Shown here: in pieces, positions 1 to 64,000 of the stretch
Layout: each line of letters begins with the position of its first letter
Numbering within the stretch: the first letter of the stretch is position 1
Virus genome (UHGV): UHGV-0390448
Reading direction: 5' to 3' (one strand)
Length of the DNA stretch: 64,000 nt
From: a virus
Position numbers and translations under genes: made by a program
The notes under the pieces: model-generated
Told to the model about the DNA's origin: nothing
The model's database searches: none
The model's input: the letters and a program-made list of their open reading frames with translations, nothing else

Positions 1-360
1 GTGCGGGCCGTCTGAAGTTTCGTTGCGGTTGCCGCATTACCGGTTGTGCTCTGATTACCCGTTTTATTCACGCCAGGCAAGTCGATATTGGCGCTGCCAT
101 CAAATGCCACCCCGCCGATTGTGCGGGCTGTTTGCAGTTTTGTAGCGGTTGCAGCATTACCGGTTGTGTTCTGGTTACCAGCAATGTTCACACCCGGCAG
201 GTTGATATTGGCGGTGCCATCAAATGCCACCCCGCCGATCGTTCGGGCCGTCTTGAGCTTTGTGGCAGTATCTGCGTTTCCCGTCAAATTACCTGTAATG
301 CCACCACTAACTGTTACCCCATTACCGATGGACACCAACCCAGTTCTTAAGTTTATAGAA
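1..360. repeat. Three tandem ~120-bp direct repeats inside the tail fiber gene
   Basis: Units at about 1-120, 121-240 and 241-360 are near-identical (gccatcaaatgccaccccgccgat recurring); a more diverged copy lies near 600-700 and a second duplicated ~130-bp block at about 950-1330. Confidence 0.8.
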
Positions 361-1985
361 AATGGTCTTAATGGCCCGATGTCACCATTTTCACCCTCCC
401 CTTCATTTGTCGGGATAAGATGAAGATATTCCTCGGATCTCCTGAAGATAAGGCCAAAGGCCTGGTTAAATATTCGAAGGGCATTTATTGTGCCAATTTT
501 TAGCTGCCCCCCCATTGTGTCGCCAGAACGCTGAACGGCGTTACCAGCTTGAGAAGCAATATCCGTTAAGCCAAGATCTTCAGGGGTCAGAGTAATATCT
601 GCCGAACCGTCAAATGCCACACCGTTAATCTTTCTGGCTGTTTTTAATTTCGTCGCAGTATCGGAGTTCCCGGTCAGCGTACCAGTGATCCCCGCGCTGA
701 AAGTCTGGCGCGCACTCCAGGTATTAGCTGTGCTCAACAGAGGGATCTTTTCTCCGCTGGTTCCGAGTTCTCTTAAACCAAGGTATTGGATAACAGCCAG
801 TGTGCTTGTTTTAGCAAGAATATCGCGACCGACTGACGTTAAATCAGTCTGGGCTACAGTGTCTGTTCCGGTAAAGTACGGTAATTTATTTGCTCCCGTC
901 GCCAGGCCAGCGAGCGCGGTTAAGGTTGCGTCGAGAGGCTGCTTACCTGCCAGGGCATTTGTCATTGTAGTCGCAAAGTTCGGGTCATTGCCCAGTGCTG
1001 CGGCAAGCTCATTCAGGGTATCAAGAGCTTCTGGTGATGAGCCGACCAATGCAGAAATAGCGGCACGAACATAAGCGGTTGTTGCAATCTGAGTGTTGTT
1101 CGTACCTTGTGACGCCGTAGGAGCTGTTGGAATCCCCGTAAATGCCGGGCTTAATAACGGCGCTTTAAGAGCTAACGCATCATTAATCGTCTGGCTAAAC
1201 TGGGGATCATTGTTTATTGCATCTGCAATTTTTTTCAGCGTATCCAACGCTGAAGGAGAACCATCAATAAGGGCGGTTATTGCGGCCTGAACAAAGGCAG
1301 TGTTTGCGATTTGTGTACTGTTTGTACCTTGTTCCGGAGTTGGAGATTTAGGTATACCAATAAACTCCGGGCTATCAACCGGAGCTTTTAGTTTGTTTAA
1401 CGTGCTGATAGCAAGAGGTGTTGCGGCTTTATATTCTTCGTCACTATCCAAAGCACTGGAAAACTCAACACCTACAGCACGATTAGCACGATATTCAGTG
1501 CTAATCATATCTGCGGTAACGGCTTGAGCATTGTCAGGCACGATCACGCGGCATAGCTCAATCTGGTTAGATGCTATTTCCTCATCAACGAGAGCAATAA
1601 TTCTCGCTGCGCTAATATCCGATGAACTATCTACCTGGCTGGTTTTCACTCCATGTTCGTAATTAGCTTCAAGAACGATGATTGTCGTTACACCAGCTTC
1701 TACAGGAACAAGAACATCACTGACTTGCTGCACGGATATCTGACATTTACCCACGTCAATTGAAGCCGCCCCTCTTCCCTCTGTTTTCTCGGATGTAATC
1801 CGCACAAACAGACCACCCCCTGGCACCGGGTCAAACCCACAGTACACTCCGGGCAGAACGATATTTTTCATCTTCCTGTTTAGAGCTTCGGTGCTATACA
1901 GCTCAAAGTATTGCATGTCTGCAATTAGTGGAGCGGAAATGTCCGAAGATAAGGTGACAATATTCTTTACTTTATCTGCGCACAT
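1..1985 (-). CDS. Tail fiber protein, 5-prime part; ORF runs off the window edge
   Basis: Minus-strand ATG at 1985 preceded by GAGGGA RBS, directly after the stop of the upstream gene; frame stays open to position 1. Hand translation gives tandem ~40-aa repeats (ATKLKTARTIGGVAFDGSANI) typical of phage tail fibers. Confidence 0.75.
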   Translation of the reverse strand, partial: MCADKVKNIVTLSSDISAPLIADMQYFELYSTEALNRKMKNIVLPGVYCGFDPVPGGGLFVRITSEKTEGRGAASIDVGKCQISVQQVSDVLVPVEAGVTTIIVLEANYEHGVKTSQVDSSSDISAARIIALVDEEIASNQIELCRVIVPDNAQAVTADMISTEYRANRAVGVEFSSALDSDEEYKAATPLAISTLNKLKAPVDSPEFIGIPKSPTPEQGTNSTQIANTAFVQAAITALIDGSPSALDTLKKIADAINNDPQFSQTINDALALKAPLLSPAFTGIPTAPTASQGTNNTQIATTAYVRAAISALVGSSPEALDTLNELAAALGNDPNFATTMTNALAGKQPLDATLTALAGLATGANKLPYFTGTDTVAQTDLTSVGRDILAKTSTLAVIQYLGLRELGTSGEKIPLLSTANTWSARQTFSAGITGTLTGNSDTATKLKTARKINGVAFDGSADITLTPEDLGLTDIASQAGNAVQRSGDTMGGQLKIGTINALRIFNQAFGLIFRRSEEYLHLIPTNEGEGENGDIGPLRPFSINLRTGLVSIGNGVTVSGGITGNLTGNADTATKLKTARTIGGVAFDGTANINLPGVNIAGNQNTTGNAATATKLQTARTIGGVAFDGSANIDLPGVNKTGNQSTTGNAATATKLQTAR

Positions 1986-1987
1986 AA

Positions 1988-2434
1988 TTATCCCTCGACC
2001 TGTTCAATGGTCATGAGCAAGCTGTATCGCTTACCTTTGAATAAGGTGTCCTGTTGAGTGCAAACAACCCCAAAAGCCTGATCCTCTGCATCTACGAGAA
2101 CCAGCGTATTGAAATCGTAAGGTGTATCGTCCGGCATCGTTTCTTGTGGAAAAGCGGCATTAATCGTAATGACACCATCGAGGCTGGAAAGAATGAGATT
2201 GGATTCAGCAAAATGCTGTGCATCACTTAACTTGAAGTCGAGCGGAATATCAGAAATAGTCCAGCCACCAGCACTATTTACCGTCACAAGATCTGACTTG
2301 CACCAATAAGCCTTTGTCATAACAAAACGCTCACCCCTGCCGATTGCAGACTCTGCACGGCGAGAGTAGTAGTAAGAAAGGAGTTGCGCCTTGTAAATAC
2401 TTGAATCGCTTTGAGATTTTAAAGTTTCAGCCAT
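1988..2434 (-). CDS. Hypothetical tail/baseplate-associated protein
   Basis: 148-aa ORF immediately upstream of the fiber gene on the same strand with abutting stop/start; function by position only. Confidence 0.45.
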   Translation of the reverse strand: MAETLKSQSDSSIYKAQLLSYYYSRRAESAIGRGERFVMTKAYWCKSDLVTVNSAGGWTISDIPLDFKLSDAQHFAESNLILSSLDGVITINAAFPQETMPDDTPYDFNTLVLVDAEDQAFGVVCTQQDTLFKGKRYSLLMTIEQVEG

Positions 2435-2550
2435 AAGAACATAGCCCCTTTAACAAGCAATAAATCGAAGGGCAGTATGTTCAGTTTGTGATTTCCGGTG
2501 GTCTTCTATTTTAAGAAATGGCCCCACCCAGTTTGGCGGGGCCTGGTTTG

Positions 2551-3393
2551 CTAAGGTGCAAAATTATAATCCAGCGCCCAGGCGTCGAGCGGAAGTTCAT
2601 CGAGATGAAGCACTCTTTCCGTCGTCCGGTCTGGCCTTCCAGCGAACTGGATGCCGTCTAATTGAATGATCGTATCGCTAATAGATAGTTCATCGACCAT
2701 CTCTTGCGTCGTGTACACCCCCTCAATAAAGGACACTTCCGCAGATAAGCAATTCAGGATCTCCGCCATTTCCGGCAATGTTGCGCTCAACTGGAAAGAA
2801 ACACCATCAAACACGATATGCAATGGCAATAGCGGCGCTATAACCGTATCAAAATCAGCAAGTAGCTTCTGTACAGCAACGTCTCTGTCATCGCTATCAT
2901 AAGCTCGATACAGCTTATTTTGGTTGACGACAACCAGCCCTCTGGATGTCAGGAAAAACTCACCATATTGTGCCTGAGCGGTCGGTATTTCATTTGCGGT
3001 CGCGAAGAATGAACCATAGGGATGTTTTTCTGTATCGACAGGCGCATACAAAGGTTCCCATGAGACGGGGATTGTGCCAAATTCACGCCAGAACGTTTGC
3101 TCTATCGGCCTTACTGTTCCTTTGAAGTGCACCTCATCCAGTCGTTGAGCTAATAGCATTGGCCTGCGTGTTTTGTCCGTTTCTGTGATAACAAAGAAAC
3201 GACCATATTCAGCAATGCGAGTGTCCATATCCTCGCTTGCCATTGTGAAAAACGATTTACGGTTGCTTATTCGCGTGAGAATAGGTTCAACCGATTCATT
3301 CCACACGTCCTGAATCGTATCAACAAAGGCGGCCCACAATTTAGAATCCTGTTTAAATTGCGTCAGACGCTCTTTTAGCCAGTTATTCTGCAT
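2551..3393 (-). CDS. Putative baseplate protein
   Basis: 280-aa ORF in a co-directional tail module between a gp25/W-like gene and the fiber; positional inference. Confidence 0.4.
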   Translation of the reverse strand: MQNNWLKERLTQFKQDSKLWAAFVDTIQDVWNESVEPILTRISNRKSFFTMASEDMDTRIAEYGRFFVITETDKTRRPMLLAQRLDEVHFKGTVRPIEQTFWREFGTIPVSWEPLYAPVDTEKHPYGSFFATANEIPTAQAQYGEFFLTSRGLVVVNQNKLYRAYDSDDRDVAVQKLLADFDTVIAPLLPLHIVFDGVSFQLSATLPEMAEILNCLSAEVSFIEGVYTTQEMVDELSISDTIIQLDGIQFAGRPDRTTERVLHLDELPLDAWALDYNFAP

Positions 3394-3402
3394 TGTGACC
3401 TC

Positions 3403-4833
3403 TTACGGATAAGTTATGCTGAACGTTGATGATTCCACGTCCAGATAAACAAAATCATTAAAGTACACAGCTTCTTTCATGTTCTGCGTAGCCACGTCAT
3501 AAGACAGGAACATATCCAGCGATTCGATTACTCGCCAGATATCTTTTACTTTGACCTGTGCATAACATTGCTGTGAGTCGTCATCACTCTGCAATAGCTG
3601 GCTAAATGACATGGAGTCTTTACCGAAGTTCTCCTCCAGTGCCGCTTTAATTGCAGTTAGCGCGTCATCCACCAGCACACTCTTTTTTACGATACCGGTA
3701 AATTTGATGTTGAACGGCTGTTCATTGGTGGCGACGTATTCGAACTTCTTATTCAGCTCATTAGGGATACTCTCAAGGGCTGATAATATCTCTGTTTTCA
3801 GAGCTTCCTGTGTTACGCCGGGCTTATGCCCACAAAAGAAAATTTTGTTGATATTACGCACATCAAAGCCCGTTATTTTCTCCTGTAGCGCCTCCCCCCA
3901 CACGTTAAGCCATGACGTGCCACTGACCACGTTCTGAATGAACTGGCGGTAATCACCGCCCCAAACAACCTGCTCATCGTAGGCCACATAATACTGCGCC
4001 CTGTTTCGGGTTTCCTCGGTAGTTTCCATGCCACCACCGCCAGAAATGATCGAATCGGTTTTTACTTCCAGTGATTCGACATACCCGGAGATGTTCCCTG
4101 CTGGTTCAAGTTTCTGGCCTTCAGCCAGCGTGTAATCACCGAGGCTGGCCATAATATCAATGCGTACCTGACTCCCTGCCGCTGGCATCATCCCCATTGA
4201 TCCATCACCGAAGCGCACGCCGATCTGTTCTGTCGGCTTATAAACCAACACATAATGTTTACTGTTATCCCTGGACATGCGGAATAGGGGGTTATGTGTC
4301 CATTTTTCCTCGACACCATTAGTTATCACGACAACTTCCAGGCTGGCGACTTCTGCTGTTAACTCACGGGAAAGTAACAACGTCAGGAATGGTGTTTCTT
4401 GCACCACGTCGAACGTTATGCTGACTGCTTCATGCTGTTTTACTTCTATGCCGGATACTGTTTCACCAGCAGGGATAACAACACTACTGCTTGTTGCAAT
4501 TGGTGTCTGGTCACTTGTCAGTAATTCAGCCCCTCCGGGTAGCGTAATATCCCTGTCGGTTTTGTTGGTGATGGAAACAGTGCCGTATGACGCATCGACC
4601 AAACGACCGACATAGCCACGGTCTTCCGCTGCCGCGAGAATACTTGCTCTGCGCGTCGCGGTGGAAATGAATCCTTCTGTAAGTGCACGGCTTGCAAATG
4701 TACGCGCAATATAAACAATCTGCGCGCCAAAAACGGACTGCATTTGAATAAACTGGCTGTTTACAAATCGCGCCCACCAGGGGTTTTCGTTCAGCTTGGC
4801 ATTAAACTTGTCCAGTAATTCGGTAATACTCAC
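3403..4833 (-). CDS. Putative baseplate protein (J-like by position)
   Basis: 476-aa ORF immediately downstream of the gp25/W-like gene with 4-nt overlap, the usual place for a baseplate J-type protein. Confidence 0.4.
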   Translation of the reverse strand: MSITELLDKFNAKLNENPWWARFVNSQFIQMQSVFGAQIVYIARTFASRALTEGFISTATRRASILAAAEDRGYVGRLVDASYGTVSITNKTDRDITLPGGAELLTSDQTPIATSSSVVIPAGETVSGIEVKQHEAVSITFDVVQETPFLTLLLSRELTAEVASLEVVVITNGVEEKWTHNPLFRMSRDNSKHYVLVYKPTEQIGVRFGDGSMGMMPAAGSQVRIDIMASLGDYTLAEGQKLEPAGNISGYVESLEVKTDSIISGGGGMETTEETRNRAQYYVAYDEQVVWGGDYRQFIQNVVSGTSWLNVWGEALQEKITGFDVRNINKIFFCGHKPGVTQEALKTEILSALESIPNELNKKFEYVATNEQPFNIKFTGIVKKSVLVDDALTAIKAALEENFGKDSMSFSQLLQSDDDSQQCYAQVKVKDIWRVIESLDMFLSYDVATQNMKEAVYFNDFVYLDVESSTFSITYP

Positions 4834-5204
4834 GCTGTATCTCCGCTATCTTTCTGCATAACAACATTCACGGTGCCTCCTTTTGCCTGGAAGCTAATTA
4901 GTAACTGGTCTTCAGAGACAGTCGCGCAGCGGATCGCCTGGAGTCCAAGCCCTGGTAAGTCCTGCTGTAGCTTCGTCATCATTCGCGCTTCAATCGCCAC
5001 TTCAACAATGTGTGACGTATCAGAACCGAAGGGTTCGTGTTTGAACTCCTCCATCGGATTCCCCCATGACGGCAATCCGTAAACGCTGCCATTTGGTGTC
5101 CGTAGCCATTCATCGAGTCGGGCTATCCAGGCGTTTGTGTCGCCTTCAGCGATCACCACCCCGCTCTCGTTTGTCTGAAGGCGGGCATCAATCTCATAAA
5201 GCAT
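4830..5204 (-). CDS. Baseplate wedge protein, gp25/W-like
   Basis: 124 aa, contains GSVYGLPSWGNPMEEF resembling the conserved gp25/GPW motif; lies directly after the tape measure gene. Confidence 0.5.
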   Translation of the reverse strand: MLYEIDARLQTNESGVVIAEGDTNAWIARLDEWLRTPNGSVYGLPSWGNPMEEFKHEPFGSDTSHIVEVAIEARMMTKLQQDLPGLGLQAIRCATVSEDQLLISFQAKGGTVNVVMQKDSGDTA

Positions 5205-5209
5205 CGGTC

Positions 5210-8200
5210 TTAATCCTCCAGTAATTTGTCAAGAGATGGGTCATTGATAGTCGTGCTGGCACGCTGACGAGGTTGTGGTTGTGATGTGTTCACAACTTTG
5301 TCCTGATCGCCTTTGCGGTTGTCTTTGCTTACGCCAAGAATCTCTTTGAGAACGGAATAAACGTTCTCCAGTGCTTTCAACATAGCCGGATCGTTATTTG
5401 CGGTATCTGTTGTTAGCATCTGCCTTATTCCGCTTCGTGCGAGGTCCGTGACGGTTGGTAGCTGAGGAGGCATTGCAAGGAACGGTTCTTTAGCAGCCAC
5501 GCCCGAAGCAAACAGGCTTTGATTGATTGCACCAGTCGTGTCCCTGATCGTATCCGCCGTTTTCTGTATGCCACCATTCAGCCAGCCGCCAACACTTCTT
5601 GTTAACGGACTAATAGCGCGAGCAACATCGGTATTCTGTCCAGAGGACTGCAATACAAAGTCATTTAACATTCCGGTGCTATCGATACCGCCAACAAGTC
5701 GCGAGAGGTTATCTCCAACGGCGGGGAGGACGGCGGAGCCTACCTGTTTAAGCCCTGACACCGTTGAATCAAATAGCGAGCCAAAGAAGCCCCTGTCCTC
5801 ACCTTCAACCACCTTGTAGCCGTTGTCGTAAATCTGCACACCCGCCGGTGTCGATGTGGCACGCTTCCCGCTGATGGTTGCCGGACTCTCCGGAAGCAGG
5901 TCAATGGTTTCTGTATCGCGGTTAACGTTGCGCTTTTGCTGTATAGCCGTAGTGATATCGGCGATCTGTTCCGCCTTCTGGAAACTAAAGTTTTTGCCCG
6001 TTGCTCTGGATATTTTTTCAACAAGGAACTTATCCAATTGCTTGGCTTTTGCTGCTAACGAGGACATCTCTTCCGGAGAACTGACAGGGCCGAGATTTAG
6101 CCCCATATTGGGATCTCCCCCAACTATCCCGGCGATGACGCCCCCAACACCGTCTGCACTCATTAACCGATCCGTCAATTCGGCTGCGGCGGAAGATTTG
6201 CCACTAGCTTTCGCGTGGCTGATCGCCTGGGCATTTTCCTGTTGAGCCGCCTTCGGTTTTTTAGCTGCCTGTGCGTGTTGAACCACATCAGTAGGGGTAG
6301 GCATTACAGCCTGGGCTACGCTTGACGCAGGAATAGCAGAAGATGAGCCGTTGGCGTATTTGACTTTGCTACCGACACTATATTGGGAGTTGCGAGCGAT
6401 TAGAGGACCGCCCTTTTCCTTCTGGATTTTATTAATGTGTTCCAGTGTTTCATCATTGAATTGCCCTTCCCAACGCCCAGTTTTAGCGTTGAATGAACCA
6501 AGAGCTGTTTTGATGAAATTGTTGTTAACCGCCGGGTTCCCCCCCTCCTTCGTCGCAATAGCGCGAACAAGGTGCGTCATAACTTCAGGGTTACTAACGT
6601 CTATTTTATCGTTGGGGGATACCCCTAGATATTTGCTGACGTTTTCAATGTACTGATTGGTGTTGTTCTCTGTTGGTGGTGCCCATTTTGAAATGATGCT
6701 GGATACTGTTTGCAGCTTCTGATACCCGGCGGCAGCACTTGTACCGTTGTAATAACTCGATACCTGGTTTGCCAATGCCCGAATCCCTTCTTCGGGCGTA
6801 TTAAACCGCGCAAAACGCTGTTCGCCTTTCGCGTTCGGCGCTTCCAGCACCGCCCCCTCCTGATTTGCAAAAACCAGGTTCCCCAGGTTGTTATTCCGGT
6901 AATTCCTGTTCTTGGCGTTGCTTCCGCCTATATTCAGATCAGCCGTTATTGTATTTTTTTCAGGCGCTTTAAATTCGTCTGGCGATTTGTAGCCGTGTTC
7001 ACCCACGCCATCCTCACCTCTGCGCCCGCCCTGTAGCTGTCGGGCCAGATCATTAATTGCGGCTACCGTTTGCTTGGTGCCATCTTCAACGGCTTTCTTA
7101 ACCTGCGCAGTGCCTTCGCTGCTTGATGAGAACGATTCTTTTAGGCTGCTGAATGCGTTCTTCGACGCGTCGATAGAACTATTTATGCCGCGAGCGATAT
7201 TGCTGGTATCAAGACTCTGAAGTTTTTGTCCGACACCTTCAAAGCCTAGCGCGGACATCCCCTCGCCAATGAGGTTAGCCGCTCCCGTCACCAGACCGCC
7301 CATATCCAGGACGTTAGCAGCGGCGTAGGCGCTCTTTTGCTGTGTTGTAACGTCCTGCCCTTCCTTCAGGTTATAAGTCGCCCTCTGCGCTTCTGTGTCG
7401 CTGTAGCCGTCTACGGCATCATAACCAACCATAGCCACCTGGCCGATGACTGGAATCGCCCTGAATCCGGCCCTTGCGGCAACACCTCCGGCAGCTTTGA
7501 GAGCCACTTTTCCAGCTTCTTTTTTCGCGATGTTTTCACCAGTGGCAACGGCAACCTTACCCGCCTCTTTCCTGGTAAGGCTTTCCCCAGCGGAAGTTGC
7601 CGCTTTACCAGCGTCTTTCCCTGCCGCTCCACCAGCCGCCGTTTTGGCTACGCTTTCTTCAGTGACCTTACCTGCTCTGGTTTTAACTGAAGATTTATCA
7701 CCCGATGATTTTGGTGAGGTACTACCCTCGTTCCCACCAGCATTTTTTGTCCGATTTTTTTCCTCGCCCGCACTGTTGTTTTTGCCTGGCTGATTTTTTT
7801 TCCCCTCTTTGCCTTCCTGACTCCTGCCCGTCTCAGTAGGTTTGCTGGTGTTTTTTCCCTTCTTGCCCTTGTTTTCTTTACTGTCTCCAGTGCGGCCCGT
7901 GTTGCCACCACGTGCACTGCTACGACCGCGTGTAGGGGATATTTTGGAACGTAATCTGCCACCGCCGAGGAGGTCGCTCAGTTTTAGCCCACTCTCCTGC
8001 GACTTTCGTAGTTTCCGGATCTCTTCGGATACAGTTTCCAGCTCATCAATTATCTGGCTGTCGTTGCGTTGAAGAACTTTCGTTTGTTCTTCGATCGCAC
8101 GTACAGATTTTTCTTTAACGGCTTCAGTAAATGCCTTTGCTGAACCGGGCGCGTTATCTGGAGTCTTCCTTTCATTGTCAGGTGCCGGGTAAGTAATGGC

Positions 8201-9073
8201 GGGGGCTTTTGCGACCACCGGTGCGCCAGCCGCCTTGTCGTTGCCATTATCTATCCATTCTTTCAATGATTTAGCCTTACCAGTAATCTCGCGGCTGATA
8301 TCAAATACGCCCCGTGCTGCCATCCATAGTGGACCACCAGCCCCTACCCCGGCAGCATCGGTTACAGCTCCATCGTCGGCTTTCCCTGAACCATCAACCC
8401 CCATAATGGAACCGAGTTTTCGCAGGAACCCAACCTGTAGTTTTGCCTGTGCGCGTAGCTCATTCTGGCGTGCGAGATCCTCGTTTTTTTTCTGAGAGGC
8501 AAATCGTCCGTTGCTATCCCGTAACGGTGCACCAGAGGTGCTCTGGCTTTCTCTAACTGGTTGTTCTTGCCTTGCAGGCTGAATGTCAGGAGTGAGCAAC
8601 TGAATGCGCTCTGGCGATGACTTCGTGGCTTTGCCTTCAGCCAGTGGTGCTGTTTTTGATTCCGAATGAGCGGTGCGGTGATCTGCTGCTGCTTTTTGCG
8701 GATTATCTATCTCGCTAGTGTTGTTTATACGTAATCTCTGTTTCCTGGTAGGGAGCCGGTCTTTATACGGCCCCTGTGTGAAACTGTTGCGTTGCGCCCC
8801 TGCTTTTCCTGTTCGGGCCAAGCGACGACTTACGCGTCCTTGTGGTGCGTCGCTGGTATCAGGATTGCGTCCGTAAGACTCAAGTGCTTTTTTTATTTCT
8901 GAAAGCGCAGCTAGCTCTTTCGCGTTTGCCGTTTGTATTGCGTCGATTATCGCTATTCGGTCTTTTTTATCGTTCAAAATAACCTCACTTACATCGGCGG
9001 TGATCACCCTGTTTTTTTGGCGTGGGCTTTGTATTTCTCTTCCAGTGCTTTTTCCATATGGAGTGCCCGCCAC
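5210..9073 (-). CDS. Tail tape measure protein
   Basis: 1287-aa ORF with long low-complexity G/A/K-rich central region and coiled-coil segments, located upstream of baseplate genes. Confidence 0.8.
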   Translation of the reverse strand: MAGTPYGKSTGREIQSPRQKNRVITADVSEVILNDKKDRIAIIDAIQTANAKELAALSEIKKALESYGRNPDTSDAPQGRVSRRLARTGKAGAQRNSFTQGPYKDRLPTRKQRLRINNTSEIDNPQKAAADHRTAHSESKTAPLAEGKATKSSPERIQLLTPDIQPARQEQPVRESQSTSGAPLRDSNGRFASQKKNEDLARQNELRAQAKLQVGFLRKLGSIMGVDGSGKADDGAVTDAAGVGAGGPLWMAARGVFDISREITGKAKSLKEWIDNGNDKAAGAPVVAKAPAITYPAPDNERKTPDNAPGSAKAFTEAVKEKSVRAIEEQTKVLQRNDSQIIDELETVSEEIRKLRKSQESGLKLSDLLGGGRLRSKISPTRGRSSARGGNTGRTGDSKENKGKKGKNTSKPTETGRSQEGKEGKKNQPGKNNSAGEEKNRTKNAGGNEGSTSPKSSGDKSSVKTRAGKVTEESVAKTAAGGAAGKDAGKAATSAGESLTRKEAGKVAVATGENIAKKEAGKVALKAAGGVAARAGFRAIPVIGQVAMVGYDAVDGYSDTEAQRATYNLKEGQDVTTQQKSAYAAANVLDMGGLVTGAANLIGEGMSALGFEGVGQKLQSLDTSNIARGINSSIDASKNAFSSLKESFSSSSEGTAQVKKAVEDGTKQTVAAINDLARQLQGGRRGEDGVGEHGYKSPDEFKAPEKNTITADLNIGGSNAKNRNYRNNNLGNLVFANQEGAVLEAPNAKGEQRFARFNTPEEGIRALANQVSSYYNGTSAAAGYQKLQTVSSIISKWAPPTENNTNQYIENVSKYLGVSPNDKIDVSNPEVMTHLVRAIATKEGGNPAVNNNFIKTALGSFNAKTGRWEGQFNDETLEHINKIQKEKGGPLIARNSQYSVGSKVKYANGSSSAIPASSVAQAVMPTPTDVVQHAQAAKKPKAAQQENAQAISHAKASGKSSAAAELTDRLMSADGVGGVIAGIVGGDPNMGLNLGPVSSPEEMSSLAAKAKQLDKFLVEKISRATGKNFSFQKAEQIADITTAIQQKRNVNRDTETIDLLPESPATISGKRATSTPAGVQIYDNGYKVVEGEDRGFFGSLFDSTVSGLKQVGSAVLPAVGDNLSRLVGGIDSTGMLNDFVLQSSGQNTDVARAISPLTRSVGGWLNGGIQKTADTIRDTTGAINQSLFASGVAAKEPFLAMPPQLPTVTDLARSGIRQMLTTDTANNDPAMLKALENVYSVLKEILGVSKDNRKGDQDKVVNTSQPQPRQRASTTINDPSLDKLLED

Positions 9074-9127
9074 TGCGGTAATTGTTCAACGTCACTAACT
9101 GGCTGGTAGCCGTATAACGTCAGGTTA

Positions 9128-10075
9128 TTAATAATGGTTAGCCATCCATTCAGATCTAATTGATGGGATAAACTCTCTATTGAGAAATGGGGCGTACAGC
9201 GTGGTAGTCACGTCTGCACCCTCCTTAGCGTTTTTGCAGCGTTGTGGCGGTAGGATCAGGCGGCTTGTGCCTCGTTCAATAGCCATTTTTAAGCCGTGGC
9301 GAAGGTCTTTCTGCATGAGCTGAATGCGAGCTACCAGAGGGGTAAACTCGGTTTCCAGTGCCATGTTTTCAATGATATCGAATCGTCTGTTTGCAGCTTG
9401 TGTGAAGTCTTCTGGATCGTCGTTCAGAGATGTACACAAGGCCAACTCAGCTATGCGGAGACGAGCAACCTCAGCACTGTACTCTGGAGTTTTCATATCA
9501 GGCAAAGTGGCGCGCATACGCTCAAGCAATTCAGCGCCTTTCCCTGTTAGTGGTTTAAGCGTCCACTCGGTTGGTACTCCGTTTATAGGGACCATAGTTT
9601 TAATAAACGGCGGGACTGTCAGGATTTCTACCGTTTCGGCAAGGTCTGAAAGGTTAATATCTGCGTGATGAACGTTTCCACAGTGACCACACTCGTATGA
9701 GTAAGTCATTACGGCATCTGGTCTGGAATTGACAAAGATCCACCAAAGCGCGGTTCTGCGATCCTGAACTGTCCAGTTTGAGCTGTCGTTAATTTCGCCA
9801 TCTTGCATGGCGTTGAGGTATTCTGTTGTGGTTGCCTCGTCTTCTGCCGGATTGATGTCTGAATATTTCAGGGCATCTTTCACAGTAGGTGCATGAAACT
9901 GAATTTCTATTTCAGGCTGTGAAGGTAATGGGAATTTGGGAATGTTCAAGGATTCCTCCAGAAAAGTCGGTACTCGTTTGGCTGGAGGATAGGGAGTGTG
10001 TGATTTTGACTTTAACCTATTTATCCACAGGGTAGATCCAATAAATAGATCCCAAAGAGAACCAGTAAGATCCAA
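9128..10075 (-). CDS. Hypothetical protein (possible tail assembly protein by position)
   Basis: 315-aa ORF directly upstream of the tape measure gene; its 5-prime end overlaps the DnaA-box/GATC part of the replication origin. Confidence 0.45.
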   Translation of the reverse strand: MDLTGSLWDLFIGSTLWINRLKSKSHTPYPPAKRVPTFLEESLNIPKFPLPSQPEIEIQFHAPTVKDALKYSDINPAEDEATTTEYLNAMQDGEINDSSNWTVQDRRTALWWIFVNSRPDAVMTYSYECGHCGNVHHADINLSDLAETVEILTVPPFIKTMVPINGVPTEWTLKPLTGKGAELLERMRATLPDMKTPEYSAEVARLRIAELALCTSLNDDPEDFTQAANRRFDIIENMALETEFTPLVARIQLMQKDLRHGLKMAIERGTSRLILPPQRCKNAKEGADVTTTLYAPFLNREFIPSIRSEWMANHY

Positions 10076-10234
10076 AGAAGATCCCGGATCGCTGCGAGCC
10101 GCGCCATCACTGGCCTAAATGGAGATCAACATTGACTATGTGCGATTTAATGTTGACTATGTGCGATTTAATGTTGACTGTACGCGATTTAATGTTGACT
10201 ATATGCGATATAAACATTGACTGTATGCGATAAT
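10022..10234. promoter_or_regulatory. Plasmid replication origin: DnaA box, five GATC sites (four in AGATCC context), five ~21-bp direct iterons
   Basis: Perfect DnaA box TTATCCACA at 10022-10030; GATC at 10036, 10049, 10069, 10081, 10088; five tandem iterons (consensus aatgttgactatgtgcgattt) at 10131-10234, immediately upstream of repA. Confidence 0.8.
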
Positions 10235-10311
10235 TCTCTCAGCCCTCAGACGGCTGTGGATAAGTATCTTTCATTTGGCTATAAAGCCCCGTCAATCAAG
10301 GAAATAACAGG

Positions 10312-11196
10312 ATGGTAGATGACAAAAAAGGCTTTCTGAACGTTGAGGAAATATCAGGGAATACCGGAGAAATCCACAGCTTAAAGCCTAACAATAATAG
10401 CACTATTCAGCCGATAGCTTTGTTGCGGCTTGGGGTGTTTGTTCCCACATTGAAATCTACCAGTGTTGCTTTACGTCGCAAGAACGCCGGTTTAACTAAC
10501 TCCACTGATGCGACAGAAGAACTGTCCAGCCTGAAGATTGTAGAGCAGGAAGGGTATCAGGGTATTGAGATTCATGGGCCACGGCTGGATATGGATACTG
10601 ATTTTAAGGTGTGGATAGGCATTACATCTGCATTGTTTGACTATAAACCAGATAATGATGGTGTGATCACCCTGACATTCTCTGAATTTGTGGATCGTTG
10701 CGGTTATCCAAGGAAGCGGCTGTCCAAGGCTTTTCGCAAGAGCATTGGCGACTCTCTAACGCGTATTCAGCAGACGTTGCTGAAGTTCAACTTGCCCACC
10801 AGCAAAGAACATGTTCGTTATATCCAGATGAATTTATTGGCATTTAGTGAACTTGATACTGAAAATGACATTATAAGAATCCAACCGCAGAAGCAGTTGT
10901 CTGAGTTGTATTACGTTGACTATAAGCGAATATTGAAGCTCAAAATGCTCGATAAACTTGGCAGGAAAGAGACAGCCAAGGTGCTTTATACGTTTTTCGA
11001 AGCGTTACCTTCAAACCCTGCGCCAGTGAGTATTGAGCGCCTTCGCGCCAGATTGAACCTCAAATCATCGGTTAGCGTTCAGAACAGTGTGATTCGTAAA
11101 GCCATGAAAGACTTGGAAGCTGTTGAATATCTTAAATTTTCAGAGATAAAGAATGGTCGGAAAATAGGTTTCCAGATCCATAAACGAAATCCATAA
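10312..11196 (+). CDS. repA: Iteron-binding plasmid replication initiator RepA
   Basis: 294-aa ORF flanked upstream and downstream by iterons; sequence (QPIALLRLGVFVP, MDTDFKVW) resembles the RepA family of P1/RepFIB replicons as I recall it. Confidence 0.8.
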   Translation: MVDDKKGFLNVEEISGNTGEIHSLKPNNNSTIQPIALLRLGVFVPTLKSTSVALRRKNAGLTNSTDATEELSSLKIVEQEGYQGIEIHGPRLDMDTDFKVWIGITSALFDYKPDNDGVITLTFSEFVDRCGYPRKRLSKAFRKSIGDSLTRIQQTLLKFNLPTSKEHVRYIQMNLLAFSELDTENDIIRIQPQKQLSELYYVDYKRILKLKMLDKLGRKETAKVLYTFFEALPSNPAPVSIERLRARLNLKSSVSVQNSVIRKAMKDLEAVEYLKFSEIKNGRKIGFQIHKRNP

Positions 11197-11198
11197 CA

Positions 11199-11426
11199 TT
11201 GACTGTGTGCGATTCCAAGCGTTGACTATACGCGACAAACATTGATGCTGGCGGATTTAGTTATTAACTTTTTCACATGATCAATGGATAAACCAGCTAT
11301 TTCATTGAGTATTTGTCGCTTATAGTCAATCTTTCCTCATTTCTTGTCGTGTGTAGTCAATGTTTTGTGATCGGGATCGAGTACAGTCAACATTAGTTGT
11401 AAGCCATTTCGCCTATAGTCAACATT
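11199..11426. repeat. Downstream iteron cluster (incA-like copy-control locus), mixed orientation
   Basis: At least six copies of the ttgactRtRYgcga core: direct at 11199-11216 and 11222-11239, inverted (tagtcaa) at 11318-11332, 11349-11363, 11380-11394 and 11411-11426. Confidence 0.7.
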
Positions 11427-11442
11427 TCTCCATCAGCAGTCT

Positions 11443-11731
11443 TAAGGGCAATTTCTACACCTCTCTGTAGGTGTAGGATTTGCCCTTAAAGATGGGAGAT
11501 TGAGGGCAATTCTTACACCATTAGTGAGTTGGTTGGAGCTTTAACGGCTAACATCATTTGTAATTTATTGATTAATAAGTAATGTGTAAAAATCACCCTC
11601 AGATAGCATCGTATGTTATAGCTATTTTTATAGCACACCTGTTAAGTGTTTTTTGAATGTAACTCATTGATTTTGTTGTGATGTGTAAAAATGCCATCAT
11701 TGACGTAAACAGCAGGTGTAGAAATTGCCCT
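11443..11731. repeat. Unassigned repeat family AGGGCAATTTCTACACC (four copies incl. a 44-bp near-palindrome)
   Basis: Near-palindrome aagggcaatttctacacc-ctctctgt-aggtgtaggatttgccctt at 11444-11487; further copies at 11503-11519 and inverted at 11715-11731; AT-rich region with two tgtgtaaaaat copies lies between. Confidence 0.6.
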
Positions 11732-11775
11732 CAAGTTTGCCCCTTCCCCACCTTCTCGCACTTTAATATTGCATT

Positions 11776-12513
11776 TCAAAACTTGATCACGTTGCTGGCG
11801 GCGCTTTTAAGTGCGCTTGTTGCTAAACCAGCAGCTCCATTGACTAATGCGGACAGGCCGGAACCAGCAGATGTGTATCGCTGGAACGTGATCGGATAGG
11901 ACAAGAATTCGGACACCTGATCACGTGAGCGGCTGATCTCTCCTATTTGAGTAGGAAATACACGCATTTCCTCTTCCAGCTCTTTCCCGCCTTCCTGTGT
12001 AACGCGGTATAGCCTGATATTCATGAGATAATCTGGCGGCAGGTTTAGCGTACCATCGCTATTGGTTACACGGGCGCGGCGCTCCTTGAACCAATTCATT
12101 ATTTTGCCGTCTTCTGTGTCTCTGACCGTCATTGTTACCGGTCCGGCGGTTACGTGCGTTGGCTTATTGAACTCGACGCTACCAATGATTTTGCTTTCTG
12201 TTTCAATATTCCCGCTACTGTAAGTTATGTCCTTAACGAACATATCAAAGCCGCTTAATCCGTCTACATCTACCGTCCACTGCCAGCCCTGGGCATAGCG
12301 GATACGCATAGCCGTAGCAACTACGTTCTTTCCGTAAGCGATGTCATTGCCATAGCTCCCACTAACGCCACTGCCAGACACCGCTCTATCCAGAATGTCG
12401 CTGATAAGGTTGCTGGTGAACGATTTCGCGCTAAACGATACCGCACTGGCTAGCGTTTGCGTTGCAGCACTAAAAATACTCACGTAGCCCTCCGTGTTAA
12501 AAAATGGTAGCAC
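11776..12513 (-). CDS. Hypothetical virion structural protein
   Basis: 245-aa ORF in a long co-directional block with tail sheath and other structural genes; no motif recognised. Confidence 0.4.
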   Translation of the reverse strand: MLPFFNTEGYVSIFSAATQTLASAVSFSAKSFTSNLISDILDRAVSGSGVSGSYGNDIAYGKNVVATAMRIRYAQGWQWTVDVDGLSGFDMFVKDITYSSGNIETESKIIGSVEFNKPTHVTAGPVTMTVRDTEDGKIMNWFKERRARVTNSDGTLNLPPDYLMNIRLYRVTQEGGKELEEEMRVFPTQIGEISRSRDQVSEFLSYPITFQRYTSAGSGLSALVNGAAGLATSALKSAASNVIKF

Positions 12514-13048
12514 CAGGGATAATGGCCCGGTTGGCTGCCATTTTTTCTTCTATCTCCTGAACACGCGCGTAGAGCGTCGCCTCATCAGGAAGATCGGAGT
12601 AATCAAACTTGCCATCAATTGACGCCCTTCGCTGGCGGGCAACGTTGCGGACATTGATAAGTGCTTCAAGATATTCCTCAAGCATTCCGATAATCGCAGG
12701 TGGAACTTGCCACTCATCCAGGTTGCGATCGCGGAGATTTACAAGGTATTGCATCTTGAAAGGCCAGCGTTCAGAACCGGTAAGCTCAAGTTCGACAAAA
12801 CCGGCAATCTCGTCGGCGTAAACCAGAAGTCCGTTGTGGTCAGTGACGTGGATCAGAGACAGATAATCATCCGGAACAGGGATCGCCGTACCGTCTGCTT
12901 TCTCCAGCTTTAATGCCTTCACTACTCCCGCTCTGTCCTGGTAAGTAGTCAATGCTTTGATCAGGAATGCTTTCAGTGTCTCCTCTTCCCGTACAAGAAG
13001 AGGATTGAATCGCGCTTTAACGCTTTCTAATAGTTCAGAAGGTGTCAT
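12497..13048 (-). CDS. Hypothetical virion morphogenesis protein
   Basis: 183-aa ORF overlapping the downstream gene start; positional. Confidence 0.4.
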   Translation of the reverse strand: MTPSELLESVKARFNPLLVREEETLKAFLIKALTTYQDRAGVVKALKLEKADGTAIPVPDDYLSLIHVTDHNGLLVYADEIAGFVELELTGSERWPFKMQYLVNLRDRNLDEWQVPPAIIGMLEEYLEALINVRNVARQRRASIDGKFDYSDLPDEATLYARVQEIEEKMAANRAIIPGATIF

Positions 13049-13099
13049 AGATGCTCCGGACGGAAGGGGATAACCCCGCTCTTTTGAGCGGGATCGGTA

Positions 13100-13591
13100 T
13101 TACTCAACCCAGTTGTACACAATACGCAGGGTCGGTCTGACAACCGCCGTTACATCTTCTGATGAGAAATCAACGGCATCGGAATACACTTTGCAGTGTG
13201 AGTAAGTACGTGACAGACCTTTGCTGTCACCGCTGTTAGATTCAGCGGCAGCCTGGAAAGAGATATCCAGATATTTCTTCTCATAAACCATCTCTTTGAC
13301 GGCAGCGAGTACAACACCTTCAATCGTCTCCGCACAGGTAACCTGAAATTCACCTGAGTTACGCAGCGGGCCGTGTTGGTTGAACTTCATACCGCCTGGA
13401 GCGTAATCTTCTACGTCTTCACGCGTCATTTCCGGTAACTGCGCAGTGCGGATCAGCACTGACAGATTTTCGTATCCCTTAATGGTCATCCAGTATTCAG
13501 TGCCTATTAATTTTTCGCCTGCTGCCAGGTTCTTGTTGAATCTGGATTTCAGGAAGGCGAGATCGGCTTTTGTGTTTGAAAAACCGGCCAT
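13100..13591 (-). CDS. Hypothetical structural protein (tail tube candidate)
   Basis: 163 aa, size and position downstream of the sheath gene compatible with a tail tube protein; no diagnostic motif. Confidence 0.3.
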   Translation of the reverse strand: MAGFSNTKADLAFLKSRFNKNLAAGEKLIGTEYWMTIKGYENLSVLIRTAQLPEMTREDVEDYAPGGMKFNQHGPLRNSGEFQVTCAETIEGVVLAAVKEMVYEKKYLDISFQAAAESNSGDSKGLSRTYSHCKVYSDAVDFSSEDVTAVVRPTLRIVYNWVE

Positions 13592-13599
13592 AATTACTC

Positions 13600-14217
13600 C
13601 TAAACAAAAACAGATGAGATATTGCTGCGGTTAATAGATGTGTTACCACTGCATTGCAGAGTGACCGTGTTGTGGGTGAAATAGCCTTCCGATGTGCGTG
13701 GGGCGTCAAGCTGATAGCTCACGCTTTTGATCACAACGTTCGTTAACATCACGTTTCTGCCGATATTTATCGTTACGGCTTCCGGGATTCGACCAAAAAG
13801 AGCAACGTCGTTTAGTTCTGGCGATGCCATTTTCAGCAACGTCGTTATGGCGTCGTTTACCTCAGTTTTTGCGTTGGACATCGCTAAAAAATCCAGCACC
13901 AGGGTAAACTCCGGCGGCTGCTGCCCTTCCCACACAAGGGTGGAGTTGAGGCGGCTTTTGGTTGTGCGCCCGCTTATCACCTGTGCCACGCCAGTAAGAG
14001 CTGACGTCGCCTCGCTGATAGCGCCTAACACACTGCCCATTGCCTTATCTTCGAACGGCGACTGCCACAGAGACGTTAATTCGGCAGAGGAACCTTCTCC
14101 GATATATCCGATGACCATATCCTCGCTTGATATGATGTATGCTTTCATTAGCGGACTGATTCCGTCCGCAACGTTAGCGCCGCAAATCACTGCTATTTCT
14201 CCCAAACAGGCCACCAT
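13600..14217 (-). CDS. Hypothetical structural protein
   Basis: 205-aa ORF in the sheath-proximal module. Confidence 0.4.
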   Translation of the reverse strand: MVACLGEIAVICGANVADGISPLMKAYIISSEDMVIGYIGEGSSAELTSLWQSPFEDKAMGSVLGAISEATSALTGVAQVISGRTTKSRLNSTLVWEGQQPPEFTLVLDFLAMSNAKTEVNDAITTLLKMASPELNDVALFGRIPEAVTINIGRNVMLTNVVIKSVSYQLDAPRTSEGYFTHNTVTLQCSGNTSINRSNISSVFV

Positions 14218-14235
14218 TACAGGTGGCTTACATCA

Positions 14236-14982
14236 TTACAGACCGCGTTTTTTGCGAATGCGGATAGACTTACGGCGGCGAGTGTTAGCTATCGACGTAT
14301 GTGCCTTACGGCGAGCTTTTTTCAGCGCCTGCTTTTGTAAGGACGTCATGCGACGCGGGCGCGGGCGTTTGCGGATGATAGTAACCTTGCCATCACGAAC
14401 GACTTTTTTGCTGACAGCTTCGAGCATTGCGGCATTGCCACCAGCAACGGTGTAAATCGCAATGGCTTCTTCCATCATTTCACTATCGCTTTCTGACAGT
14501 GCGTCAAATACGCGTTCTGCTGCCGCGTCATCTTCGTCATCGATCATCTCGGTGACGTCGTCCTGATCAGCGCCCAGGGCCACAGCCGCGTTAGCCAACG
14601 CCGCGAGTGCGTCGTTATATGCGTCAACCTGTTCGTCGGTCAGTTCCGTGTCTTCGTCAATGTCGGCCAGGCCAGCCATTGTGATTGCCAGCGCATCAAA
14701 TGAATCCGCTTCAGGGTCGCCATCTTCTACCCAGCTCGCCAGCATTGAAGCTGCCAGACTGCGGATGTCACTTTGTGCACGGGATTCCACCGCTTCCATC
14801 ATTGCGGCTTCGATATCCGCGCCATCGGTTCCATTCTTGGCACTTTCCAGGATGGCGTTATCGCCACTTTCAAAACAACCAGAATCTTTGGCGCTTTCCA
14901 GTATGGCTGTATCTGCGTTACCGGCTGTTTTGCCTGCAAATAGCGCGCGCATGAATGGATCAACAACAGAATAGTTTTTCAT
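14236..14982 (-). CDS. Highly acidic protein with basic C-terminal tail (scaffold or internal virion protein candidate)
   Basis: 248 aa, long D/E-rich stretches followed by an R/K-rich C-terminus; immediately downstream of the sheath gene. Confidence 0.4.
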   Translation of the reverse strand: MKNYSVVDPFMRALFAGKTAGNADTAILESAKDSGCFESGDNAILESAKNGTDGADIEAAMMEAVESRAQSDIRSLAASMLASWVEDGDPEADSFDALAITMAGLADIDEDTELTDEQVDAYNDALAALANAAVALGADQDDVTEMIDDEDDAAAERVFDALSESDSEMMEEAIAIYTVAGGNAAMLEAVSKKVVRDGKVTIIRKRPRPRRMTSLQKQALKKARRKAHTSIANTRRRKSIRIRKKRGL

Positions 14983-15025
14983 TAGGAAACCTCATTCATC
15001 CCCGCGTTTCAGCGGGGAAGATAAA

Positions 15026-16681
15026 TCAACGCATCAGGATTGGTTTGCCGAGGATTCGACGAGCAGTGCCTGTTGGACACACGGACCATTCCACTTCCCA
15101 CAAGTCGATGTCTTTTTGAGTTACCTTGACCACATAAGGGTCAGAACCTTGAGATTCATCGCGTGGTGTAACCAGCGCACCAGCCGCATAAAAACGGTCC
15201 AGAAGATCTGTCAGTGCGTTAGTCAGACTTTCCTGCGTTACGCCATCAGGTTCATGCTTGATTGCCTGAGCAACTTCATAGAAATTGCGGGCAATTGCAT
15301 TCATCAGTGATGAAACGTGCTGGAATCGCAGATAGTTATTTTTGCTGTATGTCGTCAGGGAGTCGTCGATGTAGACAGAACCATCCGCTGCAACGCTTAC
15401 AGGGTTAATACGAGCGGTCACATACGCTTCACGATCGATTGTGCCAATCCCGGAGAGTCTGGTGATGTTCTGGCGATCAATGATTGCGCGAGACAGACCA
15501 GCCGGGGCGTAATGCCAGCCGCCTACATCAGACACAAGCGCAACGCCTTTAGCTTTTGCCACAAATGCGTCGCAACTGATTCCGTAAACCACATTCATAC
15601 CGCTGAAAGTGTCACGGCATGAGTACGGGAAGTGATAACGTGCAGCCTGGTGGGATTTGCCGAAACCATGTGATTTAGCTTCCGCGATAGCGTTATCACC
15701 AGTCTGAGCACATTTCAGGTCGTAGAACATATCCACGCGAACGTCTTCTGCCAGCGAATTAATTTTTGCCAGCACGGATGCGTCGTAGCAGCCCATAGAA
15801 AGCAGCGCGGTATAATTAACTTCTGACGCTTCGAGAACCTCTAACGCTTTCAGATAATCATCAGTGTCAATTGAGGACAGATCGCCATCTGTACCGCCTT
15901 CAAACGCTACATCTTCGAAAGTCAGCAAGTGAGCGGAGTCTTCGGCACCATCAGCCAGTACAGCTCCAAGCCTGGTGGACTGACTTTCTAACAATGCAGG
16001 AATCCATGCTGGCTGGCCCATATCGTTCGTTGCATCCGGATCGAAAGAAACCTGGTAGCTTTCCAGCGTTTCTACAGAACCATCGGTCTGTGTCTCTTTC
16101 AGTTCCAGAGTGAACAGGTCATTTTCTTCGTCCTCACGGGTCAGTGATAACGTGCGGTTTGTCGAAGCATCACCGTCCTTTATGTAGAAAATAGCCAATT
16201 CACTGCCGGAAATTTCAGGTGTTTCGCTTGCAGCGAAAGTTACCGGAGAAGTGGCTCCAGAAACGGCACGAACGGTCAGTGTATCGCCGATATTTACCGT
16301 TGCTTCGGTCGGAGCAATTTGCAGAGTTTTTGCTGACTTGGTGCTTTTCGACCTGGCCTGAACAGAAACGGCAATACCCGGTACTTTCATGTCTTTTGCG
16401 CATACGCGAACCACATAACCGGTGCCGCCTTTTACTGCGCGTTCAACGTGGCGATATGGTTCAAATGCGGCCCCGGTGCGCGGGTGAAGAGGTGAACCTA
16501 ACACGCTCTGATAGTTGGCTGCTGTAACCTGCAAAACCTTGCCTGGTGCTCCTCTGCGGGAAATCACCAGCCCGGCAAAGACGGAAGTACCGCCAGATGT
16601 GTTGGACAGAGTAGCATCGGCATTTACGTCCGCTACCGCAACGCCCGCCGCCTGACCAACAGAAAAACCAATTTTATTCAT
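15026..16681 (-). CDS. Contractile tail sheath protein
   Basis: 551 aa; C-terminal region has the PAG...INPV...DGSVYIDDSLTT pattern that parallels the conserved sheath C-terminal domain (T4 gp18-like PAGY...INPV...DGYV). Confidence 0.55.
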   Translation of the reverse strand: MNKIGFSVGQAAGVAVADVNADATLSNTSGGTSVFAGLVISRRGAPGKVLQVTAANYQSVLGSPLHPRTGAAFEPYRHVERAVKGGTGYVVRVCAKDMKVPGIAVSVQARSKSTKSAKTLQIAPTEATVNIGDTLTVRAVSGATSPVTFAASETPEISGSELAIFYIKDGDASTNRTLSLTREDEENDLFTLELKETQTDGSVETLESYQVSFDPDATNDMGQPAWIPALLESQSTRLGAVLADGAEDSAHLLTFEDVAFEGGTDGDLSSIDTDDYLKALEVLEASEVNYTALLSMGCYDASVLAKINSLAEDVRVDMFYDLKCAQTGDNAIAEAKSHGFGKSHQAARYHFPYSCRDTFSGMNVVYGISCDAFVAKAKGVALVSDVGGWHYAPAGLSRAIIDRQNITRLSGIGTIDREAYVTARINPVSVAADGSVYIDDSLTTYSKNNYLRFQHVSSLMNAIARNFYEVAQAIKHEPDGVTQESLTNALTDLLDRFYAAGALVTPRDESQGSDPYVVKVTQKDIDLWEVEWSVCPTGTARRILGKPILMR

Positions 16682-16717
16682 GCTGCTCTTTTCCTCTTTA
16701 TCGAGCGGATTAGAGAA

Positions 16718-16748
16718 GTCTCCCCATTTGCATGGGGAGACTTTTATC
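16718..16748. terminator. Stem-loop (9-bp stem) between the Ig-like gene and the sheath gene
   Basis: gtctcccca-tttgca-tggggagac followed by ttttat on the plus strand; on the minus strand it sits between two co-directional genes, so it may act as an attenuator. Confidence 0.4.
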
Positions 16749-17037
16749 AGGCTTCGCCGACCGTGAAGCTGTCACCTACCGTCACTTCTTTGGTTGACGG
16801 ATCAACGCTGACAGAACTGACACTTACTGCGGCTTCATTAACCGTTACAGTGCACGTTGCAGTTTTATTTCCATCTGTAGTTTTGATGGTTAGTACCGCC
16901 GTGCCTGCGGATACTGCGGTGCATGTGGTTCCGTCGACACGCACAATTTCCGGGTGGTCTGATTCGACAGTGAAGGTTTTATCTGTCGCATTTGATGGGG
17001 TAATAGTTACTTGGATATCAGCCATTTTTTCCTCCAT
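16747..17037 (-). CDS. Bacterial Ig-like (Big_2-type) domain protein
   Basis: 96 aa with threonine-rich beta-strand pattern (TVTVNEAAVSVSSVSVDP) typical of Big_2 domains found in decoration/structural proteins. Confidence 0.5.
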   Translation of the reverse strand: MEEKMADIQVTITPSNATDKTFTVESDHPEIVRVDGTTCTAVSAGTAVLTIKTTDGNKTATCTVTVNEAAVSVSSVSVDPSTKEVTVGDSFTVGEA

Positions 17038-17166
17038 ATAGCCCCCTATTCAGGGGCTTGTCTTACTTCTTTTTGGGTGTTTTTCGTGTCTTTGAAGTGC
17101 TCGCGGCGATAGTTTCACCTTCGTTTACTTCAATTGCCGTTGGTGAAACTGACACGTTCGCCACTG

Positions 17167-18864
17167 CTACTTTTTTTCGTTGATTTGCCCGCTCAACATG
17201 TCAATCGCACCTTCTTTCGAACGTGTCAGGCGAAGGCGAGTGAAATAGTTCTCACCGTTGCGCGGATGCACATCGTTGATTGCTTTGCCCCAAAAAGTGG
17301 TGCGGTTCACCAGGGCTGGATTTGTTTCGTGGACATACGGAATAGCAGGCACAGCATCACCTGCGACCAGGCCTGCTTTACCAATGCCTTCGCCACGACC
17401 ATAGAAATAGATGTCGTCCAGGCCGAAGTCGTAGCCATATTTCTGGAATTGTTTGCAGATAGGCTTCGGCACTTCGTAGATACGAATGGAACCAAACAGG
17501 GTGCCGATGTATTGAATGTACGGCGACTGTACATAGCCCGGTGCCAACTGGAAGTGCTGCGGCGGTAAGGAACGCAGGAAGTTAGCAGCATCGCCACCAG
17601 CAAAGCCACCACGGATACCGGTGGTCAGGGTGCGGTCAGCCATCTCCTGTGACAGCGCGTTCACAACATGGCGAATTAAACCAACCCACGACTCGTAGTT
17701 CTGCGCTTCTGGCAGTGCCACATCAAATTCACGACCGTAAACGGTGTGGAATACCAGAGTGCGCAGGCGCATCATATCGATTTCGTGGGAAATCCAGTTG
17801 CGCATTGCAGAGAATTGCAATGCTGCCAGTTCGAGTCCGTGTTCACGGCTCAGGTCAGATGCAGCCATAACCGTATGTTCGGATGCGATCACGTACTCCG
17901 ACGGGCGCAGGGCGTAATTGCGCATGGACTGGTTAATGACTGGTATCAGGTTCGGATTGCGTTCAATGTTGATTTCAACCTGAACAGCGATTTCAGTGCC
18001 TTCTGCTGGTGCTTCATTAAAGGTGATATCGATAACGCCGGTATCGTATCGAACCTTTGCCGTCACAGAGAAAGAGTTGCCGTTGACGTCTTTGTCGTTG
18101 AAATACAGGTTGCCATCACCATCATCTACTTTGGACGGTTTGCGGTTAATCAGCAGTTTGTTGTAGCCCTGGCGCAGCGGGCAGGCCTGGCCTTCGAAGT
18201 TCTGGATATCAAACTGGAAGGTGGTTTTGCTGCCATCGCCTTTTTCGGTCAGGATGTACAGGCGTTTCATCTGCGAATACACGCCAGCAGACTGCATGTT
18301 CAGTTCATCGCCCTGCTCGAATGTACCGAATTTTGTACCAGCAACGTTGGTCAGCTCGTAAATATTGGTTTCATCACGATCACAAGGGATAAACGTACAT
18401 GCGTCGCTGGTGGCTGCGCCGAGAGAAGCAGGCAGGATCAGTGCGGCATATTGTGCAACCTTCATTACACCATCGGAGGTGCGCATGTCCTTGGCTACTG
18501 ATTCAAACATGGCTTTGCCAGCGCCTTCATGCGTCTCTTTAGCGGACTCCATCATCAGGCGCTCAAGTGCCACATGGGCGTTGGCTAATACATCGCTTGC
18601 CGGATAATGCCCATACTGGCGTTTGTATTCATGAATAGACATGGCCCAGCTACCAATGATCTGGCGAGCTGCTTCTGGTTCAACGCCTTCAAACATAGGC
18701 TCTTTCTGGATAGCTTTTTCCAGGTTAGCCATCATCACTTCGTTGTCGGCAATCATGTTACCGGCAGCATCAGTGGTTGGATCGACGGTCATAGCCATGA
18801 CGCTTGCCGCCCGATTCATAATCTCGCGCTCGCGCTTACGAGCTGGCTCAATGTTCTTGTTCAC
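17167..18864 (-). CDS. Large virion structural protein (major head protein candidate)
   Basis: 565-aa ORF at the head of the structural block upstream of the Ig-like and sheath genes; assignment is positional. Confidence 0.3.
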   Translation of the reverse strand: MNKNIEPARKREREIMNRAASVMAMTVDPTTDAAGNMIADNEVMMANLEKAIQKEPMFEGVEPEAARQIIGSWAMSIHEYKRQYGHYPASDVLANAHVALERLMMESAKETHEGAGKAMFESVAKDMRTSDGVMKVAQYAALILPASLGAATSDACTFIPCDRDETNIYELTNVAGTKFGTFEQGDELNMQSAGVYSQMKRLYILTEKGDGSKTTFQFDIQNFEGQACPLRQGYNKLLINRKPSKVDDGDGNLYFNDKDVNGNSFSVTAKVRYDTGVIDITFNEAPAEGTEIAVQVEINIERNPNLIPVINQSMRNYALRPSEYVIASEHTVMAASDLSREHGLELAALQFSAMRNWISHEIDMMRLRTLVFHTVYGREFDVALPEAQNYESWVGLIRHVVNALSQEMADRTLTTGIRGGFAGGDAANFLRSLPPQHFQLAPGYVQSPYIQYIGTLFGSIRIYEVPKPICKQFQKYGYDFGLDDIYFYGRGEGIGKAGLVAGDAVPAIPYVHETNPALVNRTTFWGKAINDVHPRNGENYFTRLRLTRSKEGAIDMLSGQINEKK

Positions 18865-18939
18865 GGTTAAACCCTAAATTCGGGCGCGGCGTGAAGATTC
18901 TTTTGACGAGGTGACAATACTCACTTTGTTATTTAGTCA

Positions 18940-19024
18940 ATAGCATTAGAAAAATAATTTTCGTTAACAATCTTGTGTTAGTATGGTTTAATCTTAATTT
19001 TCTAACATAAAACATTAGAACAAT
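18940..19024. promoter_or_regulatory. Cluster of three operator-like sites (TGTTAGAAAA family) in a divergent promoter region
   Basis: cattagaaaaat at 18943-18954, attttctaacat at 18997-19008 (inverted), cattagaaca at 19013-19022; immediately upstream of the ORF at 19023. Confidence 0.6.
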
Positions 19025-19415
19025 GGCGTACAAGATCTTCGTTTCATACAAAAATGGTGCTAAAAGCCATTCTCTGAACACAAGCAGCAGATGCCTTGTA
19101 GAAGCTCAACTGTCATCAATCCTTACTGAAAGAGACATTCTTTCCTTGGCTGAACGAATCGTGATTCTCCATTCAGGTAAGGCTATTCTTAATGTTCCTG
19201 CGCTTACCCCGCCTTCTGACGTTTTGGCATCTGTTAAGTGGCCTCAAATCGGCACACCTGTAAGAGTGGAAGATCCTGTAACCACCACTCTTTATATGCC
19301 GAAGTCAGTAAGGGATTGGCTTGCTGCGGTTGGTAATGGGAAGGTCAGCGCGGGGCTTCGGAAGTTAGTGGAAATGGCTGATATTCCGGAGCTGAAAAAT
19401 GCATGGAGACAGTGA
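19023..19415 (+). CDS. Hypothetical protein under putative operator control
   Basis: 130-aa ORF starting directly after the operator cluster. Confidence 0.5.
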   Translation: MAYKIFVSYKNGAKSHSLNTSSRCLVEAQLSSILTERDILSLAERIVILHSGKAILNVPALTPPSDVLASVKWPQIGTPVRVEDPVTTTLYMPKSVRDWLAAVGNGKVSAGLRKLVEMADIPELKNAWRQ

Positions 19416-19885
19416 GCAGAGGACACATGAGTCACGCGAACCCATCGAAAACACAATATCGTTTAATGCTGGCTATCGCGTCAGCTATACCAACCAGCCT
19501 GAATCCACCCGCTGGCTATCCCGCTATTGTTGATGATTGTTTTCAGTATTACGGAGAAGACATCCTGAGCCAGTCCAAAGCGCTCAAGCAGTTATGTAAG
19601 GCAGGTATTCTTCACTGTATCGGAGATCCGGACGATTTTGTTGTTATGCTGGCGGATCGTGACTCTTTTCTGCTGTCATGGAAAGCCGGGGCGCGCGAAG
19701 CGCGTTTGGGCAATGGTATTGGCTACATCGACTATAGCGATTGTCCGCTGGCATTTGCTGGTGGATATATGCATTGGCATGAGCGAAATAGAGGCCGTCA
19801 GCGCCAGTATCGCTTGAGTGACTTTAACGTCTGTCACGGTTTCGAAGAAGCTGACAGCCAGGACATCTGGCTTCAGGAGCCTTAA
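19403..19885 (+). CDS. Hypothetical protein
   Basis: 160-aa ORF overlapping the previous gene end. Confidence 0.45.
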   Translation: METVSRGHMSHANPSKTQYRLMLAIASAIPTSLNPPAGYPAIVDDCFQYYGEDILSQSKALKQLCKAGILHCIGDPDDFVVMLADRDSFLLSWKAGAREARLGNGIGYIDYSDCPLAFAGGYMHWHERNRGRQRQYRLSDFNVCHGFEEADSQDIWLQEP

Positions 19886-20205
19886 CCCCCCTTCCCTTCC
19901 CAAATCTCCCTATTCCTTTGGTTATTCAGTACGTTTCGTTGGTTGCATTCATCGATAGTGCTGAATAACTGTTCAGTGTATGCCGGATACTTGTTTAACA
20001 GCACAGGCGTGTCCTCTGGCACTATGCAAGGGGTATAATCAATCAGATTTCCCTGCGGTTTGCTGGTGGCTTCTACGGTAATTTGCATTGGCACGCTGAT
20101 TGATTTCTTTTGCCCGTTCCCGCTGCATCCTGATAACGTCATCAGGCACACGCACATCATTAACCCCAGCATTGCGTAAAGCAGTTTCAAGACGAGTAAT
20201 TTCAT
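19882..20205 (-). CDS. Outer-membrane spanin (Rz1-like lipoprotein)
   Basis: 107 aa with signal peptide and lipobox LSGC; its start lies inside the i-spanin gene in another frame (overlapped spanin architecture). Confidence 0.7.
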   Translation of the reverse strand: MKLLVLKLLYAMLGLMMCVCLMTLSGCSGNGQKKSISVPMQITVEATSKPQGNLIDYTPCIVPEDTPVLLNKYPAYTEQLFSTIDECNQRNVLNNQRNREIWEGKGG

Positions 20206-20497
20206 TCTGGCTTTCCTCCCGTTGTTTGATCAGGCTGGTATTCAGTTCTGCTGTTTTGCGCTGGTACTCCTTCTCCAGTGTTTTAATTCTTTCGTTTTCA
20301 GCCATCATGGCAGATCGCGATTTTTCACTTAACTGCAATGCGGTAGAAAGCGTGTTGTTCTCGCTTTCAAGTTGTGATTTTGAGTCTTCCAGGGAACGGA
20401 TATACCTGATGTGATCGATAACTGCCGCCGTAGTACGGTAAATTCCATAAATGGCTAAAAGCGCAACTACTATCAAAATTATCTTTTTCAAAACCAT
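20039..20497 (-). CDS. Inner-membrane spanin (Rz-like)
   Basis: 152 aa, N-terminal transmembrane helix followed by a long coiled-coil periplasmic domain; overlaps the o-spanin gene. Confidence 0.7.
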   Translation of the reverse strand: MVLKKIILIVVALLAIYGIYRTTAAVIDHIRYIRSLEDSKSQLESENNTLSTALQLSEKSRSAMMAENERIKTLEKEYQRKTAELNTSLIKQREESQNEITRLETALRNAGVNDVRVPDDVIRMQRERAKEINQRANANYRRSHQQTAGKSD

Positions 20498-20567
20498 CCT
20501 CTTCAGATTTTTTGTTGGTGTGATATGTGTACCAATTTGTAACCATTTATGGGCTTAAATGGTGTGG

Positions 20568-21362
20568 TTATGGTTCCTTTTTAGTGTTGCTTTGGAGCGC
20601 ATCGATTACACCTTGTGGCATGATCAAACTGATTGCCGGACTCATTACTTCATCGCCCAGTAGAGAACCGGTTAACGTAATAGCTACAGCATTTTCCAGT
20701 CCCTGTTTGGCTTTTCCGGTAGAGTCCTTAACTTGCTGTGCAAGTGTTGAGAGACTACTGCTCGTGTTGTTTATTGCATTTATTTGTTCTGTTGCTGCTT
20801 CCACAGCGTCTTTTAGTGCTTTGATCTCTTCTTCTGTTAGTGCTGGTTGCTGTGTTGTTCCGGTGGAACTTCCGTTGCCTGAAGCCTCCCCGCTTGACGC
20901 CTGAACTTTTGCATTTATAGCGGTCATAGCTGAAGTGATTGGCACCAGTTCAAATGCTGCCAACGCGTCAATAAGCGATTGCGGATGCAGGGTATCTCCC
21001 ATAACTGTTACGAGAGCAAATTCTGGCGCAGGAGATAACTCATTACCTTTGACGTAACATTCCCAGCCAATTTTCATCTGAAGTAATTCAGTTGGCGAAG
21101 TATACGGAGACAGCGAGTCGGCTAAATTGGTTGCTTCTGCACTGACAGTTTTCAGTTGTTCTGAAAAGACAGAAAGCTGATTGACCCATGAAACCACCGA
21201 CGCCGGGTATGCTTTATCCTTCAGGATAAGAGCCTGGATATTCTCTTCCAGAGAACTGGCATTGGATGACGCTGTTTTACTTAGCGTGATAGATGCAGGC
21301 GTAGTTGTGCCTGATGCATTTAGAATTTTGAATGCGTTAACTTCAGCGATTGAATCAAGCAT
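20568..21362 (-). CDS. Hypothetical protein
   Basis: 264-aa Ser/Thr/Ala-rich ORF between the PAAR-like gene and the spanins. Confidence 0.4.
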   Translation of the reverse strand: MLDSIAEVNAFKILNASGTTTPASITLSKTASSNASSLEENIQALILKDKAYPASVVSWVNQLSVFSEQLKTVSAEATNLADSLSPYTSPTELLQMKIGWECYVKGNELSPAPEFALVTVMGDTLHPQSLIDALAAFELVPITSAMTAINAKVQASSGEASGNGSSTGTTQQPALTEEEIKALKDAVEAATEQINAINNTSSSLSTLAQQVKDSTGKAKQGLENAVAITLTGSLLGDEVMSPAISLIMPQGVIDALQSNTKKEP

Positions 21363-21646
21363 TATGACACCTGAAAAATTGCCTCACCATTAGCGATGAC
21401 TGAGCCACAAGAAAGGGGATCTCCCACACAAACAACTCCTTTCCCGCCTATTGCAAACCATGAGCGCGTCGATACGGCTGATCCGGGGTGCGCGCTATTT
21501 CCGTCTGTATGGCTGGGGAACGCTCCCCCATCTACAACCACTGGCTTTCCATTTACGGTAAACCAGGAAACTGTTTCTGCTACAGGTCGCGGAGGGAATC
21601 CTCCATGACCAGAACAAACTGTGTCACTGGTCGCAATTGCACTCAT
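21362..21646 (-). CDS. PAAR-repeat protein (spike tip)
   Basis: 94 aa with SGHGG...DGNSAHPG...GDPLSCGS, the characteristic PAAR-like Gly/His/Cys pattern. Confidence 0.6.
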   Translation of the reverse strand: MSAIATSDTVCSGHGGFPPRPVAETVSWFTVNGKPVVVDGGAFPSHTDGNSAHPGSAVSTRSWFAIGGKGVVCVGDPLSCGSVIANGEAIFQVS

Positions 21647-21704
21647 CTAACACCTCCTTTTTCTTAAATCTTCTCCACTTTGTGATTTTCACTCTTCAGA
21701 TTTC

Positions 21705-21880
21705 TTACTTCTCATATTTGTCTCTGATTTGTCTCAAAAGGGTATCATTGGTACATCATGTATCATCTAAGTCTCTTTTGTGTCTCTTTTGTGTCTCTAG
21801 TTTGATGCTTTTTACGCTATCTAACTTCTGGTCTTATTTTGTTTTCTCATATAAAATTCAATTCTTTCTCAAATGTGTCT
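21705..21880. promoter_or_regulatory. parC-like centromere/promoter repeats upstream of parM
   Basis: About seven copies of TTTGTCTC / TGTGTCTC within 170 bp in the position that parC occupies in R1-type parMRC loci. Confidence 0.55.
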
Positions 21881-21895
21881 CAGAAGTGGAGCAAT

Positions 21896-22855
21896 ATGAT
21901 GCGCATTTTTATCGACGATGGTTCTACCAATATCAAAATGCTGTGGGAACAAGACGGGGAAACTCGAACCCATATCTGTCCGAACAGTTTTAAACGTGGA
22001 TGGTCCGCCACATTTGGCGCAGGAAAGCCGTTTAACTACATCATTGATGACGAAAAATATTCATATGACTTGATCTCGCCGGATGTGCTGCCGACGAATA
22101 ACGTTGAATGGCAATACAGCCCGCTTAATGTGCTTGCTGTTCATCATGCCCTGCTTACAAGTGGCATTGAGCCTCAAGAAGTGGAAATAGTTGTCACGTT
22201 GCCACTGGCAGAGTTTTATGACGACGACGCACAATACAACATGAAAAATATTGAGCGGAAAAAGGCCAGCCTGATGCGACCAGTCACCCTTAACAAAGGT
22301 CAGGTTTTTACTATCAAAAAAGTGACTGTGCGCCCGGAGTCAATACCCGCAGGGATCGGTCTGTGCGACAGCCTTGTGCCAGCGCATTCTGTGCTTATTG
22401 TTGATCTTGGTGGGACTACTCTGGATGTGTCGATGGTCGCCGGGCAAATGACCGCCGTTTCTCGCGTATTTGGCGATTCTAATCTCGGCGTTTCGCTGGT
22501 AACTAAAGAGGTCAGACAGGCACTTGCAAAAGCGAATACCGAAACCTCTAATTATAATGTCGATCAATTAATCATTAATCGTGATGATGAGGATTATTTG
22601 ACCGACAATATTAACGATCCGTCTGCTATTGATGATGTTAAGAAAGCCATTTCGTCAAGCATAGAACGACTCCGTACACGCGTACTGGATGTGATCAGTG
22701 ATTTCAAAGGATACACGCATGTTATGGTCATTGGTGGCGGCGCGCCGCTTGTTGCTGATGCTATCCGTGAGCAGGTAAACATTCGTGACGATAGGTTTTT
22801 CGTTGCTGATGATCCACAACTTGCTCTTGTCTATGGTCTAAAATCTATCGGTTGA
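21896..22855 (+). CDS. parM: Actin-like plasmid segregation ATPase ParM/StbA
   Basis: N-terminus MMRIFIDDGSTNIKMLWEQ...NSFKRGW...VHHALLTSG closely parallels R1 ParM (MLVFIDDGSTNIKLQW...); start chosen at the ATGATG after RBS GTGGAG. Confidence 0.85.
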   Translation: MMRIFIDDGSTNIKMLWEQDGETRTHICPNSFKRGWSATFGAGKPFNYIIDDEKYSYDLISPDVLPTNNVEWQYSPLNVLAVHHALLTSGIEPQEVEIVVTLPLAEFYDDDAQYNMKNIERKKASLMRPVTLNKGQVFTIKKVTVRPESIPAGIGLCDSLVPAHSVLIVDLGGTTLDVSMVAGQMTAVSRVFGDSNLGVSLVTKEVRQALAKANTETSNYNVDQLIINRDDEDYLTDNINDPSAIDDVKKAISSSIERLRTRVLDVISDFKGYTHVMVIGGGAPLVADAIREQVNIRDDRFFVADDPQLALVYGLKSIG

Positions 22856-22865
22856 TGAGGTTGCC

Positions 22866-23231
22866 ATGTCTCAGGAACGTCGAAAAGTATTGTTTTATCT
22901 TCGTCCTGGTCTTAACGCCAGTGAGCAATATGCTGATGCAAAACTTGAGGGCCATCCATTAAGAGATCGCAATGATATGGCGCGCACAGCGATGCTTGCA
23001 GGTATCGCTCTTGGCGAGGTTGATAGCAGATTACCTCCCATGTTGGCATCGCTTTTATCCGGTGATAATAGCCCTGAAGTGATCAGAAAAATGCTGGTTT
23101 CATTTCTTGAAATTTCGCCTGAAGTTCGGGAAGCCTCTGAAGGAAACACCTCTGTCTCAGAGGATGTAAAAAAACCAGGCGTTCCGAAAAGCCGCTCTGC
23201 ACAGAATTTGGCAAACTCACTCCCTGATTAA
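22866..23231 (+). CDS. parR: ParR/StbB-like centromere-binding adaptor
   Basis: 121-aa ORF immediately downstream of parM, the invariant position of parR. Confidence 0.6.
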   Translation: MSQERRKVLFYLRPGLNASEQYADAKLEGHPLRDRNDMARTAMLAGIALGEVDSRLPPMLASLLSGDNSPEVIRKMLVSFLEISPEVREASEGNTSVSEDVKKPGVPKSRSAQNLANSLPD

Positions 23232-23248
23232 CCAATCTACATCTTCAA

Positions 23249-23273
23249 AGGCTGCAATTTGCAGCCTTTTTTA
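23249..23273 (+). terminator. Rho-independent terminator after parR
   Basis: ggctgca-att-tgcagcc stem-loop followed by tttttt. Confidence 0.7.
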
Positions 23274-23274
23274 T

Positions 23275-23515
23275 ACCGTTATGGTTCTGGTTTGGTGCTC
23301 TTTTAGTACCAAAACGGTGTTGTTATGGTGCTGCTTTGTATCTGGTTCCACTTTGGGGCTGATTTCGTGTTAAACAGGATGCAACAGAGGGCAAATTTAG
23401 AGTGTTTAGTGTTATACTTTTGCAAAGCATAGTGACTCCACTATAGAGCCAAAACCGCATCAATAAGGCTTCTGTTTGGAACCAGTTTGATACCAAAATA
23501 ACACCGAGGAACGGA
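23275..23515. repeat. Centromere-like repeats upstream of the ParA/ParG-type operon
   Basis: Repeated GTACCAAAACGGTGTT-like and TTATGGTKCTG-like elements (ggtaccaaaacggtgtt, gataccaaaataacaccg, ggaaccagtttg). Confidence 0.5.
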
Positions 23516-23516
23516 T

Positions 23517-24158
23517 ATGATTATATTGGTAGTCAGCCAAAAAGGTGGCTGTGGAAAATCAACCACAAGCGTAAACATCTGTGCGGAGCTTGCCCGCGAA
23601 AATAAGGATGTAGTGTTACTAGATGCAGACAAGCAAGGAACAGCTGCCCGCTGGGCAGCTGACCGTAACACGGCAGAGGTTTCTCCTGTAATTCATTGTG
23701 TCCAGAAGTTTGGTAATATTCGAGAAACACTTCTCGATCTGGATAAGCGTTATGAATTTGTAGTTGTTGATACAGCCGGGCGCGATAGCAAAGAGATGCG
23801 TACAGGCATAACCGCTGCAGATATTGTGTTGGTCCCATTCAGACCATCTCAACCAGATTTAGACACGCTGGCACACTTTGTTGAAGTGTTTGAAGAGGCT
23901 TTGGACCTGATGCCTAATCCTAGCATTAAGGCGTTCGCAGTCTTAACAATGGCCCCATCCAATCCGGTTGTGAATGAAACCAATGAGGCCAAAGAGTACC
24001 TAGCTGAATATCCGCAACTGAAGTTGCTGAAAACCATCATTCGTGATCGTAAGGTTTACCGCGATTGCATGGCTGAAGGGAAGGGCGTTGTTGAGATGGA
24101 CAACGGGAAAGCTAAAGGTGAAATCCAGATGTTGGTTAAGGAGTTATTAAGTGATTAA
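23517..24158 (+). CDS. Small ParA-family partition ATPase (ParF-like)
   Basis: 213 aa with deviant Walker A KGGCGKST near the N-terminus. Confidence 0.8.
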   Translation: MIILVVSQKGGCGKSTTSVNICAELARENKDVVLLDADKQGTAARWAADRNTAEVSPVIHCVQKFGNIRETLLDLDKRYEFVVVDTAGRDSKEMRTGITAADIVLVPFRPSQPDLDTLAHFVEVFEEALDLMPNPSIKAFAVLTMAPSNPVVNETNEAKEYLAEYPQLKLLKTIIRDRKVYRDCMAEGKGVVEMDNGKAKGEIQMLVKELLSD

Positions 24159-24438
24159 GCCTCGTAAATCGGTAAAAGCCCCCGAAGTAAAAGACCCCGA
24201 TCTTGAACGCCGAATTGAGGATTTTGCCAGTAAGGCTGATTTGGTGCCGGGTGAGCAACCAGAAGACAACAAAGTGCTCGATAAGGACGCCCCACGTGAT
24301 TTTAAATCCATTCGTGTTGGCTTCAATGAATACGAGTACCAGGTACTTGATGCGTTAAGCAAAAAGCATAATCGCAGCAAATTGAATATGATCCGCCATG
24401 CTATTCTCATGCTTGCAGAGTCTGAGGATACAAAATGA
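24151..24438 (+). CDS. ParG-like ribbon-helix-helix partition protein
   Basis: 95-aa ORF overlapping the ParA stop; disordered N-terminus and C-terminal RHH-like segment (NMIRHAILMLAE). Confidence 0.55.
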   Translation: MIKPRKSVKAPEVKDPDLERRIEDFASKADLVPGEQPEDNKVLDKDAPRDFKSIRVGFNEYEYQVLDALSKKHNRSKLNMIRHAILMLAESEDTK

Positions 24439-24444
24439 CGCCGG

Positions 24445-24550
24445 AATAACACCGTTTTGGTTCCATGTGTTATTTTGAAGCTATTTTGATGCCTTTTTAG
24501 TACCAGAATGGTGTTATTAGTGTACCGTAACGGTGCTTGTTTGATGTTAT
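24445..24550. repeat. Second copy cluster of the GTACCAAAACGGTGTT-family repeats downstream of the ParA/ParG-type operon
   Basis: aacaccgttttggttcc (inverted), agtaccagaatggtgtt and gtaccgtaacggtgctt. Confidence 0.5.
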
Positions 24551-24551
24551 A

Positions 24552-24575
24552 AAAGCCCCATATGGGGCTTTTCTT
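24552..24575. terminator. Bidirectional terminator between the ParG-like gene and dmt
   Basis: aaaagcccca-ta-tggggctttt: stem flanked by A-tract on one side and T-tract on the other. Confidence 0.7.
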
Positions 24576-26988
24576 AATTAAGCGTGGCTATAATGTCGTT
24601 AGCTATCATTCGCGTTGATGCTTTACAGGATACAGAGCGACGGGATGGCATAGGATACACCTTGAAGCCATTGCCAACGTAAAGTTCGCGAATGTTAGGC
24701 GCTCCACTGTTTGTTATCACAATTTTCGCCCCGCGTCTGTGAGCATCTACCAGCAGCGACACCAGCCGTTGTTGATCTTCAAACCTAAAGCTATGCCCTG
24801 AGTAATTTGTAAATCCGGTAGTGTCGGGCAATGGTTCATAGGGGGGATCGCAGAAAATCACATCATCATTCCCGGCAGCCTCAATTACACCAGCAAAATC
24901 GCCGGACACAAATTCCGAATACTTTGAAATATCGTCAGCCAGGAACGCCTCCATTTCCGCGAGAGGGAAGTAGGGAGATTTCTGCTTTCCATATCCGACG
25001 TTGAACTCTCCTTTACGGTTATAGCGAGTGACGCCATTAAAACAATGACGATTGAGATACAGGAACGCCGCTGCATGGTGAAGAGAATCATAAGCACCAT
25101 TGTTGAATGCATTGCGAACATTCAAAAATGCATCAGCAGAGTTGTAATCCTGAAAATAACGATATGCCAGTGTGATAAGAGAATACCCTTCACGCTGCAA
25201 TGTCTGATAGAAGTTAATCAGGTCACCGTTAATATCATTAAGCAGGTTGTGGCGAAAACCTGCATTCGTAAATACGGAACCGCCACCAACGAATGGTTCT
25301 ATTAACCGCTTGCCGTGTGGCAGATGCTCAAGCACTGTAGGCAACCCTGAGAATTTACCGCCTACCCATTTGAATATTGGGCGCTCATATTCATCCGGAG
25401 TCCGGAGTTTTCTAGTGTAGGTAATGGTATTTATTGTTTTTTGCTGTTTATCCGCCACGGTCGCAAGAATGCGACACCCAATCCATTGCATAACAGGAAC
25501 TGCCATGCTGTTGCCGATCGCTTTGTAACGCGGTCCGTCAGCTGCAAGCATCGCGGCCTCTTCTTCGCTTAAATCTGGATAGTGATTGCGCAGATATGCC
25601 AGTTCATCTGAATTAACTTTTTTACGCTTTTCCGTAGGGATCAACGTATGCCCATCAGGAAAACCTTGAAGTCTCTCACATTCGACAGGGGTAAGACGGC
25701 GGACAGCTACTTCTTCGTTTCTTACTTCATAGCAAACAGCAGTTGGATTTTGAGCCATTAGAGATGGTGAAGTATTCTTAGTTGCTGCATGTTGTGTACC
25801 ACTCATACGCTCAGGAAAAGCCAATGTAACAAGATGCCCATGGCTTTCTTGCTCACGCGCCCGCAATGTACCATGCCCTTCTGACCAAAAACCTGCTCCA
25901 GTGCTGCTAAAAACGGCAAGGTCAGTGGCATCTTTAAAGTCTCTTGCCTTTACTGTCGATGCGGTTTCATCGTCAATATATTCCCCAAATGCCGCCATCC
26001 TGAAACCGTTTACGGCTTTCGTCGATTTCATATCGGGGGACATGCCAGCGTGTAGGCATGGATTTAGGCTTTCGCCACTGATTGCAGCGCCATTTGCAGT
26101 AATGGCGGAAGCGATTTCCTTCTTTTTTCGGCTCGGCGCAATATTCCGGCGCACGCCTTCGAACTCAAAAAGTACCGTTGCGGGATCGAGGTCTGTTCGA
26201 GCACTTGCGACAACAAACACGCGTCGGCGTCGTTGTGCCACTCCGAAGTATTGGGCATCAAGGATTCTCCAGGCCACTTTTCGCTGCGGTCCATAAATAC
26301 AACCACACTGCGGCCACTTTGGAGCATGGCTACCGGTTTTGGCATCCCACCGCCAGAACGCGTTACTTTTTCGTGATTCAGGTCGATCACCAGGTTCGAA
26401 TGGCGCATTTTCTCCAGCCAATCCGGCAAGGAAACATCCGAATGCGTTATCTGCTGATGACAGGACTCCTGGGACATTTTCCCATACGATGACGGCTGGT
26501 TTGAGAAAGGACTCGGCCCGTTTGTCGTCAATTGCATTTGCAAGCTCCACATATTTTAAAGTTAGCGCGCCGCGCTCATCATCAAGCCCACCACGCAAGC
26601 CCGCGATACTGAATGCCTGACAAGGGGTTCCTCCGACGAGAACATCCGGGGCTTCAATTTTTCCAGCCCGGATCTTCTTAGCAAGTTTTGTCATGTCGCC
26701 AAGGTTGGTGACATGAGGCCAGTGGTGCGCAAGAACGGCAGACGGAAAAGGCTCGATTTCAGCAAACCAAGCCGGACGCATACCCAACGGTTCCCAGGCA
26801 ATGCTTGCGGCTTCAATTCCACTGCAAACCGAACCATATCGAAGATTAATGCTCTGCTTCACCGCCAATGGCCTCCACCAGCGAGCTAAACATCGCGGAT
26901 AATTCGCTTGTGAACAGAATGAAGTCAGCATCAAACCGCTGGGCAACATCTTCACGGTCGATGTCATCGTTCTGGTCATAGAGATCAT
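24574..26988 (-). CDS. dmt: Bifunctional DNA methyltransferase, N-terminal C5-cytosine (Dcm-like) fused to C-terminal N6-adenine (Dam-like) domain
   Basis: N-terminal part has CSGIEAASIAW (motif I-like) and GGTPCQAFSIAG (PCQ motif IV); C-terminal part has FVGGGSVF and DPPY. The true start is probably internal, since the ORF as drawn overlaps the upstream gene by about 140 nt. Confidence 0.8.
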   Translation of the reverse strand: MISMTRTMTSTVKMLPSGLMLTSFCSQANYPRCLARWWRPLAVKQSINLRYGSVCSGIEAASIAWEPLGMRPAWFAEIEPFPSAVLAHHWPHVTNLGDMTKLAKKIRAGKIEAPDVLVGGTPCQAFSIAGLRGGLDDERGALTLKYVELANAIDDKRAESFLKPAVIVWENVPGVLSSADNAFGCFLAGLAGENAPFEPGDRPESRKSNAFWRWDAKTGSHAPKWPQCGCIYGPQRKVAWRILDAQYFGVAQRRRRVFVVASARTDLDPATVLFEFEGVRRNIAPSRKKKEIASAITANGAAISGESLNPCLHAGMSPDMKSTKAVNGFRMAAFGEYIDDETASTVKARDFKDATDLAVFSSTGAGFWSEGHGTLRAREQESHGHLVTLAFPERMSGTQHAATKNTSPSLMAQNPTAVCYEVRNEEVAVRRLTPVECERLQGFPDGHTLIPTEKRKKVNSDELAYLRNHYPDLSEEEAAMLAADGPRYKAIGNSMAVPVMQWIGCRILATVADKQQKTINTITYTRKLRTPDEYERPIFKWVGGKFSGLPTVLEHLPHGKRLIEPFVGGGSVFTNAGFRHNLLNDINGDLINFYQTLQREGYSLITLAYRYFQDYNSADAFLNVRNAFNNGAYDSLHHAAAFLYLNRHCFNGVTRYNRKGEFNVGYGKQKSPYFPLAEMEAFLADDISKYSEFVSGDFAGVIEAAGNDDVIFCDPPYEPLPDTTGFTNYSGHSFRFEDQQRLVSLLVDAHRRGAKIVITNSGAPNIRELYVGNGFKVYPMPSRRSVSCKASTRMIANDIIATLN

Positions 26989-27751
26989 CGCAAAACGTCA
27001 GTGCTTTGATGCTCATGTCATCGTTTAACCTGAAGGTCGCGCGGTCCTGCCAGTTGATTGCAACTGTTGTTGCAACTTTTCCGGCTTCAATATGAGTCAT
27101 TATTTCCTCTGACTGTAGGTCTACTTTCTTGCAACGAACTGCGCCGCCGTCATCGAACAGAGATTTCAATATGGCTTCTTCGCCTGCTTTAAAGCCTTGA
27201 GGAAATGTTGACTTGAACCATTCGGTCATAGTCATTTCGAGCGGTTCTATCGGCGTGAATGGAATCACCGGAAGGCTGCCAAGTGATTTACGTAAGAGCG
27301 CCAGCATTTCTTCTGCTTTTCTGGCGCTGGAAGCTTCTACGAAGACCAGATAGTTGTCGCGATCAATAAGGATTCGCGACAATGATTTGCGAGTGAATGC
27401 GCGAGGCAACAAAGAGTGGAGAACTTCATCCTTCAGGGTGTTTTTTTCCGACTTCTTCAGCTTACGGGATTGCTCATTTTCGAGCTTTTCCACTTTTTTC
27501 TGCACTTCCTCCTTAATGACATGAGAGGGCAGGAGCTTAATTTCTCGCTGTTGCTGGAGAAGTAGAAAACCGTGGTATTCATGGATCAGGTTGTCAGCCA
27601 GAACCGGCACCCATCCGACTTTTGCCATTTCTTGTGATGCGCATGGAGTGAATGTGAATTGGCTTAAGGCATCACTAACGGTGGTTGAGTCCAGTTTAAT
27701 TTCGCGGGCAAGGCGATAGACGTATATGTTTTTAAATGCGACCAATCTCAT
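26846..27751 (-). CDS. RdgC-like recombination-associated protein
   Basis: 301 aa; extensive collinear similarity to E. coli RdgC as recalled (FKN..VYRL, FTPC.SQ.MAK.GWVP, LKDEVLHSLLPRAF, LRKSLGSLPV, DREDVAQRFDADFIL). Confidence 0.75.
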   Translation of the reverse strand: MRLVAFKNIYVYRLAREIKLDSTTVSDALSQFTFTPCASQEMAKVGWVPVLADNLIHEYHGFLLLQQQREIKLLPSHVIKEEVQKKVEKLENEQSRKLKKSEKNTLKDEVLHSLLPRAFTRKSLSRILIDRDNYLVFVEASSARKAEEMLALLRKSLGSLPVIPFTPIEPLEMTMTEWFKSTFPQGFKAGEEAILKSLFDDGGAVRCKKVDLQSEEIMTHIEAGKVATTVAINWQDRATFRLNDDMSIKALTFCDDLYDQNDDIDREDVAQRFDADFILFTSELSAMFSSLVEAIGGEAEH

Positions 27752-27752
27752 A

Positions 27753-27795
27753 TTTCGTAAAACTGTGTTAGAAAATAAAACTCAATTATCTAACA
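27753..27795. promoter_or_regulatory. Operator palindrome upstream of the rdgC-like/dmt operon
   Basis: Perfect 13-bp inverted repeat aaactgtgttaga ... tctaacacagttt separated by 17 bp, each arm carrying the TGTTAGA core. Confidence 0.6.
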
Positions 27796-27810
27796 CAGTT
27801 TTGTGTTTTG

Positions 27811-28488
27811 CTATCCCTTCACAAAGGAGAAATTGCTCGCTGTTGCTTTTAGCGCGCCACCAGCGTTCAGGGCTATATCACCATCAGCGGCGACGGTTAC
27901 ATTGCTGCCTTTTACATTAACGTCTCCATCGGAGGATACATTGGTTTTGCTGCTTGATTTGACGTTAACCTCACCTCCAGCATTAAGCACTATATTCGCC
28001 GGGCCGATTATGTAAATCTGGCCGGATTCGTTCATCCCTATCCTTGATCCTGCGGCGGTGTTTGCTATTTCATAGCCACCGCCAGCCGTTCTGACCTCAA
28101 GGATATTGTTTCGGTGAATAACAAAATCTTCAGTCGCCGAAAACTGGGGGCGGGCAGGAGCACCATCAACTTCTTCTGGCGACCATCCGTTTCCTTGTCC
28201 GGAGGCTTCCGGAGGCACATTTGGTACGCCTCCTGGGGCATCCTGCGCCGCGCCAACGATTAAAGGTCGGCGCGTGTCTATCCTGCCTTTAGCATCCAGA
28301 TAAGGAAATTCGACCCAGACTAAATCGCCGCTGACTGTAGGTGTAAAGGCGTTACCGATAGGCATTTGATACTCTGCCCATGGGAGGTCTTCATCCGGTA
28401 CACCGTTCCAGTCAGGCAGTATGCGGACCTGCGCTCGCATAAGTCCGGCAGGGTGTTTGGTCCCTACGATTTGCGCTCTGCGTTTCAC
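27811..28488 (-). CDS. Baseplate hub/spike protein (gpV/gp45-like)
   Basis: 225 aa; N-terminal OB-like segment followed by repetitive beta-helix-like C-terminus (NAGGEVNVKSSSKTNVSSDGDVNVKGSNVTVAADGDIALNAGG). Confidence 0.5.
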   Translation of the reverse strand: MKRRAQIVGTKHPAGLMRAQVRILPDWNGVPDEDLPWAEYQMPIGNAFTPTVSGDLVWVEFPYLDAKGRIDTRRPLIVGAAQDAPGGVPNVPPEASGQGNGWSPEEVDGAPARPQFSATEDFVIHRNNILEVRTAGGGYEIANTAAGSRIGMNESGQIYIIGPANIVLNAGGEVNVKSSSKTNVSSDGDVNVKGSNVTVAADGDIALNAGGALKATASNFSFVKG

Positions 28489-29465
28489 TGGTTGGGTACT
28501 CCTAATATCATTCGTGTTGTATAGCCGATCCGGTCTTCAAAATGGGCTACGTTTTTCACCAGCAGCTTACGAGGCAACGATTCGTCCAGCTTATTTTCCT
28601 GGTCGTAACGATACACGAGGATCTCAATAACCATTCCCGGCGTGATGTCGGGATTACCCGCGACCTCAATATCCATTTTGGGTACGAGCGACAATTGCAT
28701 ATTGCGCAGAGTTTCCATATCCGGATCGGATATATAGCGTATTGGAAGTGAGCTATCGCCATATTCGACATAGCCTTCAGTCATTGAATAGCCGGTAAAT
28801 CGATACTGAGTATTTGCCGTAACGGCATACTCTTGCTGTATAAGCCTCATTTTTGAAATCGTGTATTCTGCCCTGGGGTTGTTCCCTTCATAGGTGAATG
28901 ATGATTTAGCTTTCATAAGGTCAGCTAATGTATAAAAGTTAAACTGACCACGGCAGGCCCAGCATAAAGCGCCTTTGTCGCGGGCCATTTCAGATAGCAT
29001 TTTGGAGGGTTTTTCCCCGGCGGAAAGATGGTACGTACAGCTTCGTTTCAATGCGCTGGAGGAAACTTTCAGTGTACCGGTATACGTCTTGAAAATGGTA
29101 TCAGGCGTTTTGTTTGTATGCAGGTTAGCCCGTAGAGCGGGGATCTTAAATATCCGAACGTCTTCACTGACTGCAATGACCGTAATGACATCACCAGCCA
29201 GCACCGCAGATGTTACGAAAAAAGTTGTTTTAAACGTGCCTGAATTGCCTTGTGGATCACCCATCTCTGCAACCAGTGCTGCGCCGTATTTTGTTTTCCA
29301 GTCATCAATTATGGTGCCGGTAATATCGTGAATTTCCAGTTTCAGCAATGGTGCACGCAGGTTTGCCTTTTCCACATATACGGCAGTGAATATCCACTCC
29401 CTGGGCACTTTGTTTCCGTTGATGGTAACGGACTGTAGAAAGTATTGCTGTAGCTCCTGGGACAT
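28485..29465 (-). CDS. Putative baseplate protein
   Basis: 326-aa ORF co-directional with and overlapping the spike gene. Confidence 0.4.
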   Translation of the reverse strand: MSQELQQYFLQSVTINGNKVPREWIFTAVYVEKANLRAPLLKLEIHDITGTIIDDWKTKYGAALVAEMGDPQGNSGTFKTTFFVTSAVLAGDVITVIAVSEDVRIFKIPALRANLHTNKTPDTIFKTYTGTLKVSSSALKRSCTYHLSAGEKPSKMLSEMARDKGALCWACRGQFNFYTLADLMKAKSSFTYEGNNPRAEYTISKMRLIQQEYAVTANTQYRFTGYSMTEGYVEYGDSSLPIRYISDPDMETLRNMQLSLVPKMDIEVAGNPDITPGMVIEILVYRYDQENKLDESLPRKLLVKNVAHFEDRIGYTTRMILGVPNQ

Positions 29466-29468
29466 GGC

Positions 29469-30236
29469 TTACCCCATTCTCAGAGAGGTTTCAGTAATAA
29501 TTCGTTTCGCGTCCAGCTCCCAGGCCGTGATCACGTCTGCTATAACACTAATTGCCGTTTGTGCAGCATAAATACGCTCTTCCCCAATTGGGGCTGAAAC
29601 ATCAGTAAAACTGATGTCTTTAGCATCCTGAATCGCGCAAATTAGCGGGACGGGTACTCGTACCAGCGGGGTTGTTGCTGCAAACTGCGTTCCTGCCATC
29701 AAGCGAAGACGTGCTCCTAGCGAATTACACATCAGACTCATGGTCGCCTTATCCGTCGCCATTAACGTAACGTCATACGTCAGATTTGCCTGGGTGTATT
29801 CCAGGGCTACTAAAGGCATACCGCTGCCAGGTTCGCAGAAGTGATCACAGCTTTTGCGGTCTATCTGCTGGTCATTGTTGATATAGCTGATATCCATTGA
29901 GCGCGAGATATTAATCAGAGGGAGCGCATCGCGATTAATGTTCGGATTCTCTGGCTTTCTCCCTTGCCCGGCATTAGCACGGCGAACCGCTTTAAGGAAC
30001 TCGACCGCGTTATCAAAACGGGCAACATAAACACGTTCTGCTGGTGGGCGACTCAGGAATGATGCAAAGCGCCTTTCTTCTTTTGCTGGTTCCACCAGCG
30101 TTACGTCAGAAAAAATGTCGCTGATTAGCGTAGCAAAAGCGTTATCCACTCTTTCCAGACCAGTTGTCTGGAATTTTCCAGTACGCGTTGTCTGCCACTC
30201 GCCAATGCGGGACAGTAGAGTTTTGTTAGGTGTCAT
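29469..30236 (-). CDS. Hypothetical structural protein
   Basis: 255-aa ORF in the same module. Confidence 0.4.
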   Translation of the reverse strand: MTPNKTLLSRIGEWQTTRTGKFQTTGLERVDNAFATLISDIFSDVTLVEPAKEERRFASFLSRPPAERVYVARFDNAVEFLKAVRRANAGQGRKPENPNINRDALPLINISRSMDISYINNDQQIDRKSCDHFCEPGSGMPLVALEYTQANLTYDVTLMATDKATMSLMCNSLGARLRLMAGTQFAATTPLVRVPVPLICAIQDAKDISFTDVSAPIGEERIYAAQTAISVIADVITAWELDAKRIITETSLRMG

Positions 30237-31105
30237 TCGATCACTCCGTTTTGAGTGGTATCAAAGTTCCTGGCCGGGATGCAGTAATAAAGGGAACCAA
30301 CGTGTTGTGTTCCGTAGCTGAAGATTCGATGCACGTACCACCAGCGGCGGGCGAGGCCATTCGCCATTTCTTCGTTCCATTCCAGGATTGAACCAACAGG
30401 TACGTTGTTTGCAGCAATACGCAGGATTAGCACTTCATCAGCAAGACCATCCTGTTCTCCATCGGCATCAATGGCATGAAACGAATCCCTTCCGTCCGGG
30501 TTATCCAGGACGTATACGATTTCCGGTTCCAGATAGGTAAGCTCACGCTGGTTGTTGTCCAGTTGCGTGAAAGACTCTTCACCTGTTTCATCGTTTACGA
30601 CGCCATAGGTGCCATCAGCCGGGCGATATAAAAGCGCCTCGAATGCGTCAGGGCTTGATTCAATAATGAGCATCCAATCGGCGCGGATCTGGTCGTTGAA
30701 CGCTTTGTGTCCGTTATATCGGGTTTTAAGCTGCTGGTTTGGTTGTCTGTTAGCGAGCGATGCCGGTAGGGGGGCGATGTCAGGTTCAATCACTTCCGTA
30801 ACAGAGTCACCAGCATTATCAGGCCAATTATCATGGCGGCTATCTGCTTCGGTGGCAGCGTGTTCTTCCAGAATACTGAATGGCCCTGTACTGACCTTCC
30901 CATTTTCCGTTGTGCTTCCTTCATTCGCTTCAACCGTCGTTGTCTCTTCTCTCTGCGTGCTGTCATGTTCTGTTCCCTTTCTCATCAGGCTTGCATCATC
31001 AGCAAACCATTCATCAAAACGGCCCATAAGCGTCCTCAAAGGTCGATTTATCAGGTATCGAGGGGCATTGTCAGGAGATTGTGATTTCAATTCATATCCC
31101 AGCAT
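30233..31105 (-). CDS. Hypothetical structural protein
   Basis: 290-aa ORF, first gene of the minus-strand module ending at the rdgC-like/dmt pair. Confidence 0.4.
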   Translation of the reverse strand: MLGYELKSQSPDNAPRYLINRPLRTLMGRFDEWFADDASLMRKGTEHDSTQREETTTVEANEGSTTENGKVSTGPFSILEEHAATEADSRHDNWPDNAGDSVTEVIEPDIAPLPASLANRQPNQQLKTRYNGHKAFNDQIRADWMLIIESSPDAFEALLYRPADGTYGVVNDETGEESFTQLDNNQRELTYLEPEIVYVLDNPDGRDSFHAIDADGEQDGLADEVLILRIAANNVPVGSILEWNEEMANGLARRWWYVHRIFSYGTQHVGSLYYCIPARNFDTTQNGVIE

Positions 31106-31171
31106 GGGACTAAAGTGCTTTACATTGTCCCATATTGGGACTACTATACTTTCAGAGAGAAGGAATCTGTG

Positions 31172-31474
31172 ATGAAAATAATTTCGGTAAAAACACTAAG
31201 GGATTTCTGGGCGAAGAATCCCGATGCAGAACAGCCATTAAAGGCATGGGTTGATGAAGCAACAAAGGCTGACTGGAAAAATCCGGCTGAGATCAAAGAA
31301 CAGTACCGGACAGCCAGCATCCTTAAAAACAGGCGCGTGGTGTTCAATATTAAGGGAAATGATTACAGGTTAATTGTCGCAATTGCTTATCAGCGAGGAT
31401 GGATGTTCGTTAAGTTTATTGGAACACATAAGGAATACGATGCCATTGACGCGGATACAATAGAACTGGAGTAA
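31172..31474 (+). CDS. higB: HigB-family toxin (RelE/ParE superfamily)
   Basis: Start MKIISVKTLRDFW and overall pattern match HigB-type toxins; followed 4 nt later by an HTH antitoxin gene. Confidence 0.7.
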   Translation: MKIISVKTLRDFWAKNPDAEQPLKAWVDEATKADWKNPAEIKEQYRTASILKNRRVVFNIKGNDYRLIVAIAYQRGWMFVKFIGTHKEYDAIDADTIELE

Positions 31475-31477
31475 ATC

Positions 31478-31837
31478 ATGAACATTAAACCTATCCGTAC
31501 AGAACAAGATTATGAGGCCGCACTGCGTGCGGTCGAACCGATGTTCGATAACGAACCGGAAATGAACACCCCGGAAGGTGATTTCTTTGAGGTCATGTGT
31601 CTTCTCATTGAGGAGTACGAGAAAAAACATTACCCAATTGAGCCACCATCACCTATTGAAGCCATTAAATTCCGCATGGAACAGCAAGGGCTGACCGTGA
31701 AGGATCTGGAACCGGCAATTGGTAAGTCAAACCGTGTTTACGAAGTGCTAAATGGAACACGAAATTTAACGTTACCTATGATTCGTCGTTTACATTCCCA
31801 GTTTGGCATTCCTCTTGAAAGTTTGGTTGGTGTATGA
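31478..31837 (+). CDS. higA: HigA-family antitoxin (HTH)
   Basis: 119 aa with C-terminal HTH (SNRVYEVLNGTRNLTLPMIRRLHSQFGIPLESL) immediately downstream of the toxin. Confidence 0.65.
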   Translation: MNIKPIRTEQDYEAALRAVEPMFDNEPEMNTPEGDFFEVMCLLIEEYEKKHYPIEPPSPIEAIKFRMEQQGLTVKDLEPAIGKSNRVYEVLNGTRNLTLPMIRRLHSQFGIPLESLVGV

Positions 31838-31871
31838 GTTCGGCGGTCTGTATGACCGCCTTTGTTGTCAA

Positions 31872-33068
31872 TCAAGAACCTTTCTTCACGTACTCCATAA
31901 ACATTTTTTCAGCTTGCTCAGGTGACGTTCCTGTCATGACCAGCGCATCAATGAACGCTTGCTTCTTCAGTGCGAATTGATCGGCAAGGCGTTGCTGAAG
32001 CTCCTTGTTTTTCTGTTTCTCACGTTGCAAGGCTGCTTCTTTTGCTGCTGCCCGTTTTTTTTGTGCATCGGACAACTTTCTGGCCCTGGTCAGCTGGTCA
32101 CGTAGCTTGTCAATCTTGCCGTTGTCCTTTGCCAGTTTTGTGCTTAAAGCGGCCTGGCGTTTCTGATAGAGCTTCCATTCACGTTTAGCTGCCTCAACAT
32201 TCGTTTTGCTGCTACGGTTTCGATTGAACGCCTTCTCGTCTTCTTTTGTGAAGTGTTTTGTCGTGCGGCGGCGATCGTCACCAAAGGCAACTTGCGTTGC
32301 AGCTTTTTGCAGGGCGCGAGCAATACTCATCTGCCAACTGGCAGACTGTAGTCGTGTCATTGAGTGGATCACATGTTTACAGGCGACGCCTTGCAGCTTA
32401 GGGTTGCGAACTTTTGGATAGGCGTATTCTTTTGGCGGGGCCAGGGCAAAGTTACCCGCAGTGGCGATGTAGCGATACCAGTATTGATGGCGACCGCAGT
32501 CACAGTCGAAAGACACTCGCCCGGCACACAGTGATTTTGTGACTTTCAGGGCTGATTTATCATCTTCTGCGATGTCATCGACCATCTGATCCCATTCTTC
32601 AAAACGTACCCGGACAATGTGGTGCTGGTGAACGGATATATCGGACGCTTCCACTCGGATATTAATCACATTGTGACGAAGAGATACGGGCGTAGCTCTT
32701 TTGATACCAGAACCGTCGTCTACGGCGTTATTTGCTCGCTTAATATCGATAGCCTGGCTGGACGCTACCAGTTGTGCGTATGTGATGCCAGCCGTCTTGC
32801 TGTCATATTTTTCGCGTGCTTTGCTTCGCAGCTTTTCGAAGCCTTTCAGATCGTCACGCGTAAAGAACGTGCCGCCTTTCTTTTTCCCCAGCTTAAGAAT
32901 GTCTTCGGCTGATTTATTCCTAAGCCTGCCCGGCGTGAGTGTCCTGTGCGCCTGGCGGCGTTTGCGGTTTTGCTCTTTCCTGATGAGTTCAAATACGCGT
33001 GTGAAATCCTTAGAGGACAGACCGTTAGTGATATATCGCCCGTCCTGATTTTTCAGGAAGTCAGGCAT
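31872..33068 (-). CDS. SWIM-type zinc-finger protein with basic coiled-coil C-terminus, function unknown
   Basis: 398 aa; CxC...CxH arrangement (FDCDCGRHQYWY ... VACKHVIH) and a K/R/Q-rich C-terminal coiled coil. Confidence 0.45.
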   Translation of the reverse strand: MPDFLKNQDGRYITNGLSSKDFTRVFELIRKEQNRKRRQAHRTLTPGRLRNKSAEDILKLGKKKGGTFFTRDDLKGFEKLRSKAREKYDSKTAGITYAQLVASSQAIDIKRANNAVDDGSGIKRATPVSLRHNVINIRVEASDISVHQHHIVRVRFEEWDQMVDDIAEDDKSALKVTKSLCAGRVSFDCDCGRHQYWYRYIATAGNFALAPPKEYAYPKVRNPKLQGVACKHVIHSMTRLQSASWQMSIARALQKAATQVAFGDDRRRTTKHFTKEDEKAFNRNRSSKTNVEAAKREWKLYQKRQAALSTKLAKDNGKIDKLRDQLTRARKLSDAQKKRAAAKEAALQREKQKNKELQQRLADQFALKKQAFIDALVMTGTSPEQAEKMFMEYVKKGS

Positions 33069-33390
33069 TTTCTATCTCCGGTGCCGAGCCAGCGTAATCG
33101 CGAATCTTGTTTCTTAGCCATGCTGCGTCAGGAAGAGTTAACGTTGTCCCTACCGGCATTTCTTCCATTTCTGACTCATGGCCCACCAGCACGCGAAATA
33201 CCCAGCGCAAATCAGCATTGCCATAGGCGCGATAGGCCGCCAGGTCTGAGCGATAAACCTCATCAATTTTTATCGTGTACTGGAAATTATCGGAGTGATA
33301 CTCCGATACCCGCTTGATCATCTCCTGATGGAATAGTGCGCGCAGCACATCGTCTTCAATGCATCGATCGTCGAGCCTGCTGTAACTCAT
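33061..33390 (-). CDS. Hypothetical protein, first gene of the two-gene SWIM module
   Basis: 109-aa ORF overlapping the start of the SWIM protein gene; preceded by an 8-bp-arm palindrome (33393-33427). Confidence 0.45.
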   Translation of the reverse strand: MSYSRLDDRCIEDDVLRALFHQEMIKRVSEYHSDNFQYTIKIDEVYRSDLAAYRAYGNADLRWVFRVLVGHESEMEEMPVGTTLTLPDAAWLRNKIRDYAGSAPEIENA

Positions 33391-33482
33391 AACAGTTCCT
33401 CACAGTCATAACCTGTGGGGAACTGTATGCAGGGTGTGAAATGCGGGAAAGCAGCGTCACCTGGCCTGGTGACGCTGTAAAA

Positions 33483-33764
33483 TTATGCGTGGGAAAATAA
33501 TGGACGGATGTTTGGGCGAGCGGTTTGCGAAGCAACCCAAAGCTCATACTGGGATTGCATACCGGTCCACATTTCGGCACTGGTTCCAAGAGCGGACTCC
33601 AGACGAAGTGCCATATCAGCAGAAATACCTGTTTTTTCGTTCAGAATTCGGGAAAGTGCCGTGCGAGTAATGCCTAATGCAGCAGCTGCGTCTGTGACTG
33701 ACATGTCTCCCAAATATTCACGAAGAACCGCGCCTGGATGCGCGGGATTATGCATACGACTCAT
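33483..33764 (-). CDS. HigA/VapI-type HTH antitoxin-like protein (no cognate HigB adjacent)
   Basis: 93 aa with [13 protein letters not shown] and [38 protein letters not shown], the classical HigA signature. Confidence 0.65.
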
Positions 33765-34060
33765 ATGTGGAAAGCAACCCGTTTACCGGTTGGCAATTCA
33801 ACGTCCAGACTCAACTTTCCACCCATAGCCTCAACGTAACGTTTAAGCGTTGCTACTTTCAAGTCATTGCCTCGTTGTTCAAGTTTTGTGATGGCTGGTT
33901 GACTAATTCCCATCGCATCGGCAACTGTTTTTTGTGATAACTGAAGCTCCTCTCTCAACATCTGCAATCCGACTTCCAGAATCATTTCATCAGCCTGCTC
34001 TTTGATACGAGCTTGGCTTTCAGGGGATTGCGCAGCAATAACTTCTCTTAGAGTTCTCAT
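33761..34060 (-). CDS. XRE-family HTH antitoxin
   Basis: 99 aa with HTH ([21 protein letters not shown]), start overlapping the toxin stop. Confidence 0.6.
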
Positions 34061-34407
34061 TATTTTTTCTCAAGTTCTGCAAGATGGTTGGAAAATTCGT
34101 CGTCTGCAATCCGTATCATTCTTTCGTAGAACTTTTTATCGTTACTCTTATCTCCGGCGCACAGGATTATGGCTTGCCTTACCGGATCAAATGCGAAGAA
34201 TGCTCTGATAGGGCGACCAGCGTACTGAATCCGTAACTCCTTCATGTTTTTATGGCGTGAGCCTTTAACTGTGTCGGCATATGGCCTTGATAATGAAGGG
34301 CCATATGTTTCCAGATTGATCAGGTCAACCAGGATTTTTTCTTTTAATGCAGGTTCCTGTTCCTGGAACCATTCATCAAAAATTTTTCCAAAATAAATTT
34401 GCCACAT
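34060..34407 (-). CDS. RelE/ParE-superfamily toxin (Gp49/DUF891-like)
   Basis: 115 aa; toxin-first order with overlapping HTH antitoxin; sequence pattern of the phage Gp49-like killer family. Confidence 0.55.
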   Translation of the reverse strand: MWQIYFGKIFDEWFQEQEPALKEKILVDLINLETYGPSLSRPYADTVKGSRHKNMKELRIQYAGRPIRAFFAFDPVRQAIILCAGDKSNDKKFYERMIRIADDEFSNHLAELEKK

Positions 34408-34442
34408 AGTTATTCAAAATCCTTTTTAATAAACTACATGTT

Positions 34443-34479
34443 ATAAACTACAGGTTATATCATATAACCTGTAGTTTAT
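34443..34479. promoter_or_regulatory. Perfect 37-bp palindrome upstream of the toxin gene (probable autoregulatory operator)
   Basis: ataaactacaggttatat-c-atataacctgtagtttat, 36 nt upstream of the toxin start codon. Confidence 0.6.
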
Positions 34480-34512
34480 ATTTTCAAGGCCATTTTTTAT
34501 TCGATTTAGCAT

Positions 34513-35166
34513 TTAAAGTATCACGGTATCCTCATCAACTTCTTTCCCTGCCAGTGACTTTGGCTGGGAGGCTGCTGCTTTAACCTTCTCATGCCCAATA
34601 ATGGACAGGAACGAGGCCATTATCCCTGCTTTGTTTTCTTTCTCTACCGCTCCTGTCATTTGTTTCAGGTAATCCGCGCTGGCAACATTGTGGTATACCG
34701 TTGCATAGCAGCACAGAATCATCAGGATGTGCTCTGGTCGGATATCTTGCCAGTTAACTCGATAAACCTCTTCACCGTTGCCGTTGTATTCGGTATCGAC
34801 GATAGAGTCGGGGATCTCAAATGCCCCTTTGTTCTTGTCAGGCAGGGATAGCAGCCTTTGTAGTTTCAGCTCCCGGTATCTTTCCATGCCGACAATGATC
34901 GCCGCTCTGCCGTCGGCGTGCCGTGTTTTTAATGTTACCTGACTGGCACCTGTACCGGCTGAAATGGTTGGCGTGATTTCGTCAACCAGCACCTTAAATT
35001 CACTTTTACGCAGCTCGGCAATTGCTGGTGGAATTTTTCGTTTTTGTTCAATAGCAGATGCAGGGAGCGGCTTTACTTTGTCAATTACAAGCGCGCCGTC
35101 TTTCAGGACTGCCGTAGCCATCAGCGGCTTGTTAGTCGAAAGGCTGAATATTGCGATCTTTTGCAT
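34513..35166 (-). CDS. Hypothetical protein
   Basis: 217-aa ORF; no motif recognised. Confidence 0.45.
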   Translation of the reverse strand: MQKIAIFSLSTNKPLMATAVLKDGALVIDKVKPLPASAIEQKRKIPPAIAELRKSEFKVLVDEITPTISAGTGASQVTLKTRHADGRAAIIVGMERYRELKLQRLLSLPDKNKGAFEIPDSIVDTEYNGNGEEVYRVNWQDIRPEHILMILCCYATVYHNVASADYLKQMTGAVEKENKAGIMASFLSIIGHEKVKAAASQPKSLAGKEVDEDTVIL

Positions 35167-35190
35167 GGCTTTTACTCCACGATAGCAGGC

Positions 35191-35217
35191 ACAAAAAAAG
35201 GCCGCACATGGCGGCCT
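35191..35217 (-). terminator. Minus-strand Rho-independent terminator-like hairpin in the leader of the 34513-35166 gene
   Basis: Plus strand aaaaaaa-ggccgc-acatg-gcggcc; on the minus strand the stem-loop is followed by a U7 tract; lies only about 25 nt upstream of the start codon. Confidence 0.5.
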
Positions 35218-35431
35218 GCTTTGGCGTTATGACTCCCTACCGCGCATCGGCTGAAAGTTAGTCGTCAAAAGAACCTTCAACGGGAGCCGTTTGCGTAATG
35301 GATTTTGTCCAGATTGTGATTTCCAGAATAGTGTCAACAATTTTTTTGAATTTTTTATTCGCTCTGAATTTGGCCTAGGTCATTTTGGCGTAGATGTTTG
35401 CTTTTGTAACATAAAGCTTCAGTTTGTTTAC

Positions 35432-36055
35432 ATGAAGGATGGTTTTGTGAAGTTAAGGGTTTTGGGAGCAGTGCTCGCGGTTATATTGGGGGGAGTTTCT
35501 CTTAATGCTGCCTATGCAGGCGCGTTACCTGCAAAGTATGAGGCTGGGCTGAAGGTGTTACGAAACGCCAAAACAAACTATACGCCTGATGAAGTTTCAA
35601 ACTATTGCCAGAAAGAAAATATCCCACTGAAACCTGTAGAGCCATTCTTTAAAAGCAACATAGAGTTCTGTGTATTTGCGTATGCAGCAGATGAAACAGG
35701 AAAGGCCATACAAAAGACAGGGTATTCCACCAAAGACACAATGTCAGTGTTAAGTAACGGCGTGTTGCAGTTTGAGCTTTATCGTCAGCAAGGAATGGGA
35801 GATCTATTGCAGCCTTTGTATGGTCTAGCATTGGTGCCGGAAGGTCAGCAGTTTCTGATCAAAAAAGGCCTCATGAGGCAGGAAGATGTAGCTGGTTTCG
35901 ATGCCATCGTTGCCTATGAAAAACAACTCAAGGAACAGCGCAATAAAAAACCATCTGCCTCATGCGTGCAAAGCAAAACAGCAGAATACAGCGCAGTGGC
36001 TGGGCCTTTAGCCCCACAAATGGCAGAGCAATGGTGTAAACAATACGGGCAATAA
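35432..36055 (+). CDS. Secreted protein with signal peptide, function unknown
   Basis: N-terminus MKDGFVKLRVLGAVLAVILGGVSLNAAYAG is a typical Sec signal peptide. Confidence 0.55.
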   Translation: MKDGFVKLRVLGAVLAVILGGVSLNAAYAGALPAKYEAGLKVLRNAKTNYTPDEVSNYCQKENIPLKPVEPFFKSNIEFCVFAYAADETGKAIQKTGYSTKDTMSVLSNGVLQFELYRQQGMGDLLQPLYGLALVPEGQQFLIKKGLMRQEDVAGFDAIVAYEKQLKEQRNKKPSASCVQSKTAEYSAVAGPLAPQMAEQWCKQYGQ

Positions 36056-36075
36056 GTTACGCAGCGGAGGCAGAA

Positions 36076-36468
36076 TTGAAAAGATTAGCTATTGCTTTAT
36101 TGGCAGCTTTCCCTTTGATCGCTCACGCCGGGAATTTACAAGTGAAGTGCGGTAGGTTTGATATAAAAATCTATCCGAACGCCATATTTCTGAATGGGAA
36201 TAAGGTCGATAACGCGCACCGGAAAACTGAATCTGACGTAATGAGCTATGTGTTCCAGGAGTATGCCGAGATGGGGGGAACTTACACGTTGTACTCGCTG
36301 GATGTTCCATCTCGCGGTGATATGACGTTATCTCATCAATGGCAGAACGCCGATGGCGAAGCTCTGCGCGAGGTTAAAACAGAAAAATGTGGCACTTTCC
36401 ATTCTTTTAAAGGGAAAGCGCCCAATGTTAAATCTACGCTTGAAAAACAGCGTGCTGGTGAGCTTTAA
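36076..36468 (+). CDS. Secreted protein with signal peptide, function unknown
   Basis: N-terminus MKRLAIALLAAFPLIAHAG. Confidence 0.55.
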   Translation: MKRLAIALLAAFPLIAHAGNLQVKCGRFDIKIYPNAIFLNGNKVDNAHRKTESDVMSYVFQEYAEMGGTYTLYSLDVPSRGDMTLSHQWQNADGEALREVKTEKCGTFHSFKGKAPNVKSTLEKQRAGEL

Positions 36469-36803
36469 ACCCCTTTAATCACGGAGATTTCGTTTCCCGC
36501 ACGATAGCGGCGGGGAACGGAACTCTCCATCAGGTCACGAATTACTCCCGCTTCACGCAGTTCCTCTGTCTCCCAGTATCTGTTTGTCACCAGGTCAAGG
36601 CTGGCAATGACTTTATGCCGGTCATTCGGCATTGCTTCTTTTTCAGCCATTATCATCAGTGAGAACTCTTCATCCAGTAGAATTTGATACCAGACTTTTG
36701 ACAGTTCCAACTCTCTAATGAGGGTGAAGCGCCGCTCAATTGTGGCAGCAGAATAAGTGAAATCTATTTTTTTGGTGGCATACATTTTGCTGTGTCCGGT
36801 CAC
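36465..36803 (-). CDS. Hypothetical protein
   Basis: 112-aa ORF downstream of the antirepressor gene on the same strand. Confidence 0.4.
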   Translation of the reverse strand: MTGHSKMYATKKIDFTYSAATIERRFTLIRELELSKVWYQILLDEEFSLMIMAEKEAMPNDRHKVIASLDLVTNRYWETEELREAGVIRDLMESSVPRRYRAGNEISVIKGV

Positions 36804-36842
36804 TTAGTAGTTAAAGCCCCGGCATGACCGGGGCAAAAGCTA

Positions 36843-37769
36843 TTAACTAATAATCCAGTCGGTTGCTGCTACATCTTCTGGCTGCAAATCAATCGCACAG
36901 ATCTTACCGTCGCGAATGGTGCGCCAGTTTTTCCGTGAGCCTCTTTCGGGCCATACCCAGACACTTTCAGGCCAGGATGCTCGACGGCATACGGTTGCAT
37001 ACCCTGTTTTAATCTTCTCTCTGGCGGTATGCAACGACAGGTTTGCCTTTGGACTTTCAGGCACAGGATGGTGAATGGCCTGAAATAGCCCCATCCTGGG
37101 ATGATACCAGCGTTTGTTACGTGGTTCTGCCTCCGACATAACCTGCTTAAAGGCTTTCCGGAAGGGGGCCAGGGCCACAATGGAACGTCGCGCAAGCAAA
37201 CCGTCGGGAGTTAAAAACTCATGCGTATCAGTGGGTATCCGGTAAGCGTTGACCAGGTTACGGCATTTGGCTTCAGTCAGGCCACATTTCGCCGCCAACT
37301 GGCGGTAGCCAATGTAGCCTTCCGGAATATTGCCTTTCTTGATCTGCTCGACGGTTTCAGCGACTTTGGACACTTGTGCCGATACTTCGGCTACCTGGGC
37401 ATTAACAGCGTTGATCCGGCGTTCATGCTCAAGATGCATTTGCGCCATTTCAGCCAGGATTTCGGCTTTTGATTTTAACGGTCCCCTGGCATTCTCCAGT
37501 TCGCGCCAGCGGTCCACCAGCCGGGCGGTGAATTCCGGAGAGAGCTGTGCGACGACAATGATACTATCGCGCTTGCCTTGCTCGCCTTCGAAGACGTAAT
37601 AGCTCGCCGGGCGGCCTGCGGTGGGCTTTTCCTCAATTTGAGGAAAAGATATTACGCCCCGTTCCGCCAGGTGTTCAATGGTGCGTTTAACGTTATCAGG
37701 GCGCTTACCTACCAGTTCCGCGATCTCAATGCTGGTCATTGTCGCTTTTTGAGAGATGGACAGATTCAT
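36843..37769 (-). CDS. Rha-family antirepressor-like protein
   Basis: N-terminus MTSIEIAELVGKRPDNVKRTIEHL matches the phage Rha regulatory domain; position downstream of the icd-like ORF and c4-like RNA mirrors the P1 immI operon. Confidence 0.6.
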   Translation of the reverse strand: MNLSISQKATMTSIEIAELVGKRPDNVKRTIEHLAERGVISFPQIEEKPTAGRPASYYVFEGEQGKRDSIIVVAQLSPEFTARLVDRWRELENARGPLKSKAEILAEMAQMHLEHERRINAVNAQVAEVSAQVSKVAETVEQIKKGNIPEGYIGYRQLAAKCGLTEAKCRNLVNAYRIPTDTHEFLTPDGLLARRSIVALAPFRKAFKQVMSEAEPRNKRWYHPRMGLFQAIHHPVPESPKANLSLHTAREKIKTGYATVCRRASWPESVWVWPERGSRKNWRTIRDGKICAIDLQPEDVAATDWIIS

Positions 37770-37984
37770 CAGTGCACCTCCACGCAGTTCATCGGCAGAT
37801 TCCAGTAATTGAGGATCTCCATCGCATCAAGAGTGAAGCGAGCAGCAAAAATGCAGGGTTCTTCGGGAAGGTATGAGCGCGCTTCTGCTTCGGTAGCTGC
37901 CATGACGCAGATGTAGAGGTGTTTTTGGCAGGAATAGAAACGCCAGATAAATTCAGAATGAGTTGGGGTAGGGATAGTAGCCAT
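37769..37984 (-). CDS. Icd-like small ORF
   Basis: 71-aa ORF with a perfect SD (AAGGAGG), stop overlapping the antirepressor start; positional analogy to P1 icd. Confidence 0.4.
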   Translation of the reverse strand: MATIPTPTHSEFIWRFYSCQKHLYICVMAATEAEARSYLPEEPCIFAARFTLDAMEILNYWNLPMNCVEVH

Positions 37985-38165
37985 ATTGGCAGCCTCCTTT
38001 GACTAAGTTAAGGAGCTACCGCGTGAGGTTCCAATCTCAATGGCGGTAGCACTGACTGGGTTGGAACTACCGGCGTCAAAGGGAACCGGCCTGCCTTTCG
38101 GCAGCCCAGCCAGCACTACCATTGATCTCTGAGCTAAACGCTAAGTATGGCTGTGCGATGGCATG

Positions 38166-38235
38166 ACACAAAAAAAGACGCTTTCGGCGTCTGTGTCGCC
38201 TTTGACATTATCCGGGGTTCCAATCCCGGCACCCG
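38166..38235 (-). ncRNA. Candidate c4-like antisense RNA (stem-loop with AUUGGAAC loop plus intrinsic terminator)
   Basis: Minus-strand hairpin CCGGG-AUUGGAAC-CCCGG (38212-38229) followed by terminator AGACGCCGAAAGCGUCU + U7 (38169-38192); complementary GUUCCAA site at 38061-38067 on the same strand upstream of the icd-like SD. Confidence 0.4.
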
Positions 38236-38783
38236 TTTTTCTAAGGTGCCGTAGAAATATACCCCACGATAATGCCTGGGCGCAACAGTCTGTATTTTTA
38301 TGCTTTGGAGGATTTCTTCCGGGCTTGTTTGCAAGCGTAGGCCATTGCTTTAGCTTTCACTTCATCCAGCTTTCCGGTGATCACTTCTTTTCCGAGAGTG
38401 ACAAACCAGTCATAGCAACCGCCAGTGATGTTCTGGATTTGAAAGTTGAGGTAGCGAACGGTCATTTTGACACCCCCAGCGCGAGTAAAGAATGCAGATT
38501 ATCGCGTGAGTGGCGGACAATGAGTGATGGGGAAAGACAGTAGTTGTTCATAGTGTAGTGACTCCTTGCTTTCGGAGCCGCCATCGACTGTTCCACGGTC
38601 TGGTGGCGGCGCAATAAAGGCTGGAACACCGTGAGTCAACGGGGGCTTTTCAGCCACCTATATTGCACCGCCATTGGTATGGCGGCGGCAATCATACGAA
38701 AAACCAAACGGTTTGTCTCAAAAAGTTGACCGGTGTACCAATCGGTTGTGAATGTACAACGGTGAATTTCACAATTCAACTTA

Positions 38784-38800
38784 AAATGTTAGAAAACTAA
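38784..38800. promoter_or_regulatory. Operator-like site at the head of the immI-like operon
   Basis: aaatgttagaaaactaa matches the TGTTAGAAAAYTAA family. Confidence 0.55.
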
Positions 38801-39414
38801 TTTATTAATTCAGTCACCATCTGATACAACGTCATTTCATCAGCATTGTGCCGCCTGAAATCTGCTTTGCCGCCTATTTTTCCATCAGCATGAACAGGGA
38901 CCAACCAGGGGTATTGCTCGCGTATCTCTGCTGGCGCTGCGTGTTGATGGTGCCATTTACACAAAGGGAGAACGTATTTATGCGCGTTCTCTGCCGTTCT
39001 CCCGAAGATGTGGTGCAGGGATACCACAGGGCTATGCTGTCCGTGCATATGGCAGGCAATGCAGGGGAGGGCACCGATGGCAGTTTGTATCCGGCGCTCA
39101 TCTGCTGTGAGTGTTCTGCCTTTCAGGCCGCGTGACGCGCGAGTTTTTTTGACAGGAGCAGAAGCGGCCTTCTCTTTTCTTCGCTGTTCATATTGCTTCG
39201 CTTTTTCAATTTTCTTTTGCCGATATTCAGGCGATGCGGCTTTTTCTCGCGCACGCTGCTGCTGGCGTTGAGCTTGCTGAAGACGTTTTGCCCTTTGTTC
39301 CTCCCGCCATTTCGGATCAGCCAGTTTTTGCAGGGCTTTTTGTGTCTGTTTCTCCCAATAGCTTTGCTTCATAGAAATACCCGGTTTGTCTACATCGCCG
39401 CTATGGTTGATCAA
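38797..39414 (-). CDS. ref: Ref-like HNH endonuclease
   Basis: 205 aa; K/R/Q-rich disordered N-terminal half, C-terminal Cys/His cluster (CIACHMHG ... SLHHIFG ... PLCKWHH); perfect palindromic operator directly upstream. Confidence 0.5.
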   Translation of the reverse strand: MINHSGDVDKPGISMKQSYWEKQTQKALQKLADPKWREEQRAKRLQQAQRQQQRAREKAASPEYRQKKIEKAKQYEQRRKEKAASAPVKKTRASRGLKGRTLTADERRIQTAIGALPCIACHMHGQHSPVVSLHHIFGRTAENAHKYVLPLCKWHHQHAAPAEIREQYPWLVPVHADGKIGGKADFRRHNADEMTLYQMVTELIN

Positions 39415-39415
39415 A

Positions 39416-39449
39416 TGTGTTAGAAAATCAAAATTGATTTTCTAACACA
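39416..39449. promoter_or_regulatory. Perfect 34-bp palindromic double operator
   Basis: tgtgttagaaaatcaa-aa-ttgattttctaacaca, 2 nt upstream of the ref-like start and about 170 nt upstream of the divergent plus-strand genes. Confidence 0.7.
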
Positions 39450-39617
39450 AAATGAAGATACTTTTTTTCATACGCTATATCAGGAGGTCATGATGCTTGT
39501 CGCAATAAGTGCAATCCACCAGCAATCCGGTACAGAAATTGGGTTGCTATATGCCCTGTTTTTCACTGTCCTGGCGTTGTTTGAGCTGGGCATTGAACTC
39601 TTTGCTCTCATCAACTT

Positions 39618-40256
39618 TTGCGTAACGTTCCTGGGGAAACTTTGATGGCTATACGCATTATGAAAATTTACATCGCGGGTCCGATGACTGGTTATCCCGA
39701 CTACAACCGCACAGCGTTTTTTTCGAAAGCAAAAGAGCTGATGGAGGCAGGGCATATTGTTCTGAATCCGGCGCTGTTACCTGCTGGCCTCTGCCAGAGC
39801 GAATATATGGATATTTGCCTTGCTATGGTGCGTTCGGCTAATGCGGTCTATTTGCTCAAGGGGTGGGAGGAATCAGTTGGCGCTCGTGCAGAGCACGAGC
39901 TGGCTCAAAAGCTGGGGCTGAATGTAATTTATGAGTCACCAACCAACATTGAATGCCAGGTTGCTCCGCATATTTACCGGGAACTGGTCAATGCACTGCG
40001 TGATATCGCTGCTGTATATCACGGCACAGAACAGCTTCGTGAGCGTTTAGCCCATACCATTTCCTATTACCTGTCTGCATCTCATGAGCACAAGCTCCGT
40101 CAGAAGGTAATGATCAAATTTATCATGAGGTTATCGAAATCCCTGGCAAACGCCGATCCAAAGAATCCATTACCGAAAGAGGCAATGAATTACCTGAAGT
40201 CCTGCAACATTGTTTCTGAAGATGGCGTTCTTTTGGTTAGAAGGAGTTCTGCGTGA
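39618..40256 (+). CDS. DUF4406-like (nucleoside 2-deoxyribosyltransferase fold) protein with C-terminal extension
   Basis: Contains MKIYIAGPMTGYPDYNRTAFF...VLNPA, the signature I associate with DUF4406; start may be at an internal Met near 39660. Confidence 0.45.
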   Translation: MRNVPGETLMAIRIMKIYIAGPMTGYPDYNRTAFFSKAKELMEAGHIVLNPALLPAGLCQSEYMDICLAMVRSANAVYLLKGWEESVGARAEHELAQKLGLNVIYESPTNIECQVAPHIYRELVNALRDIAAVYHGTEQLRERLAHTISYYLSASHEHKLRQKVMIKFIMRLSKSLANADPKNPLPKEAMNYLKSCNIVSEDGVLLVRRSSA

Positions 40257-40570
40257 GCTGGCGGGGATGGGGAAGGGCAGAAATCATGATACTCCGCCAG
40301 TGCGCCGGGACTATGACAGTCGAGGGTATTGGGAGACTGATCGGGCGTACCGGTGGTGCTGTCAGGACTAAAGCGCGGCAATTGCGGATCAGCATGATTC
40401 TGAAAGGTGACTTTCACCAGTCAGCCAAATACCGGCAGAGCGATATAGAGCTGGCGCGGCAGCTTCATCAGTGTGGCGTTCCCCGCCGTGAGATCGCAGA
40501 AAAACTCGAAATGCCCCTGGGCATGATTAATCAGTACGTTTATTTCGAAAGGAGAGTGCATGAAGTCTGA
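40253..40570 (+). CDS. Hypothetical small DNA-binding-like protein
   Basis: 105-aa ORF, overlapping neighbours. Confidence 0.4.
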   Translation: MSWRGWGRAEIMILRQCAGTMTVEGIGRLIGRTGGAVRTKARQLRISMILKGDFHQSAKYRQSDIELARQLHQCGVPRREIAEKLEMPLGMINQYVYFERRVHEV

Positions 40571-41063
40571 AGGTTTAACGCCCGCACAACTGGCAGAGCG
40601 TAACGCTGAGTATGTAACGGAAATTTCCCGACTTGAGAAAGAGCGCGCGGCGCTGGCGGCGGAGAATGCACTTGCTCGTAAAGCTGTTCAGGCATTCTGT
40701 GATGTTGTTGGCGACAACACTGAGATTATCTCCGAGTTGGTTGGGCGAGATGGCGTTCTGGTTATTTTGGAGGCCATGAAAGTAACAGGAAATATGCCAG
40801 CCACCGACGCTTTCCTGGCTGAAATACGTGCGGAGGCACGCAACGAGGGGATTAACTACACCGCAAGCCGCCTTGCTGCCGCTTTCAACCACGGATTTAT
40901 CAATAAGTCTTTACGTGAAGTTTTCGACGTTACACGCATGATTCTGTCAGCGAAAGAAGAGTTGGCTAATGAACTGCACCCAATTGATGGCCTGTCCGGT
41001 GAATATGCGGAGAAATCCCTTGAAGAATGGGCGGAACAGATTCGCAAAGGAGTTCAGTCATGA
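40560..41063 (+). CDS. Hypothetical protein, paralog family with ERAALAAENA motif
   Basis: Shares LEKERAALAAENA and ATDAFLAEIRAE segments with the C-terminal part of the 42034-42741 product. Confidence 0.45.
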   Translation: MKSEGLTPAQLAERNAEYVTEISRLEKERAALAAENALARKAVQAFCDVVGDNTEIISELVGRDGVLVILEAMKVTGNMPATDAFLAEIRAEARNEGINYTASRLAAAFNHGFINKSLREVFDVTRMILSAKEELANELHPIDGLSGEYAEKSLEEWAEQIRKGVQS

Positions 41064-41293
41064 GCATCCGAACTGAACATGGATTTGGTCCGTCAACGGT
41101 CGAAGTCGAATGGCTTGATGATTGCCCTAAGTGCCAGCACGGCAAAGCCAAGGTAACAGGATGGTCGGTAACCAAAGATTCTTTGTGGGCGGGTGATGAG
41201 GCCGTCTGTTCCAAATGCGGTCACAAAGGTGAAATCGATGCTGATGGAGAGAATGCCTGGGTGGAATGGGACGAAATCGAGGAGGCACAATGA
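41060..41293 (+). CDS. Small zinc-ribbon protein
   Basis: CPKCQHG ... CSKCGH pairs. Confidence 0.45.
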   Translation: MSIRTEHGFGPSTVEVEWLDDCPKCQHGKAKVTGWSVTKDSLWAGDEAVCSKCGHKGEIDADGENAWVEWDEIEEAQ

Positions 41294-41712
41294 GCAACAT
41301 CGACATCGATACACTGGCGCTGCGTGAGGCGGCAGAAGCAATAAAAATAGCAGCCACACCACAAAAATTGCTGGCATTTCGTATGAAAGTCACACCTCAG
41401 GTTGTGCTGGCACTGCTGGATGAACGGGAAAGAAACCAGCAATACATCAAACGCCGTGACCAGGAGAACGAGGATATTGCGCTAACGGTAGGGAAGCTGC
41501 GCGTTGAGCTTGAAGCAGAAAAACAGCGGGCAAAGGTTCTATTTATGGAAAATGCTCGGCTTAAGTCAGGCATAGCCGGTCTGATACACCTCGGTATTCG
41601 ATATGCAGATGTTGAGGTCATGAAAATTGCTGGAGATGCCCAGCTTTCTACCCCATGCACTGACAGCATCATAAACAGCATTGCAACAGGCATTCGCATC
41701 AAAGGAGAGTGA
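41290..41712 (+). CDS. Ead/Ea22-like protein
   Basis: N-terminus [17 protein letters not shown] ... [38 protein letters not shown] matches the lambdoid Ea22 family pattern. Confidence 0.6.
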
Positions 41713-41713
41713 G

Positions 41714-42037
41714 ATGACCACATCGCATTCTGCAATCACCCAGGAAAAAGTATTTCGCTTGCTCGAACGTCTGGAGGCGCTCGCCACGGAGGAGGATATA
41801 TCCCCGGAGATGCTGGTCGAGTGCAGCCGTGTGATATTGCGTCGCAAGAACGACATCGCGCGGCTGACATCTGGCGCACCATCCGTATCAGCCAGTCCAA
41901 CGCTTTATTGCAGCTTCTGCAACAAATCCCAGCACACCGTTAAAAAGTTAATTGCCGGGGACAACGTTTTCATCTGCAACGAGTGCGTGAAAGATTGCAA
42001 CAACATTATCCAGGAAGAGCAAAGGGAATCAGCATGA
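41714..42037 (+). CDS. Small protein with ClpX-type zinc-binding-domain-like C-terminus
   Basis: C-terminal [36 protein letters not shown] parallels the ClpX N-terminal zinc finger (LYCSFCGKSQHEV.KLIAG..V.IC.ECV). Confidence 0.55.
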
Positions 42038-42741
42038 AATTTTCCAAATTTTCTGAGTTGGTGAATCGTATTTTGTCCAACAACCACAGCCATCGTCGCG
42101 ATATGGATGTAACGATCGTTGTTCATTCGCCTGGCAGCATTGGTTCAACACCTTCAGTTGAGGTTCAGTCAATTCACGCTGGTTTTGATTGGGATTCCGG
42201 GAAAGTGCTGATTTTCCCAGCACAGCCACTGACCACGCTAACACCAGAACAGATTACTGATATCACGGATAGTGTGCGCAAAGGTCAGTCTTGGCACGCA
42301 TACCAGGAATACAAGAAGCATAAAGAGCAGTTGGAAAAATTGTCGATTGAACTGGATGCTGCAAGACGGCGCATTACAGAACTGGAGAGCGAACGCGCGG
42401 TGCTGGCGGCGGAGAATGCGGAGCTGAAGTCTGTGCACCCTCAACCATTCGGAGCTGAGATGATGAAGGCTCTTGATGCGTATGAGAAGCATCAGGATGA
42501 AGTGCCAGAGACTGGAATGCTCAATGCATTTTTCATCTTGCGCGACAGCATCCGTGTTGAAACCCCAGCCACCGACTCTTTCCTGTCTGAAGTGCGGGCG
42601 CAGGGGGTGGAAATGTTTGCACAGAAATGTAACTCAAAATCCGCACAGTCGCTTGCATCTGATATACGCGATAACTGGAAACTACTCGGTGAACATGCAA
42701 CTGACTTTGCCGATGAGCTTCGAAGAGGAAGCAGCAAGTGA
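42034..42741 (+). CDS. Hypothetical protein (Ea22-family-like C-terminal half)
   Basis: [20 protein letters not shown] and [12 protein letters not shown] segments shared with paralogs in this window. Confidence 0.45.
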
Positions 42742-43013
42742 ATATCGACACGACAATAACGATCGATACGCTCCTAAATTCCGGTCTGGCACTTCTCGGT
42801 TGGCTTTACATCATGTCCCGTACATGGCGATGGCTGGGTTCCATTTTCCTGAAACAGTGGAAAAAACGGCGCAAACAGGAACTACGCCAGAAGGCATTAG
42901 AAGCGTTCTATGACGCATTTGAACTTGGCAGCATTGAACCAGGCACAACAGCGAGGATAGCGACAAAAGGCGACCTGATGATAGTGATGTTCAGACAGGA
43001 GAAAACAAAATGA
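42738..43013 (+). CDS. Small membrane protein
   Basis: 91 aa with a hydrophobic helix (LLNSGLALLGWLYIM). Confidence 0.4.
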   Translation: MNIDTTITIDTLLNSGLALLGWLYIMSRTWRWLGSIFLKQWKKRRKQELRQKALEAFYDAFELGSIEPGTTARIATKGDLMIVMFRQEKTK

Positions 43014-43234
43014 CAGAACAGACGATGACAAATCGCGAACTTGTTGATGCCGCGATTGAACTTGCTGGCGATTTTTATTCCATGATGGGTTACGAGCATC
43101 GACCTGGTTTTAAGTATTGGGAGTCACCGCATCCCCAAGAACAACAGGTGTTTGAAATGGCCTGCCGTGCTTTTGAGGTTATTCGCGGTTCTGATGTGAT
43201 GGACGCCGTTGCCGACTTGGAGGATGAAGAGTGA
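43010..43234 (+). CDS. Hypothetical small protein
   Basis: 74-aa ORF with ATGA-type overlaps on both sides. Confidence 0.4.
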   Translation: MTEQTMTNRELVDAAIELAGDFYSMMGYEHRPGFKYWESPHPQEQQVFEMACRAFEVIRGSDVMDAVADLEDEE

Positions 43235-43542
43235 GCATCATTGTAGAAATGCCGGTAGAACGTGATGAATATGGCTGCTGGACACATCCGGAGTATGAAA
43301 AGTTTTGTGCAGGGCGTGAATATATTTCAACGGAAGAATTTGACGCATGGTTGAAGGCAAATAATCTTCAGTGGACCATCCAAACTATGGATGAAGATGA
43401 TTTTAATCTGGACGCAGATGGTCCCGATATTGCCGCCTGGGAACCGGAGCGACCAGAGGGCGAAGGCTGGTTTGTTGGCTCTATTCATGACACTGAAGAT
43501 GGTCCGGTTTGTGTCTGGCTGCGGGAGAAGGTTGCCGCATGA
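43231..43542 (+). CDS. Hypothetical small protein
   Basis: 103-aa ORF in the same overlapping array. Confidence 0.4.
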
Positions 43543-44225
43543 CCCAGGTGCTGCATGAAGTGAATTTATATAGCCGTATTGATGGTTCAGGCTACAGAAA
43601 CATATGGGTTGTTGGTGATTTGCACGGTTGCTACACCCTACTTATGAATGAACTCCATCGTGTGGATTTTGACCCTACACAGGATTTACTGATATCGGTT
43701 GGCGACCTTATCGATCGCGGCACCGAAAATGTTGAATGCCTGGAGCTATTGCAGATGCCCTGGTTTCGGTCGGTTATGGGAAACCACGAGCGATTAATGA
43801 TCGATGCGTTAAGTCCCGCAGGCAACGTGAATAACTGGCTAATGAATGGTGGTCAATGGTTCTTCATGCTGGACGCTGATCGGGAAATATTAGCCAGGGC
43901 GCTGGTGGAGCTGGTAAGACGTTTGCCCTATATCATTGAGTTGAACACCGGGCATGAAACTATCGTTATAGCCCATGCCGACTATCCTGATAACGAATAC
44001 CAGTTTGGTAAACCTGTTAGCGATCTCAATGTTACCTGGCGGCGTGAGCGATTTTATGACGCGGTTGATGGTGTTGGTGGAATGATCACTGGCGCAGATA
44101 GCTTTATTTTCGGGCATACGCCAGTAAACAGCCCGAAATCTTTCTGGAACCAGCACTACATAGACACTGGCGCGGTTTTTTGCGGAAATCTGACGCTAAA
44201 GCAGGTGAAGGGAGGGCAGTTGTAA
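43539..44225 (+). CDS. Ser/Thr protein phosphatase (lambda-phosphatase-like metallophosphoesterase)
   Basis: GDLHGC, GDLIDRG and GNHE motifs in the canonical order. Confidence 0.8.
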
Positions 44226-44255
44226 TCCTGAACACATCGTTTATGCACTCAAAAT

Positions 44256-44288
44256 GATGTTAGAATATTGATTTTAATTTTCTAACAG
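44256..44288. promoter_or_regulatory. Inverted pair of operator-like sites
   Basis: gatgttagaatattgattttaattttctaacag upstream of the ORF at 44330. Confidence 0.55.
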
Positions 44289-44329
44289 ATTATTTTACCG
44301 CTCGGAACAAAACAGAGTCGGTATACATT

Positions 44330-45325
44330 ATGAGTGCAATAATCACACCTCATTTCGTAAACGGAGCTGGTGTGGCTGTCTTTCCGGTAGACAAGCCCAC
44401 CAGTAACTACATTGGCGCAGGTCGCCGTTTCATTATCTCTCCACTTCCGCGTGAACAGGCTGAAAACACGCCAGATGGCGTAGTGGATCTGAATTATTCG
44501 CTGGTTGCCAACCAGTCTCTGAAACCGTTTTTTCAAAGCGAGCGCGTATTTAACGCGTTGGGCGGTGAAGATTCGCTTGTTCATTGGGTAAGTTCCAATA
44601 TCCACGATTGCCAGGCGCACGATAAGCGCGATTGCAGCCACCAGCTAACCACTCATTTCTATAACGGCTCTGCCGTTCGCCTGTGCTGGAAGCATGATGC
44701 GGAATACATGATGAAGGGGTACGGCAAGCTGGACGACCAGTTATCCCTGAATCGTGCCAACTGGGTTATGAACTGGGCTGCGAGCGAGTTAAAACTACCG
44801 CCAGAACGCGATCTGAGCATGGTTGAACTCACTTTTTGGGCCATTCGCCGGAATCTGAAAGACGAGCTGCCAGATGAAGCCGGTCGCATTGCATTTTGTC
44901 AGCCAAAACAGGAAATCCCTACCGGCACACTGAAAGAATCGGATATCACCTGGGAGCACAGCACCCGTGAGCTGGTGGACATAACCGCAGAGCAGATCGT
45001 CAACCTGTCTGTAGATGAGGATTCCGGCCTGCTGTATATGCGCCGACCAAAAGCGGTTCTCGGTAAAAGCCCGGCTTATCTCCGGTTTGTGATTTCTCGT
45101 CCGTGCATCGGATGCGGTGGCAAAGTTAATCACCCGTTCATGTACCGCGCCCGCTCGTTAAACGAACACGATCGCTGGGCCGTTCCTCTTTGCGATGAAT
45201 GCGCCAGAAGCGCAGAAAACGATGTCCGGGCATGGGAAAAAACACATGGCATACGCCTTTACGTAGCCGCTAACCAGCTTTTCGACTTCGCCATCGAGCG
45301 CGGAGTGATCACGTTCAATAACTGA
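44330..45325 (+). CDS. Hypothetical protein with C-terminal Cys cluster, under putative operator control
   Basis: 331 aa; CIGCGG ... CDEC near the C-terminus. Confidence 0.45.
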   Translation: MSAIITPHFVNGAGVAVFPVDKPTSNYIGAGRRFIISPLPREQAENTPDGVVDLNYSLVANQSLKPFFQSERVFNALGGEDSLVHWVSSNIHDCQAHDKRDCSHQLTTHFYNGSAVRLCWKHDAEYMMKGYGKLDDQLSLNRANWVMNWAASELKLPPERDLSMVELTFWAIRRNLKDELPDEAGRIAFCQPKQEIPTGTLKESDITWEHSTRELVDITAEQIVNLSVDEDSGLLYMRRPKAVLGKSPAYLRFVISRPCIGCGGKVNHPFMYRARSLNEHDRWAVPLCDECARSAENDVRAWEKTHGIRLYVAANQLFDFAIERGVITFNN

Positions 45326-45329
45326 TGGA

Positions 45330-46064
45330 GTGGATCAAAAAATGAAAGAACGCGGGATGATTTTTAACGATGAAATGGTCCGGGCCATCCTCGAAGGAAG
45401 AAAAACGCAGACTCGCCGACCTGTAAAAAATGTCAGGGCCGATAACTGCCTAGTTATCCGTAAACCGACAAAGAAACGCAATGGTGTCTATACCCACGTT
45501 ATGGATGCACCTGAACATGGTTTATGCCCGTTCGGTAACGTTGGTGATCGCATATGGGTCCGTGAAGCGTGGGCGATATTAGGCAATGAGGATGGTTGCA
45601 GTGTGGACTGGAACGACAACCTTTGTCGTGGCGATGAGAAGAACGCAGCAAGGATTTATCGGGCCAGTTGCGAGCAAAAGCCTGGTGATTACGGCTTATG
45701 GTCGATACCCGATGATGCCGACTGGAAACCTCACACTGTGAATGAAAAGTTTGATGGCGGGTGGTGTCCATCAATTCACATGCCGCGATGGGCATCACGC
45801 ATTCTGTTGGAGATTACCAACGTGCGCGTTGAGCGGTTGAACGATATCAGCGAATGCGATGCAGGGGCTGAGGGCGTTCCGCCTGCTGGAAGTTTGCTTC
45901 CTGATTACCCGGAAACATTCCTTACTCCCAAGGGGGATTTCGCAATGGCCAAGGTTGCGTTCCAGCGTCTGTGGGAATCCATCTATGGTGAAGAAAGCTG
46001 GAACACTAATCCCTGGGTATGGGTAATCGAGTTTAAGCGTATTCAGGGGGCAACCTGTGAGTGA
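45330..46064 (+). CDS. Hypothetical protein (ASCH-like N-terminal motif, tentative)
   Basis: MIFNDEMVRAILEGRKTQTRRP N-terminus resembles a recurrent prophage protein family that I tentatively place in the ASCH-like group. Confidence 0.35.
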   Translation: MDQKMKERGMIFNDEMVRAILEGRKTQTRRPVKNVRADNCLVIRKPTKKRNGVYTHVMDAPEHGLCPFGNVGDRIWVREAWAILGNEDGCSVDWNDNLCRGDEKNAARIYRASCEQKPGDYGLWSIPDDADWKPHTVNEKFDGGWCPSIHMPRWASRILLEITNVRVERLNDISECDAGAEGVPPAGSLLPDYPETFLTPKGDFAMAKVAFQRLWESIYGEESWNTNPWVWVIEFKRIQGATCE

Positions 46065-46323
46065 GTCAAAATGCCAAATTAATGGCAACAAGATAGAACC
46101 GTGCGCGGCGTTGGCACAATCCCTGGAGCATGACGCTGAATACACGACGCGAAAAGGTCTGCTGAAATACAAAATCTATAACCATGCATTAATTCATTCA
46201 CAAGACCTGATCATGCTGCGGTCAGGCGAGTTTTCTAAATCGCCGATTCGAATTTCATTTTGCCCGTTCTGTGGTGAAAGTCTGAAAACGTGGGAAGCGG
46301 AGGCAACCAGTGAGCAAAATTAA
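46057..46323 (+). CDS. Small zinc-ribbon-like protein
   Basis: 88 aa with CPFCGESL near the C-terminus. Confidence 0.4.
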   Translation: MSESKCQINGNKIEPCAALAQSLEHDAEYTTRKGLLKYKIYNHALIHSQDLIMLRSGEFSKSPIRISFCPFCGESLKTWEAEATSEQN

Positions 46324-46768
46324 CTATCAAGAACTGCGCGAGGCGGCGGAACAGGCAACGCAAGATGAATGGGTAGCATATATTTTGCCGGGTCATAACG
46401 GCATTTATCCTGCGCGCACGTCTGAGGGTAGGCATTGCGGATACTTTATTGACTGGCCTGGCATTGATGGACAAAGGAATGCTGGTGCTAATGCCCGTTA
46501 TATCGCGGCTATCCCACCAAAAGTTGCGCTGGCACTCCTGGGCGAAATTAAGCGCCTGGAAGACACAAATATTGATGCCATGTGCCGAATTGCAGAACTG
46601 GAGAGCAATCGCGCGACGCTGGCGGCGGAGCAGCGTATTCAGATTGCAATAAATGAACTGGTTGCTCTGGCCCCGTGCCTGGATAAAAGAGCGATGGATG
46701 CACTCTCTGTGACTGTGGTGCACCTGTATAAACTGATTAATAAGGAGGCAACCAGTGAGCGAAATTAA
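46310..46768 (+). CDS. Ead/Ea22-like protein
   Basis: MSKINYQELREAAEQATQ ... KVALALLGEIKRLE ... LESNRATLAAE. Confidence 0.6.
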   Translation: MSKINYQELREAAEQATQDEWVAYILPGHNGIYPARTSEGRHCGYFIDWPGIDGQRNAGANARYIAAIPPKVALALLGEIKRLEDTNIDAMCRIAELESNRATLAAEQRIQIAINELVALAPCLDKRAMDALSVTVVHLYKLINKEATSERN

Positions 46769-47444
46769 TTACCAGGCACTGCGTGAGGCGGCAGTGAAAG
46801 CAACGTGGGGAGACTGGGACTCATATAAACCACACCGTGGCGCACGTGGTTATGAGGTCCGACTAAGTAGTCAGGCCATTGCGCAACACGTTCTGAAAAA
46901 CAACGCTGAATTTATTGCTGCCTTTAATCCAAAGGTTGCTTTGGCACTACTGGATGAGATCAACGCATTAGAGGAAACGCGTATCAACGATGTTTGCCGT
47001 ATTGCGGAACTAACAAAACAACTGGAGTCGGCAAAATCAAAACTCAACGAGCAGCGCGAGCTTTACGAGGGAGTAATCGCGGATGGAGGTAAGCGCATAG
47101 CAGAACTGGAAAAACAATGCGCTGAATCGGAGCGAAAAGCATTAAGCAACTTTGAAGAGTGTGCTGCGATGGCTGAACGTATCGAAGAGTTGGAGCAGGC
47201 CAACACAAGACAGGACGCCAATATAAACCACCAGCAGGAGGGCGTGACTCAATCAGTCACCCGATACATATATCACTACAACGCAGTGAATGGTTCTGAC
47301 TCTATGTCTGGAATTGCGCGGTTAAGTTTCATGATCAAATCACAATCTGACCTTGAAGAACTTAAAAGCGCGCTTAGGAATATTGGTGGTTTCCGTGCGA
47401 AAGCAATTAACTCTCTTTCATATCTTGGATGTGAGGAAGAATAG
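46755..47444 (+). CDS. Ead/Ea22-like protein
   Basis: MSEINYQALREAAVKAT ... KVALALLDEINALEE ... coiled-coil C-terminus. Confidence 0.6.
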   Translation: MSEINYQALREAAVKATWGDWDSYKPHRGARGYEVRLSSQAIAQHVLKNNAEFIAAFNPKVALALLDEINALEETRINDVCRIAELTKQLESAKSKLNEQRELYEGVIADGGKRIAELEKQCAESERKALSNFEECAAMAERIEELEQANTRQDANINHQQEGVTQSVTRYIYHYNAVNGSDSMSGIARLSFMIKSQSDLEELKSALRNIGGFRAKAINSLSYLGCEEE

Positions 47445-47450
47445 CAAACG

Positions 47451-47984
47451 ATGAAAAAAGGATTTAAAGATAATTTCGGTGCAGCGCAAAACACTGGAGA
47501 AATCATTGACGCATTTAATGGGGAGGAAATGCCCACTTTATTCAGAAAAGAATATCCGCGAAAGAGTAGAGCAATAGAATTGCTGTTTATCATTCTGTTT
47601 TTCGTGTTGCTGATACCAATAGCCTCAATATTAGTGACTGTTCTAATGGGAAGAGTATTTGAACCGTTAGTTGAACTGTATATCGATATAGTGTGGACCC
47701 CATTCAGGAAGCTACACAATAAAATTAACCCACATAAGGAAACAGATATGGCAACTTTGACAAAAGAAGATCGTTTTACCAAAAAACAAATCGCCGAGGC
47801 AAAAATCCTCGATAACAACGGAACCTACTTCATCAACGGTTCTATTCTTCCTGTTTATATCAATGAGGATGGAGACACTTACCTTATTGAAGAGTACGAA
47901 AAAGGCGAGCCGAGCGAACACCTCATTAAAGATTTGTTCGCGGATGGCGTTATTGTTGCGGTTAATCCAATCGGATACAACTGA
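47451..47984 (+). CDS. Hypothetical membrane-anchored protein
   Basis: 177-aa ORF with a hydrophobic segment (LLFIILFFVLLIPIASILVTVLM). Confidence 0.4.
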   Translation: MKKGFKDNFGAAQNTGEIIDAFNGEEMPTLFRKEYPRKSRAIELLFIILFFVLLIPIASILVTVLMGRVFEPLVELYIDIVWTPFRKLHNKINPHKETDMATLTKEDRFTKKQIAEAKILDNNGTYFINGSILPVYINEDGDTYLIEEYEKGEPSEHLIKDLFADGVIVAVNPIGYN

Positions 47985-47994
47985 GGCATAATTT

Positions 47995-48375
47995 ATGACC
48001 ACTTTAACCGACAAAGAACTGATTAAAGAAATCAAAGAGCGCATAGGCAGTCTGGACGTGCGAGACGATATTGAGCGCCGTGCTTATGAAATTGCTCTGG
48101 CATCACTGGAAGCAGAGCCGGTGGCGTGGCTTCATTCAGACAATGGCTTAGGTATTCCGGCAATAACGAGGAGTAAAAACATTGCTGACAGTTGGTTATC
48201 AAAGGGTTGGTATGTTCAGCCGCTATATATAGCCAAGCCAGTGCCAGTTGTACCGGAAGAAAAACCAATGCCTAACCCTCTTAGCAGGTACGCGGTTGAT
48301 GCTGTTGCCGCTATTGCAGAGGTGAGAGGCTGGAACGCCTGTCGTGCCGCCATGCTTCATGGTAAAGGAGAGTGA
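47995..48375 (+). CDS. Hypothetical protein (paralog of the 48583-49521 N-terminus)
   Basis: Shares ASLEAEPV N-terminal segment with the ORF at 48583. Confidence 0.4.
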   Translation: MTTLTDKELIKEIKERIGSLDVRDDIERRAYEIALASLEAEPVAWLHSDNGLGIPAITRSKNIADSWLSKGWYVQPLYIAKPVPVVPEEKPMPNPLSRYAVDAVAAIAEVRGWNACRAAMLHGKGE

Positions 48376-48376
48376 T

Positions 48377-48586
48377 ATGGCTATTGCCGCAAGTTACACC
48401 ATGCATCTCTATTGTGACTGCCGCCAGTGTACGGAAGGTGTATATCCAGTGCCAGACTTCGGTGAGTATATCGGTACGTCATGGTCTGGCTGTGCAAAAG
48501 AGGCACGTAAGGATGGCTGGCGAATAAGCAAAGACAAAACACGTGCTTTTGCGCCAGGGCATAAAGTTTTAAGGATTAACAAATGA
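48377..48586 (+). CDS. Small Cys-rich protein
   Basis: Start after RBS AAGGAGAG; contains CDCRQC. Confidence 0.35.
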   Translation: MAIAASYTMHLYCDCRQCTEGVYPVPDFGEYIGTSWSGCAKEARKDGWRISKDKTRAFAPGHKVLRINK

Positions 48587-49521
48587 CCACTATTACCAAA
48601 GAGTTCACCAAAGAGCAGTTGATTGAGCAGGCTAAGAAGAATATTGAGGTTCTTCGAGTTGCGGTGGAAAGAGTCCCAGGCGCTTATGATGCGGCGGTTA
48701 TTCATCTCAAGCTGGCTGAAATTACGCTGGCATCGCTGGAAGCAGAGCCTGTTCTGTATCAGTCCTGCACACGCCCCACCTGGAATAGCGGAGTTCCGTG
48801 GACGGAATGGAAAGAACGTAGTCGTGAGGGCTACGAAGACGATTTGCGCTTTACAGACACGCCTGACCATGCCGGTTGGATAAACAAATGTCGAAAACTA
48901 TATACCACTCCGCCAGCACCGATAGCGTTAGAGGCCATTGAAAACGCAATTGAATATATCCGCAGTATCGCTTTTCACATCGATGAAGACGATTACCACG
49001 GCAAGCATATTGCGTATTTCATGCGACAAGCACTGGTCTGGCTGGAAGGGCATTCATGCAGCAACGACAGACAGGGTAAAGCCGAGAATCAACCAGTACG
49101 CGGCAACCAGACTGCCGAATCCAATCGCGGTAATGAGTGGACCGGCAATCCTGATATTGATAACGCCATCATCATGCTCGATCGCATAGATACGCTGGAA
49201 AGTTGCGATGATGACCGTATTGAGGCGGTTAAGGCTGTTTTGCGTAGACTGGCTGGCAACTATCCGGTAACTCCGGATGGTTGGATAAGCTGTAGTGAGC
49301 GAATGCCAGAAATGGGAGAGCGACAATGCTATGTGTTAGCAGCTGACTTTAAAAACAACTACCCACCAAACATCCCCAACACTCAGGTCGGCGTATATGG
49401 CGACTGGTTTAATGATGGCAATCCCACTTGGGATGACGGTGATGGCGAAGACCTGTATCTCAAAGAGGTAACCCACTGGATGCGGCTACCGGAACCGCCG
49501 CAGGAGGTTAACCGTGGCTAA
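48583..49521 (+). CDS. Hypothetical protein
   Basis: 312-aa ORF; ATGA overlap with the upstream gene. Confidence 0.45.
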   Translation: MTTITKEFTKEQLIEQAKKNIEVLRVAVERVPGAYDAAVIHLKLAEITLASLEAEPVLYQSCTRPTWNSGVPWTEWKERSREGYEDDLRFTDTPDHAGWINKCRKLYTTPPAPIALEAIENAIEYIRSIAFHIDEDDYHGKHIAYFMRQALVWLEGHSCSNDRQGKAENQPVRGNQTAESNRGNEWTGNPDIDNAIIMLDRIDTLESCDDDRIEAVKAVLRRLAGNYPVTPDGWISCSERMPEMGERQCYVLAADFKNNYPPNIPNTQVGVYGDWFNDGNPTWDDGDGEDLYLKEVTHWMRLPEPPQEVNRG

Positions 49522-49697
49522 CCTGCAACTTATCCTCAAAGGTGAAAAGATTTGAGGATTCGCATCATTAATAACACCGACAAGCATCCGGAAGATTATT
49601 TGGATTGCTCGTTAGCAGAGCGCGTGGAATTGATATAAGAAAATCTCCGCACATCGGCAACACACAGCTAAATATGTTCGCAATAAAGGGTAAATCA

Positions 49698-50099
49698 ATG
49701 GCTAAATTTCGGAGAACTATTATTTTTCTGGCAATGTTATCTGCCTGCCATTTATCACATGCATCGGTTATTGTTGCAACCGCCGCAACAACGGCAGCAA
49801 TTAGCGCCTCAGCCGCAAGCGAGCAGGAGCAACGCACTGCAATCAATGCATCCGCAAATACTACCACTGTAGCAGTCACGCAAGATAAGCCAAATATAGG
49901 CTTTGTTACTTGCGGAAAACGGTATGGAGAGACGGTCGGTTCTCTTGGTTGCGCAGTGTGGCATGACGAACGAGCAGAAATTCCGTGGAAATCATGGCCT
50001 GGTTACATTCTTGGCGAAAAGATACCCACCAGCTATGAAGTAAATGCTATTTCGTTCGATCAATATAACAGAGTCGCAACGGTCTACTTTTCTTATTAA
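49698..50099 (+). CDS. Secreted protein with signal peptide
   Basis: MAKFRRTIIFLAMLSACHLSHASV N-terminus. Confidence 0.45.
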   Translation: MAKFRRTIIFLAMLSACHLSHASVIVATAATTAAISASAASEQEQRTAINASANTTTVAVTQDKPNIGFVTCGKRYGETVGSLGCAVWHDERAEIPWKSWPGYILGEKIPTSYEVNAISFDQYNRVATVYFSY

Positions 50100-50105
50100 C
50101 ACGGA

Positions 50106-50405
50106 GTGATTATGTGGCGCGGTAATAATCATGGCAGAAGCCATATGATACTTACCGAATATAAGCTAGACCACAAAACCAATAAATCACGCTCAGTATA
50201 TTTGCTTCGGCACAATAGCCGCGTAAGGAATACCGTGCTGGAGCAAAATCTGACCGTTGAAATGGATAATTTCGGGAATTTCAGGCCAACAATATCGCTT
50301 GATGATTTCCCACGTGGTTTAAGCGAAAGAGAAGCAATGCTGAAATTAGCAGAATGGCTACAAAGATTGAGTATTGTTATTGAAGATAACTGGAGTCAAC
50401 CATAA
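50106..50405 (+). CDS. Hypothetical small protein
   Basis: 99-aa ORF. Confidence 0.35.
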   Translation: MIMWRGNNHGRSHMILTEYKLDHKTNKSRSVYLLRHNSRVRNTVLEQNLTVEMDNFGNFRPTISLDDFPRGLSEREAMLKLAEWLQRLSIVIEDNWSQP

Positions 50406-50581
50406 TGAAAAACAGAAAGAAATTTTGGATTACTTTTTTGTTTGTATGCCTTTGTGGTTTATTTATTTTATTAGCTGGTGGTGTTAAATGGGGTACGGTG
50501 GGGTGTGGTTTTTGGAGCGGGGTTACTCTTTTCGCAGCCTGGCTTATTGCCAACTTTGAGTCAGGCGGAGGGTATTGGTAA
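50405..50581 (+). CDS. Small hydrophobic membrane protein (58 aa), below the ORF-track cutoff
   Basis: Hand translation MKNRKKFWITFLFVCLCGLFILLAGGVKWGTVGCGFWSGVTLFAAWLIANFESGGGYW; TAATG overlap with the upstream stop. Confidence 0.4.
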   Translation: MKNRKKFWITFLFVCLCGLFILLAGGVKWGTVGCGFWSGVTLFAAWLIANFESGGGYW

Positions 50582-50660
50582 GTGGTCTTATTCCCCACTT
50601 CATAACGGATATCACTCTCGTGATAACGGATATTCCAATTTTGATAACGGATAAGGCCAA

Positions 50661-50870
50661 ATGAAGCATTTTTTAAGACTGGCATTTGTTCTGGCGCTAT
50701 TTGCTCCTCCGGCTGCAATGGCTGGAGAACAGCAACATTGCACAAAAGAGAATGAACACCCTTTCATCGTTATTCAATGTGATGACGGAACGGTGACAGT
50801 AGTTAATGTAAGGGATAAACGTGCAGCCGTATGCCGTAAAGGCGAACCATGCAAGGAAATAAAACTATGA
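50661..50870 (+). CDS. Small secreted protein
   Basis: MKHFLRLAFVLALFAPPAAMA signal peptide, four Cys in the mature part. Confidence 0.45.
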   Translation: MKHFLRLAFVLALFAPPAAMAGEQQHCTKENEHPFIVIQCDDGTVTVVNVRDKRAAVCRKGEPCKEIKL

Positions 50871-51664
50871 CTAAAATCACTAAATTTCGCATATCAGAGA
50901 TTATTGCACGCATCGAAATGTATGGACACGGCGCTGGATACACGGCAGATGAGGTATTGGAGCTTGCCCAAATAGCGTTAGCAACCTGCAAAGACGGTGA
51001 GAGTATAAAGCTGATTGACTTGTTGGTGCTGGAGCTGCCAAAGCGTGGAGGGTGGCCTGATGATGTGCTCGATTGTCGCATGGTTAGAGAGGACTGCTGT
51101 GAACCATCATATGGTTTCTTTGCTTTTGGCTCTGATCCAGCGAAAAGCCCGCGTGGGCGCAATTTTTGCCTTGAGGTCAGGCTTCCGATAAGTAACCTTG
51201 ATCGCGAGGAATACACGGAAATAATTTCGCGCAAACAATACGAAGAGGCTCTTGAAGCATCCAATAAGTTAAATTTTGAGCAATGGCTGGGGCAACAACG
51301 CGAAAAAATCGACCTGGACTGCGGTTGTGTGTCTACTGAAACATTCATGCACTGGCTGCGAGTAGCCTATGAATCTGGCAACCGTCTGGATACTCATCCA
51401 CAAGAGGTGCCGAAGCCAAGAGTAAGCACAACTCTGGAAAGGAGCTATCTTGAAACTGCATTAAAGATTAAGGCAGGCCATACGCTAGGCGTCATTGATG
51501 CCATGTTGGTTCATGAAATGGCGAAGGCTTTACTACCAGAAATTCCCGCGAATACGCCTACGCAAGTTCTGGCGCTAATGAACCAACACAATCTGCCCAG
51601 GGAAGCATTCTGGTGCTTTGACCATGAACAGTGGAGATACTCATGCTATGAATGCCGGTATTAA
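50867..51664 (+). CDS. Hypothetical protein
   Basis: ORF with ATGA overlap to the upstream gene. Confidence 0.4.
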   Translation: MTKITKFRISEIIARIEMYGHGAGYTADEVLELAQIALATCKDGESIKLIDLLVLELPKRGGWPDDVLDCRMVREDCCEPSYGFFAFGSDPAKSPRGRNFCLEVRLPISNLDREEYTEIISRKQYEEALEASNKLNFEQWLGQQREKIDLDCGCVSTETFMHWLRVAYESGNRLDTHPQEVPKPRVSTTLERSYLETALKIKAGHTLGVIDAMLVHEMAKALLPEIPANTPTQVLALMNQHNLPREAFWCFDHEQWRYSCYECRY

Positions 51665-51720
51665 TGATGACTGGTGAGCTTGTAGTTCTGGCTACCCGCA
51701 GTACCCCTGGTTACTACAAA

Positions 51721-52071
51721 TCATTGTAGTGGGTGGCATTTAACGAAATCGATCACCCTATCCTGAACTTCAGAAAGAAGGGCTTTTTCACGCGCCAGGA
51801 CGTCAGGATATTGACGTTCTGGCCTTACCAGATGCCGGAGCTTCCCATTAAGCAGAATGGCCTCAGAAAACACTTTTACGCTGTGCTTTATCCCCTCTGT
51901 TTCACTTTTCAGCGTCAAAATAAAGCGCAATTGCTTATTAGCCTGATTCAGATTCAATACACGAATTTGCAGTTCGTCTATGCTGTTTCGCAATGGGATT
52001 GATGCCACCACACTGGTGCAGTCTCTGATTGTCTGAATTGAACGGCTAACATTGAGAACGTTATTGTGCAT
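51721..52071 (-). CDS. Hypothetical protein, member of a divergent paralog pair
   Basis: N-terminus MHNNVLNVSRSIQTIRDCTSVVAS parallels MLNYHDNTRSMQTIRTNTAVVDS of the ORF at 52381. Confidence 0.4.
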   Translation of the reverse strand: MHNNVLNVSRSIQTIRDCTSVVASIPLRNSIDELQIRVLNLNQANKQLRFILTLKSETEGIKHSVKVFSEAILLNGKLRHLVRPERQYPDVLAREKALLSEVQDRVIDFVKCHPLQ

Positions 52072-52103
52072 GTGCCTGATCCACTAACTCCTGGAGGTTT
52101 CTT

Positions 52104-52355
52104 GTGTCAGATCGAAATATAGCAGCTAAAAGCCAGGAAGAGCGAGACAAGGTGAACGTAGACCTTGCCGCCAGCGGCGTTGCTTACAAAGAACGGCTGA
52201 ATATACCTGTGATTGCAGAGCAGGTGGCCCGTGAGCAACCGGAAAACCTGCGCGCATATTTCATGGAACGGCTACGGCACTACCGGCAGTTAAGCCTCCA
52301 GTTGCCAAAAGGGAGCGATCCGGTGTATCAGAACGAGGATGCACCAAAAAAATAA
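52104..52355 (+). CDS. Hypothetical small protein
   Basis: 83-aa ORF between the paralog pair. Confidence 0.35.
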
Positions 52356-52380
52356 CGGCAAGATGGGGGAGACATTAAAC

Positions 52381-52731
52381 ATGCTTAACTATCACGACAA
52401 CACGCGTTCTATGCAGACAATCCGCACCAATACAGCGGTGGTTGATAGCTTTCCTGTACATACCCAAGGCCGTGAAGATACCGTGGAAGTGCGACGCATG
52501 TTGTGTCGCCGGTCACCAGGCCACCAGCACTTCATCGTAACGTTTAAAAGCGATGTAGAGCGCGCCGAAAAAATCTCTAACTCCACATCTCTGGTTAAGC
52601 CGTTGGCGGAGGTTATTGTGCGCAACAATAAGGCGCGCTTTGTCCTTGAGGAGCATCATTCTGATTTTAATGAAAAAATCGAGTCAAGCATTTTGCAATA
52701 TATGAATGGCACGTTCACGCCACCAATGTGA
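52381..52731 (+). CDS. Hypothetical protein, paralog of 51721-52071
   Basis: Shared N-terminal motif and equal length (116 aa). Confidence 0.4.
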   Translation: MLNYHDNTRSMQTIRTNTAVVDSFPVHTQGREDTVEVRRMLCRRSPGHQHFIVTFKSDVERAEKISNSTSLVKPLAEVIVRNNKARFVLEEHHSDFNEKIESSILQYMNGTFTPPM

Positions 52732-52830
52732 TTAGCCCCCAGCGTGGCGCGCGTACAAACCCCGCTTTCACAAACTATGCCTTTTCAATGTATACTGTAT
52801 GAATAAACAGTATTATTGAGGTAAAACGCT

Positions 52831-53220
52831 ATGGGCTTCCCTTCTCCTGCGGCGGATTATGCAGAGAGCCGTATTTCTCTTGATCAGCAACTAATCAGAC
52901 ATCCTTCAGCAACCTACTTCATGCGGGCGGCAGACAGCCATCACCGTGAGGGAATATTGCAGGGTGCTTTGCTGGTGGTTGATTCCTCACTTACTCCGGT
53001 TGATGGTTCACTGCTTATATGCGCTATGGAGGGGGAATATCGCGTAAAAAGATACCGGAAGTATCCGCGCCAGCACCTGGAGGATTTAAGAACCGGGAAG
53101 AAAGAGGCGTTACCAGTAGATGACGATGGATACACGGGCAGTAATGCTGTTTTTGGTGTGATCACTCATGTCATCAATGATGCCCGAAGTGGGGAATTTG
53201 ATGATTGTCCGGTGATTTAA
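52831..53220 (+). CDS. humD: UmuD-like S24 peptidase (HumD-type)
   Basis: 129 aa UmuD-prime-like domain; position directly upstream of phd-doc as in P1. Confidence 0.65.
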   Translation: MGFPSPAADYAESRISLDQQLIRHPSATYFMRAADSHHREGILQGALLVVDSSLTPVDGSLLICAMEGEYRVKRYRKYPRQHLEDLRTGKKEALPVDDDGYTGSNAVFGVITHVINDARSGEFDDCPVI

Positions 53221-53292
53221 GCTGCAAAGTGCTGGTGCTTTATGCCTGTGAAGTTTATAGTTGTGTACACATAACGAGTACACGAGGTGTTT

Positions 53293-53514
53293 ATGCAATC
53301 CATTAACTTCCGTACCGCGCGCGGCAACCTTTCTGAAGTGCTCAACAATGTTGAAGCCGGGGAAGAGGTTGAAATCACCCGCAGAGGCCGTGAGCCAGCA
53401 GTAATTGTCAACAAGGCTACTTTTGAAGCCTACAAAAAAGCGGCGCTGGATGCCGAATTTGCATCCCTGTTTGACACTCTGGACTCCACCAACAAGGAAC
53501 TGGTTAACCGATAA
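53293..53514 (+). CDS. phd: Phd antitoxin
   Basis: [39 protein letters not shown]... is essentially the P1 Phd sequence as I recall it. Confidence 0.9.
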
Positions 53515-53894
53515 TGAGGCATATATCACCGGAAGAACTTATTGCGCTTCATGATGCGAATATAAACCGCTACGGCGGCCTGCCGGGAATGTCAGATCCG
53601 GGTAGGGCAGAGGCCATTATCGGGAGAGTTCAGGCCAGAGTTGCCTACGAAGAGATCACCGACCTTTTCGAAGTCTCCGCCACCTACCTGGTGGCTACTG
53701 CGAGAGGGCATATATTCAATGATGCCAATAAGCGTACCGCGCTAAACAGTGCGCTGCTATTTCTACGCCGTAACGGTATACAGGTATATGATTCTCCCGT
53801 GCTGGTGGAACTTGCGGTTGGGGCTGCAACTGGTGAAATCCCCGTATCTTCAGTAGCGGAGAAACTACGTGAACTATATGGTTCCAATATTTGA
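53514..53894 (+). CDS. doc: Doc toxin (Fic-fold kinase)
   Basis: [87 protein letters not shown] matches P1 Doc. Confidence 0.9.
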
Positions 53895-53929
53895 AAAGAA
53901 GCCCGCTCAACCAGGCGGGCTTCCTACTA

Positions 53930-55036
53930 TCACTCAATGATTTTTTCTGCTGTCAGCCAGCTAATTTCTTGCCTGTCTTTCGGCGGTTTTAGCATGTGGG
54001 CGTATTCAGCGACATTCTCCCACGGAATTGTTTTTGCCCACTCAACGATAGCATTGTGATCTGCAGTGAAGAGTGGAATGGTGTGCGATTTCAACCACTC
54101 TAATGTTGTAACGCCATGTTTTTTTGCGTGGTGCTGTGCATGATGCCGGGCTATCACTTGTAATGGCATTGTCCATTCACTACCATCAGGCATCGAAAAG
54201 CGCATTGTTTTCGGCATATCTGATTCAAGAACAGCCTCCCGAATACCCGGGAACTCACCAAGAACCATGCGACGGTAATCATCGCCGATTTTACCACCAT
54301 ACATTTCTGCAATCCCATCAAGATAATCTTGAGTAAGCAGAGGTGATTCTTCTGCGTTCAGCTTGATGGCTGTATAAATACCACATGGATTTTCTTCAGT
54401 TTTTGCACGACCATGATGGGAATCGTAAAAGTGTCCATGTTCCTCCTCTGGAGGAGCGGACATTAAAAGTATACGTGAATCGTCACTCACTAAAGATGCT
54501 CTTAACATCCCGAATAGCCGATAGCTTACAAGAGCCGCGTCCATAACAATGATCAAAAGATGTTCAGCATAATATCCGGCTACATCTTCCTCATAATTTA
54601 GGCGATATGGTTTAATTTCGCAGCCCCAAGATTTTTGGTAACGATGATTGAGGCCATTTTGGTCGATTTGAAAATACTCTCCCAGTAATGGCGCTTTTGT
54701 ATTAGCTTTCTCCCAATACATATTCATGAGTGAGAGAGTTACCATTCCATTACGCTCAAAGTCTGGAGCGACCATGACCGTTTTAGACTCAGGCATCAGG
54801 ATCGTATAAAGGATACAAATGATAGCCAGAGCAGACTTATGTCCTATCCCAGTCGGTGTGGTAACGCTGACTGCTGAACCTTTTTGTTGAATCGCTTCAA
54901 CAATTAATTTTTGCTGGTGGGTTAACTTAACCCCCATCAACTCTTCTGCTGCTAATGCCCAGTCATGGCTATATTTGCTTACCAGCTCTCTCCACTCTGG
55001 TAATTCGGTGATGTTTTTAGGCGTCAGCATCAGCAT
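53930..55036 (-). CDS. Terminase-large-subunit ATPase-domain paralog with degenerate Walker motifs and no nuclease domain
   Basis: 368 aa, collinear with the first ~240 aa of the PacB-like terminase (shared AEHLL.I, MLSQPTRPSGYFYESHH vs LLMSAPPEEEHGHFYDSHH, NPEGVWTAIVLNSEESP vs NPCGIYTAIKLNAEESP), but Walker A reads PTGIGHKS and Walker B IIVMDAA (no DE); C-terminal 130 aa unrelated. Confidence 0.6.
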   Translation of the reverse strand: MLMLTPKNITELPEWRELVSKYSHDWALAAEELMGVKLTHQQKLIVEAIQQKGSAVSVTTPTGIGHKSALAIICILYTILMPESKTVMVAPDFERNGMVTLSLMNMYWEKANTKAPLLGEYFQIDQNGLNHRYQKSWGCEIKPYRLNYEEDVAGYYAEHLLIIVMDAALVSYRLFGMLRASLVSDDSRILLMSAPPEEEHGHFYDSHHGRAKTEENPCGIYTAIKLNAEESPLLTQDYLDGIAEMYGGKIGDDYRRMVLGEFPGIREAVLESDMPKTMRFSMPDGSEWTMPLQVIARHHAQHHAKKHGVTTLEWLKSHTIPLFTADHNAIVEWAKTIPWENVAEYAHMLKPPKDRQEISWLTAEKIIE

Positions 55037-55823
55037 CCTCCGCTACCTCTGCCTCCACATCTGCCGCGACTTCATCGGACTGTTCTTCTTTGGCCTGTTC
55101 TGCAATCGCCGCACGGCATTTCGCCCTGGCTGTAGCGATAGCCTCAACTTTCACGTCATTAGGAATACTTGAGGTGACATACATATCCAGTTCTTCAGCA
55201 CGGAATACTGTTTTGCCCAGGAATTCATCAAGCATCCAGGTTAAGGAAAAGTCGCAGGAAATCAGGTCTACTTCGCCTTCCGCGCCGTTTGGGAAATGGA
55301 TAAATATCTGTTTGCCCAGGCCAAGCACGCGACAAGCAGCCATCATTACTGCAAGTTCCAGGTCTTTGTTTTCACCTGCTACTGGTTGATCCACACCAGT
55401 AATAGTGCCGTTCAAATGGATATTATATGGCTGATATTTAGAGATACGTTCTACACGCCATGTGCCGGTTAAGGTTCCCTGGCGGAAGATTATCGGCGTG
55501 ACCGAAAGCGACAGCTCTCGAATGAGTTGTTGCGCTATGGCTGGGTCATACAGGGGATCTAACGCGATGCATCCATAAGACTGCGCCAGTTCAAACAATT
55601 CTTCCTGTGTGCACTGAATGCCTCTTGCCGTAATAAAACGTCTGACTCCCGTTTTTCCGTCACGCCAGATAGCAATGCCATTCTCACTATCTAACTCTTC
55701 GTCTAAGCCCAGGTATGTAAGGATGGTTCGCTCAATGGTGGCAAAGGGCAGGGACATATCATCGTTTACATCCACCAGCAGGCCGTTACGCAGGCGATAT
55801 TGAATGTTTTTGGTATTTTCCAC
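55017..55823 (-). CDS. Hypothetical protein with strongly acidic C-terminal tail
   Basis: 268 aa ending EEQSDEVAADVEAEVAEDADADA; overlaps the start of the terminase-paralog gene. Confidence 0.45.
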   Translation of the reverse strand: MENTKNIQYRLRNGLLVDVNDDMSLPFATIERTILTYLGLDEELDSENGIAIWRDGKTGVRRFITARGIQCTQEELFELAQSYGCIALDPLYDPAIAQQLIRELSLSVTPIIFRQGTLTGTWRVERISKYQPYNIHLNGTITGVDQPVAGENKDLELAVMMAACRVLGLGKQIFIHFPNGAEGEVDLISCDFSLTWMLDEFLGKTVFRAEELDMYVTSSIPNDVKVEAIATARAKCRAAIAEQAKEEQSDEVAADVEAEVAEDADADA

Positions 55824-55829
55824 GTTAAA

Positions 55830-56492
55830 TCACTCCACAACAAACCAGTCACAGGCCAGCAGGTCGCCAACTGAAGGCACCCACGGAACAACTACACCTT
55901 GTGCATTTTTTAAGGCGAAATAAGCACCATACGGAACGAGGTCGCCGGGGAAATATCCCTTAATGGCTTCCATTCGTGCCGGGTACTGTCCTTCAGGAAC
56001 CAGCCAGCAGAATTGGTTTTCGCCGTTCCACCCGCGTCGAGCAACTTTCTTGCCATCCTTCAGCCACATCAGCGCGTCAGAAAAGTCGGCTGCTTCAAGG
56101 TCGATTTCTTCTTGTAGAGTAGCGATACCGCCAGCAGAAATAGTTACGTCCCTGGCTGTAATGAATGTCACCCCATTGTGACCTTCAATGCTGAGCAATG
56201 TCCCATTTTCGAAGGCGTCGTTAACCCGGCTATAGCATTTTTCAAATGCTTTCTCTGGCACATAGACCAGATAGCCATTTTCAGCAGTGACGAGATATCC
56301 TCCTATTTGCGGGCGGAATTTTTCCAAGAACACACCATCAACACGAAGCGTCATTCCTTTTGGCTCAACGACTTCGATACTGCCAAAAATGGGCGCATAA
56401 TCTTCGCCGACAATAACAATATCTTTGATTTTCGATGCCCGAATGATGCTGTGGCATTTGTATTTGGGGAACACCTGAAAAGTGCTGACCAT
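55830..56492 (-). CDS. Two-domain protein with C-terminal DUF2829 (Tad2-like) domain
   Basis: C-terminal ~85 aa (FSDALMWLKDGKKVARRGWNGENQF...VPYGAYFALKNAQGVVVPWVPSVGDLLACDWFVVE) matches the DUF2829 signature; N-terminal ~130 aa unassigned. Confidence 0.55.
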   Translation of the reverse strand: MVSTFQVFPKYKCHSIIRASKIKDIVIVGEDYAPIFGSIEVVEPKGMTLRVDGVFLEKFRPQIGGYLVTAENGYLVYVPEKAFEKCYSRVNDAFENGTLLSIEGHNGVTFITARDVTISAGGIATLQEEIDLEAADFSDALMWLKDGKKVARRGWNGENQFCWLVPEGQYPARMEAIKGYFPGDLVPYGAYFALKNAQGVVVPWVPSVGDLLACDWFVVE

Positions 56493-56506
56493 AATCCTTC
56501 CTCTAC

Positions 56507-57001
56507 TTAAAACTTTTCGTACTGAAGCGGTGTACGCTTGATTTCAACGCGGCCTTCCGATGTGCTACCAAAACCACCAGCACCTCGCTCTGTTTCATCG
56601 AGTTCATCAACTTCTACCAGCGATACCGGTTCAACACGCTCAAAAATGCCTTGCATGACCGCCATTCCAGGCTTGAGGCAAACACCTTCACCACCGGGAT
56701 CTGTAATCAGTTTTGCCATGATTTCACCGCGATAATCGGCGTCGATAATTCCTACGCAGTTAGCCAGGCGCGTATGCTTTTTGCAGCCCAATCCGGAACG
56801 AGGATAAAGTTTCAGACACCAACCAGGAGGGATCGCCATAGCGAGGCCGGTATGCACCCACCAGCTTGAGGAAATAGCGCCATTGCTATCGATACCAGGC
56901 GTTATTTCAACAGCAACAAAATCCATCGCCGCCGATCCGGCGGTGGCGTAAACGGGGAGTTTTGCCGCCGGATGAAGGCGTTTCACTTTCACGTTAATCA
57001 T
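56507..57001 (-). CDS. dut: dUTP diphosphatase (dUTPase)
   Basis: 164 aa; LPVYATAGSAAMDF, RSGLG, IDADYRGE and C-terminal GFGSTS motifs collinear with E. coli Dut. Confidence 0.8.
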   Translation of the reverse strand: MINVKVKRLHPAAKLPVYATAGSAAMDFVAVEITPGIDSNGAISSSWWVHTGLAMAIPPGWCLKLYPRSGLGCKKHTRLANCVGIIDADYRGEIMAKLITDPGGEGVCLKPGMAVMQGIFERVEPVSLVEVDELDETERGAGGFGSTSEGRVEIKRTPLQYEKF

Positions 57002-57486
57002 TGCTTTTTAGCTCTCCGGGTAAATGTATAAATCCGGCGTTTGATATGCGGAGCGGTCGGAACGGAGACGCAGGTATTCTCGATAACACCTTGCTCCTCC
57101 AGCGATCGCACAGCACGCAAGAACTGTGATGCATCGCCACCGCCAGATAGCCAGAATTTGCGGGCATAGACGCTGCCATTACGGATAATTTCTGCGATCA
57201 CCCGCGCTTGCGTCTGGCTTTCTCGATAGCCAAAGAGTTCTCTTGCCTCTCCTTGTGGGATAGCCAACTGATAGCCTTTCCCGCTACGGTGACGGACAAA
57301 ACCGTGAGCAATGAGGTTCTTCAGCTCATTTCGGGTGCGGATACACCCGTACTCAGGGAACTGTGTGTTGATATCACCAGGCTTATGCCATTCATCAGGG
57401 CTATCAGCCAGGAGGGACAGAAGTTTCCCTGACAGCTCAGGATTAGTGGTTGGATAGCAGTTCAGGGATGGGTAGTAAGTTTTCAT
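56998..57486 (-). CDS. Hypothetical protein
   Basis: 162-aa ORF, ATGA-overlapped on both sides within the operon downstream of the recombinase. Confidence 0.4.
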   Translation of the reverse strand: MKTYYPSLNCYPTTNPELSGKLLSLLADSPDEWHKPGDINTQFPEYGCIRTRNELKNLIAHGFVRHRSGKGYQLAIPQGEARELFGYRESQTQARVIAEIIRNGSVYARKFWLSGGGDASQFLRAVRSLEEQGVIENTCVSVPTAPHIKRRIYTFTRRAKKQ

Positions 57487-57827
57487 TTGCGCCCCCTTGC
57501 CGGATAGCGCCCGGCATTTGCATCAGGGGCAATGAAGCCGCTGGTGGGGCGAGTGAAAACATGGTTAATTTTCTCGGTCATAGCGCGATAATTTTCCTGA
57601 TAGTGGGCCAGGAGTTTTTCAGCAGCAATGACGGTTACTTTCCGGACGTAGCGTTCAGCTTCCTCCAGATTTCGCCAGTTTTTTTCGAGGGTAAACACGG
57701 GAACGGCATCAAGTCCGGTCATAACACCGAACACCACGACCGCCTGGTCGCGCTTAACGCCCGCAGTGAAGGTTATGGTGTAACCGTCAACAGTGAAGCG
57801 TTTTGATTCCGTAATACGATTGTGCAA
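57483..57827 (-). CDS. Hypothetical protein, first gene of the operator-controlled operon
   Basis: 114-aa ORF; tandem operator-like sites 57870-57900 lie about 60 nt upstream. Confidence 0.4.
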   Translation of the reverse strand: MHNRITESKRFTVDGYTITFTAGVKRDQAVVVFGVMTGLDAVPVFTLEKNWRNLEEAERYVRKVTVIAAEKLLAHYQENYRAMTEKINHVFTRPTSGFIAPDANAGRYPARGRK

Positions 57828-57869
57828 AGTACCCTCCGCAATAGGCGAGGGTACTTTACATTAAAATGC

Positions 57870-57900
57870 ACTGTCTAAAAAGATTGTTAGAAAATTAATT
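57870..57900. promoter_or_regulatory. Tandem operator-like sites between the recombinase gene and the downstream operon
   Basis: actgtctaaaaag + attgttagaaaattaatt; the second is a full match to the TGTTAGAAAAYTAA family. Confidence 0.55.
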
Positions 57901-58928
57901 CAGGAATCCATCAGGCGACTATTTGCACCAACGGATGCCCCGCTACGGCGCAAATATCGCATAAGTGTTTCGGGCTTTTTCCATGTGCCTTCCTGCATGA
58001 TCTCGACCATTGACACCTGTTTCTCAGCCATATCAATTGCCGCACCAACACGCGCACTATGACCTGTCCACGTCCGGTATCTTCCTTTGTTCGGCGTGGC
58101 ATCTCGCTTATTCAGCAATCCCCAGGCATCGCTGAATATTTTCTCCATCGCAGGAGCAGTAAGAGGCGTTGTCGTGATTCTGGCTTTATTACTGCGGTGT
58201 ATTGGCGGGAATAGCACCGCGTCCGGATGTTCACGAAGTCCGGACACCTCCAGCCAGTCGTTTAGCACGGCGGTAGTGCAACGAGAAAGCACCTTATCAA
58301 GTCCGGCGGCGGTCGTGATGGTCTTCGTGTGTGAAATATGCAGCGTTACAGTGTCACCTGTTTGGTCCAGATCTCCGACACGGATGCGCGAGATTTCTGA
58401 CATACGCATCAGGGTATTGTATGCCACGAAGAGAAACGCCCGATTGCGCAGGTCCACCAGCCGCTCGGAACGGGACAGCAATACGTCGAGCAATTTCAGA
58501 TCATCCCACCGCAACGGTATAGCCTGGCCTGTACGCTCGCCTTTTTCCGTTGCCGCTTCGCGCCGGATGCGCCGCATGGCCAGAGATACACTTTTATCGT
58601 CTGACAGCGGCGGTAGGCCGCATTGCGAAAGCAGCATGTTAAGCATGGCATAGTGCTTATCAATGGTGGTCGAAGCCAGATCGGCTTCATGCAACTGGAG
58701 AAGATACTCGCGGGCCATTTCCGGCGTAATCGGGAACCAGGGGCGCTGGCGCGAATTACACCACCGCGCCCAGGAATGAAAGACCAGACGGAGATCACGA
58801 AGTGTATTTGGGGCATAAGCTCCCTGGTCGTTCATGAACTGCATAAAGTTTTTTGCAGCTTCCTGGTATTCGGTGCCAATATCGCGCAGAAAACCGCCAG
58901 AACCGCCGGAGATAACTAGTTCACCCAT
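57900..58928 (-). CDS. Cre-family tyrosine recombinase (Dre-like)
   Basis: 342 aa, collinear with P1 Cre (WFP..PE..R.YLL.L, VSL.MRRIR, IRNLAF..AYNTL.R..EI.RIRV.D, W.GHSARVGAA.DMA, EIMQ.G.W, .Y.R.); about 45-50 percent identity by eye; catalytic R/H/R/W/Y positions conserved. Confidence 0.9.
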   Translation of the reverse strand: MGELVISGGSGGFLRDIGTEYQEAAKNFMQFMNDQGAYAPNTLRDLRLVFHSWARWCNSRQRPWFPITPEMAREYLLQLHEADLASTTIDKHYAMLNMLLSQCGLPPLSDDKSVSLAMRRIRREAATEKGERTGQAIPLRWDDLKLLDVLLSRSERLVDLRNRAFLFVAYNTLMRMSEISRIRVGDLDQTGDTVTLHISHTKTITTAAGLDKVLSRCTTAVLNDWLEVSGLREHPDAVLFPPIHRSNKARITTTPLTAPAMEKIFSDAWGLLNKRDATPNKGRYRTWTGHSARVGAAIDMAEKQVSMVEIMQEGTWKKPETLMRYLRRSGASVGANSRLMDS

Positions 58929-59079
58929 GAAACTATTAAACCTCTATATACAGATGACGCTACGTGAAAAATAGAAAACTGACAGGGTAGTTATAAGTTA
59001 ATTTTCAAAATTCAAGCCTTTGATTCGAGGCATGATTTTTCATCCTTGTCAATACTACCTGTTTACTGGAGATTATAGC

Positions 59080-59113
59080 CTAACTTTAAATAATGCCAAT
59101 TATTTAAAGTTAG
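59080..59113. other. lox-type recombination site (rox-like): 13-bp inverted arms around an 8-bp spacer
   Basis: cTAACTTTAAATA-ATGCCAAT-TATTTAAAGTTAg; arms are perfect inverted repeats and share TAACTT...ATA with loxP arms; the 32-bp core equals the rox sequence as I recall it; 150 bp upstream of the recombinase gene. Confidence 0.85.
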
Positions 59114-59194
59114 AAATCGGGACTTTTTTCCCAAAAAAACACCGGCAAGATCACTTCGCAAATCTGTCAGCCATGCGGTAGCCGTTTCCTGGTT

Positions 59195-59297
59195 ACATTT
59201 TCTAATAGGAACAATCAAAAAAAAGCGGTTTTATCCTTTACTCACCTTGTTATTCAGCATAAATTTGTCACAGGACTTTTATGTTAGAAAACTAAAT
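59195..59297. promoter_or_regulatory. Two operator-like sites upstream of the 59310 ORF
   Basis: acattttctaatagg (59195-59209, inverted) and ttatgttagaaaactaaat (59279-59297). Confidence 0.55.
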
Positions 59298-59309
59298 CGA
59301 GTAGGAATA

Positions 59310-60347
59310 ATGAGTAAGAAGTCGATCGAGAATGAGTACAAACGGTTCCTGCAAACCGCTGAACGGTGGAAAGAGCTGGTGGTCGCAAACTCTGTTTTCC
59401 ATGATACCAGTTACGTTGGCGAGGAATTTCGCCATGTTGCATTAACACATGATCCGGCTGTATTAGAAGAAGCTGAAAAATGCATAGCCGAATGGAAAGC
59501 CTTTGTTGATCTGTGTCGCAAGGATGATGACAAAGCCTCAAACATTGTTGAGTCGGTTTATTTACCGATCCCATTCATTGTTGAGGATACTAATCAGAGT
59601 ACGCATATCGTTATGCAAAGCGCAACCACAACGAGAACATTTACGCGCGAAGACCTGCTGAAAAAATACGATAAAACTATAAAGAAAAGCATGAAAAACA
59701 GGATCTTTTCACAGGTTGTCGGTGCGCTTGAAGAAGAACGCAGATTCTTCGCCGCAGAACGTGAGGGCGAGGTATACCGCGCAAGAAAAGAAGGTTATAC
59801 CGATGTGGTGATTACCACCAATATCGAGGGCAACAATGGACTTTCACGCTTCAGAGTGGGTACGCACGGTGCGCTGATCTTTGCAAAAAAAGCAAACACA
59901 GAGATTCCCGTTGTTAACAACGTTGGTGAGCGCCGCACCCTTACCATTTACACTGGCATTAAACCGCTTCCGTGCGGACTTCTCGGCGAATTTGACCTTT
60001 ATCGGGTTCGTGACCTGGAAAAGCAGCAGCCAAGCTATGTCGTGAAGTCATATATCCTGAGAAACATTGATATCCGCAATCAGAGTTTAAAAAACAAATC
60101 AGAGAAAATGCTGTCCGAAGCCGATCCAGCCATACACCAGATCGTTAGCCGGAAAATTCAAGAAGCTAAAGATGCAATGGCAAGGCTGGATAAAATGGAC
60201 CTGGAACTACTGGAAGTTATGATTGCCTCCGGCGATGACCTGACAGGCATCCGCCTTACTGAAGCCAGGAAAAAATACGGTAAAAGCGTTGAAGAACGCT
60301 ATGGGTACACATTCACACAAACGATGTACGCGGCAAAACTCTGGTAA
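59310..60347 (+). CDS. Hypothetical protein in the position of the immunity repressor (between lox-like site and pacB)
   Basis: 345 aa from ATG 59310 (RBS AGTAGGA); operator-like sites in its 5-prime region. I could not recognise similarity to P1 C1, so the repressor assignment is positional only. Confidence 0.4.
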   Translation: MSKKSIENEYKRFLQTAERWKELVVANSVFHDTSYVGEEFRHVALTHDPAVLEEAEKCIAEWKAFVDLCRKDDDKASNIVESVYLPIPFIVEDTNQSTHIVMQSATTTRTFTREDLLKKYDKTIKKSMKNRIFSQVVGALEEERRFFAAEREGEVYRARKEGYTDVVITTNIEGNNGLSRFRVGTHGALIFAKKANTEIPVVNNVGERRTLTIYTGIKPLPCGLLGEFDLYRVRDLEKQQPSYVVKSYILRNIDIRNQSLKNKSEKMLSEADPAIHQIVSRKIQEAKDAMARLDKMDLELLEVMIASGDDLTGIRLTEARKKYGKSVEERYGYTFTQTMYAAKLW

Positions 60348-60364
60348 TCGCAAGCCACCCACAA

Positions 60365-60386
60365 GCCCCGAATCGCCGGGGCTTTT
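60365..60386 (+). terminator. Terminator between the convergent 59310 ORF and pacB
   Basis: gccccg-aatcgc-cggggc followed by tttt. Confidence 0.6.
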
Positions 60387-61893
60387 AAATGTCAATATCA
60401 GGAATATCCACTTCTGCCAACACCTGATCGCGGAATGTTGCTAGTTCTGCGCCAATGTCTTCATTAGCAGGCACGTAATCCACCAGCATAGTGAAGCAGT
60501 AGGTATCCCATCTGTCCGGCGACTTGATGTTTAACTTCTGCCGCATGTGCTCCTTGCGCATCATCGCCACCTTCCCTTCTTCGTTAAGCATATACGGGAT
60601 TTTTGATGCCTGATCGGCAGTTTTGGGGTCACTATCGATACGCATACGCCCTGATTTAATGGCATCCCCTGCCATAATATTGGCGTAAGCACGCTGATTG
60701 ACAAAGCGTTCTCTGTCTCTTAGCGCAAACATAGGTTTACCCCAACGGATGCGAACGGGATTAGCACCACGGCGGACAAGCTGCGCACACGTATCTGAAC
60801 CAAAGCCATCAGCATCCACAGCAATGGTGATGTTCGGGTATTTATCAGGAGTGCATTCGTTATAGATAAAGTCGGCAAAAGCCAACGGGTCCATAGTGCC
60901 TGGCATCTCCAGTATCTTAAAGTTCACAACACGTCGTTTCTCACGATAACCGGATACTTTGCATATATTGAGCACCGATTTGTCGCGACCATTACCGACG
61001 TCAGCGGTCGCTACCCAGCCCCAATCTTTCTCCAGCAACACTTTACGCCGTGCGGCGCGGTCGCACTCATCACGACCAAGCAAATACCCGTTAATTGCAC
61101 GCGGGAACTGGCCCAGCACCTTAACCATGTACTCCAGCGAATCCCTGCCGCCGTACTCCAGCAATTTCTCACGAATAAAGCTCGGTTCAACGAATGGAGA
61201 TTCTTCAGAGTTAAGGACTATTGCCGTCCAGACTCCTTCCGGATTGCCTTCTGCCTTTGCCCTTGAATGGTGGGATTCATAAAAGTAACCGCTTGGACGC
61301 GTAGGCTGGGAAAGCATGAGCATACGGTTATCTTTCTGCGTTAACGCCCCCGTCATGACGTTAATCGCCTTATCTGATATGCCCGATGCTTCATCAAGGA
61401 TTAGCAGTAAATGCTCCGCGTGCTCCCCCGCCAGTGCCTCTTCGTTACCGAGTCGATAACCTTTACAGAGCACTTCCCATATCCCTTTACGGGAACGCTC
61501 ATAAAACATGGTGTCAGACAGGACAAAATAGGTCTGTAACCAGCCGTGGCGCTTAACAGCATTCGCCCAAAACTGTTTCACGTATTTGAATACGCCTGTT
61601 TTTACCTGGCCTATTTTGTTCGCAACAATAATGACGCGGGCGTCGGGGAACAGGATCATAAAAATTAGTAGCAACATCGCGGTAAGGGACGACTTACCCG
61701 TTCCGTGTCCGGACGTAACGGTCGTCCTGCTCCCCGTCTCCTGCACTGACTGAATGATCTGCTGCTGCTGGTGGGAGGGGAACATCCCAAAAATATCGAC
61801 AACCGCCTGGGTAAAGTTGTATCGATACCTGATAACCATATCGCGCCAACGTGGATCACTGGTGACGCACTTAATCTTACGACCACCAGCCAT
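60385..61893 (-). CDS. pacB: Terminase large subunit (PacB-like)
   Basis: 502 aa; N-terminal ATPase with Walker A-like SGHGTGKSS and Walker B LLLILDEA, C-terminal RNaseH-like nuclease region with conserved acidic residues; start overlaps the upstream stop (TAATG). Confidence 0.8.
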   Translation of the reverse strand: MAGGRKIKCVTSDPRWRDMVIRYRYNFTQAVVDIFGMFPSHQQQQIIQSVQETGSRTTVTSGHGTGKSSLTAMLLLIFMILFPDARVIIVANKIGQVKTGVFKYVKQFWANAVKRHGWLQTYFVLSDTMFYERSRKGIWEVLCKGYRLGNEEALAGEHAEHLLLILDEASGISDKAINVMTGALTQKDNRMLMLSQPTRPSGYFYESHHSRAKAEGNPEGVWTAIVLNSEESPFVEPSFIREKLLEYGGRDSLEYMVKVLGQFPRAINGYLLGRDECDRAARRKVLLEKDWGWVATADVGNGRDKSVLNICKVSGYREKRRVVNFKILEMPGTMDPLAFADFIYNECTPDKYPNITIAVDADGFGSDTCAQLVRRGANPVRIRWGKPMFALRDRERFVNQRAYANIMAGDAIKSGRMRIDSDPKTADQASKIPYMLNEEGKVAMMRKEHMRQKLNIKSPDRWDTYCFTMLVDYVPANEDIGAELATFRDQVLAEVDIPDIDI

Positions 61894-63257
61894 TAGTCAT
61901 CCTCCGGCTGGTCTATCGCAATCTCGTCATCTACAGCATCAAAACCGGTATCCCCCGCGTCATAATCACCGTAGATATCAGCCGTGGCGGAAGGGTCTAT
62001 ATTCAGGTCTTCATCATTGGCCTCAAATTCACCGGCTTTACGTTCTCCGTTCCGGTCGTAATCCCCCATCCCAAGCCTATCAACGATTTTCGCTACTTCA
62101 GCCCGGCGTTGTGCAAGCCATTGTGGGAGTCCAGCTTGTTGCTCGGCAAACTGCTTCGCCTCTTTATCCAGTTGCTCATCATCAACATCGTTAACGTCAG
62201 AAACCGGAGGCTCCAGAAGTGAGATCGCTTTTGCCGCTCGTGCCGCCAGGATAGCCGGGACACTGACGCCCTGCCGCTCGATATATTCAGCAACGCCTAT
62301 ATCGTCCAGCTCCTCGCGCTCACGCATACGTATAGCGGCGGCGATAACTCTGGCGGCGCGTGCGTCAGCGCCAATGCGATACTCAATCTCTTTGCCACGC
62401 TGCTCGGCTTGCAGGCGAGTAATCGCCAGTTTTTCTCTGGCCTCAGCCTCTCTGAATGCCTGCTGGCGCGCGCCCTGCGCAAGTTTTTCATCCCCCTGGC
62501 GTAGCTTCTGCTCGGTCTGGTAGATGGCAGCCAACCTACTGATAAAGTCATTCATGTAGTAGGCCGCATCGCTTATTAGGCCGAGAAGACGCTGCCCTGG
62601 GTGCATTCCCTCTGGCTGTGTATCGCCGAGGGCGTCAATCTCTTCCTGTAGTCGTTCCGCTTCCTGGTCAACGATGGCCTGATACTGAATTGCTCGTTCC
62701 TGCGCCATCTGTATCGCAAGTCGTAAATGTTCAGTCGCGCCGTTCTTCATCATCTCACGGGCGACGTTGGTGGCAGGCAAAGTGGCGCTTTGAGCTGATG
62801 AGTCAGGGATCATTTGCAATGATCCCTTGTTTCGTTGGGCTTTTTCGCTGCTTTTAGGGATCATTTCCCCCATTTCATCACAAAATGATCCCCTTACATC
62901 CTTGTGTATCTTATTGTTATTACTTGGCTTTTCTTTGTGATCCGCATTTTGTTTTTGCGGCATGGCGCGGAATCGTCCACCAGCTAACGATTTGTCAGTT
63001 TTTGTAAATTCTGTGCTTTTATCAGCCTTTTTTTGCTCTTTTTTTGGGCTTGTGGCGCTACTTTTTGCGCGCTGTTTTGTACTTTTCCCGGCAGCCTTAG
63101 CTTTCGCTTTAACCTCGTTTTTTTTCATATTGAGATGCTTTCTGGCGGTGTTAAAGCTGAGGTCATGCTGCTCGCAATATTCTTTTATGGTGATCCCGGT
63201 TTCTTCTCTTAACTCCAGGAACTTAGCTCGATGCGCTTCCCAGTTAATTAACGTCAT
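61893..63257 (-). CDS. pacA: Terminase small subunit-like protein (PacA-like) containing the candidate pac site
   Basis: 454 aa, N-terminal HTH-like region, immediately upstream of and translationally coupled to the large-subunit gene; GATC-heptamer cluster inside the coding sequence. Confidence 0.6.
   Translation of the reverse strand: MTLINWEAHRAKFLELREETGITIKEYCEQHDLSFNTARKHLNMKKNEVKAKAKAAGKSTKQRAKSSATSPKKEQKKADKSTEFTKTDKSLAGGRFRAMPQKQNADHKEKPSNNNKIHKDVRGSFCDEMGEMIPKSSEKAQRNKGSLQMIPDSSAQSATLPATNVAREMMKNGATEHLRLAIQMAQERAIQYQAIVDQEAERLQEEIDALGDTQPEGMHPGQRLLGLISDAAYYMNDFISRLAAIYQTEQKLRQGDEKLAQGARQQAFREAEAREKLAITRLQAEQRGKEIEYRIGADARAARVIAAAIRMREREELDDIGVAEYIERQGVSVPAILAARAAKAISLLEPPVSDVNDVDDEQLDKEAKQFAEQQAGLPQWLAQRRAEVAKIVDRLGMGDYDRNGERKAGEFEANDEDLNIDPSATADIYGDYDAGDTGFDAVDDEIAIDQPEDD
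62805..62946. other. Candidate pac site: five GATC sites in TGATCC(C)/GGGATCA heptamers as inverted pairs
   Basis: agggatcatt-tgc-aatgatccct (62805-62827), tagggatcattt ... aaatgatcccct (62855-62894), tgtgatccgc (62937-62946); analogous to the hexanucleotide/Dam-site architecture of the P1 pac site. Confidence 0.5.
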
Positions 63258-63646
63258 AGGGAAGCCTCACGTTTTTTCACAGCGGCGTTCCATAGCTGGT
63301 TAGTCATCGCCACCAACTGACGCTGCTCCTTTCGTAATTGAGCTTCTATCTTTCGGTTGGTGTTTTTCACCAACAGCCGACCGAATTCAGGAGTGCGCCC
63401 GCGCACCTTGAACTGGTATCCATTCAGGCCATGTAGCCAATATTTCCGGGGGTATACGCGGTCGTCTATTTCGCAAATGGCACGACTGGAACGAACAAAA
63501 AAACGTATGATGTTATTTACGTTTACGCGCGACACATGAAGGTGAGGATATTGTGCTTTTGCACGGCTGGTGATTTCGGTGACCGTCAGATAGCAGTCAG
63601 CCCTGATCATGATATCCGCTATTTCGGCGCTACTGATTTGCTCCAT
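63254..63646 (-). CDS. Hypothetical protein upstream of pacA (late-promoter-activator position)
   Basis: 130-aa ORF with ATGA overlap to pacA; operator-like site about 80 nt upstream; Lpa-like role inferred only from P1 gene order. Confidence 0.35.
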   Translation of the reverse strand: MEQISSAEIADIMIRADCYLTVTEITSRAKAQYPHLHVSRVNVNNIIRFFVRSSRAICEIDDRVYPRKYWLHGLNGYQFKVRGRTPEFGRLLVKNTNRKIEAQLRKEQRQLVAMTNQLWNAAVKKREASL

Positions 63647-63721
63647 TTATCCCCCGGATAGAAAAAGACCGAGGGGATGATAATCAGCTTGTTAATACTG
63701 AGAAGACTGTCAAAAACATGA

Positions 63722-63740
63722 TGTATTAGAAAATTAATAT
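63722..63740. promoter_or_regulatory. Operator-like site upstream of the 63254-63646 / pacA / pacB operon
   Basis: tgtattagaaaattaatat. Confidence 0.5.
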
Positions 63741-63753
63741 TAACTTACTAACA

Positions 63754-63999
63754 CTACCAGCGGGATAAACGAACAACATGCTTAACTTTTGCCTCCCACT
63801 TCCCTTTATGTTTGTTGATCACCGCCTGCGCCATCTTCAGACTGGCTTCAAAATCGGCTTTTCGACCACTATTGCCCACCAGCAACGCTCCGTCTATTTC
63901 GGGTAAGCATAAGTAATCCTGCTCGACGGTAAGCGGCATTGATGATGTAACCTGGCAGGCTTTCCATCTGAAGCGTATGCGCACACTCCTGACTGACAT
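63754..63999 (-). CDS. Hypothetical ORF, possibly extending past the window end
   Basis: 81-aa ORF whose first in-window Met is at the window edge; cannot tell whether the true start lies beyond. Confidence 0.3.
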   Translation of the reverse strand: MSVRSVRIRFRWKACQVTSSMPLTVEQDYLCLPEIDGALLVGNSGRKADFEASLKMAQAVINKHKGKWEAKVKHVVRLSRW

Positions 64000-64000
64000 C

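Follow-up and report, generated by a model that had tools for sequence, protein, structure and literature searches.

A P1-type replicon of the p0111 iteron family, probably acquired by cassette replacement, in a D6-like phage-plasmid

The replication region of virus genome UHGV-0390448, analyzed here in a stretch of 64,000 nucleotides (the window), raises the question of how an origin laid out like that of phage P1 comes to be built from other iterons, and what kind of element carries it. The initial annotation recognized in it the P1 oriR/incA layout, that is, a DnaA box, five direct iterons, repA, and control iterons in both orientations, and all of these were recovered where it had placed them (Table 1). 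On the evidence below, positions 10007–11431 are very probably the functional replicon by which a D6-like phage-plasmid is maintained as a plasmid: a theta replicon of the P1 type, controlled by iterons, that entered by cassette replacement.

Table 1. Features of the replicon region and its flanks (window coordinates)
Feature	Position	Strand	Remarks
pmgB-like tail morphogenesis gene (left flank)	9125..9949	-	D6-like backbone
Perfect DnaA box, TTATCCACA	10021-10029	+	Left edge of origin
GATC (Dam) site cluster, then GC-rich spacer	10035..10127		Six sites
Five direct origin iterons, core TTGACTRTRYGCGAT	10128..10233	+	Spacing 21/21/21/22
Second perfect DnaA box, TGTGGATAA on the + strand	10255-10263	-	Between iterons and repA
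repA, Rep3-family (WH1/WH2) initiator, 294 aa	10312..11196	+	Pfam and BLASTP
Intragenic iteron-like site, CGTTGACTATAAGCGAA	10914..10930	+	PWM score 18.1 of a possible 25.2
Direct control iterons, two good and one degenerate	11195..11259	+	First overlaps the repA stop codon
Four inverted control iterons	11313..11426	-	Spaced 30-32 bp
rep-gene scar, ATCAGCAGTCTTAA, encoding ...QQS-stop	11432..11445	+	Aligned to pEC361_3 and D6
Orphan D6-type (RepE-like) control iterons	11443..11733		Four strong, two weak
tub-like tail tube gene (right flank)	11776..12483	-	D6-like backbone

The limits of the cassette, which comprises oriR, repA, and the control iterons, are given by a D6-type sister plasmid, pEC361_3, whose homology to the window stops at position 10006 (98.0% identity) and restarts at 11432 (99.7%); phage D6 has no blastn match to segment 10007–11431. 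The elements of this ∼1.4-kb module span 10021–11426, and repA is its only ORF. Perfect DnaA boxes number three in the entire window, two of them here: the left one aligns with the second of the two tandem DnaA boxes annotated in P1, and on the side of the P1 origin that corresponds to 10255–10263 the alignment also shows a DnaA-box-like sequence. GATC sites at 10035, 10048, 10069, 10080, 10087, and 10124 give a density of six in 93 bp, where the window as a whole averages 3.4 per kb; the five GATC sites in heptamer context described initially were approximately right, in that six sites are found with four in the context AGATCC (the others are one GGATCG and one AGATCA). Segment 10021–10117 is 76.5% identical in nucleotide sequence to the part of P1 oriR that bears five annotated Dam sites. 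The origin iterons are 21-bp direct copies starting at 10128, 10149, 10170, 10191, and 10213 (the iteron string of the initial annotation, aatgttgactatgtgcgattt, is exactly 10149–10169), and a search with the iteron 19-mer allowing up to three mismatches returned five matches where 0.04 were expected. Downstream, direct control iterons lie at 11197 and 11220 with a degenerate copy near 11240, and inverted ones at 11315, 11346, 11376, and 11408 (i.e., a total of six or seven in both orientations).

How close is this module to P1 itself? The order of elements is that of P1 oriR-repA-incA and the spacing of the origin iterons is that of P1 incC iterons 14–10; as in P1, where incA iteron 9 begins at the repA stop codon, the first control iteron lies at the end of repA, and the inverted control iterons are ∼31 bp apart (P1 incA has six, the phage-plasmid SJ46 four). 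The DnaA-box/Dam-site segment is shared at ∼76% DNA identity, and the RepA proteins are homologous. The differences are as clear: the P1 iteron is GATGTGTGCTGGAGGGAAA, whereas the cassette has iterons of another family, and a PWM built from the iterons of either replicon finds no match in the other, in agreement with the earlier view that the iterons are not those of P1. The cassette has six to seven control iterons (two direct plus one degenerate, and four inverted), as against nine in P1 (three plus six), one good left DnaA box rather than two, and no adjacent parAB, which adjoins the P1 replicon. As to RepA, for which an alignment had been proposed as a check, identity to P1 RepA is 41% over 271 aa (BLASTP, E = 2e-70). 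Proven IncY members have RepA proteins at least ∼72% identical to that of P1 (PMC10999674); this RepA identity and the absence of PWM cross-hits place the cassette outside IncY. It nevertheless has four of the features by which P1-type replicons are recognized: a P1 RepA homologue, five direct iterons some two helical turns apart just upstream of repA, left DnaA boxes with a GATC cluster, and a downstream control locus in two orientations.

In Pfam, RepA scores above the cut-off for Rep3_C (E = 7.5e-6) and just below it for Rep3_N (E = 7e-4, score 20.4 versus a gathering cut-off of 22.4); these Rep3 families are its sole matches, with none in a PDB sequence search or in NCBIfam. RepA proteins of the RepFIB/IncFIB and SSU5 types belong to the same broad family (44%–47% identity over nearly full length), and many plasmids of these types have a DnaA-box/GATC origin segment ∼80% identical in DNA to that of the cassette. 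These comparisons assign the module to the P1 RepA/RepFIB family; the resemblance to the RepFIB/IncFIB/SSU5 group lies in RepA and the origin segment, and its RepA is far more distant from the cassette than that of p0111.

The alignments identify the p0111 replicon, a common one in P1-like phage-plasmids, as the nearest relative of the cassette, and the two have an iteron family in common; the family, different from that of P1 as proposed initially, is therefore not a new one. JL22, SJ46, and RCS47 carry the p0111 type (PMC9603915). RepA is 85.4% identical to its SJ46/JL22 counterpart and of the same length (294 aa, RefSeq start), the DnaA box and GATC region are the same, and both replicons have five origin, one intragenic, two direct, and four inverted iterons, a pattern found in 36 of 39 p0111 loci. 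The window iteron PWM scores the SJ46 iterons at 15–25 bits in this same 5+1+2+4 arrangement, the two replicons have one iteron consensus, and some iterons agree throughout their 15-bp cores. DNA identity over 10021–11258 is 78%. The surroundings differ: in p0111 the backbone is that of P1, and an extra ORF and parAB come after the replicon, whereas the cassette sits between D6-like tail genes. Typing tools recognize p0111 by near-identity, and the cassette, at 78% in DNA and 85.4% in protein, lies across a gap without intermediates; MOB-suite puts the two in different clusters (rep_cluster_2164 for the cassette plasmid, while a p0111-type plasmid is labeled "IncHI1B"). A donor search found nothing between 85% and 99% RepA identity, and a scan covering 185,579 species by one genome each returned only a p0111-type locus, at 85%, and no intermediate lineage. 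By these comparisons, the cassette represents a third, rare lineage of P1-type replicon, beside IncY and p0111.

Comparison of repA with SJ46 gives pN 0.10 and pS 0.75 (the latter saturated), and the protein is 99.7%–100% identical among carriers isolated independently from people, pigs, and one wild bird (100% to WP_016262357.1 of CP085065), the signature expected of a gene under strong purifying selection. Divergence from p0111 is greatest in the middle of the protein (codons 101–190, pN 0.18) and low in the C-terminal 104 codons (pN 0.029), with two substitutions in ∼104 residues of the C-terminal domain. The intragenic iteron-like site has a counterpart at the same codons of SJ46 and of all 39 p0111 loci, and 16 of its 17 bases agree with SJ46; because ∼9% of the 17-mers of repA are as conserved, we regard it as a lead only.

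Since the iteron family is that of p0111, p0111 is, by analogy with IncY, the likely incompatibility partner of the cassette. That the cassette instead forms its own incompatibility group, compatible with both IncY and p0111 plasmids, we consider unlikely: the identity values, the lack of intermediates, the separate MOB-suite cluster, and the diverged middle of RepA would fit such a group, but the common iteron consensus with some identical cores and the nearly unchanged C-terminal domain argue against it, as does the finding, from experiments, that IncY incompatibility with P1 holds for RepA proteins with no more than 72%–73% identity to that of P1 (PMC10999674, citing Fu et al. 1997). Cassette and p0111 occur together in none of the six carrier genomes, where ∼0.45 would be expected, a number too small to be informative (the 414 records of the two types are spread over 414 genomes).

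Over 72% of its length the window follows phage D6 collinearly, at 73%–98% identity, and in megablast P1 and P7 match only a 0.7-kb tail-fiber piece; the backbone is accordingly assigned to a D6-like phage-plasmid, D6 being a distant relative of P1. The suggestion of a replicon swap within a P1-family backbone is thus borne out as regards the swap, given sister plasmids with another rep gene, and has to be revised as regards the backbone. A P1 (Punavirus) element that exchanged its own IncY replicon for one of a new iteron family would account for a P1-like layout with iterons unlike those of P1, and true P1-like elements are on record as having exchanged IncY for p0111 (PMC9603915). We judge it extremely improbable here, in view of the collinearity with D6, the position of the replicon between the pmgB-like and tub-like genes without adjacent parAB, an iteron family that is that of p0111, and the RepE-like nature of the replicon that was displaced.

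What was displaced can be read from the relatives. In sister plasmids with both flanks 98%–99.7% identical to those of the window, a mini-F RepE-like rep and its iterons occupy the same slot, and in D6 the slot between the pmgB-like and tub-like genes is filled by orf42. D6 Rep is a homologue of RepE (48% identical to F RepE; PDB 1REP, E = 1e-73; NCBIfam RepE, 280 bits), and cassette RepA has no significant similarity to it (BLASTP E = 3.7; 25% identity in a forced global alignment). The general plan of the D6 replicon and of mini-F ori2-repE (RepFIA type) resembles that of the cassette, with a DnaA box, an AT-rich segment with GATC sites, five direct iterons, rep, and downstream iterons. The D6 iterons, GGTGTAAGATTTGCCCTCA, resemble those of F, TGTGACAAATTGCCCTC; the D6-type PWM finds no ungapped matches in F ori2/incC, and as the F iteron is offset by one base, cross-reaction with F RepE is not claimed. 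A tblastn search of the window detected no D6-type Rep (best E above 2), and none was found in the rest of the 94-kb sister plasmid that carries the cassette.

The 14-bp scar to the right of the cassette corresponds to the 3' end of the displaced D6-type rep, stop codon included (D6 orf42 ends ...TYQQS-stop), and it is followed by orphan iterons of the D6 type, the strong ones at 11443 (-), 11469 (+), 11501 (-), and 11714 (+), which score 23–29.5 with a PWM derived from the five D6 origin iterons. Because these old rep codons and downstream iterons remain at 11432–11733 and make sense only if a D6-type replicon preceded the cassette, they fix which way the swap ran; the comparison thus indicates that the cassette replaced a mini-F RepE-like origin and rep in a D6-like ancestor, and that the replication module alone moved, with no partition genes coming along. 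The reverse order, with the P1-type cassette ancestral and the RepE-like replicon replacing it in the sister plasmids, can draw on the occurrence of both states on nearly identical backbones and on the mobility of the D6-type module, which we deduce from the 98.4% conservation of its Rep between backbones that are 20%–30% different in DNA. It is nonetheless hardly credible, given the persistence in the window of the end and stop of a D6-type rep followed by that replicon's downstream iterons, and given that ∼140 D6-like plasmids have the D6-type module versus 2 with the cassette. It should be noted that relatives carry differing deletions in the 11443–11733 region. The junctions in CP042620 are different, which hints at more than one swap event or at later recombination.

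The cassette is rare. Carriers comprise 2 plasmids in PLSDB, 6 genomes among the 5,426 complete ones of E. coli, and 2 contigs in IMG/VR (both D6-like, compared with 44 p0111-type loci in that database), and the cassette is 98.7%–98.8% identical in CP085065 and five other E. coli plasmids. Local BLAST of the window, and of the 32 kb of CP085065 beyond it, found no second copy, so the "2 places" reported by megablast in sister records are probably split alignments over repeats.

By analogy with P1, RepA monomers would bind the five origin iterons and host DnaA the boxes on both sides of the origin, Dam-methylated GATC repeats would mark the region that is opened and sequestered, and the six or seven downstream iterons would limit copy number through RepA titration and origin pairing (handcuffing). 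Replication activity, dependence on Dam, DnaA, and chaperones (DnaK/DnaJ/GrpE), and handcuffing are all carried over from P1 as expectations. In P1, the repA promoter is embedded in the origin iterons, resulting in autoregulation. Here, a promoter/terminator scan of 9950–11850 gave no promoter in or beside the origin iterons and a consensus scan gave none in 10128–10311; by eye, TATAAA at 10209–10214 and at 10280–10285 are weak candidates, neither conserved in SJ46, and we see no convincing sigma-70 promoter within or adjoining the iterons. Relative to SJ46, conservation is lowest between the iterons and repA (52%–58%). The lack of a clear repA promoter would fit an inactive relic on a plasmid maintained by another replicon, a reading that is very unlikely when set against the intact, near-invariant ORF and the selection on it, the complete set of cis elements, and the complete sister plasmid, in which no other Rep3-type initiator was found. 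On that 94-kb plasmid MOB-suite finds one rep cluster, and the other replication gene is just a lytic repL homologue; RepA thus appears to be the sole plasmid-type initiator of the element.

The cassette thus adds a diverged member to a replicon family already known, and the process that brought it in is known as well; the mechanism is not new, and views on how these replicons work are unchanged by it. It bears on classification. IncY and p0111 are recognized for P1-like elements in typing schemes for phage-plasmids, and according to a 2025 preprint these tools do not cover D6 (10.1101/2025.09.12.675607); with the cassette on a D6-like backbone, typing could assign its carriers wrongly or overlook them. 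With its precise junctions and its scar, it is also a clean natural example of exchange of the replication module only, between the P1-like and D6-like branches of a single phage-plasmid group. Replicon exchange has been proposed by Pfeifer and Rocha as an escape from incompatibility (PMC10879196). In this connection, the orphan RepE-like iterons may bind, in trans, the Rep of D6-type phage-plasmids that enter or already reside in the cell, through titration or handcuffing, and so displace plasmids of the ancestral type, the swapped element being immune because it no longer needs D6-type Rep. We rate this as a rather doubtful idea; if it is true, the swap both escapes incompatibility and keeps a one-way incompatibility weapon.

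Phage D6 and the window are collinear across 72% of the latter, with identities of 73-98%, and the genes neighboring the window replicon are not those of P1. The replicon swap proposed in the initial annotation stands, but the P1-family backbone in which it was placed does not. The corresponding slot in D6, flanked by pmgB-like and tub-like tail genes, is filled by orf42 (annotated 'repA?'), whose iterons (GGTGTAAGATTTGCCCTCA) are found in five direct copies upstream and in further copies, in both orientations, downstream. orf42 is homologous to mini-F RepE (NCBIfam RepE, 280 bits; PDB 1REP, E=1e-73; 48% identity to F RepE) and has no significant sequence similarity to the window RepA (BLASTP E=3.7). 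The D6-type iterons also resemble the ori2 iterons of F.

As pEC361_3 (NZ_AP027414) matches the window at 98.0% identity through position 10006 and at 99.7% from 11432 on, with a D6-type origin and rep gene between these junctions, the incoming cassette is delimited to 10007-11431, almost exactly the segment initially annotated. To the right of the cassette, ATCAGCAGTCTTAA represents the final codons and stop of a D6-type rep gene, and D6-type iterons (four strong and two weak) are retained at 11443-11733; neither the window nor the remainder of CP085065, a 94-kb sister plasmid, encodes a D6-type Rep. This rep scar and the leftover iterons establish the direction of the swap: a RepE-like replicon went out and a P1-type replicon came in. 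The transferred unit consists of the origin, repA, and the control iterons only. parAB follows the replicon in SJ46 and P1 but not in the window, and the StbA/StbB-type genes of the D6-like backbone are located elsewhere, away from the replicon.

Features of the P1-type cassette and location of the D6-type Rep genes in two relatives
Feature	Position	Details
DnaA box, perfect	10021-10029	TTATCCACA; left edge of origin
GATC sites (n = 6)	10035-10127	4/6 in motif AGATCC
Origin iterons, five direct 21-bp copies	starts 10128, 10149, 10170, 10191, 10213	repeat search
DnaA box, perfect, inverted	10255-10263	between iterons and repA
repA ORF	10312-11196	294 aa; matches Pfam Rep3 WH2 and WH1 domains
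Iteron-like 17-mer inside repA	10914-10930	CGTTGACTATAAGCGAA; PWM 18.1 of 25.2; codons for YVDYKRI
Control iterons, direct	11197, 11220	PWM
Control iteron, degenerate direct	near 11240	seen solely by repeat search
Control iterons, inverted	11315, 11346, 11376, 11408	PWM; 30-32 bp apart
D6-type Rep, phage D6 (orf42)	L005 9842-10597	
D6-type Rep, pEC361_3	L006 2237-2992	

All elements initially listed are present in the sequence of 10000-11430, and the proposed P1-type layout is borne out by the annotated P1 record, where a DnaA site, five Dam sites, five incC iterons, repA, and nine incA iterons follow one another in the same order, the incC iterons have the same 21/21/21/22 spacing as the window origin, and the first incA iteron likewise begins at the repA stop codon. 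P1 incA has three direct and six inverted copies (∼31 bp apart), compared with four inverted copies in the window. Only three perfect DnaA boxes occur in the whole 64-kb window, the six clustered GATC sites compare with a window mean of 3.4 per kb, and the initially proposed iteron consensus, allowing at most three mismatches, has five matches versus 0.04 expected. The iterons themselves differ from those of P1 (GATGTGTGCTGGAGGGAAA, compared with the window core TTGACTRTRYGCGAT): position-weight matrices (PWMs) built from the P1 iterons and from the five window origin iterons find no matches in each other's replicon, and RepA and its P1 counterpart share 41% identity (E=2e-70), so the replicon is not canonical P1, as had been suspected of its iteron. 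On the left side of the origin, 10021-10117 has 76.5% DNA identity to P1; this segment (DnaA box, GATC heptamers, and GC-rich spacer) is found at 76-81% in P1, p0111 elements, and many large Klebsiella/E. coli plasmids. Next to it, the iterons and repA have diverged too far to be recognized at the DNA level. The origin thus consists of a conserved half that faces host factors and a half that determines specificity.

Run over the whole window, the window PWM gives no comparable score outside the origin, control, and intragenic sites. SJ46 and 39/39 p0111 loci scanned have the intragenic site at the equivalent position, and P1 lacks a counterpart; the site may represent a thirteenth site bound by RepA, but since ∼9% of repA 17-mers are equally conserved, we regard it only as a lead. 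A promoter scan found no repA promoter in the iterons, and conservation is poor from the iterons to the repA start codon.

In tblastn searches against phage records, relatives of RepA fall into discrete bands: 85% identity to SJ46, RCS47, JL22, and related P1-like phage-plasmids, 44-46% to SSU5-type elements, and 41% to P1 and P7. The JL22 repA is of the PlasmidFinder 'p0111' type, which roughly half of P1-like elements carry in place of IncY (PMC9603915). The window matches p0111-type elements at 78% DNA identity over 10021-11258, and its PWM scores the SJ46 iterons highly, again arranged 5 + 1 intragenic + 2 + 4, a pattern present in 36/39 p0111 loci in IMG/VR; certain iteron cores, such as TTGACTGTACGCGAT, are identical between the two types. 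Between the repA genes, pS is saturated (0.75) and pN is 0.10 (just 0.029 in the C-terminal 104 codons). The cassette is thus a sister lineage that separated from p0111 long ago, is under strong purifying selection, and uses a common iteron family; the divergence is old and evenly distributed. Because a RepA only 72-73% identical to P1 RepA is IncY-incompatible with P1 by experiment (PMC10999674), incompatibility with p0111 is predicted as more likely than a new incompatibility group. It should be noted that the MOB-suite labels given by PLSDB are 'IncHI1B' for the p0111-type P1-like plasmid NZ_CP062860.1, 'rep_cluster_2164' for the window-type replicon, and 'rep_cluster_1704' for the D6-type; automated typing of these phage-plasmid replicons is therefore inconsistent or misleading.

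The cassette, at ≥95% DNA identity, is carried by 2 of 72,556 plasmids in PLSDB, 6 of 5,426 complete E. coli genomes (every time on a 93-96 kb plasmid), and two IMG/VR contigs; the two isolate collections each contain ∼400 p0111-type records. D6-like flanks are found in ∼140 PLSDB plasmids, nearly all with a slot of D6-type length. One carrier, CP042620, has the same cassette (RepA 99.7%) in a backbone nearer to that of D6, and its left and right junctions both differ slightly; the cassette has thus either moved between D6-like backbones via flanking homology or been acquired more than once. The D6-type Rep proteins of D6 and pEC361_3 are 98.4% identical, although the neighboring backbone DNA has only 70-80% identity, suggesting that the D6-type module is also exchanged or homogenized among such backbones.

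Part of the orphan D6-type array is kept in every carrier examined, but the region varies through deletions between repeats. Among relatives otherwise 98-99% identical, ∼89 bp are absent in CP085065 and the IMG/VR locus L011 and 46 bp (11454-11499) in the IMG/VR locus L012; in CP042620, the first and third iterons are fused. An AT-rich stretch between the orphan iterons contains a direct repeat (11559-11593/11658-11692, 99-bp spacing), and the ∼89-bp deletion falls in this stretch. Compared with the very uniform slot length in D6-type plasmids, this variability looks like the decay of a relic and counts against strong selection on the orphan iterons; given the deletions, it is improbable that the orphan iterons confer one-way incompatibility against D6-type relatives.

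The window has the complete set of P1-type cis elements, the RepA initiator is intact, conserved, and under purifying selection, and the complete sister plasmid CP085065 has no other initiator. By analogy with P1 and iteron plasmids generally (PMC10999674; PMC6090056; and the P1 literature), RepA monomers, activated by DnaK/DnaJ/GrpE, would bind the origin iterons and DnaA the flanking boxes, with Dam methylation of the GATC repeats required for opening and permitting sequestration; the downstream iterons would restrain copy number via titration and handcuffing and set incompatibility.

This kind of replicon, its iteron family, and replicon exchange in phage-plasmids have been described (PMC9603915; PMC10879196), and RefSeq already has a generically named entry for the window RepA. 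In the part of the literature covered, which did not include the D6 genome paper, we found no description of a third P1-type replicon lineage on D6-like elements or of a chimeric locus with orphan RepE-type iterons.

Elsewhere in the backbone, the gene for a Sit-like tail injection transglycosylase (1,287 aa; 5210-9073, minus strand) encodes long low-complexity Lys/Gly/Ser/Ala-rich stretches and has internal segments (5833-6356 and 7463-8933) with no blastn match in D6. Further segments of >1 kb with no D6 match (25405-26844, 33451-34514, 35484-36550, 46342-47529, 49283-51720, and 53885-55051) presumably represent accessory or variable genes in the D6-like element, and the glutaminyl-tRNA synthetase region of D6 (59,925-61,586) is not matched in the window alignment. 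Outside the window, genes for a TnpB-family RNA-guided endonuclease and a HicA toxin (21860-23029) adjoin the head genes of CP085065.

Follow-up and report, generated by a model that had tools for sequence, protein, structure and literature searches.

An iteron array of a RepE-like replicon, probably stranded by replicon replacement, in a D6-like Escherichia coli phage-plasmid

Control iterons and replicon exchange in related systems

Among the closest known systems is the mini-F replicon (RepFIA, ori2/repE/incC). As read directly from F (NC_002483), it comprises two DnaA boxes, an AT-rich stretch, four ori2 iterons, the gene repE (251 aa) and five incC iterons. The incC locus is a negative regulator of copy number and an incompatibility factor; its deletion raises copy number, and RepE at ori2 and incC is thought to loop or pair both loci (PMC13028717). 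In phage P1, RepA controls initiation and copy number via two groups of 19-bp iterons, which also set incompatibility (PMC10999674). For RepFIB, the downstream iterons suffice without rep to cure the cognate plasmid (PMC11983097).

Replicon replacement is documented for the P1 subgroup of phage-plasmids. The available sections of three sources describe replacement of the plasmid replication gene within a conserved P1-like backbone (IncY and p0111 types; PMC9603915), record 17 replicon changes on one tree (PMC11165635) and propose replicon exchange as an escape from incompatibility (PMC10879196); these sections make no mention of stranded control iterons. These exchanges took place within the P1 subgroup, at another locus than the one described here. 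For the D6-like plasmid pYU39_89, a "repB associated with iteron sequences" has been mentioned in passing (PMC6799933). In the literature covered, to which the D6 genome paper did not belong, neither a stranded control array nor homology of the D6-type replicon to RepE/incC was found described; both may nevertheless not be new.

The DNA analysed here, a stretch of 64,000 nucleotides from virus genome UHGV-0390448 (the window), is that of a D6-like E. coli phage-plasmid, about 30 kb of which fall outside the window. A complete relative, NZ_CP085065 (94,191 bp), is 97-98% identical over most of the window.

The repeat array and its counterpart in D6-type replicons

A search with the 17-mer AGGGCAATTTCTACACC, allowing up to three mismatches, gave exactly four matches in the 64-kb window, all inside 290 bp (Table 1). 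By chance, 0.13 matches would be expected, and four matches did not occur in any of 100 shuffles. The initial annotation had described these four copies, together with a near-palindrome and an AT-rich stretch, and all three were recovered. The arms of the near-palindrome (11442-11462 and 11469-11489) are 21 nt long each, 90% complementary and 6 nt apart, and G+C content is 28-33% across 11500-11700. An outer inverted pair of 27 nt each (11436-11462 and 11714-11740) encloses a 251-bp segment. Comparison with diverged relatives revealed two additional, degenerate copies, iterons 4 and 5, which had been missed before and are conserved in those relatives. When the motif was searched for in the whole window and in complete NZ_CP085065, it was confined to this single cluster.

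Table 1. Positions of features at the replicon locus of the window.
Feature	Position	Strand	Description
Resident replicon cassette	10007-11431	+	1425 bp; occupies the place of the D6-type origin and repA
DnaA box	10021-10029	+	exact TTATCCACA
Resident tandem iterons	10152-10203		core TATAGTCAAC; starts at 10152, 10173 and 10194; 21-bp period
DnaA box	10255-10263	-	exact TTATCCACA
Resident repA	10312-11196	+	294-aa product
Core copies within resident repA	10636, 10915		TATAGTCAAC
Resident downstream iterons	11221-11423		copies at 11221 (-) and at 11321, 11382 and 11414 (+)
Relic of D6-type repA 3' end	11432-11445	+	ATCAGCAGTCTTAA; last 14 nt of the gene (..Q-Q-S-stop), from alignment to D6 and pEC361_3
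D6-type iteron 1	11445-11461	+	AGGGCAATTTCTACACC, 0 mismatches; left arm of near-palindrome
D6-type iteron 2	11470-11486	-	AGGGCAAATCCTACACC, 2 mismatches; right arm of near-palindrome
D6-type iteron 3	11503-11519	+	AGGGCAATTCTTACACC, 2 mismatches
IHF core consensus match	11561-11573	-	AATCAATAAATTA, exact to WATCAANNNNTTR; 9 bp from iteron 4
D6-type iteron 4, degenerate	11583-11599	-	AGGGTGATTTTTACACA; same place in D6, pEF-4 and pEC361_3
IHF core consensus match	11660-11672	-	AATCAATGAGTTA, exact to WATCAANNNNTTR; 10 bp from iteron 5
D6-type iteron 5, degenerate	about 11683-11699	-	about ATGGCATTTTTACACA
D6-type iteron 6	11715-11731	-	AGGGCAATTTCTACACC, 0 mismatches
Tail tube gene (tub homologue)	11776-12513	-	right-hand backbone flank; D6 homologue annotated as major tail tube protein

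Two convergent genes flank the array with their 3' ends, the resident repA on the plus strand and the tail tube gene on the minus strand. The longest open reading frame of the latter starts at a GTG and encodes 245 aa; relatives are annotated with a 235-aa product, and the true start probably lies at about 12483.

Exact matches to the IHF core consensus number four in the 64-kb window, and two of these lie inside the array. Both are conserved in D6 and one in pEF-4. Each forms a 35-nt unit with its neighbouring degenerate iteron, and the unit occurs twice, 99 bp apart. With its putative IHF sites, the D6-type control array may form a bent nucleoprotein structure. Matches to a relaxed DnaA box consensus in iterons 4 and 5 were apparently not conserved in D6 when inspected by eye, and these segments were treated as iterons. 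In Rfam, searched at a permissive threshold with positions 11100-11900, only hairpins of the eukaryotic miRNA type were matched, far under gathering scores; these sub-threshold matches are due to the palindrome. A promoter and terminator scan of 11150-11900 gave one weak promoter-like site, not above chance level, and no terminator at the palindrome.

In phage D6 and approximately 100 related plasmids, the 17-mer surrounds the gene of a 251-aa Rep_3 initiator, which lies directly to the left of the array. Around this D6-type repA, 11-13 copies are found within 1.4 kb in D6 and pEC361_3, and as many in pEF-4, CP104667 and an E. marmotae plasmid. The layout begins with one far-upstream iteron; behind it come a DnaA box (ATATCCACA, which deviates from TTATCCACA at one position), an AT-rich stretch with GATC and a GC-rich spacer. 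Five tandem direct iterons come next; their starts are spaced by 32, 22, 22 and 23 bp, and 27 nt separate the last of them from the ATG of repA. One 17-mer copy lies within repA, and six downstream iterons, in the order + - + - - -, begin at the final base of its stop codon. The same iteron map was obtained for CP104667 (E. coli), an E. fergusonii plasmid and the E. marmotae plasmid. The six copies of the window match the downstream six one for one, with identical order and orientation. Tandem 17-mers phased at about 22 bp beside a rep gene, the arrangement of Rep_3 iterons, are thus present in the relatives, the corresponding part being deleted in the window. A second cluster that starts at the rep stop codon, as in arrays of the incC/incA type, was found downstream in every D6-type replicon examined.

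The D6-type RepA matches Pfam families Rep3_N (2.9e-29) and Rep3_C (9e-16) as well as mini-F RepE (PDB 1REP; E = 1.4e-73). Like F RepE it has 251 aa, and the two proteins are 50% identical over 228 aa. ASR76345 and WP_021551825 are examples of this initiator, and the D6-type replicon corresponds to rep_cluster_1704 of MOB-suite. Mini-F also shares the order of elements, i.e. DnaA box, AT-rich stretch, upstream iterons, rep and a second array after the stop codon. The F iteron CTGAGGGCAATTTGTCACAG, present in ori2 and incC, and the D6-type repeat with its flank, TTGAGGGCAATTTCTACACC, have a 12-nt core in common (TGAGGGCAATTT). The iteron half away from this core differs and, by reading, seems offset by one base (CTACACC versus GTCACAG). 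The five incC iterons of F point in one direction, whereas the D6-type array has the order given above, a full-length palindrome and two IHF-consensus sites; inspection by eye revealed no comparable IHF-like sites in F incC and no evident F-style operator inverted repeat before D6-type repA. Judged from these comparisons, the 17-mers belong to a RepE-like replicon as its iterons, and their cluster in the window is a homologue of incC; the D6-type RepA is the predicted protein to bind them. By analogy, the six-iteron downstream array of D6-type plasmids most likely restrains initiation at the upstream origin.

P1 resembles the D6-type replicon in that it is a phage-plasmid maintenance replicon with five iterons upstream of repA and a larger group of mixed orientation downstream. 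Neither P1 RepA nor its iterons (ATGTGTGCTGGAGGG type) are related in sequence to their D6-type counterparts. The downstream group, called incA in the older P1 literature, remains with its cognate repA, whereas the array of the window is orphaned.

Three deeply diverged versions of the array, represented by the window and pEC361_3, by D6 and by pEF-4, differ in 7-10% of the iteron columns versus 44-45% of the spacers. Copy number, order and orientation are unchanged across the three, and the cognate D6-type RepA is 98-100% identical at the protein level (87-91% at the DNA level of the gene). The 17-mers are the constrained elements of the array and have been selectively conserved.

Replacement of the D6-type replicon

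Homology of the window to D6-type plasmids ends at 10006 and restarts at 11421-11432. The replaced D6-type cassette, located at 1938-3007 of the pEC361_3 locus piece, comprises repA and the origin region in front of it, with the far-upstream iteron, the DnaA box and five origin iterons. The last 14 nt of the old repA survive at the right-hand edge of the resident cassette (Table 1), which makes the D6-type replicon the earlier occupant. Iteron 1 begins with the final A of the relic's stop codon.

The 64-kb window (tblastn E > 2) encodes no D6-type RepA, and neither does complete NZ_CP085065, which is 98% identical and stands in for the plasmid part beyond the window, nor do eight loci of about 4-6 kb around the resident repA on further contigs. 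Unlike F incC, the array of the window has thus lost the initiator gene and origin that a working array of the incC/incA type has in cis.

The resident cassette carries its own iterons and DnaA boxes (Table 1). Its RepA, WP_016262357, has weak Pfam matches to Rep3_N and Rep3_C, of which only Rep3_C passes the cutoff, and no relative with a solved structure was found. In MOB-suite this replicon corresponds to rep_cluster_2164. The repA region is approximately 78% identical at the DNA level to that of the P1-like phage-plasmids JL22, SJ46 and RCS47. The resident replicon is not of the IncY type; it is related to that of JL22, which PMC9603915 assigns to type p0111. The exact 294-aa protein occurs in 1186 blocks of a public protein-gene index, mostly contigs of 20-200 kb, and the resident replicon type is far commoner than two PLSDB records had suggested.

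The 17-mer had been regarded as distinct from the resident iterons, which agrees with their core, TATAGTCAAC. No BLAST similarity was detectable between the resident and the D6-type RepA, and binding of the array by the resident RepA was dismissed on the grounds that the iterons are unrelated and the initiators lack such similarity. From 11221 to 11731, control-type iteron arrays for two unrelated initiators stand back to back. That part of the initial proposal by which the repeats would bind some protein different from the resident initiator can be kept; the protein that they match is the RepE-like RepA of D6-type replicons, the gene of which has been replaced in this genome.

We consider it likely, with good confidence, that the array consists of D6-type iterons stranded by a replicon swap and is an orphan control locus without a role in the replication of its own plasmid. 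Recombination would have exchanged the segment from the far-upstream iteron through repA, except for its last 14 nt, for an unrelated cassette bearing its own iterons. The downstream array would have been left behind beside the tail tube gene as an orphan homologue of incC, without cognate initiator and most likely idle in the replication of its carrier. As suggested by F incC and RepFIB, D6-type RepA supplied by a co-resident D6-type phage-plasmid would still bind it in trans, and the array could then depress replication of that plasmid via titration or handcuffing.

In the D6-like Enterobacter plasmid pJBIWA008_2, whose tail tube protein shares 77% identity with that of the window, the same slot (4367-7732 of the locus piece) is occupied by a P1-type repA, iterons of the ATGTGTGCTGGAGGG type, parA and parB, and the 7.7-kb locus around the slot contains no copy of the 17-mer. 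Because this slot holds another replicon and no 17-mer, the array follows the history of the D6-type replicon and not that of the tail genes, and the backbone probably does not need it. With the P1-type module of pJBIWA008_2, the slot beside the tail tube gene has taken at least three different replicons.

At 1991-2557 of its locus piece, the Salmonella plasmid pSa1423-160k (169 kb) has a truncated D6-type rep gene, annotated with 129 aa and accompanied by one 17-mer; another, complete copy of this region is present at a different place of the record. The short locus may be another relic of a D6-type replicon.

Orphan arrays across the lineage and alternative readings

The configuration of the window was found in six complete E. 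coli genomes. All six, and six of eight further contigs, share a 99-bp deletion that removes exactly one unit of IHF-like site and degenerate iteron via recombination between the repeats spaced 99 bp apart. In some of these copies, a T within the conserved core GCCCT of iteron 2 is also changed to G. The arrays of the two other contigs are identical to that of pEC361_3, and the window differs from the latter solely by one A missing from iteron 5. In CP042620, the same resident cassette and right-hand junction are combined with the D6 version of the backbone, the spacers of which are about 45% diverged. Here iterons 1 and 2 are lost and a hybrid of iterons 1 and 3 is present, apparently the product of a crossover between iteron 1 and iteron 3 (about 5370-5400 of the locus piece versus 11432-11519 of the window). 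This hybrid junction suggests that the conserved 17-mers are short homologies through which replicon cassettes move between diverged backbones.

Iterons 1, 2, 3 and 6 are kept in all ten copies with the window backbone that were examined, and only CP042620 has lost iterons 1 and 2. All four orphan-specific changes, i.e. the 99-bp deletion, the change in iteron 2, the 1-nt deletion in iteron 5 and the loss in CP042620, fall in iterons, which in these small numbers is suggestive of decay. Variable columns amounted to 2/102 in iterons and 16/230 in spacers among orphan arrays, and to 1/102 and 12/230 among D6-type arrays. Such counts do not discriminate between relaxed and maintained constraint, given that orphan arrays differ hardly or not at all from D6-type ones. 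Since intact orphan arrays are identical to those of D6-type plasmids, continuing recombination hides any signal of relaxed constraint. The persistence of the array in a widespread lineage, with iterons 1, 2, 3 and 6 kept, can be reconciled with retention under selection instead of neutral persistence.

In a comparison with the D6 version, 99 of 105 plasmid records covered at least 80% of the query, and among the matches listed each was a single colinear piece. Three D6-type plasmids have an IS200/IS605 insertion within the array, between iterons 5 and 6. As such insertions are tolerated, the D6-type control group is not perfectly intact either. One example is NZ_LT906557, where the element (tnpA and tnpB) lies at 4904-6593 of the locus piece; the array is interrupted in like manner in two or three more records.

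Stranding by the swap might have been followed by selection of the array as an incompatibility weapon, which would displace incoming D6-type phage-plasmids while its bearer is immune. The array, lacking rep, would titrate or handcuff the incoming RepA, and the bearer would be spared by its different initiator. Precedents are the curing of RepFIB plasmids by downstream iteron blocks without rep (PMC11983097) and the role of F incC as an incompatibility factor (PMC13028717). Iterons E-K of RepFIB in pCURE cassettes, which like the orphan array are a downstream block without rep on a replicon independent of them, are by analogy the best functional counterpart of the orphan state. The pCURE plasmids are engineered and often based on a higher-copy vector, whereas the orphan array is natural and resides in a low-copy prophage. 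The orphan configuration is also widespread, iterons 1-3 and 6 are present in all ten copies with the window backbone that were examined, and the common 99-bp deletion drops exactly one unit without scrambling the array. We nevertheless regard selection as a weapon as quite unlikely. A low-copy prophage offers few decoy sites, the orphan-specific mutations land in the iterons themselves, and recent, repeated recombination with D6-type relatives can explain persistence, the arrays being identical. The six complete genomes of this type are too few to give co-occurrence statistics any power. The broader notion that a replicon-switched phage-plasmid with its old, rep-less iterons would be a natural curing cassette excluding D6-type relatives, and that its iteron islands would be the homologies by which cassettes move, is conceivable if unlikely.

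The initial annotation had suggested a lytic origin or a further centromere, and a regulatory operator would be a similar reading in which the array binds a protein encoded by this genome. The tight cluster of sites, the AT-rich core and the two IHF-consensus sites do look like an origin or a partition site. Neither proposal agrees with the positions of the corresponding genes, as repL and parM/parR of NZ_CP085065 are annotated at separate loci with no 17-mer near, and the slot locus of pJBIWA008_2 has no array. Binding of a resident protein is further made very improbable by the restriction of the motif to one cluster in the window and NZ_CP085065, by the tandem origin iterons that the same motif forms around the D6-type rep in relatives, by the lack of any 17-mer in the 7.7-kb pJBIWA008_2 locus with its other replicon, and by the position of the cluster between convergent genes with no convincing promoter or terminator found. 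That the structure is an invertible switch, a miniature transposable element (MITE) or a target of site-specific recombination is scarcely tenable: the 21-nt arms with their 6-nt spacer recall a recombinase core site, 27-nt inverted repeats flank 251 bp and a tyrosine recombinase is annotated elsewhere in NZ_CP085065, but all relatives aligned or scanned keep the place and orientation of the segment with no inverted form seen, the matches listed for further records are colinear, the sole D6-like relative without the segment (pJBIWA008_2) has a different replicon module in the slot, the 22-bp tandem direct arrays of the 17-mer upstream of repA fit none of these models, and Rfam gave nothing beyond sub-threshold hairpin noise.

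Stranding of D6-type iterons by a replicon swap, the reading that we prefer, explains a repeat family that had looked unassigned without invoking a new system, and corrects its interpretation as a lytic origin or centromere. The replicon of D6-type phage-plasmids can be recorded as RepE/mini-F-like, with an iteron of about AGGGCAAWTYYTACAYC and a defined incC-like array, and the right-hand edge of its replacement in the lineage of the window is located with a precision of about 10 nt. For annotation, the locus is a warning against assigning an iteron cluster to a rep gene on the strength of adjacency. For the biology of these phage-plasmids, it raises the question of whether a stranded control array makes its carrier incompatible with relatives that still use the old initiator, or allows it to displace them.

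Follow-up and report, generated by a model that had tools for sequence, protein, structure and literature searches.

Dispersed operators in a D6-like phage-plasmid are probably read by its own C1-family repressor

The closest described immunity system is the C1 regulon of phages P1 and P7 (immC, with immI and immT), which comprises 22 C1 operators with an asymmetric 17-bp consensus, ATTGCTCTAATAAATTT; in P1, C1 represses Pc1 and P1coi via adjacent operators (PMC8546580). The 15 C1 operators listed from the P1 GenBank record yield this same consensus, which a sequence-only reading of the DNA studied here had given correctly.

The window, the whole 64-kb stretch analyzed (virus genome UHGV-0390448), is a D6-like phage-plasmid belonging to the P1-like plasmid-prophage lineage of D6, and the whole plasmid is ~90 kb long. 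Phage D6 (MF356679, AY753669), the type member of the lineage, has the same gene order at 81–89% DNA identity, with mosaic replacements such as a P1-like dmt in the window (94% identity to P1 dmt at the DNA level). Late structural genes occupy positions 1–18900, and the window also carries dre (57900–58928), a rox site as in D6 (59081–59112), and pacB (60385–61893). NZ_CP069647.1 served as the nearest complete plasmid for comparison, together with two more distant relatives, L015 and L016, whose C1 proteins are only 43–49% identical to that of the window (43% for L016).

The sequence-only reading had placed one motif at at least eight promoter regions, often as inverted pairs, and had named a motif search against a shuffled background as the test beforehand. 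All eight loci proved real: TGTTAGAAAAYTAA has 12 matches with ≤2 mismatches in the window against a mean of 1.00 (maximum 4) in 100 dinucleotide-preserving shuffles, a 12-fold enrichment. A weight matrix built from these matches and scanned over the 64 kb returned 12 strong sites (23.7–30.2 bits) and one intermediate site (17.8 bits), separated by a clean gap from a background that peaks at 10.4 bits, and the 10-mer TGTTAGAAAA, with eight exact copies, is among the commonest non-Chi 10-mers of the window. The motif unit is 14 bp. The 13 sites fall at eight loci, four of which carry inverted pairs of exact geometry (14+2+14 bp, 16 bp centre to centre), and isolated asymmetric half-sites make up about half of the set. 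The proposed pairing stood, with one correction: the last pair ends at 63753, 13 bp beyond the end first assigned to it (63740). The sites, together with one weak auxiliary site, are as follows.

18944..18957, plus strand: intermediate operator-like site CATTAGAAAAATAA (17.8 bits), partly conserved in D6, in the spacer that separates the major capsid and orf52-like genes
18994..19007, minus strand: single operator TGTTAGAAAATTAA (0 mismatches, 29.8 bits), 15 bp 5' of the orf52-like start (19023); D6 counterpart at 54200–54221
27766..27795, no strand: paired operator, a 30-bp palindrome 14 bp 5' of the start of rdgC/hrdC (27751); its spacer is 66% identical to D6, the site itself being a conserved island
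38787..38800, plus strand: single operator, overlapping the stop codon of ref and lying 5' of the leftward immI-like operon; identical copy in D6 at 75976–75997
39418..39447, no strand: paired operator between the divergent ref (ATG 39372) and orf88-like (ATG 39490) genes, with the top two half-site scores (30.2 and 30.1 bits); right half fully conserved in D6, spacer 66% identical
44258..44287, no strand: paired operator with the ppp stop (44225) on one side and the pdcB-like DUF968 gene (ATG 44330) on the other; D6 pair at 80705–80742; same site 5' of DUF968 in L016 (619–632)
57885..57898, plus strand: single operator, 1 bp beyond the stop codon of dre and 57 bp upstream of the orf117-orf116-dut operon; counterparts in D6 (89944–89965), L015 (8403–8416) and L016 (8460–8473)
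59194..59207, minus strand: weak auxiliary site TATTAGAAAATGTA (4.5 bits only), ~100 bp upstream of c1
59282..59295, plus strand: single operator (0 mismatches), putative autoregulation site, 14 bp 5' of the start codon of c1; identical in D6 at 195–216
63724..63753, no strand: paired operator, 77 bp upstream of lpa; D6 site at 4628–4649, its partner degenerate; L016 pair upstream of lpa at 14471–14501

The TTTTCTAA core of the weak site at 59194–59207 is kept in D6 at the same distance from c1 within otherwise unalignable DNA, and stronger sites stand at the equivalent position in L015 (9914–9927) and L016 (9874–9887). On a crude gene map with a non-coding share of 16%, all 13 sites lie outside ORFs, although one has a 4-nt overlap with the ref stop codon; the probability that eight independent loci would all be non-coding is ~5e-7. 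The candidate targets are the following genes and RNAs.

24574..27751, minus strand: rdgC/hrdC-dmt operon (rdgC = phrog_724; dmt part P1-like)
36843..37769, minus strand: anti-repressor gene ant of the immI-like module (phrog_63, E 2e-62)
37769..37984, minus strand: icd of the immI-like module (phrog_1426)
38039..38126, minus strand: C4 antisense RNA of the immI-like module (Rfam C4, 77.1 bits)
38171..38249, minus strand: isrK-like RNA of the immI-like module (Rfam isrK, 62.7 bits)
38797..39372, minus strand: ref homologue (D6_87 is annotated "similar to P1 gene ref")
63254..63646, minus strand: homologue of lpa, the late promoter activator (synteny with D6_4 and the AY753669 lpa)

The leftward immI-like operon runs in the order orf86, orf85, isrK-like RNA, C4 RNA, icd, ant, with the module itself at 36843..38249. 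The ref counterpart in NZ_CP069647.1 is annotated as a Ref family nuclease, PF25716 (BPP1_LPA) is recorded for the lpa orthologues of L015 and L016, and the pdcB-like gene has a DUF968 match (E 6.6e-45). Downstream of the 18994–19007 operator lie members of two function-unknown families, phrog_7830 and phrog_8101.

The map corresponds closely to that of P1. Odmt/Op68, upstream of uhr-hrdC-dmt, is the counterpart of the 27766–27795 pair; Oref/Op2a of the 39418–39447 pair; OpmgRa/b (Op86), directly after ppp-pmgQ, of the 44258–44287 pair; and Olpa/Op94 of the 63724–63753 pair. P1 Omat (2628–2645) overlaps the end of ref (2077–2637), just as the 38787–38800 operator does in the window. Additional sites in NZ_CP069647.1, upstream of repL, upstream of icd2-ant2 and at pmgR/S, correspond to OrepL, Oc4 and OpmgR; D6 likewise has sites at repL, the second icd-ant module and pmgR/S, and those at repL and pmgR/S lie outside the window, seen in relatives only. 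Two loci, orf52 (18994–19007) and the dre end (57885–57898), lack an annotated P1 operator among those listed. Like P1, the window has one repressor gene between pacB and the gene for the lox/rox recombinase, dispersed operators at ref, C4-icd-ant, hrdC-dmt, lpa and c1 (and, through its relatives, at repL and pmgR/S), an anti-repressor module with a C4 antisense RNA, and both single asymmetric sites and two-site operators, the latter being few in P1.

The two systems differ in the operator itself. TGTTAGAAAAYTAA and ATTGCTCTAATAAATTT have only a CTAA/TTAG tetranucleotide in common, and no P1-type operator occurs in the window within three mismatches, which bears out the non-P1 specificity first proposed. 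Pairs are frequent here and keep a fixed 16-bp offset, whereas Obanab, the single bivalent P1 operator listed, has an 11-bp overlapping offset. The element also has two icd-ant modules and extra targets at orf52/53 and orf117-dut. Homologues of the C1 inactivator Coi, encoded upstream of c1 in P1, and of the immT co-repressor Lxc were not detected when the P1 proteins were searched by tblastn in the window and in the complete genome of D6 (best E 0.57); the distance from rox to c1 is only ~200 bp, and the absence of Lxc from a D6-like plasmid was remarked on earlier (PMC6799933). The sequence-only analogy with the P1 regulon holds for ref, immI, dmt, lpa and c1; the network departs from that of P1 in having no detectable Coi or Lxc, in the length of C1, and in the half of the loci that are palindromes of fixed geometry. 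Comparison with P1 shows that the multi-operator wiring was kept while DNA specificity and accessory proteins (Coi, Lxc) changed.

The candidate repressor is encoded by a single gene.

59310..60347, plus strand: c1 homologue, candidate repressor of 345 aa, assigned by distant homology and synteny

Its position between pacB and rox/dre is syntenic with P1 immC, and its product is 80% identical to D6 C1; identity to P1 C1 is 21% over 241 aa (pairwise BLASTP E 1e-7). Window and P1 C1 share phrog_1678, profile–profile alignment with P1-type C1 (hhalign) gives a probability of 97.7% (E 1.9e-12), and PF27008 (Phage_P7_repressor_C1) is precomputed for homologues of the window protein. Against the equivalog model NCBIfam NF041318 the window protein reaches 24.5 bits, with a cut-off of 500 and a P1 C1 score of 607.5; transfer of function thus relies on distant homology and synteny. 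The protein is ~60 aa longer than P1 C1, with an extra helical C-terminus, and its AF2 model has a pLDDT of 83. Together with the site map, this makes it very probable that the motif serves as operator for a C1-family prophage repressor encoded by the element itself.

Conservation in relatives points the same way. Phage D6 has 14 sites of ≥19 bits at orthologous loci, and NZ_CP069647.1 has 19 motif matches against ~1.4 expected. The sites form conserved islands in spacers that are only 66–72% identical between the window and D6. Some partner half-sites in D6 are degenerate (ref, lpa). The TGTTAGAAAA core is kept at the same loci in relatives whose C1 identity falls to 49% and 43%. In the D6 GenBank records c1 is annotated and operators are not. 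The network is an expected variation on a well-known immunity circuit, apparently unannotated until now.

An operator for some other DNA-binding protein, whether of Xre/HigA or Rha/Ant type, a small early-operon protein or one from the host, is an unlikely reading, and the one that fares best among the alternatives. Both D6 and the nearest plasmid carry annotations of several putative DNA-binding proteins, the window encodes HigA-like antitoxins and Rha/Ant-type proteins, and a 30-bp palindrome is a more usual site for a dimeric helix-turn-helix protein than for P1 C1. Such a protein would, however, have to account for a site set that follows the operator map of P1 C1 from locus to locus, for the conserved site directly upstream of c1, for the isolated asymmetric half-sites, which fit a monomeric binder such as C1, and for a motif core that tracks the C1 clade across relatives with differing accessory genes.

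The sites also stand close to candidate promoters. Operators overlap or abut candidate −35/−10 hexamers at rdgC, orf88, pdcB and immI: the distal half-site of the 27766–27795 pair includes a −10-like GATAAT, TTGATT in the 39418–39447 operator is a −35 candidate for orf88, and a candidate minus-strand promoter, TTGAAT-17-TACATT, begins 7 bp downstream of the 38787–38800 operator. Promoter predictions near the sites are weak, matching 8–9 of 12 consensus positions, and a strict scan did not exceed shuffles. Three sites lie only 14–15 bp from a start codon, so their effect would fall downstream of the transcription start and not on the promoter core. The motif could itself be a shared promoter element, either a special −10/−35 class or a box for the late activator Lpa, as the half-site includes hexamers that resemble a −10 element (TAGAAAAT/GATAAT) and, read in reverse, a −35 element (TTGATT), and as the element, with no P1-type −22 box present, must have Lpa boxes of its own. 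We regard this as very unlikely, since the sites face either way relative to the gene that follows and also form perfect palindromes, stand in front of early and lysogeny genes (lpa and c1 among them), and bear little resemblance to P1 late promoters; the weight-matrix scan found zero sites in the 19 kb of late structural operons (1–18900), where late promoters are expected. Least probable of all is that the palindromes act as RNA (hairpin, terminator or processing site) or are functionless A+T-rich repeats: the four pairs could fold as 13–14 bp A/U-rich hairpins and some sites sit where genes end (ref, dre, orf5), but half of the sites are single, which precludes a hairpin, the pairs are not followed by a T-run and were not called by a terminator scan, conservation is strand-symmetric and confined to the 14–16 bp unit, and enrichment over shuffles is strong.

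The computation shows the motif statistics, the placement and conservation of the sites, their positional match to annotated P1 operators, and the homology of C1; C1 as the binder, like stoichiometry, promoter overlap and repression itself, is what we infer. If C1 is the reader of these operators, it would occupy ~13 sites at 8 loci of the window in a lysogen, and ~17–19 sites at ~13 loci plasmid-wide. One C1 molecule would read each 14–16 bp asymmetric half-site, and at the paired loci, half of the total, head-to-head half-sites 16 bp apart would accommodate two molecules per 30-bp palindrome. Bound C1 would shut off sigma-70 early promoters, silencing ref and the divergent orf88-to-ppp early operon, the C4-icd-ant anti-repressor module, the rdgC-dmt, pdcB-like and orf117-dut operons, orf52/53, and the late-gene activator lpa, as well as repL, the second icd-ant module and pmgR/S outside the window, and would autoregulate c1.

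Operator consensus and site map together predict immunity groups. With the same motif at the same loci, the element is probably homoimmune with phage D6; its operator specificity differs from that of P1, so it should be heteroimmune to P1/P7. The map further points to an early regulon that includes several function-unknown genes, and offers an orthogonal repressor/operator pair beside Dre/rox, a system already taken from phage D6.

How C1 reads its sites has a possible structural answer. It is a long-noted oddity of C1 that its asymmetric operators are bound without a recognizable helix-turn-helix. When the predicted C1 fold was compared with the PDB, E. coli Tus was the only significant match, with a TM-score of only ~0.3. 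Tus is a monomer that binds asymmetric DNA sites; its fold is to our knowledge an orphan, limited until now to a narrow range of taxa. The Tus-like fold predicted here is consistent with the reading of an asymmetric site by a monomer, and may explain how C1 recognizes its operators. There is no sequence-level relationship between the two proteins: none of nine C1-family members matched Pfam Ter (PF05472) at E up to 10, and hhalign of C1 with Tus gave a probability of 0.2%, or 10.8% with a 72-sequence C1 profile. The roles differ as well, Tus arresting replication forks and C1 repressing transcription. A likeness of the operator to TerB was superficial and no better than chance. We tentatively propose, at somewhat less than an even chance, that P1-/D6-type C1 proteins are structural relatives of Tus, monomeric clamps whose Tus-like DNA-binding cleft reads a long asymmetric site, and that their dispersed oriented operators are phage counterparts of Ter sites. 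If so, asymmetric operators without a helix-turn-helix would be accounted for, Tus would gain a family of mobile-element relatives, and the question would arise whether C1–operator complexes are polar barriers to replication or transcription; if confirmed, the fold would be a more surprising result than the operator network.

D6-like phage-plasmids are frequent in E. coli, Shigella and Salmonella, and the immC region of the window is matched by 304 PLSDB plasmids. The exact 30-bp palindrome occurs in only seven IMG/VR contigs, six of them 45–92 kb long and one a 6.6-kb fragment.

A 14-bp motif, TGTTAGAAAAYTAA, matches the window 12 times at ≤2 mismatches, compared with 1.0 expected and a maximum of 4 in shuffled sequence. 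Scored with a weight matrix built from these 12 sites, the sites themselves reach 23.7–30.2 bits and one extra site at 18944-18957 reaches 17.8 bits, while all remaining sequence (128 kb counting both strands) scores ≤10.4 bits. The sequence-only reading had proposed a dispersed C1-like operator regulon with this motif in at least eight regions; all eight of its listed intervals are correct, and only the end of the last one needs extending, as the final pair reaches 63753. The inverted pairs that it described are exact 14+2+14 palindromes at four loci, and their 16-bp offset recurs in phage D6, in the nearest complete plasmid, and in one distant relative. Because the information is confined largely to 14 positions, with T/A-biased flanks, the operator unit is a short site and not a piece of a longer repeat. 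Among IMG/VR contigs, only seven contain the exact palindrome, and six of these are 45–92 kb long.

By megablast, the window belongs to a P1-like plasmid prophage of the D6 lineage. Escherichia phage D6 (MF356679) shares its gene order, with 84–89% identity over the aligning parts. At its immC end, the window matches E. coli plasmid pMUB-MIN14-1 (NZ_CP069647.1, 89.7 kb) with 98.8% identity, and related sequence is present in 304 PLSDB plasmids. The D6 annotation and ORF positions yield the following gene map:

17167-18864, minus strand, major capsid gene
24574-26988, minus strand, dmt
26846-27751, minus strand, rdgC/hrdC
36843-37769, minus strand, ant
37769-37984, minus strand, icd
38797-39372, minus strand, ref
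to 44225, plus strand, ppp
44330-45325, plus strand, pdcB-like DUF968 gene
57900-58928, minus strand, dre
59081-59112, rox site, 32-bp palindromic TAACTTTAAATAATGCCAATTATTTAAAGTTA, in the dre–c1 interval at the position of rox in D6
59310-60347, plus strand, c1
60385-61893, minus strand, pacB
61893-63257, minus strand, pacA
63254-63646, minus strand, lpa

All operator sites fall in non-coding DNA; on a crude gene map in which 16% of the sequence is non-coding, the probability of this for eight loci is ∼5e-7. The late structural operons at 1-18900 contain no operator site in the weight-matrix scan.

As reference, we used the C1 operators given as protein_bind features in the P1 GenBank record. 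Alignment of 15 annotated operators produces the consensus ATTGCTCTAATAAATTT, identical to that quoted in PMC8546580, where 22 C1 operators are counted in P1. This P1-type operator has zero matches in the window at ≤3 mismatches, confirming that the motif differs from the P1 consensus. The proposed correspondence of targets to the P1 C1 regulon also holds:

39418-47, counterpart of Oref
38787-800, counterpart of Omat by position and Oc4 by function, overlapping the ref stop codon like Omat in P1
27766-95, upstream of hrdC-dmt, counterpart of Odmt
44258-87, after ppp, counterpart of OpmgRa/b
63724-53, counterpart of Olpa
59282-95, counterpart of the operators at Pc1
18994-19007 (orf52/53), no annotated P1 counterpart
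57885-98 (orf117-dut), no annotated P1 counterpart

The stretch from the 38787 operator to icd-ant contains a C4 antisense RNA (38039-38126, minus strand; 77 bits, Rfam), with an isrK-like Hfq-binding RNA (63 bits, Rfam) directly upstream of it, both within 38039-38249 on the minus strand. The dmt gene is ∼94% identical to P1 dmt, but its operon nonetheless carries a D6-type operator; at the dmt position, D6 has two separate methylase genes. The dmt gene has therefore been exchanged in mosaic fashion with the P1 lineage, within an operon that retained its D6-type operator, as would fit a match between operators and the resident repressor.

The operators are conserved in relatives. Scanning D6 with the same weight matrix gives 14 sites scoring 19 bits or more at orthologous loci, and further sites precede repL and its second icd-ant module and flank pmgS on both sides. 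In the nearest complete plasmid, where ∼1.4 matches would be expected, the motif matches 19 times, and the additional loci are those of D6. Between the window and D6, the operators at rdgC, ref/orf88, and upstream of c1 form islands of identity amid spacers that are 66–72% identical, and the TTTTCTAA core of a weak site ∼100 bp upstream of c1 is preserved in D6 within otherwise unalignable DNA. In two metagenomic relatives, L015 and L016, whose C1 proteins are only 49% and 43% identical, TGTTAGAAAA follows the recombinase gene and occurs twice upstream of c1. L016 has it in front of the DUF968 gene and of lpa as well, and the L015 lpa spacer has only a partial match. In L015, the relative with 49% C1 identity, all five sites carry A at position 11, compared with T/C otherwise, a change that hints at drifting specificity. 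The 32-bp rox sequence is also present in L015 (9602-9633) despite this divergence of C1.

Every available computational test agrees with, and supports, the reading of the motif set as a C1-like immunity regulon of non-P1 specificity. It is common to the window element and phage D6, and this kind of system is already known. D6 database records carry no operator annotation, and full-text literature searches did not find the motif, D6 operators, or a C1–Tus link; the primary D6 papers may hold an earlier description.

The candidate repressor C1 (345 aa) is 80% identical to D6 C1, its only match at E ≤1e-3 in a tblastn search of 50,697 phage records. It shares 21% identity with P1 C1 over 241 aa, belongs to the same PHROG, has the PF27008 domain of its family, and aligns to P1 C1 by hhalign with 97.7% probability over 230 columns, similarities that together identify the predicted protein as a true distant homologue. 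It falls far short of the NCBIfam equivalog threshold. The family is small, as a search of 1.84 billion proteins yields 89 family clusters at the 50% identity level. Homology to P1 C1 spans the first ∼240 residues, whereas the last ∼100 form a helical extension that P1 C1 does not have. Homologues of P1 Coi and Lxc were not detectable in the window or D6, and we infer that the fixed-geometry pairs and extra C-terminal helices may stand in for the Lxc-assisted binding of P1.

An AlphaFold2 model of C1 built from nine homologues (pLDDT 83) significantly matched only four PDB entries in Foldseek, all E. coli Tus-Ter structures (E 2e-6 to 2e-5, probability 1.0), with the next match at E 0.27. When P1 C1 was modelled separately, at poor quality (pLDDT 57), Tus again took ranks one to four (E 0.011–0.15). 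TM-scores are low (∼0.3), and sequence and profile methods gave no significant C1–Tus link, the best result being a co-linear hhalign match of C1 86-194 to Tus 146-266 at 11% probability. Tus is a monomer that binds asymmetric Ter sites, and P1 C1, too, is described as binding its asymmetric operators in monomeric form, so a Tus-like fold of C1, as predicted by these structural models, would make mechanistic sense. Likeness of the operator to TerB (TGTT..AACTAA, taken upstream of tus in MG1655) is attributable to chance, as 1872 of 5000 shuffles do equally well.

A strict consensus scan found few sigma-70 promoters overall and none directly on operators. A relaxed scan gave weak candidate hexamers on or beside operators at four loci:

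rdgC operator, -10-like GATAAT within a half-site
orf88 and pdcB operators, -35-like TTGATT at the pair centre
immI operator, TTGAAT-17-TACATT just downstream of the site

The distance from operator to start codon is 14 to 77 bp, a variation comparable to that in P1, and we regard these promoter assignments as candidates. A role for the motif as a P1-style late promoter was rejected, with scans for the P1-type -22 box AACAAGTGACTT (from the P1 record) not above chance in the window; the Lpa homologue of the D6-like lineage therefore probably recognises a different box than that of P1.

Other repeats were also noticed. In L016, another repeat (ACTTCACACTTA.TAA.TAT.ACT) occurs four times in intergenic DNA, at 406-555 and 4494-4909; this repeat (ACTTCACACTT...) is absent from the window. 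Around the RepB-family initiator gene (10312-11196), AATGTTGACT occurs as three direct copies at 21-bp spacing upstream (10149-10200) and two inverted copies downstream (11385-11426), probably iterons of a plasmid replicon. Chi sites (GCTGGTGG) number 41 (14 plus, 27 minus; e.g. at 2265, 3669, 7734, 10796, 14438, and 17594), compared with ∼1.9 expected from base composition, and are likewise over-represented in P1.

Follow-up and report, generated by a model that had tools for sequence, protein, structure and literature searches.

Tandem type II and type Ib partition cassettes in a D6-like, P1-related phage-plasmid

Introduction

Double par loci and type Ib centromeres that lie on both sides of their operon are textbook knowledge, and parC of plasmid R1 is built of 11-bp iterons. 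Partition loci determine how stably phage-plasmids are inherited and how they behave in incompatibility; these elements are common in clinical and animal Escherichia coli, Salmonella, and Shigella. The combination of a type II with a type Ib system is that of the classic pB171 double par locus and has been counted on 971 PLSDB plasmids (PMC13245405), and type Ib operons flanked by repeat arrays on either side are known from pB171, pSM19035, and pESBL, with octamer repeats published for the IncI/pESBL type (PMC7602700). Phage P1 has a single type Ia parAB-parS system adjoining repA, with a large HTH-ParA, an HTH ParB, and parS (PMC10999674). The record of phage D6 (NC_050154 / MF356679) annotates StbA, StbB, and a ParA-like partition protein, and the centromere arrays are not annotated features. 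The pair of type Ib ParA and ribbon-helix-helix (RHH) protein of D6 has been tabulated (PMC8026635), and parA, stbB, and parM have been noted in the D6-like pYU39_89 (PMC6799933).

Here, we analyzed a 64,000-nucleotide stretch of the viral genome UHGV-0390448 (the window), which contains two adjoining partition cassettes. This double arrangement is real, but phage D6 already carries it in annotated form, and double par loci of this kind are known. The conceptual advance is therefore small, because neither double par loci nor two-sided type Ib centromeres are new.

Results

The initial annotation had described two different partition systems side by side, and both were found complete at 21.7–24.57 kb of the window: genes for ParM and ParR, followed by genes for a small ParA and an RHH protein, all four on the + strand (Table 1). 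Each of the two operons is intact and separately terminated. We consider it highly probable that a D6-like (P1-related) phage-plasmid here carries a tandem double partition locus, composed of two independent, complete, and probably functional cassettes. The distance of about 10 kb from repA and the contrast with the P1 layout, both pointed out initially, also held. The repA gene (Rep3 family) lies at 10312–11196, ~10.5 kb away, and no par gene was found beside it. P1 par has the same biological role in a related myovirus phage-plasmid, and a Walker ATPase core is common to ParA of both; however, type Ia genes (HTH-ParA, HTH/CTPase ParB, parS) were found neither next to repA in the window nor among the first 50 kb of pEC361_3, a relative with 99.5% identity, and two systems are present instead.

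Table 1. Positions of the genes, repeat arrays, and control elements of the double partition locus
Feature	Position	Strand	Basis
parC-like centromere and promoter region, type II system	21703..21895	+	11-bp-phased iterons
parM (stbA), actin-like segregation ATPase, 318 aa	21899..22855	+	Pfam, R1 ParM structures
parR (stbB), predicted centromere-binding adaptor of the type II system, 121 aa	22866..23231	+	PF10784, 2jd3
Intrinsic terminator of the parMR operon, AAAGGCTGCA-ATT-TGCAGCCTTT, then T run	23247..23276	+	RNA fold
Upstream type Ib iteron array	23268..23355	.	Repeat families D2-D5; lag-11
Candidate extended -10 promoter element of parA-parB, TGTTATACT, within quasi-periodic array	23410..23418	+	Read from sequence
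Operator-proximal iterons, inverted (GTTTGGAACCAGTTTGATACCAAAATAACACCG), between candidate promoter and parA ribosome-binding site	23474..23506	.	Repeat families D4, I18
parA, type Ib Walker-type partition ATPase, 213 aa, no N-terminal HTH domain	23517..24158	+	NCBIfam, ParF
parB-like gene, predicted centromere-binding protein, 95 aa	24151..24438	+	Homologues, AlphaFold2 model, Foldseek
Downstream type Ib iteron array	24445..24548	.	Repeat families D2, I1, I6; lag-11
Bidirectional terminator hairpin, AAAAGCCCC-ATAT-GGGGCTTTT, between parB and convergent methyltransferase gene	24551..24572	.	RNA fold

The first cassette has the anatomy of a type II ParMRC system, with a two-domain ParM, parR directly downstream, and ~11-bp iterons upstream. 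ParM matched both Pfam domains, StbA_N (2e-69) and the ParM C-terminal domain (9e-56), and aligned at full length (residues 1–318) with the R1 ParM structures 4a62 and 1mwk (E = 1e-110), with the nucleotide-binding motifs FIDDGSTNIK, DLGGTTLD, and VIGGGA kept. An alternative in-frame ATG lies at 21896; the start called by the program (TTG, 21839) is probably not the real one. The parR gene begins 10 nt past the parM stop, and its product matched PF10784 (Plasmid_stab_B; 3e-14; 53 bits, cutoff 25) and the pB171 ParR structure 2jd3 (E = 3e-7). The parC-like repeats proposed for this system proved to be an 11-bp iteron array upstream of parM with the core (T)GTCTC/ATC, exemplified by ATATTTGTCTC, TGATTTGTCTC, and two copies of TTTTGTGTCTC (repeat family D1, in-register listing). 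GGTATC/GGTAC units occupy the center of parC (21736–21768), and a proximal copy, AAATGTGTCTC, lies at 21871–21881, just 5′ of the parM ribosome-binding site. The terminator of the operon folds with −14.5 kcal/mol (z = −5.8; 0 of 200 shuffles equally stable), and its stem is unchanged in six diverged relatives. Because this terminator lies between the cassettes, they form two transcription units.

The second cassette shows the features of type Ib, namely a small ParA without an HTH domain, the gene of an RHH protein directly after it, and flanking arrays. ParA carries a deviant Walker A motif (SQKGGCGKST, with KGGCGKS at residues 9–15), an A′ motif (LLDADKQG), and a Walker B motif (FVVVDTAG), and its closest solved relative is TP228 ParF (4dzz; E = 1.5e-18, full length). 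It matched NCBIfam NF041546 (ParA_partition) over all 203 profile positions (7e-48) with 162.8 bits, below the cutoff of 180, and is thus a relative rather than a curated equivalog of that family. P1 ParA (3ez9) was matched weakly (E = 1e-3) and over a 66-residue stretch only (residues 68–133).

The 95-aa gene starts at a GTG and shares 8 nt with the end of parA. Its product consists of an N-terminal MIKPRK tail, a helix at residues 16–29 (IEDFAxxAD), a linker, and a C-terminal RHH region (SIRVGFNEYEYQVLDALSKKHNRSKLNMIRHAILML), and R5 is nearly invariant in an alignment of 61 homologues. No Pfam family matched the protein itself at E up to 0.1, and a phmmer search against PDB sequences returned nothing significant, the sole listing being an L13 ribosomal protein (E = 3.7). 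An exhaustive search, however, recovered homologues in 101 representative clusters, and RHH-type Pfam families were matched by many of them (NikA-like in 19 of 61, RHH_1 in 16, and TraY in 5). The predicted monomer (AlphaFold2, pLDDT 88.5) gave leading Foldseek matches that were all RHH proteins (CopA, CopG, Arc, NikA, and ParG), with TM(target) of 0.7–0.83 and rmsd of 1.2–1.6 Å over 40–42 residues; the E-values were only 0.1–1 because the RHH domain is short. Taken from the homologues, the model, and Foldseek, the predicted fold is RHH. The designation "ParG-type" given initially is thus apt for this architecture but not for the family: membership in ParG was rejected, as neither Pfam nor the PDB sequence of 1p94 was matched, and ParG was absent from the 20 families matched by the homologues. 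In Foldseek, ParG ranked 11th with a probability of 0.57. Homologous genes adjoin a small ParA in plasmids of Serratia, Acinetobacter, Moraxella, and Aeromonas.

Within the presumed parA-parB promoter region, the TATACT of the candidate −10 element is unchanged in six relatives with diverging flanks; the assignment is our inference, as a simple two-hexamer scan did not list it. A ribosome-binding site (GAGG) lies at 23506–23509, and the operator-proximal iterons in front of it are kept in relatives. The hairpin behind the 95-aa gene folds on both strands with −14.6 to −15.5 kcal/mol (z = −3.4 and −4.3).

Separate repeat arrays for each system had been noted, and three 11-bp-phased arrays were resolved, with z of 3.1–5.9 for lag-11 self-identity against dinucleotide shuffles. 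At 21703–21812 of parC, lag-11 identity was 0.58 compared with 0.32 in the shuffles (z = 5.9; 0 of 2,000 as high), and no other region of the window ranks higher in periodicity. The upstream type Ib array (z = 4.2; 6.2 for the whole intergenic region, 23268–23516) has 7–8 units in 11-bp register; the spacer is T-rich and the core is RGTRY (TGGTTTGGTGC, TCTTTTAGTAC, CAAAACGGTGT, TGTTATGGTGC, and TGCTTTGTATC). The downstream array (z = 3.1–3.7; 3.1 for 24461–24550) contains an inverted 16-mer at 24448–24463 and, after it, about seven direct 11-bp units (TATTTTGAAGC, TATTTTGATGC, CTTTTTAGTAC, CAGAATGGTGT, TATTAGTGTAC, CGTAACGGTGC, and TTGTTTGATGT), and shares 35 nt with the upstream array at 83% identity. 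One repeat family does flank the ParA system on both sides, as first described: the 16-mer GTACCAAAACGGTGTT (23306–23321, inside the upstream array) has four family members at ≤3 mismatches in the window (0.59 expected), one upstream of parA and three downstream, and none elsewhere in the window.

Among known double loci, pB171 is similar in that adjacent systems of the same two types are present, par1 (parMRC, type II) and par2 (parABC, type Ib, with parC1 and parC2), and in that arrays lie up- and downstream of the type Ib operon (PMC7602700; PMC13245405). ParA of the window is 43% and ParM 42% identical to those of the pB171-type locus. In contrast, the pB171 cassettes are divergent and parC1 is shared by both promoters, whereas those of the window follow each other in tandem with a terminator between them, so that no shared control region is evident. 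The RHH protein has no detectable similarity to the pB171-type ParB (BLASTP E = 0.13; hhalign probability 0.8%), and by autocorrelation the repeat period is 7 bp in the pB171-type locus compared with 11/22 bp in the window. With R1 ParMRC, the window shares the full-length likeness of ParM, parR directly downstream, and the 11-bp iteron design of parC; ParR is only distantly related, and the iterons differ in sequence and number. The small HTH-less ParA is also that of TP228 ParF/ParG, IncI pESBL ParA/ParB, and pSM19035 delta/omega, in which the partner likewise has a flexible N-terminus and a C-terminal RHH domain and the arrays on the operon flanks overlap the promoter (PMC7602700). ParA is 44.5% identical to the IncI-type ParA, yet the RHH protein showed no similarity to IncI ParB, and the repeat unit and autocorrelation period of the IncI/pESBL type are 8 bp. 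Protein and repeat motif travel together: the RHH homologues of Serratia (47% identity) and Aeromonas (52%) are likewise encoded after a small ParA and flanked by 11/22-bp-phased repeats of the GGTACC/GGTGY type.

Discussion

The same four genes, in the same order and place, are orf58–orf61 of phage D6, and the module was found in 122 PLSDB plasmids of E. coli, Salmonella, and Shigella. The initial view that such dual systems are unusual was therefore overstated, also in light of the 971 plasmids that combine the two types, but it has a point among deposited phage records: D6 was the only phage accession common to the ParM search (all 16 matches) and the ParA search (among the 40 of 146 matches listed). 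The window and D6 proteins are 100% (ParA, orf60), 98% (RHH protein), and 94% (ParM) identical. ParR, in contrast, has 112 aa in D6 and 121 aa in the window with 58% identity (58–62% between the window type and the D6 type); the differences cluster in residues 8–35 and the linker, with a conserved C-terminal tail. At the place of the GTCTC-type iterons of the window, D6 types have a CTCA-type 11-bp array, so that ParR and parC co-vary while ParM stays similar. The first 55 nt of the upstream type Ib array and the entire downstream array also differ from D6.

At the nucleotide level, parA is 99.7% identical between the window and D6 and parM only 80%, whereas in pRHBSTW-00605_3 parM is 99.6% and parA 92% identical to the window. 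These contrasting identities imply that at least one cassette was exchanged recently, and the two cassettes have separate recombination histories. Such histories would be compatible with only one cassette working, the other being a redundant or decaying passenger gained by recombination, as with SCP1 parABS2: in SCP1, one of two systems alone matters for stability, and parABS2 is apparently dispensable under laboratory conditions (PMC13245405). One relative, pMUB-MIN14-1, has broken parM, parA, and parB, which reflects either decay or an assembly error. However, no pseudogenization, the outcome that was to count against two systems, was seen otherwise: the window and five diverged relatives, six lineages in all, have each of the four ORFs intact, and parM, parA, and parB are under purifying selection (dN/dS of 0.013–0.08 wherever dS was measurable, and 0.013–0.023 for parM against D6-type copies), with dS high or saturated. 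Furthermore, both array sets, the terminator, and the −10 element are retained across the lineages, and both cassettes occur in essentially all of ~120 enterobacterial D6-like plasmids. In pB171 and the Shigella virulence plasmid, both systems contribute, according to references cited in PMC13245405. We therefore regard a single working cassette as improbable and favor two functional ones.

It is still less probable that the arrays are mere autoregulation operators, or chance AT-rich periodic DNA, and that the true centromere is located in another place. PWM and EM attempts on the degenerate iteron core yielded no specific matrix, and the downstream arrays of the window and D6 are strongly different despite 98% identical RHH proteins. 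Against this, z-scores were 3–6, and a sliding scan across the full 64 kb placed the three arrays at the top, with 39 of the 40 most lag-11-periodic positions within them. The 16-mer family is restricted to the two parA-parB flanks, and identical 11/22-bp phasing was found on both flanks in every lineage examined, including the downstream array, which has no promoter to regulate.

That ParA and the RHH protein are not partition proteins at all is hardly credible. They would then process DNA in the manner of VirC1/VirC2 or as relaxosome accessories (NikA/TraY-like), or be a transcriptional regulator and its ATPase partner. ParA does match VirC1 (Pfam 1.9e-12; NCBIfam 3.5e-14) and NikA-like is the most frequent match among the RHH homologues, but the VirC1 score (52.7 bits) is far under its cutoff of 313 and under that of ParA_partition, the best solved relative of ParA is ParF, a partition ATPase, ParA is 43% identical to the par2 ParA of the pB171 type, on which functional studies exist, the host elements are typed as non-mobilizable without a relaxase, and iteron arrays on both operon sides are a hallmark of type Ib centromeres (PMC7602700).

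With both cassettes taken as partition systems, ParR dimers would bind the 11-bp iterons of parC, repressing the operon and forming the partition complex, and ParM-ATP filaments captured by the C-terminal tails of ParR would push sister prophage plasmids apart. The RHH protein would bind 11/22-bp-phased GTACC-N5-GGTGY iterons, which upstream of parA run through the promoter and 5′ UTR and are also present downstream of parB; this binding may autoregulate the operon and build a two-sided partition complex. Its N-terminal tail would stimulate nucleoid-bound ParA-ATP, such that plasmids are positioned along a ParA gradient and the element is stabilized; the near-invariance of R5 in this tail gives indirect support. 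The literature that could be reached, which did not include the D6 genome paper, contained no experiments on binding, ATPase stimulation, or stabilization for this element or D6.

A bolder joint reading, which we offer only tentatively and think unlikely to hold as a whole, is that the cassettes are independently shuffled specificity modules (ParR with parC; the RHH iteron flanks) that recombine while the motors are conserved, giving a combinatorial escape from partition incompatibility with co-resident plasmids. In addition, the RHH ParB family might use 11-bp iterons, one helical turn, in the manner of ParR to form a helical partition complex in a ParA-driven system, and might cross-regulate the parMR promoter via the GGTATC/GGTAC units of parC.

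In the D6 lineage, a type II and type Ib pair stands in place of the single type Ia system of P1, and its centromere and adaptor parts appear to be exchanged independently of the motors. Together, type replacement and part exchange offer a concrete, testable picture of how these prophages might share a cell with IncF and IncI plasmids whose par systems are related. The analysis also defines an uncharacterized, predicted family of RHH centromere-binding proteins with ~100 clusters at 50% identity and a likely 11/22-bp iteron. The locus itself lies between a PAAR gene (P1 upfC-like) and the dmt/rdgC genes, as in D6, in which glnS is inserted after the locus.

Two intact partition cassettes in tandem

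The initial annotation had read this part of the window as two different partition systems side by side, and this reading held: four genes and three phased repeat arrays make up, with clean anatomy, a type II parC-parM-parR cassette followed by a type Ib cassette of parA and a 95-aa gene (parB). ParM aligned end to end with the R1 ParM structures (E 1e-110) and kept the phosphate-binding and adenosine motifs. The parA product matched the NCBIfam ParA_partition model over its whole length (7e-48; 162.8 bits, below the curated cutoff of 180), and among solved structures its best relative was ParF, the TP228 type Ib ATPase (1.5e-18 over the full length). The hairpin after parR and the hairpin closing the locus indicate that the two systems are separate operons; the consensus terminator scan missed both of these obvious terminators, which were confirmed by folding. 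When six diverged relatives were aligned, the parR terminator, a TATACT preceded by TG (23410–23418), and the ribosome-binding site were invariant, and the DNA around them was variable. Because the consensus promoter scan did not list TGTTATACT, it is treated only as a candidate extended -10 promoter element; that scan returned fewer promoter-like sites than in shuffles, and the promoters assigned here are tentative.

Features of the double partition locus and its borders (array z values are against dinucleotide shuffles)
Feature	Position	Strand	Evidence or description
PAAR-motif gene (P1 upfC-like)	21362–21646	-	Borders the four-gene block (21.6–24.6 kb)
Array upstream of parM	21703–21812		Lag-11 self-identity 0.58, z = 5.9
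parM	21896/21899–22855	+	Pfam StbA_N 2e-69; ParM C-terminal domain 9e-56
parR	22866–23231	+	PF10784 3e-14; solved pB171 ParR (2jd3) 3e-7
Hairpin and T run after parR	23247–23276		Folding -14.5 kcal/mol, z = -5.8
Array upstream of parA	23268–23355		Lag-11 self-identity 0.51, z = 4.2
parA	23517–24158	+	213 aa; deviant Walker A box KGGCGKS
95-aa gene (parB), putative RHH product	24151–24438	+	GTG start; 8-nt overlap with parA stop; AAGGAG ahead
Array downstream of parB	24461–24550		Lag-11 self-identity 0.44, z = 3.1
Bidirectional hairpin closing the locus	24551–24572		By folding
Fused C5/N6 DNA methyltransferase	24574–26988	-	Convergent; other border of the block

Phage D6, a P1-related phage-plasmid, matched 74% of the locus at 87.5% identity, and D6 orf58–61 are the same genes, annotated as StbA-type, StbB-type, "ParA-like partition protein," and hypothetical protein. 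D6 was the only phage accession present in both homologue searches (all 16 matches for ParM; the best 40 of 146 for ParA). Further matches were to 122 plasmids in PLSDB, from E. coli, Salmonella, and Shigella, of which seven matched over the full length at 95% identity or higher; the relative plasmids are approximately 90 kb in size, are non-mobilizable, and carry P1/D6-like virion genes. The window and five diverged relatives had all four ORFs intact, and dN/dS, where dS was measurable, was low (parM, 0.013–0.023; parA, 0.025–0.056; parB, 0.08–0.17). Neither system is pseudogenized, contrary to the condition named in the initial annotation as one that would refute it. The pSa1423-90k locus was excluded from the comparisons because it was apparently frameshift-ridden. 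In the 97% identical plasmid relative pMUB-MIN14-1 (NZ_CP069647.1), parR is the sole one of the four annotated as a gene, and tblastn found parM, parA, and parB in pieces and in different frames, owing either to genuine decay of the two motors or to assembly indel errors.

Comparison with known partition loci

P1 has a single type Ia parAB-parS system adjoining repA (PMC10999674); unlike in P1, no par gene lies beside the window repA (Rep3 family, 10312–11196). In Pfam terms, the window's replication initiator is of the Rep3/RepB type and not P1 RepA-like. No other partition gene is annotated in the first 50 kb of pEC361_3, a 99.5% identical plasmid relative. Its annotation places a HigB/HigA toxin-antitoxin pair approximately 9 kb downstream of the par locus (window ~33–34 kb), which would add a further maintenance function.

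The side-by-side arrangement had been considered unusual, but the D6 lineage carries it as its standard partition module, and double par loci of this kind are already known. The pB171 locus likewise combines a type II and a type Ib system, and a 2026 survey reported type I-RHH plus type II systems on 971 PLSDB plasmids and more than one system on approximately 19% of plasmids with recognizable par systems (PMC13245405). Type Ib operons with arrays on both sides are described for pB171, pSM19035, and pESBL (PMC7602700), the ParA-Ib and RHH pair of D6 has been tabulated (PMC8026635), and parA, stbB, and parM are mentioned for the D6-like pYU39_89 (PMC6799933). A pB171-type locus in CP091396.1 was found via the 2jd3 ParR sequence, the pB171 accessions NC_002142 and AB024946 being absent from PLSDB. 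Its ParA and ParM were 43% and 42% identical to those of the window, respectively; its operons diverge around a shared control region, whereas those of the window are in tandem; its CopG-type ParB is unrelated to that of the window, and its repeat period is different. What is new is modest and comprises the tandem layout, in which each operon has its own terminator; an uncharacterized, putative RHH ParB family with 11/22-bp iterons; and recombination that apparently affected the two cassettes, and also the ParR/parC specificity part, independently.

A putative ribbon-helix-helix centromere-binding protein

The 95-aa protein alone had no Pfam match and no PDB sequence match, and it showed no sequence relation to ParB of the pB171 or IncI/pESBL type. 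An exhaustive HMMER search yielded 101 representative clusters of similar small proteins. In their alignment (A1), the N-terminal tail is basic (MVKxR) and its R5 almost invariant; then come a short helix (IExFAxxAD), a variable linker, and a conserved block at the C-terminus (KxIxVPFNEYEYxxLE...GRSKLNxIRxAI) in which N59 is invariant. Among 61 aligned members, Pfam matches were NikA-like in 19, RHH_1/CopG in 16, and DUF6290 in 13, and a profile search of the PDB with the family gave weak CopG matches (E 0.2–0.6). The alignment-based AlphaFold2 model (pLDDT 88.5; helices 16–29, 60–73, and 77–91) superseded a single-sequence model with a pLDDT of 55. The leading Foldseek ranks against the PDB were all ribbon-helix-helix (RHH) proteins (CopA-SO, CopG, Arc, ORF56, NikA, CdbA, ParG, and TacA), with target TM-scores of 0.7–0.83 and rmsd values of 1.2–1.6 Å over approximately 42 residues. 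On the basis of the homologue family matches, the AlphaFold2 model, and Foldseek, we call the 95-aa protein a putative type Ib RHH centromere-binding protein. The earlier label "ParG-type" suits its architecture, which resembles that of ParG, but not its family, given the missing Pfam and PDB sequence matches. Homologues on Serratia, Acinetobacter, Moraxella, and Aeromonas plasmids were all encoded directly after a small ParA gene. A toxin-antitoxin role for the protein had as its sole support a RelB-like match (E 0.049) far below its cutoff, and the adjacent gene encodes ParA, not a toxin; a VirC1/VirC2 reading of the ParA and RHH pair was also considered and rejected.

Repeat arrays phased at 11 bp

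All three non-coding stretches of the par locus were phased at 11 bp, and a 90-nt sliding scan of the entire 64 kb placed 39 of the 40 positions with the strongest 11-bp periodicity in the three par arrays. Upstream of parA, the periodicity ran on to the ribosome-binding site (z = 6.2 for 23268–23516). The parM-side units have GTCTC or ATC ends, such as ATATTTGTCTC and two copies of TTTTGTGTCTC; the parA-side units consist of a T-rich spacer and an RGTRY core, and adjoining units make up the 16-mer described in the initial annotation. With up to three mismatches, GTACCAAAACGGTGTT had four copies in the window versus 0.59 expected, one upstream and three downstream of parA-parB, with one of the three inverted. 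Furthermore, the upstream and downstream type Ib arrays had a 35-nt stretch in common at 83% identity. TTTGTGTCTC with one mismatch was not enriched window-wide (8 versus 4.6 expected, matched by 12 of 100 shuffles), so the parC assignment rests on phasing and not on that word. The repeat argument is carried by the statistics on periodicity together with the mismatch search for the 16-mer. A first position weight matrix, built from 11-mers with the upstream and downstream arrays in different registers, carried little information and lacked specificity, and an EM motif finder converged on A/T-rich low-complexity patterns.

Three central units upstream of parM (21736–21768; AAAAGGGTATC, ATTGGTACATC, and ATGTATCATC) were closer to the parA-side cores (GGTGC, GTAC, and GTATC) than to the GTCTC units on either side of them. 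The motif is degenerate, but the resemblance is a hint that the RHH protein may cross-regulate parMR in the manner of pB171.

As a control, the same autocorrelation was run on loci with known repeat designs. An IncI/pESBL-type locus (NZ_CP009107.1, 2700–4314) gave a period of 8/16 bp, in agreement with the published octamer repeats (PMC7602700). The pB171-type par2 operon (CP091396.1, 1234–2512) gave a period of 7 bp on both flanks. A length of 6 bp had been expected for the pB171 repeats; this figure may be mistaken, or a spacer base may add to the period. The period was 11 or 22 on both flanks in all D6-type variants and the Serratia homologue, and upstream only in the Aeromonas homologue, where the region contains GGTACCAAAAAGGTTCC and AGTACCGGATCGGTGT, of the same motif family as the window. 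This co-occurrence of protein and motif is the best indirect evidence obtained here that the putative RHH family recognizes 11/22-bp iterons.

Different histories of the two cassettes

The two cassettes have different histories. Relative to D6, the window parA shared 99.7% nucleotide identity and parM 80%, with dS saturated, whereas relative to the plasmid pRHBSTW-00605_3, parM shared 99.6% and parA 92%. Within the type II cassette, ParM was 94% conserved, and the ParR proteins of the window and D6 (121 versus 112 aa) were approximately 60% identical. The ParR differences lay mainly in the linker and residues 8–35, where the RHH of pB171 ParR maps, and the C-terminal tail was conserved; the parC iterons were of the GTCTC type in the window versus the CTCA type in D6-type relatives. 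This pattern is consistent with diversifying centromere specificity in which the motor contact would be kept. Within the type Ib cassette, the RHH strand was essentially unchanged among variants, and the arrays varied in detail, but all lineages retained both their GGTGY/GTAC cores and their 11/22-bp phasing.

Proposed mechanism

If the two cassettes behave as R1 ParMRC and the type Ib systems of TP228 and pB171 are established to do, ParR dimers would coat the 11-bp iterons of parC and repress parMR, and the ParR-parC complex would cap ParM-ATP filaments via the conserved ParR C-terminal tail, the filaments pushing sister plasmids apart. In the second cassette, RHH dimers would occupy the phased iterons that flank parAB on either side; the bound upstream set, overlapping the promoter and 5' UTR, would cause autorepression. 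The basic N-terminal tail, with its conserved R5, may stimulate nucleoid-bound ParA-ATP, and plasmids would thus be positioned along the ParA gradient.

Two systems may be kept for additive stability or for buffering against partition incompatibility with co-resident IncF/IncI plasmids. The first applies to pB171 and the Shigella virulence plasmid, in which both systems contribute (references cited in PMC13245405); the second fits the modular exchange of the cassettes.

Flanking genes and other phage ParM homologues

The 804-aa methyltransferase ORF combines an N-terminal C5 cytosine domain (PF00145, 7e-37) with a C-terminal D12-class N6-adenine domain (PF02086, 2.5e-50) and resembles P1 dmt. 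D6 has two separate genes (orf63 and orf64) in place of this single fusion, and only a 918-nt Dam gene is annotated at that position in pEC361_3. The mechanically called ORF overlaps the rdgC ORF (26846–27751) by 143 nt, so the real methyltransferase start is probably internal. In D6 and some relatives, such as comparison locus L006, a glutaminyl-tRNA synthetase gene, glnS, lies between the par locus and dmt (D6 8843–10504). The window has no glnS at 24439–24573, and the bidirectional terminator lies immediately next to the stop codon of dmt. The parB stop is exactly where homology between the window and D6 ends, and the par-dmt junction appears to be a site of insertion or exchange.

Meanwhile, a ParM 47% identical to that of the window occurs in P88, 520873, Chuche, PhiR44_2, and Xuanwuvirus P884B11. 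The P88-named or P88-like genomes with this gene, annotated variously as recombinase or ParM, are 33–40 kb in size, suggesting that actin-type partition genes occur in phages not usually counted as plasmid prophages.
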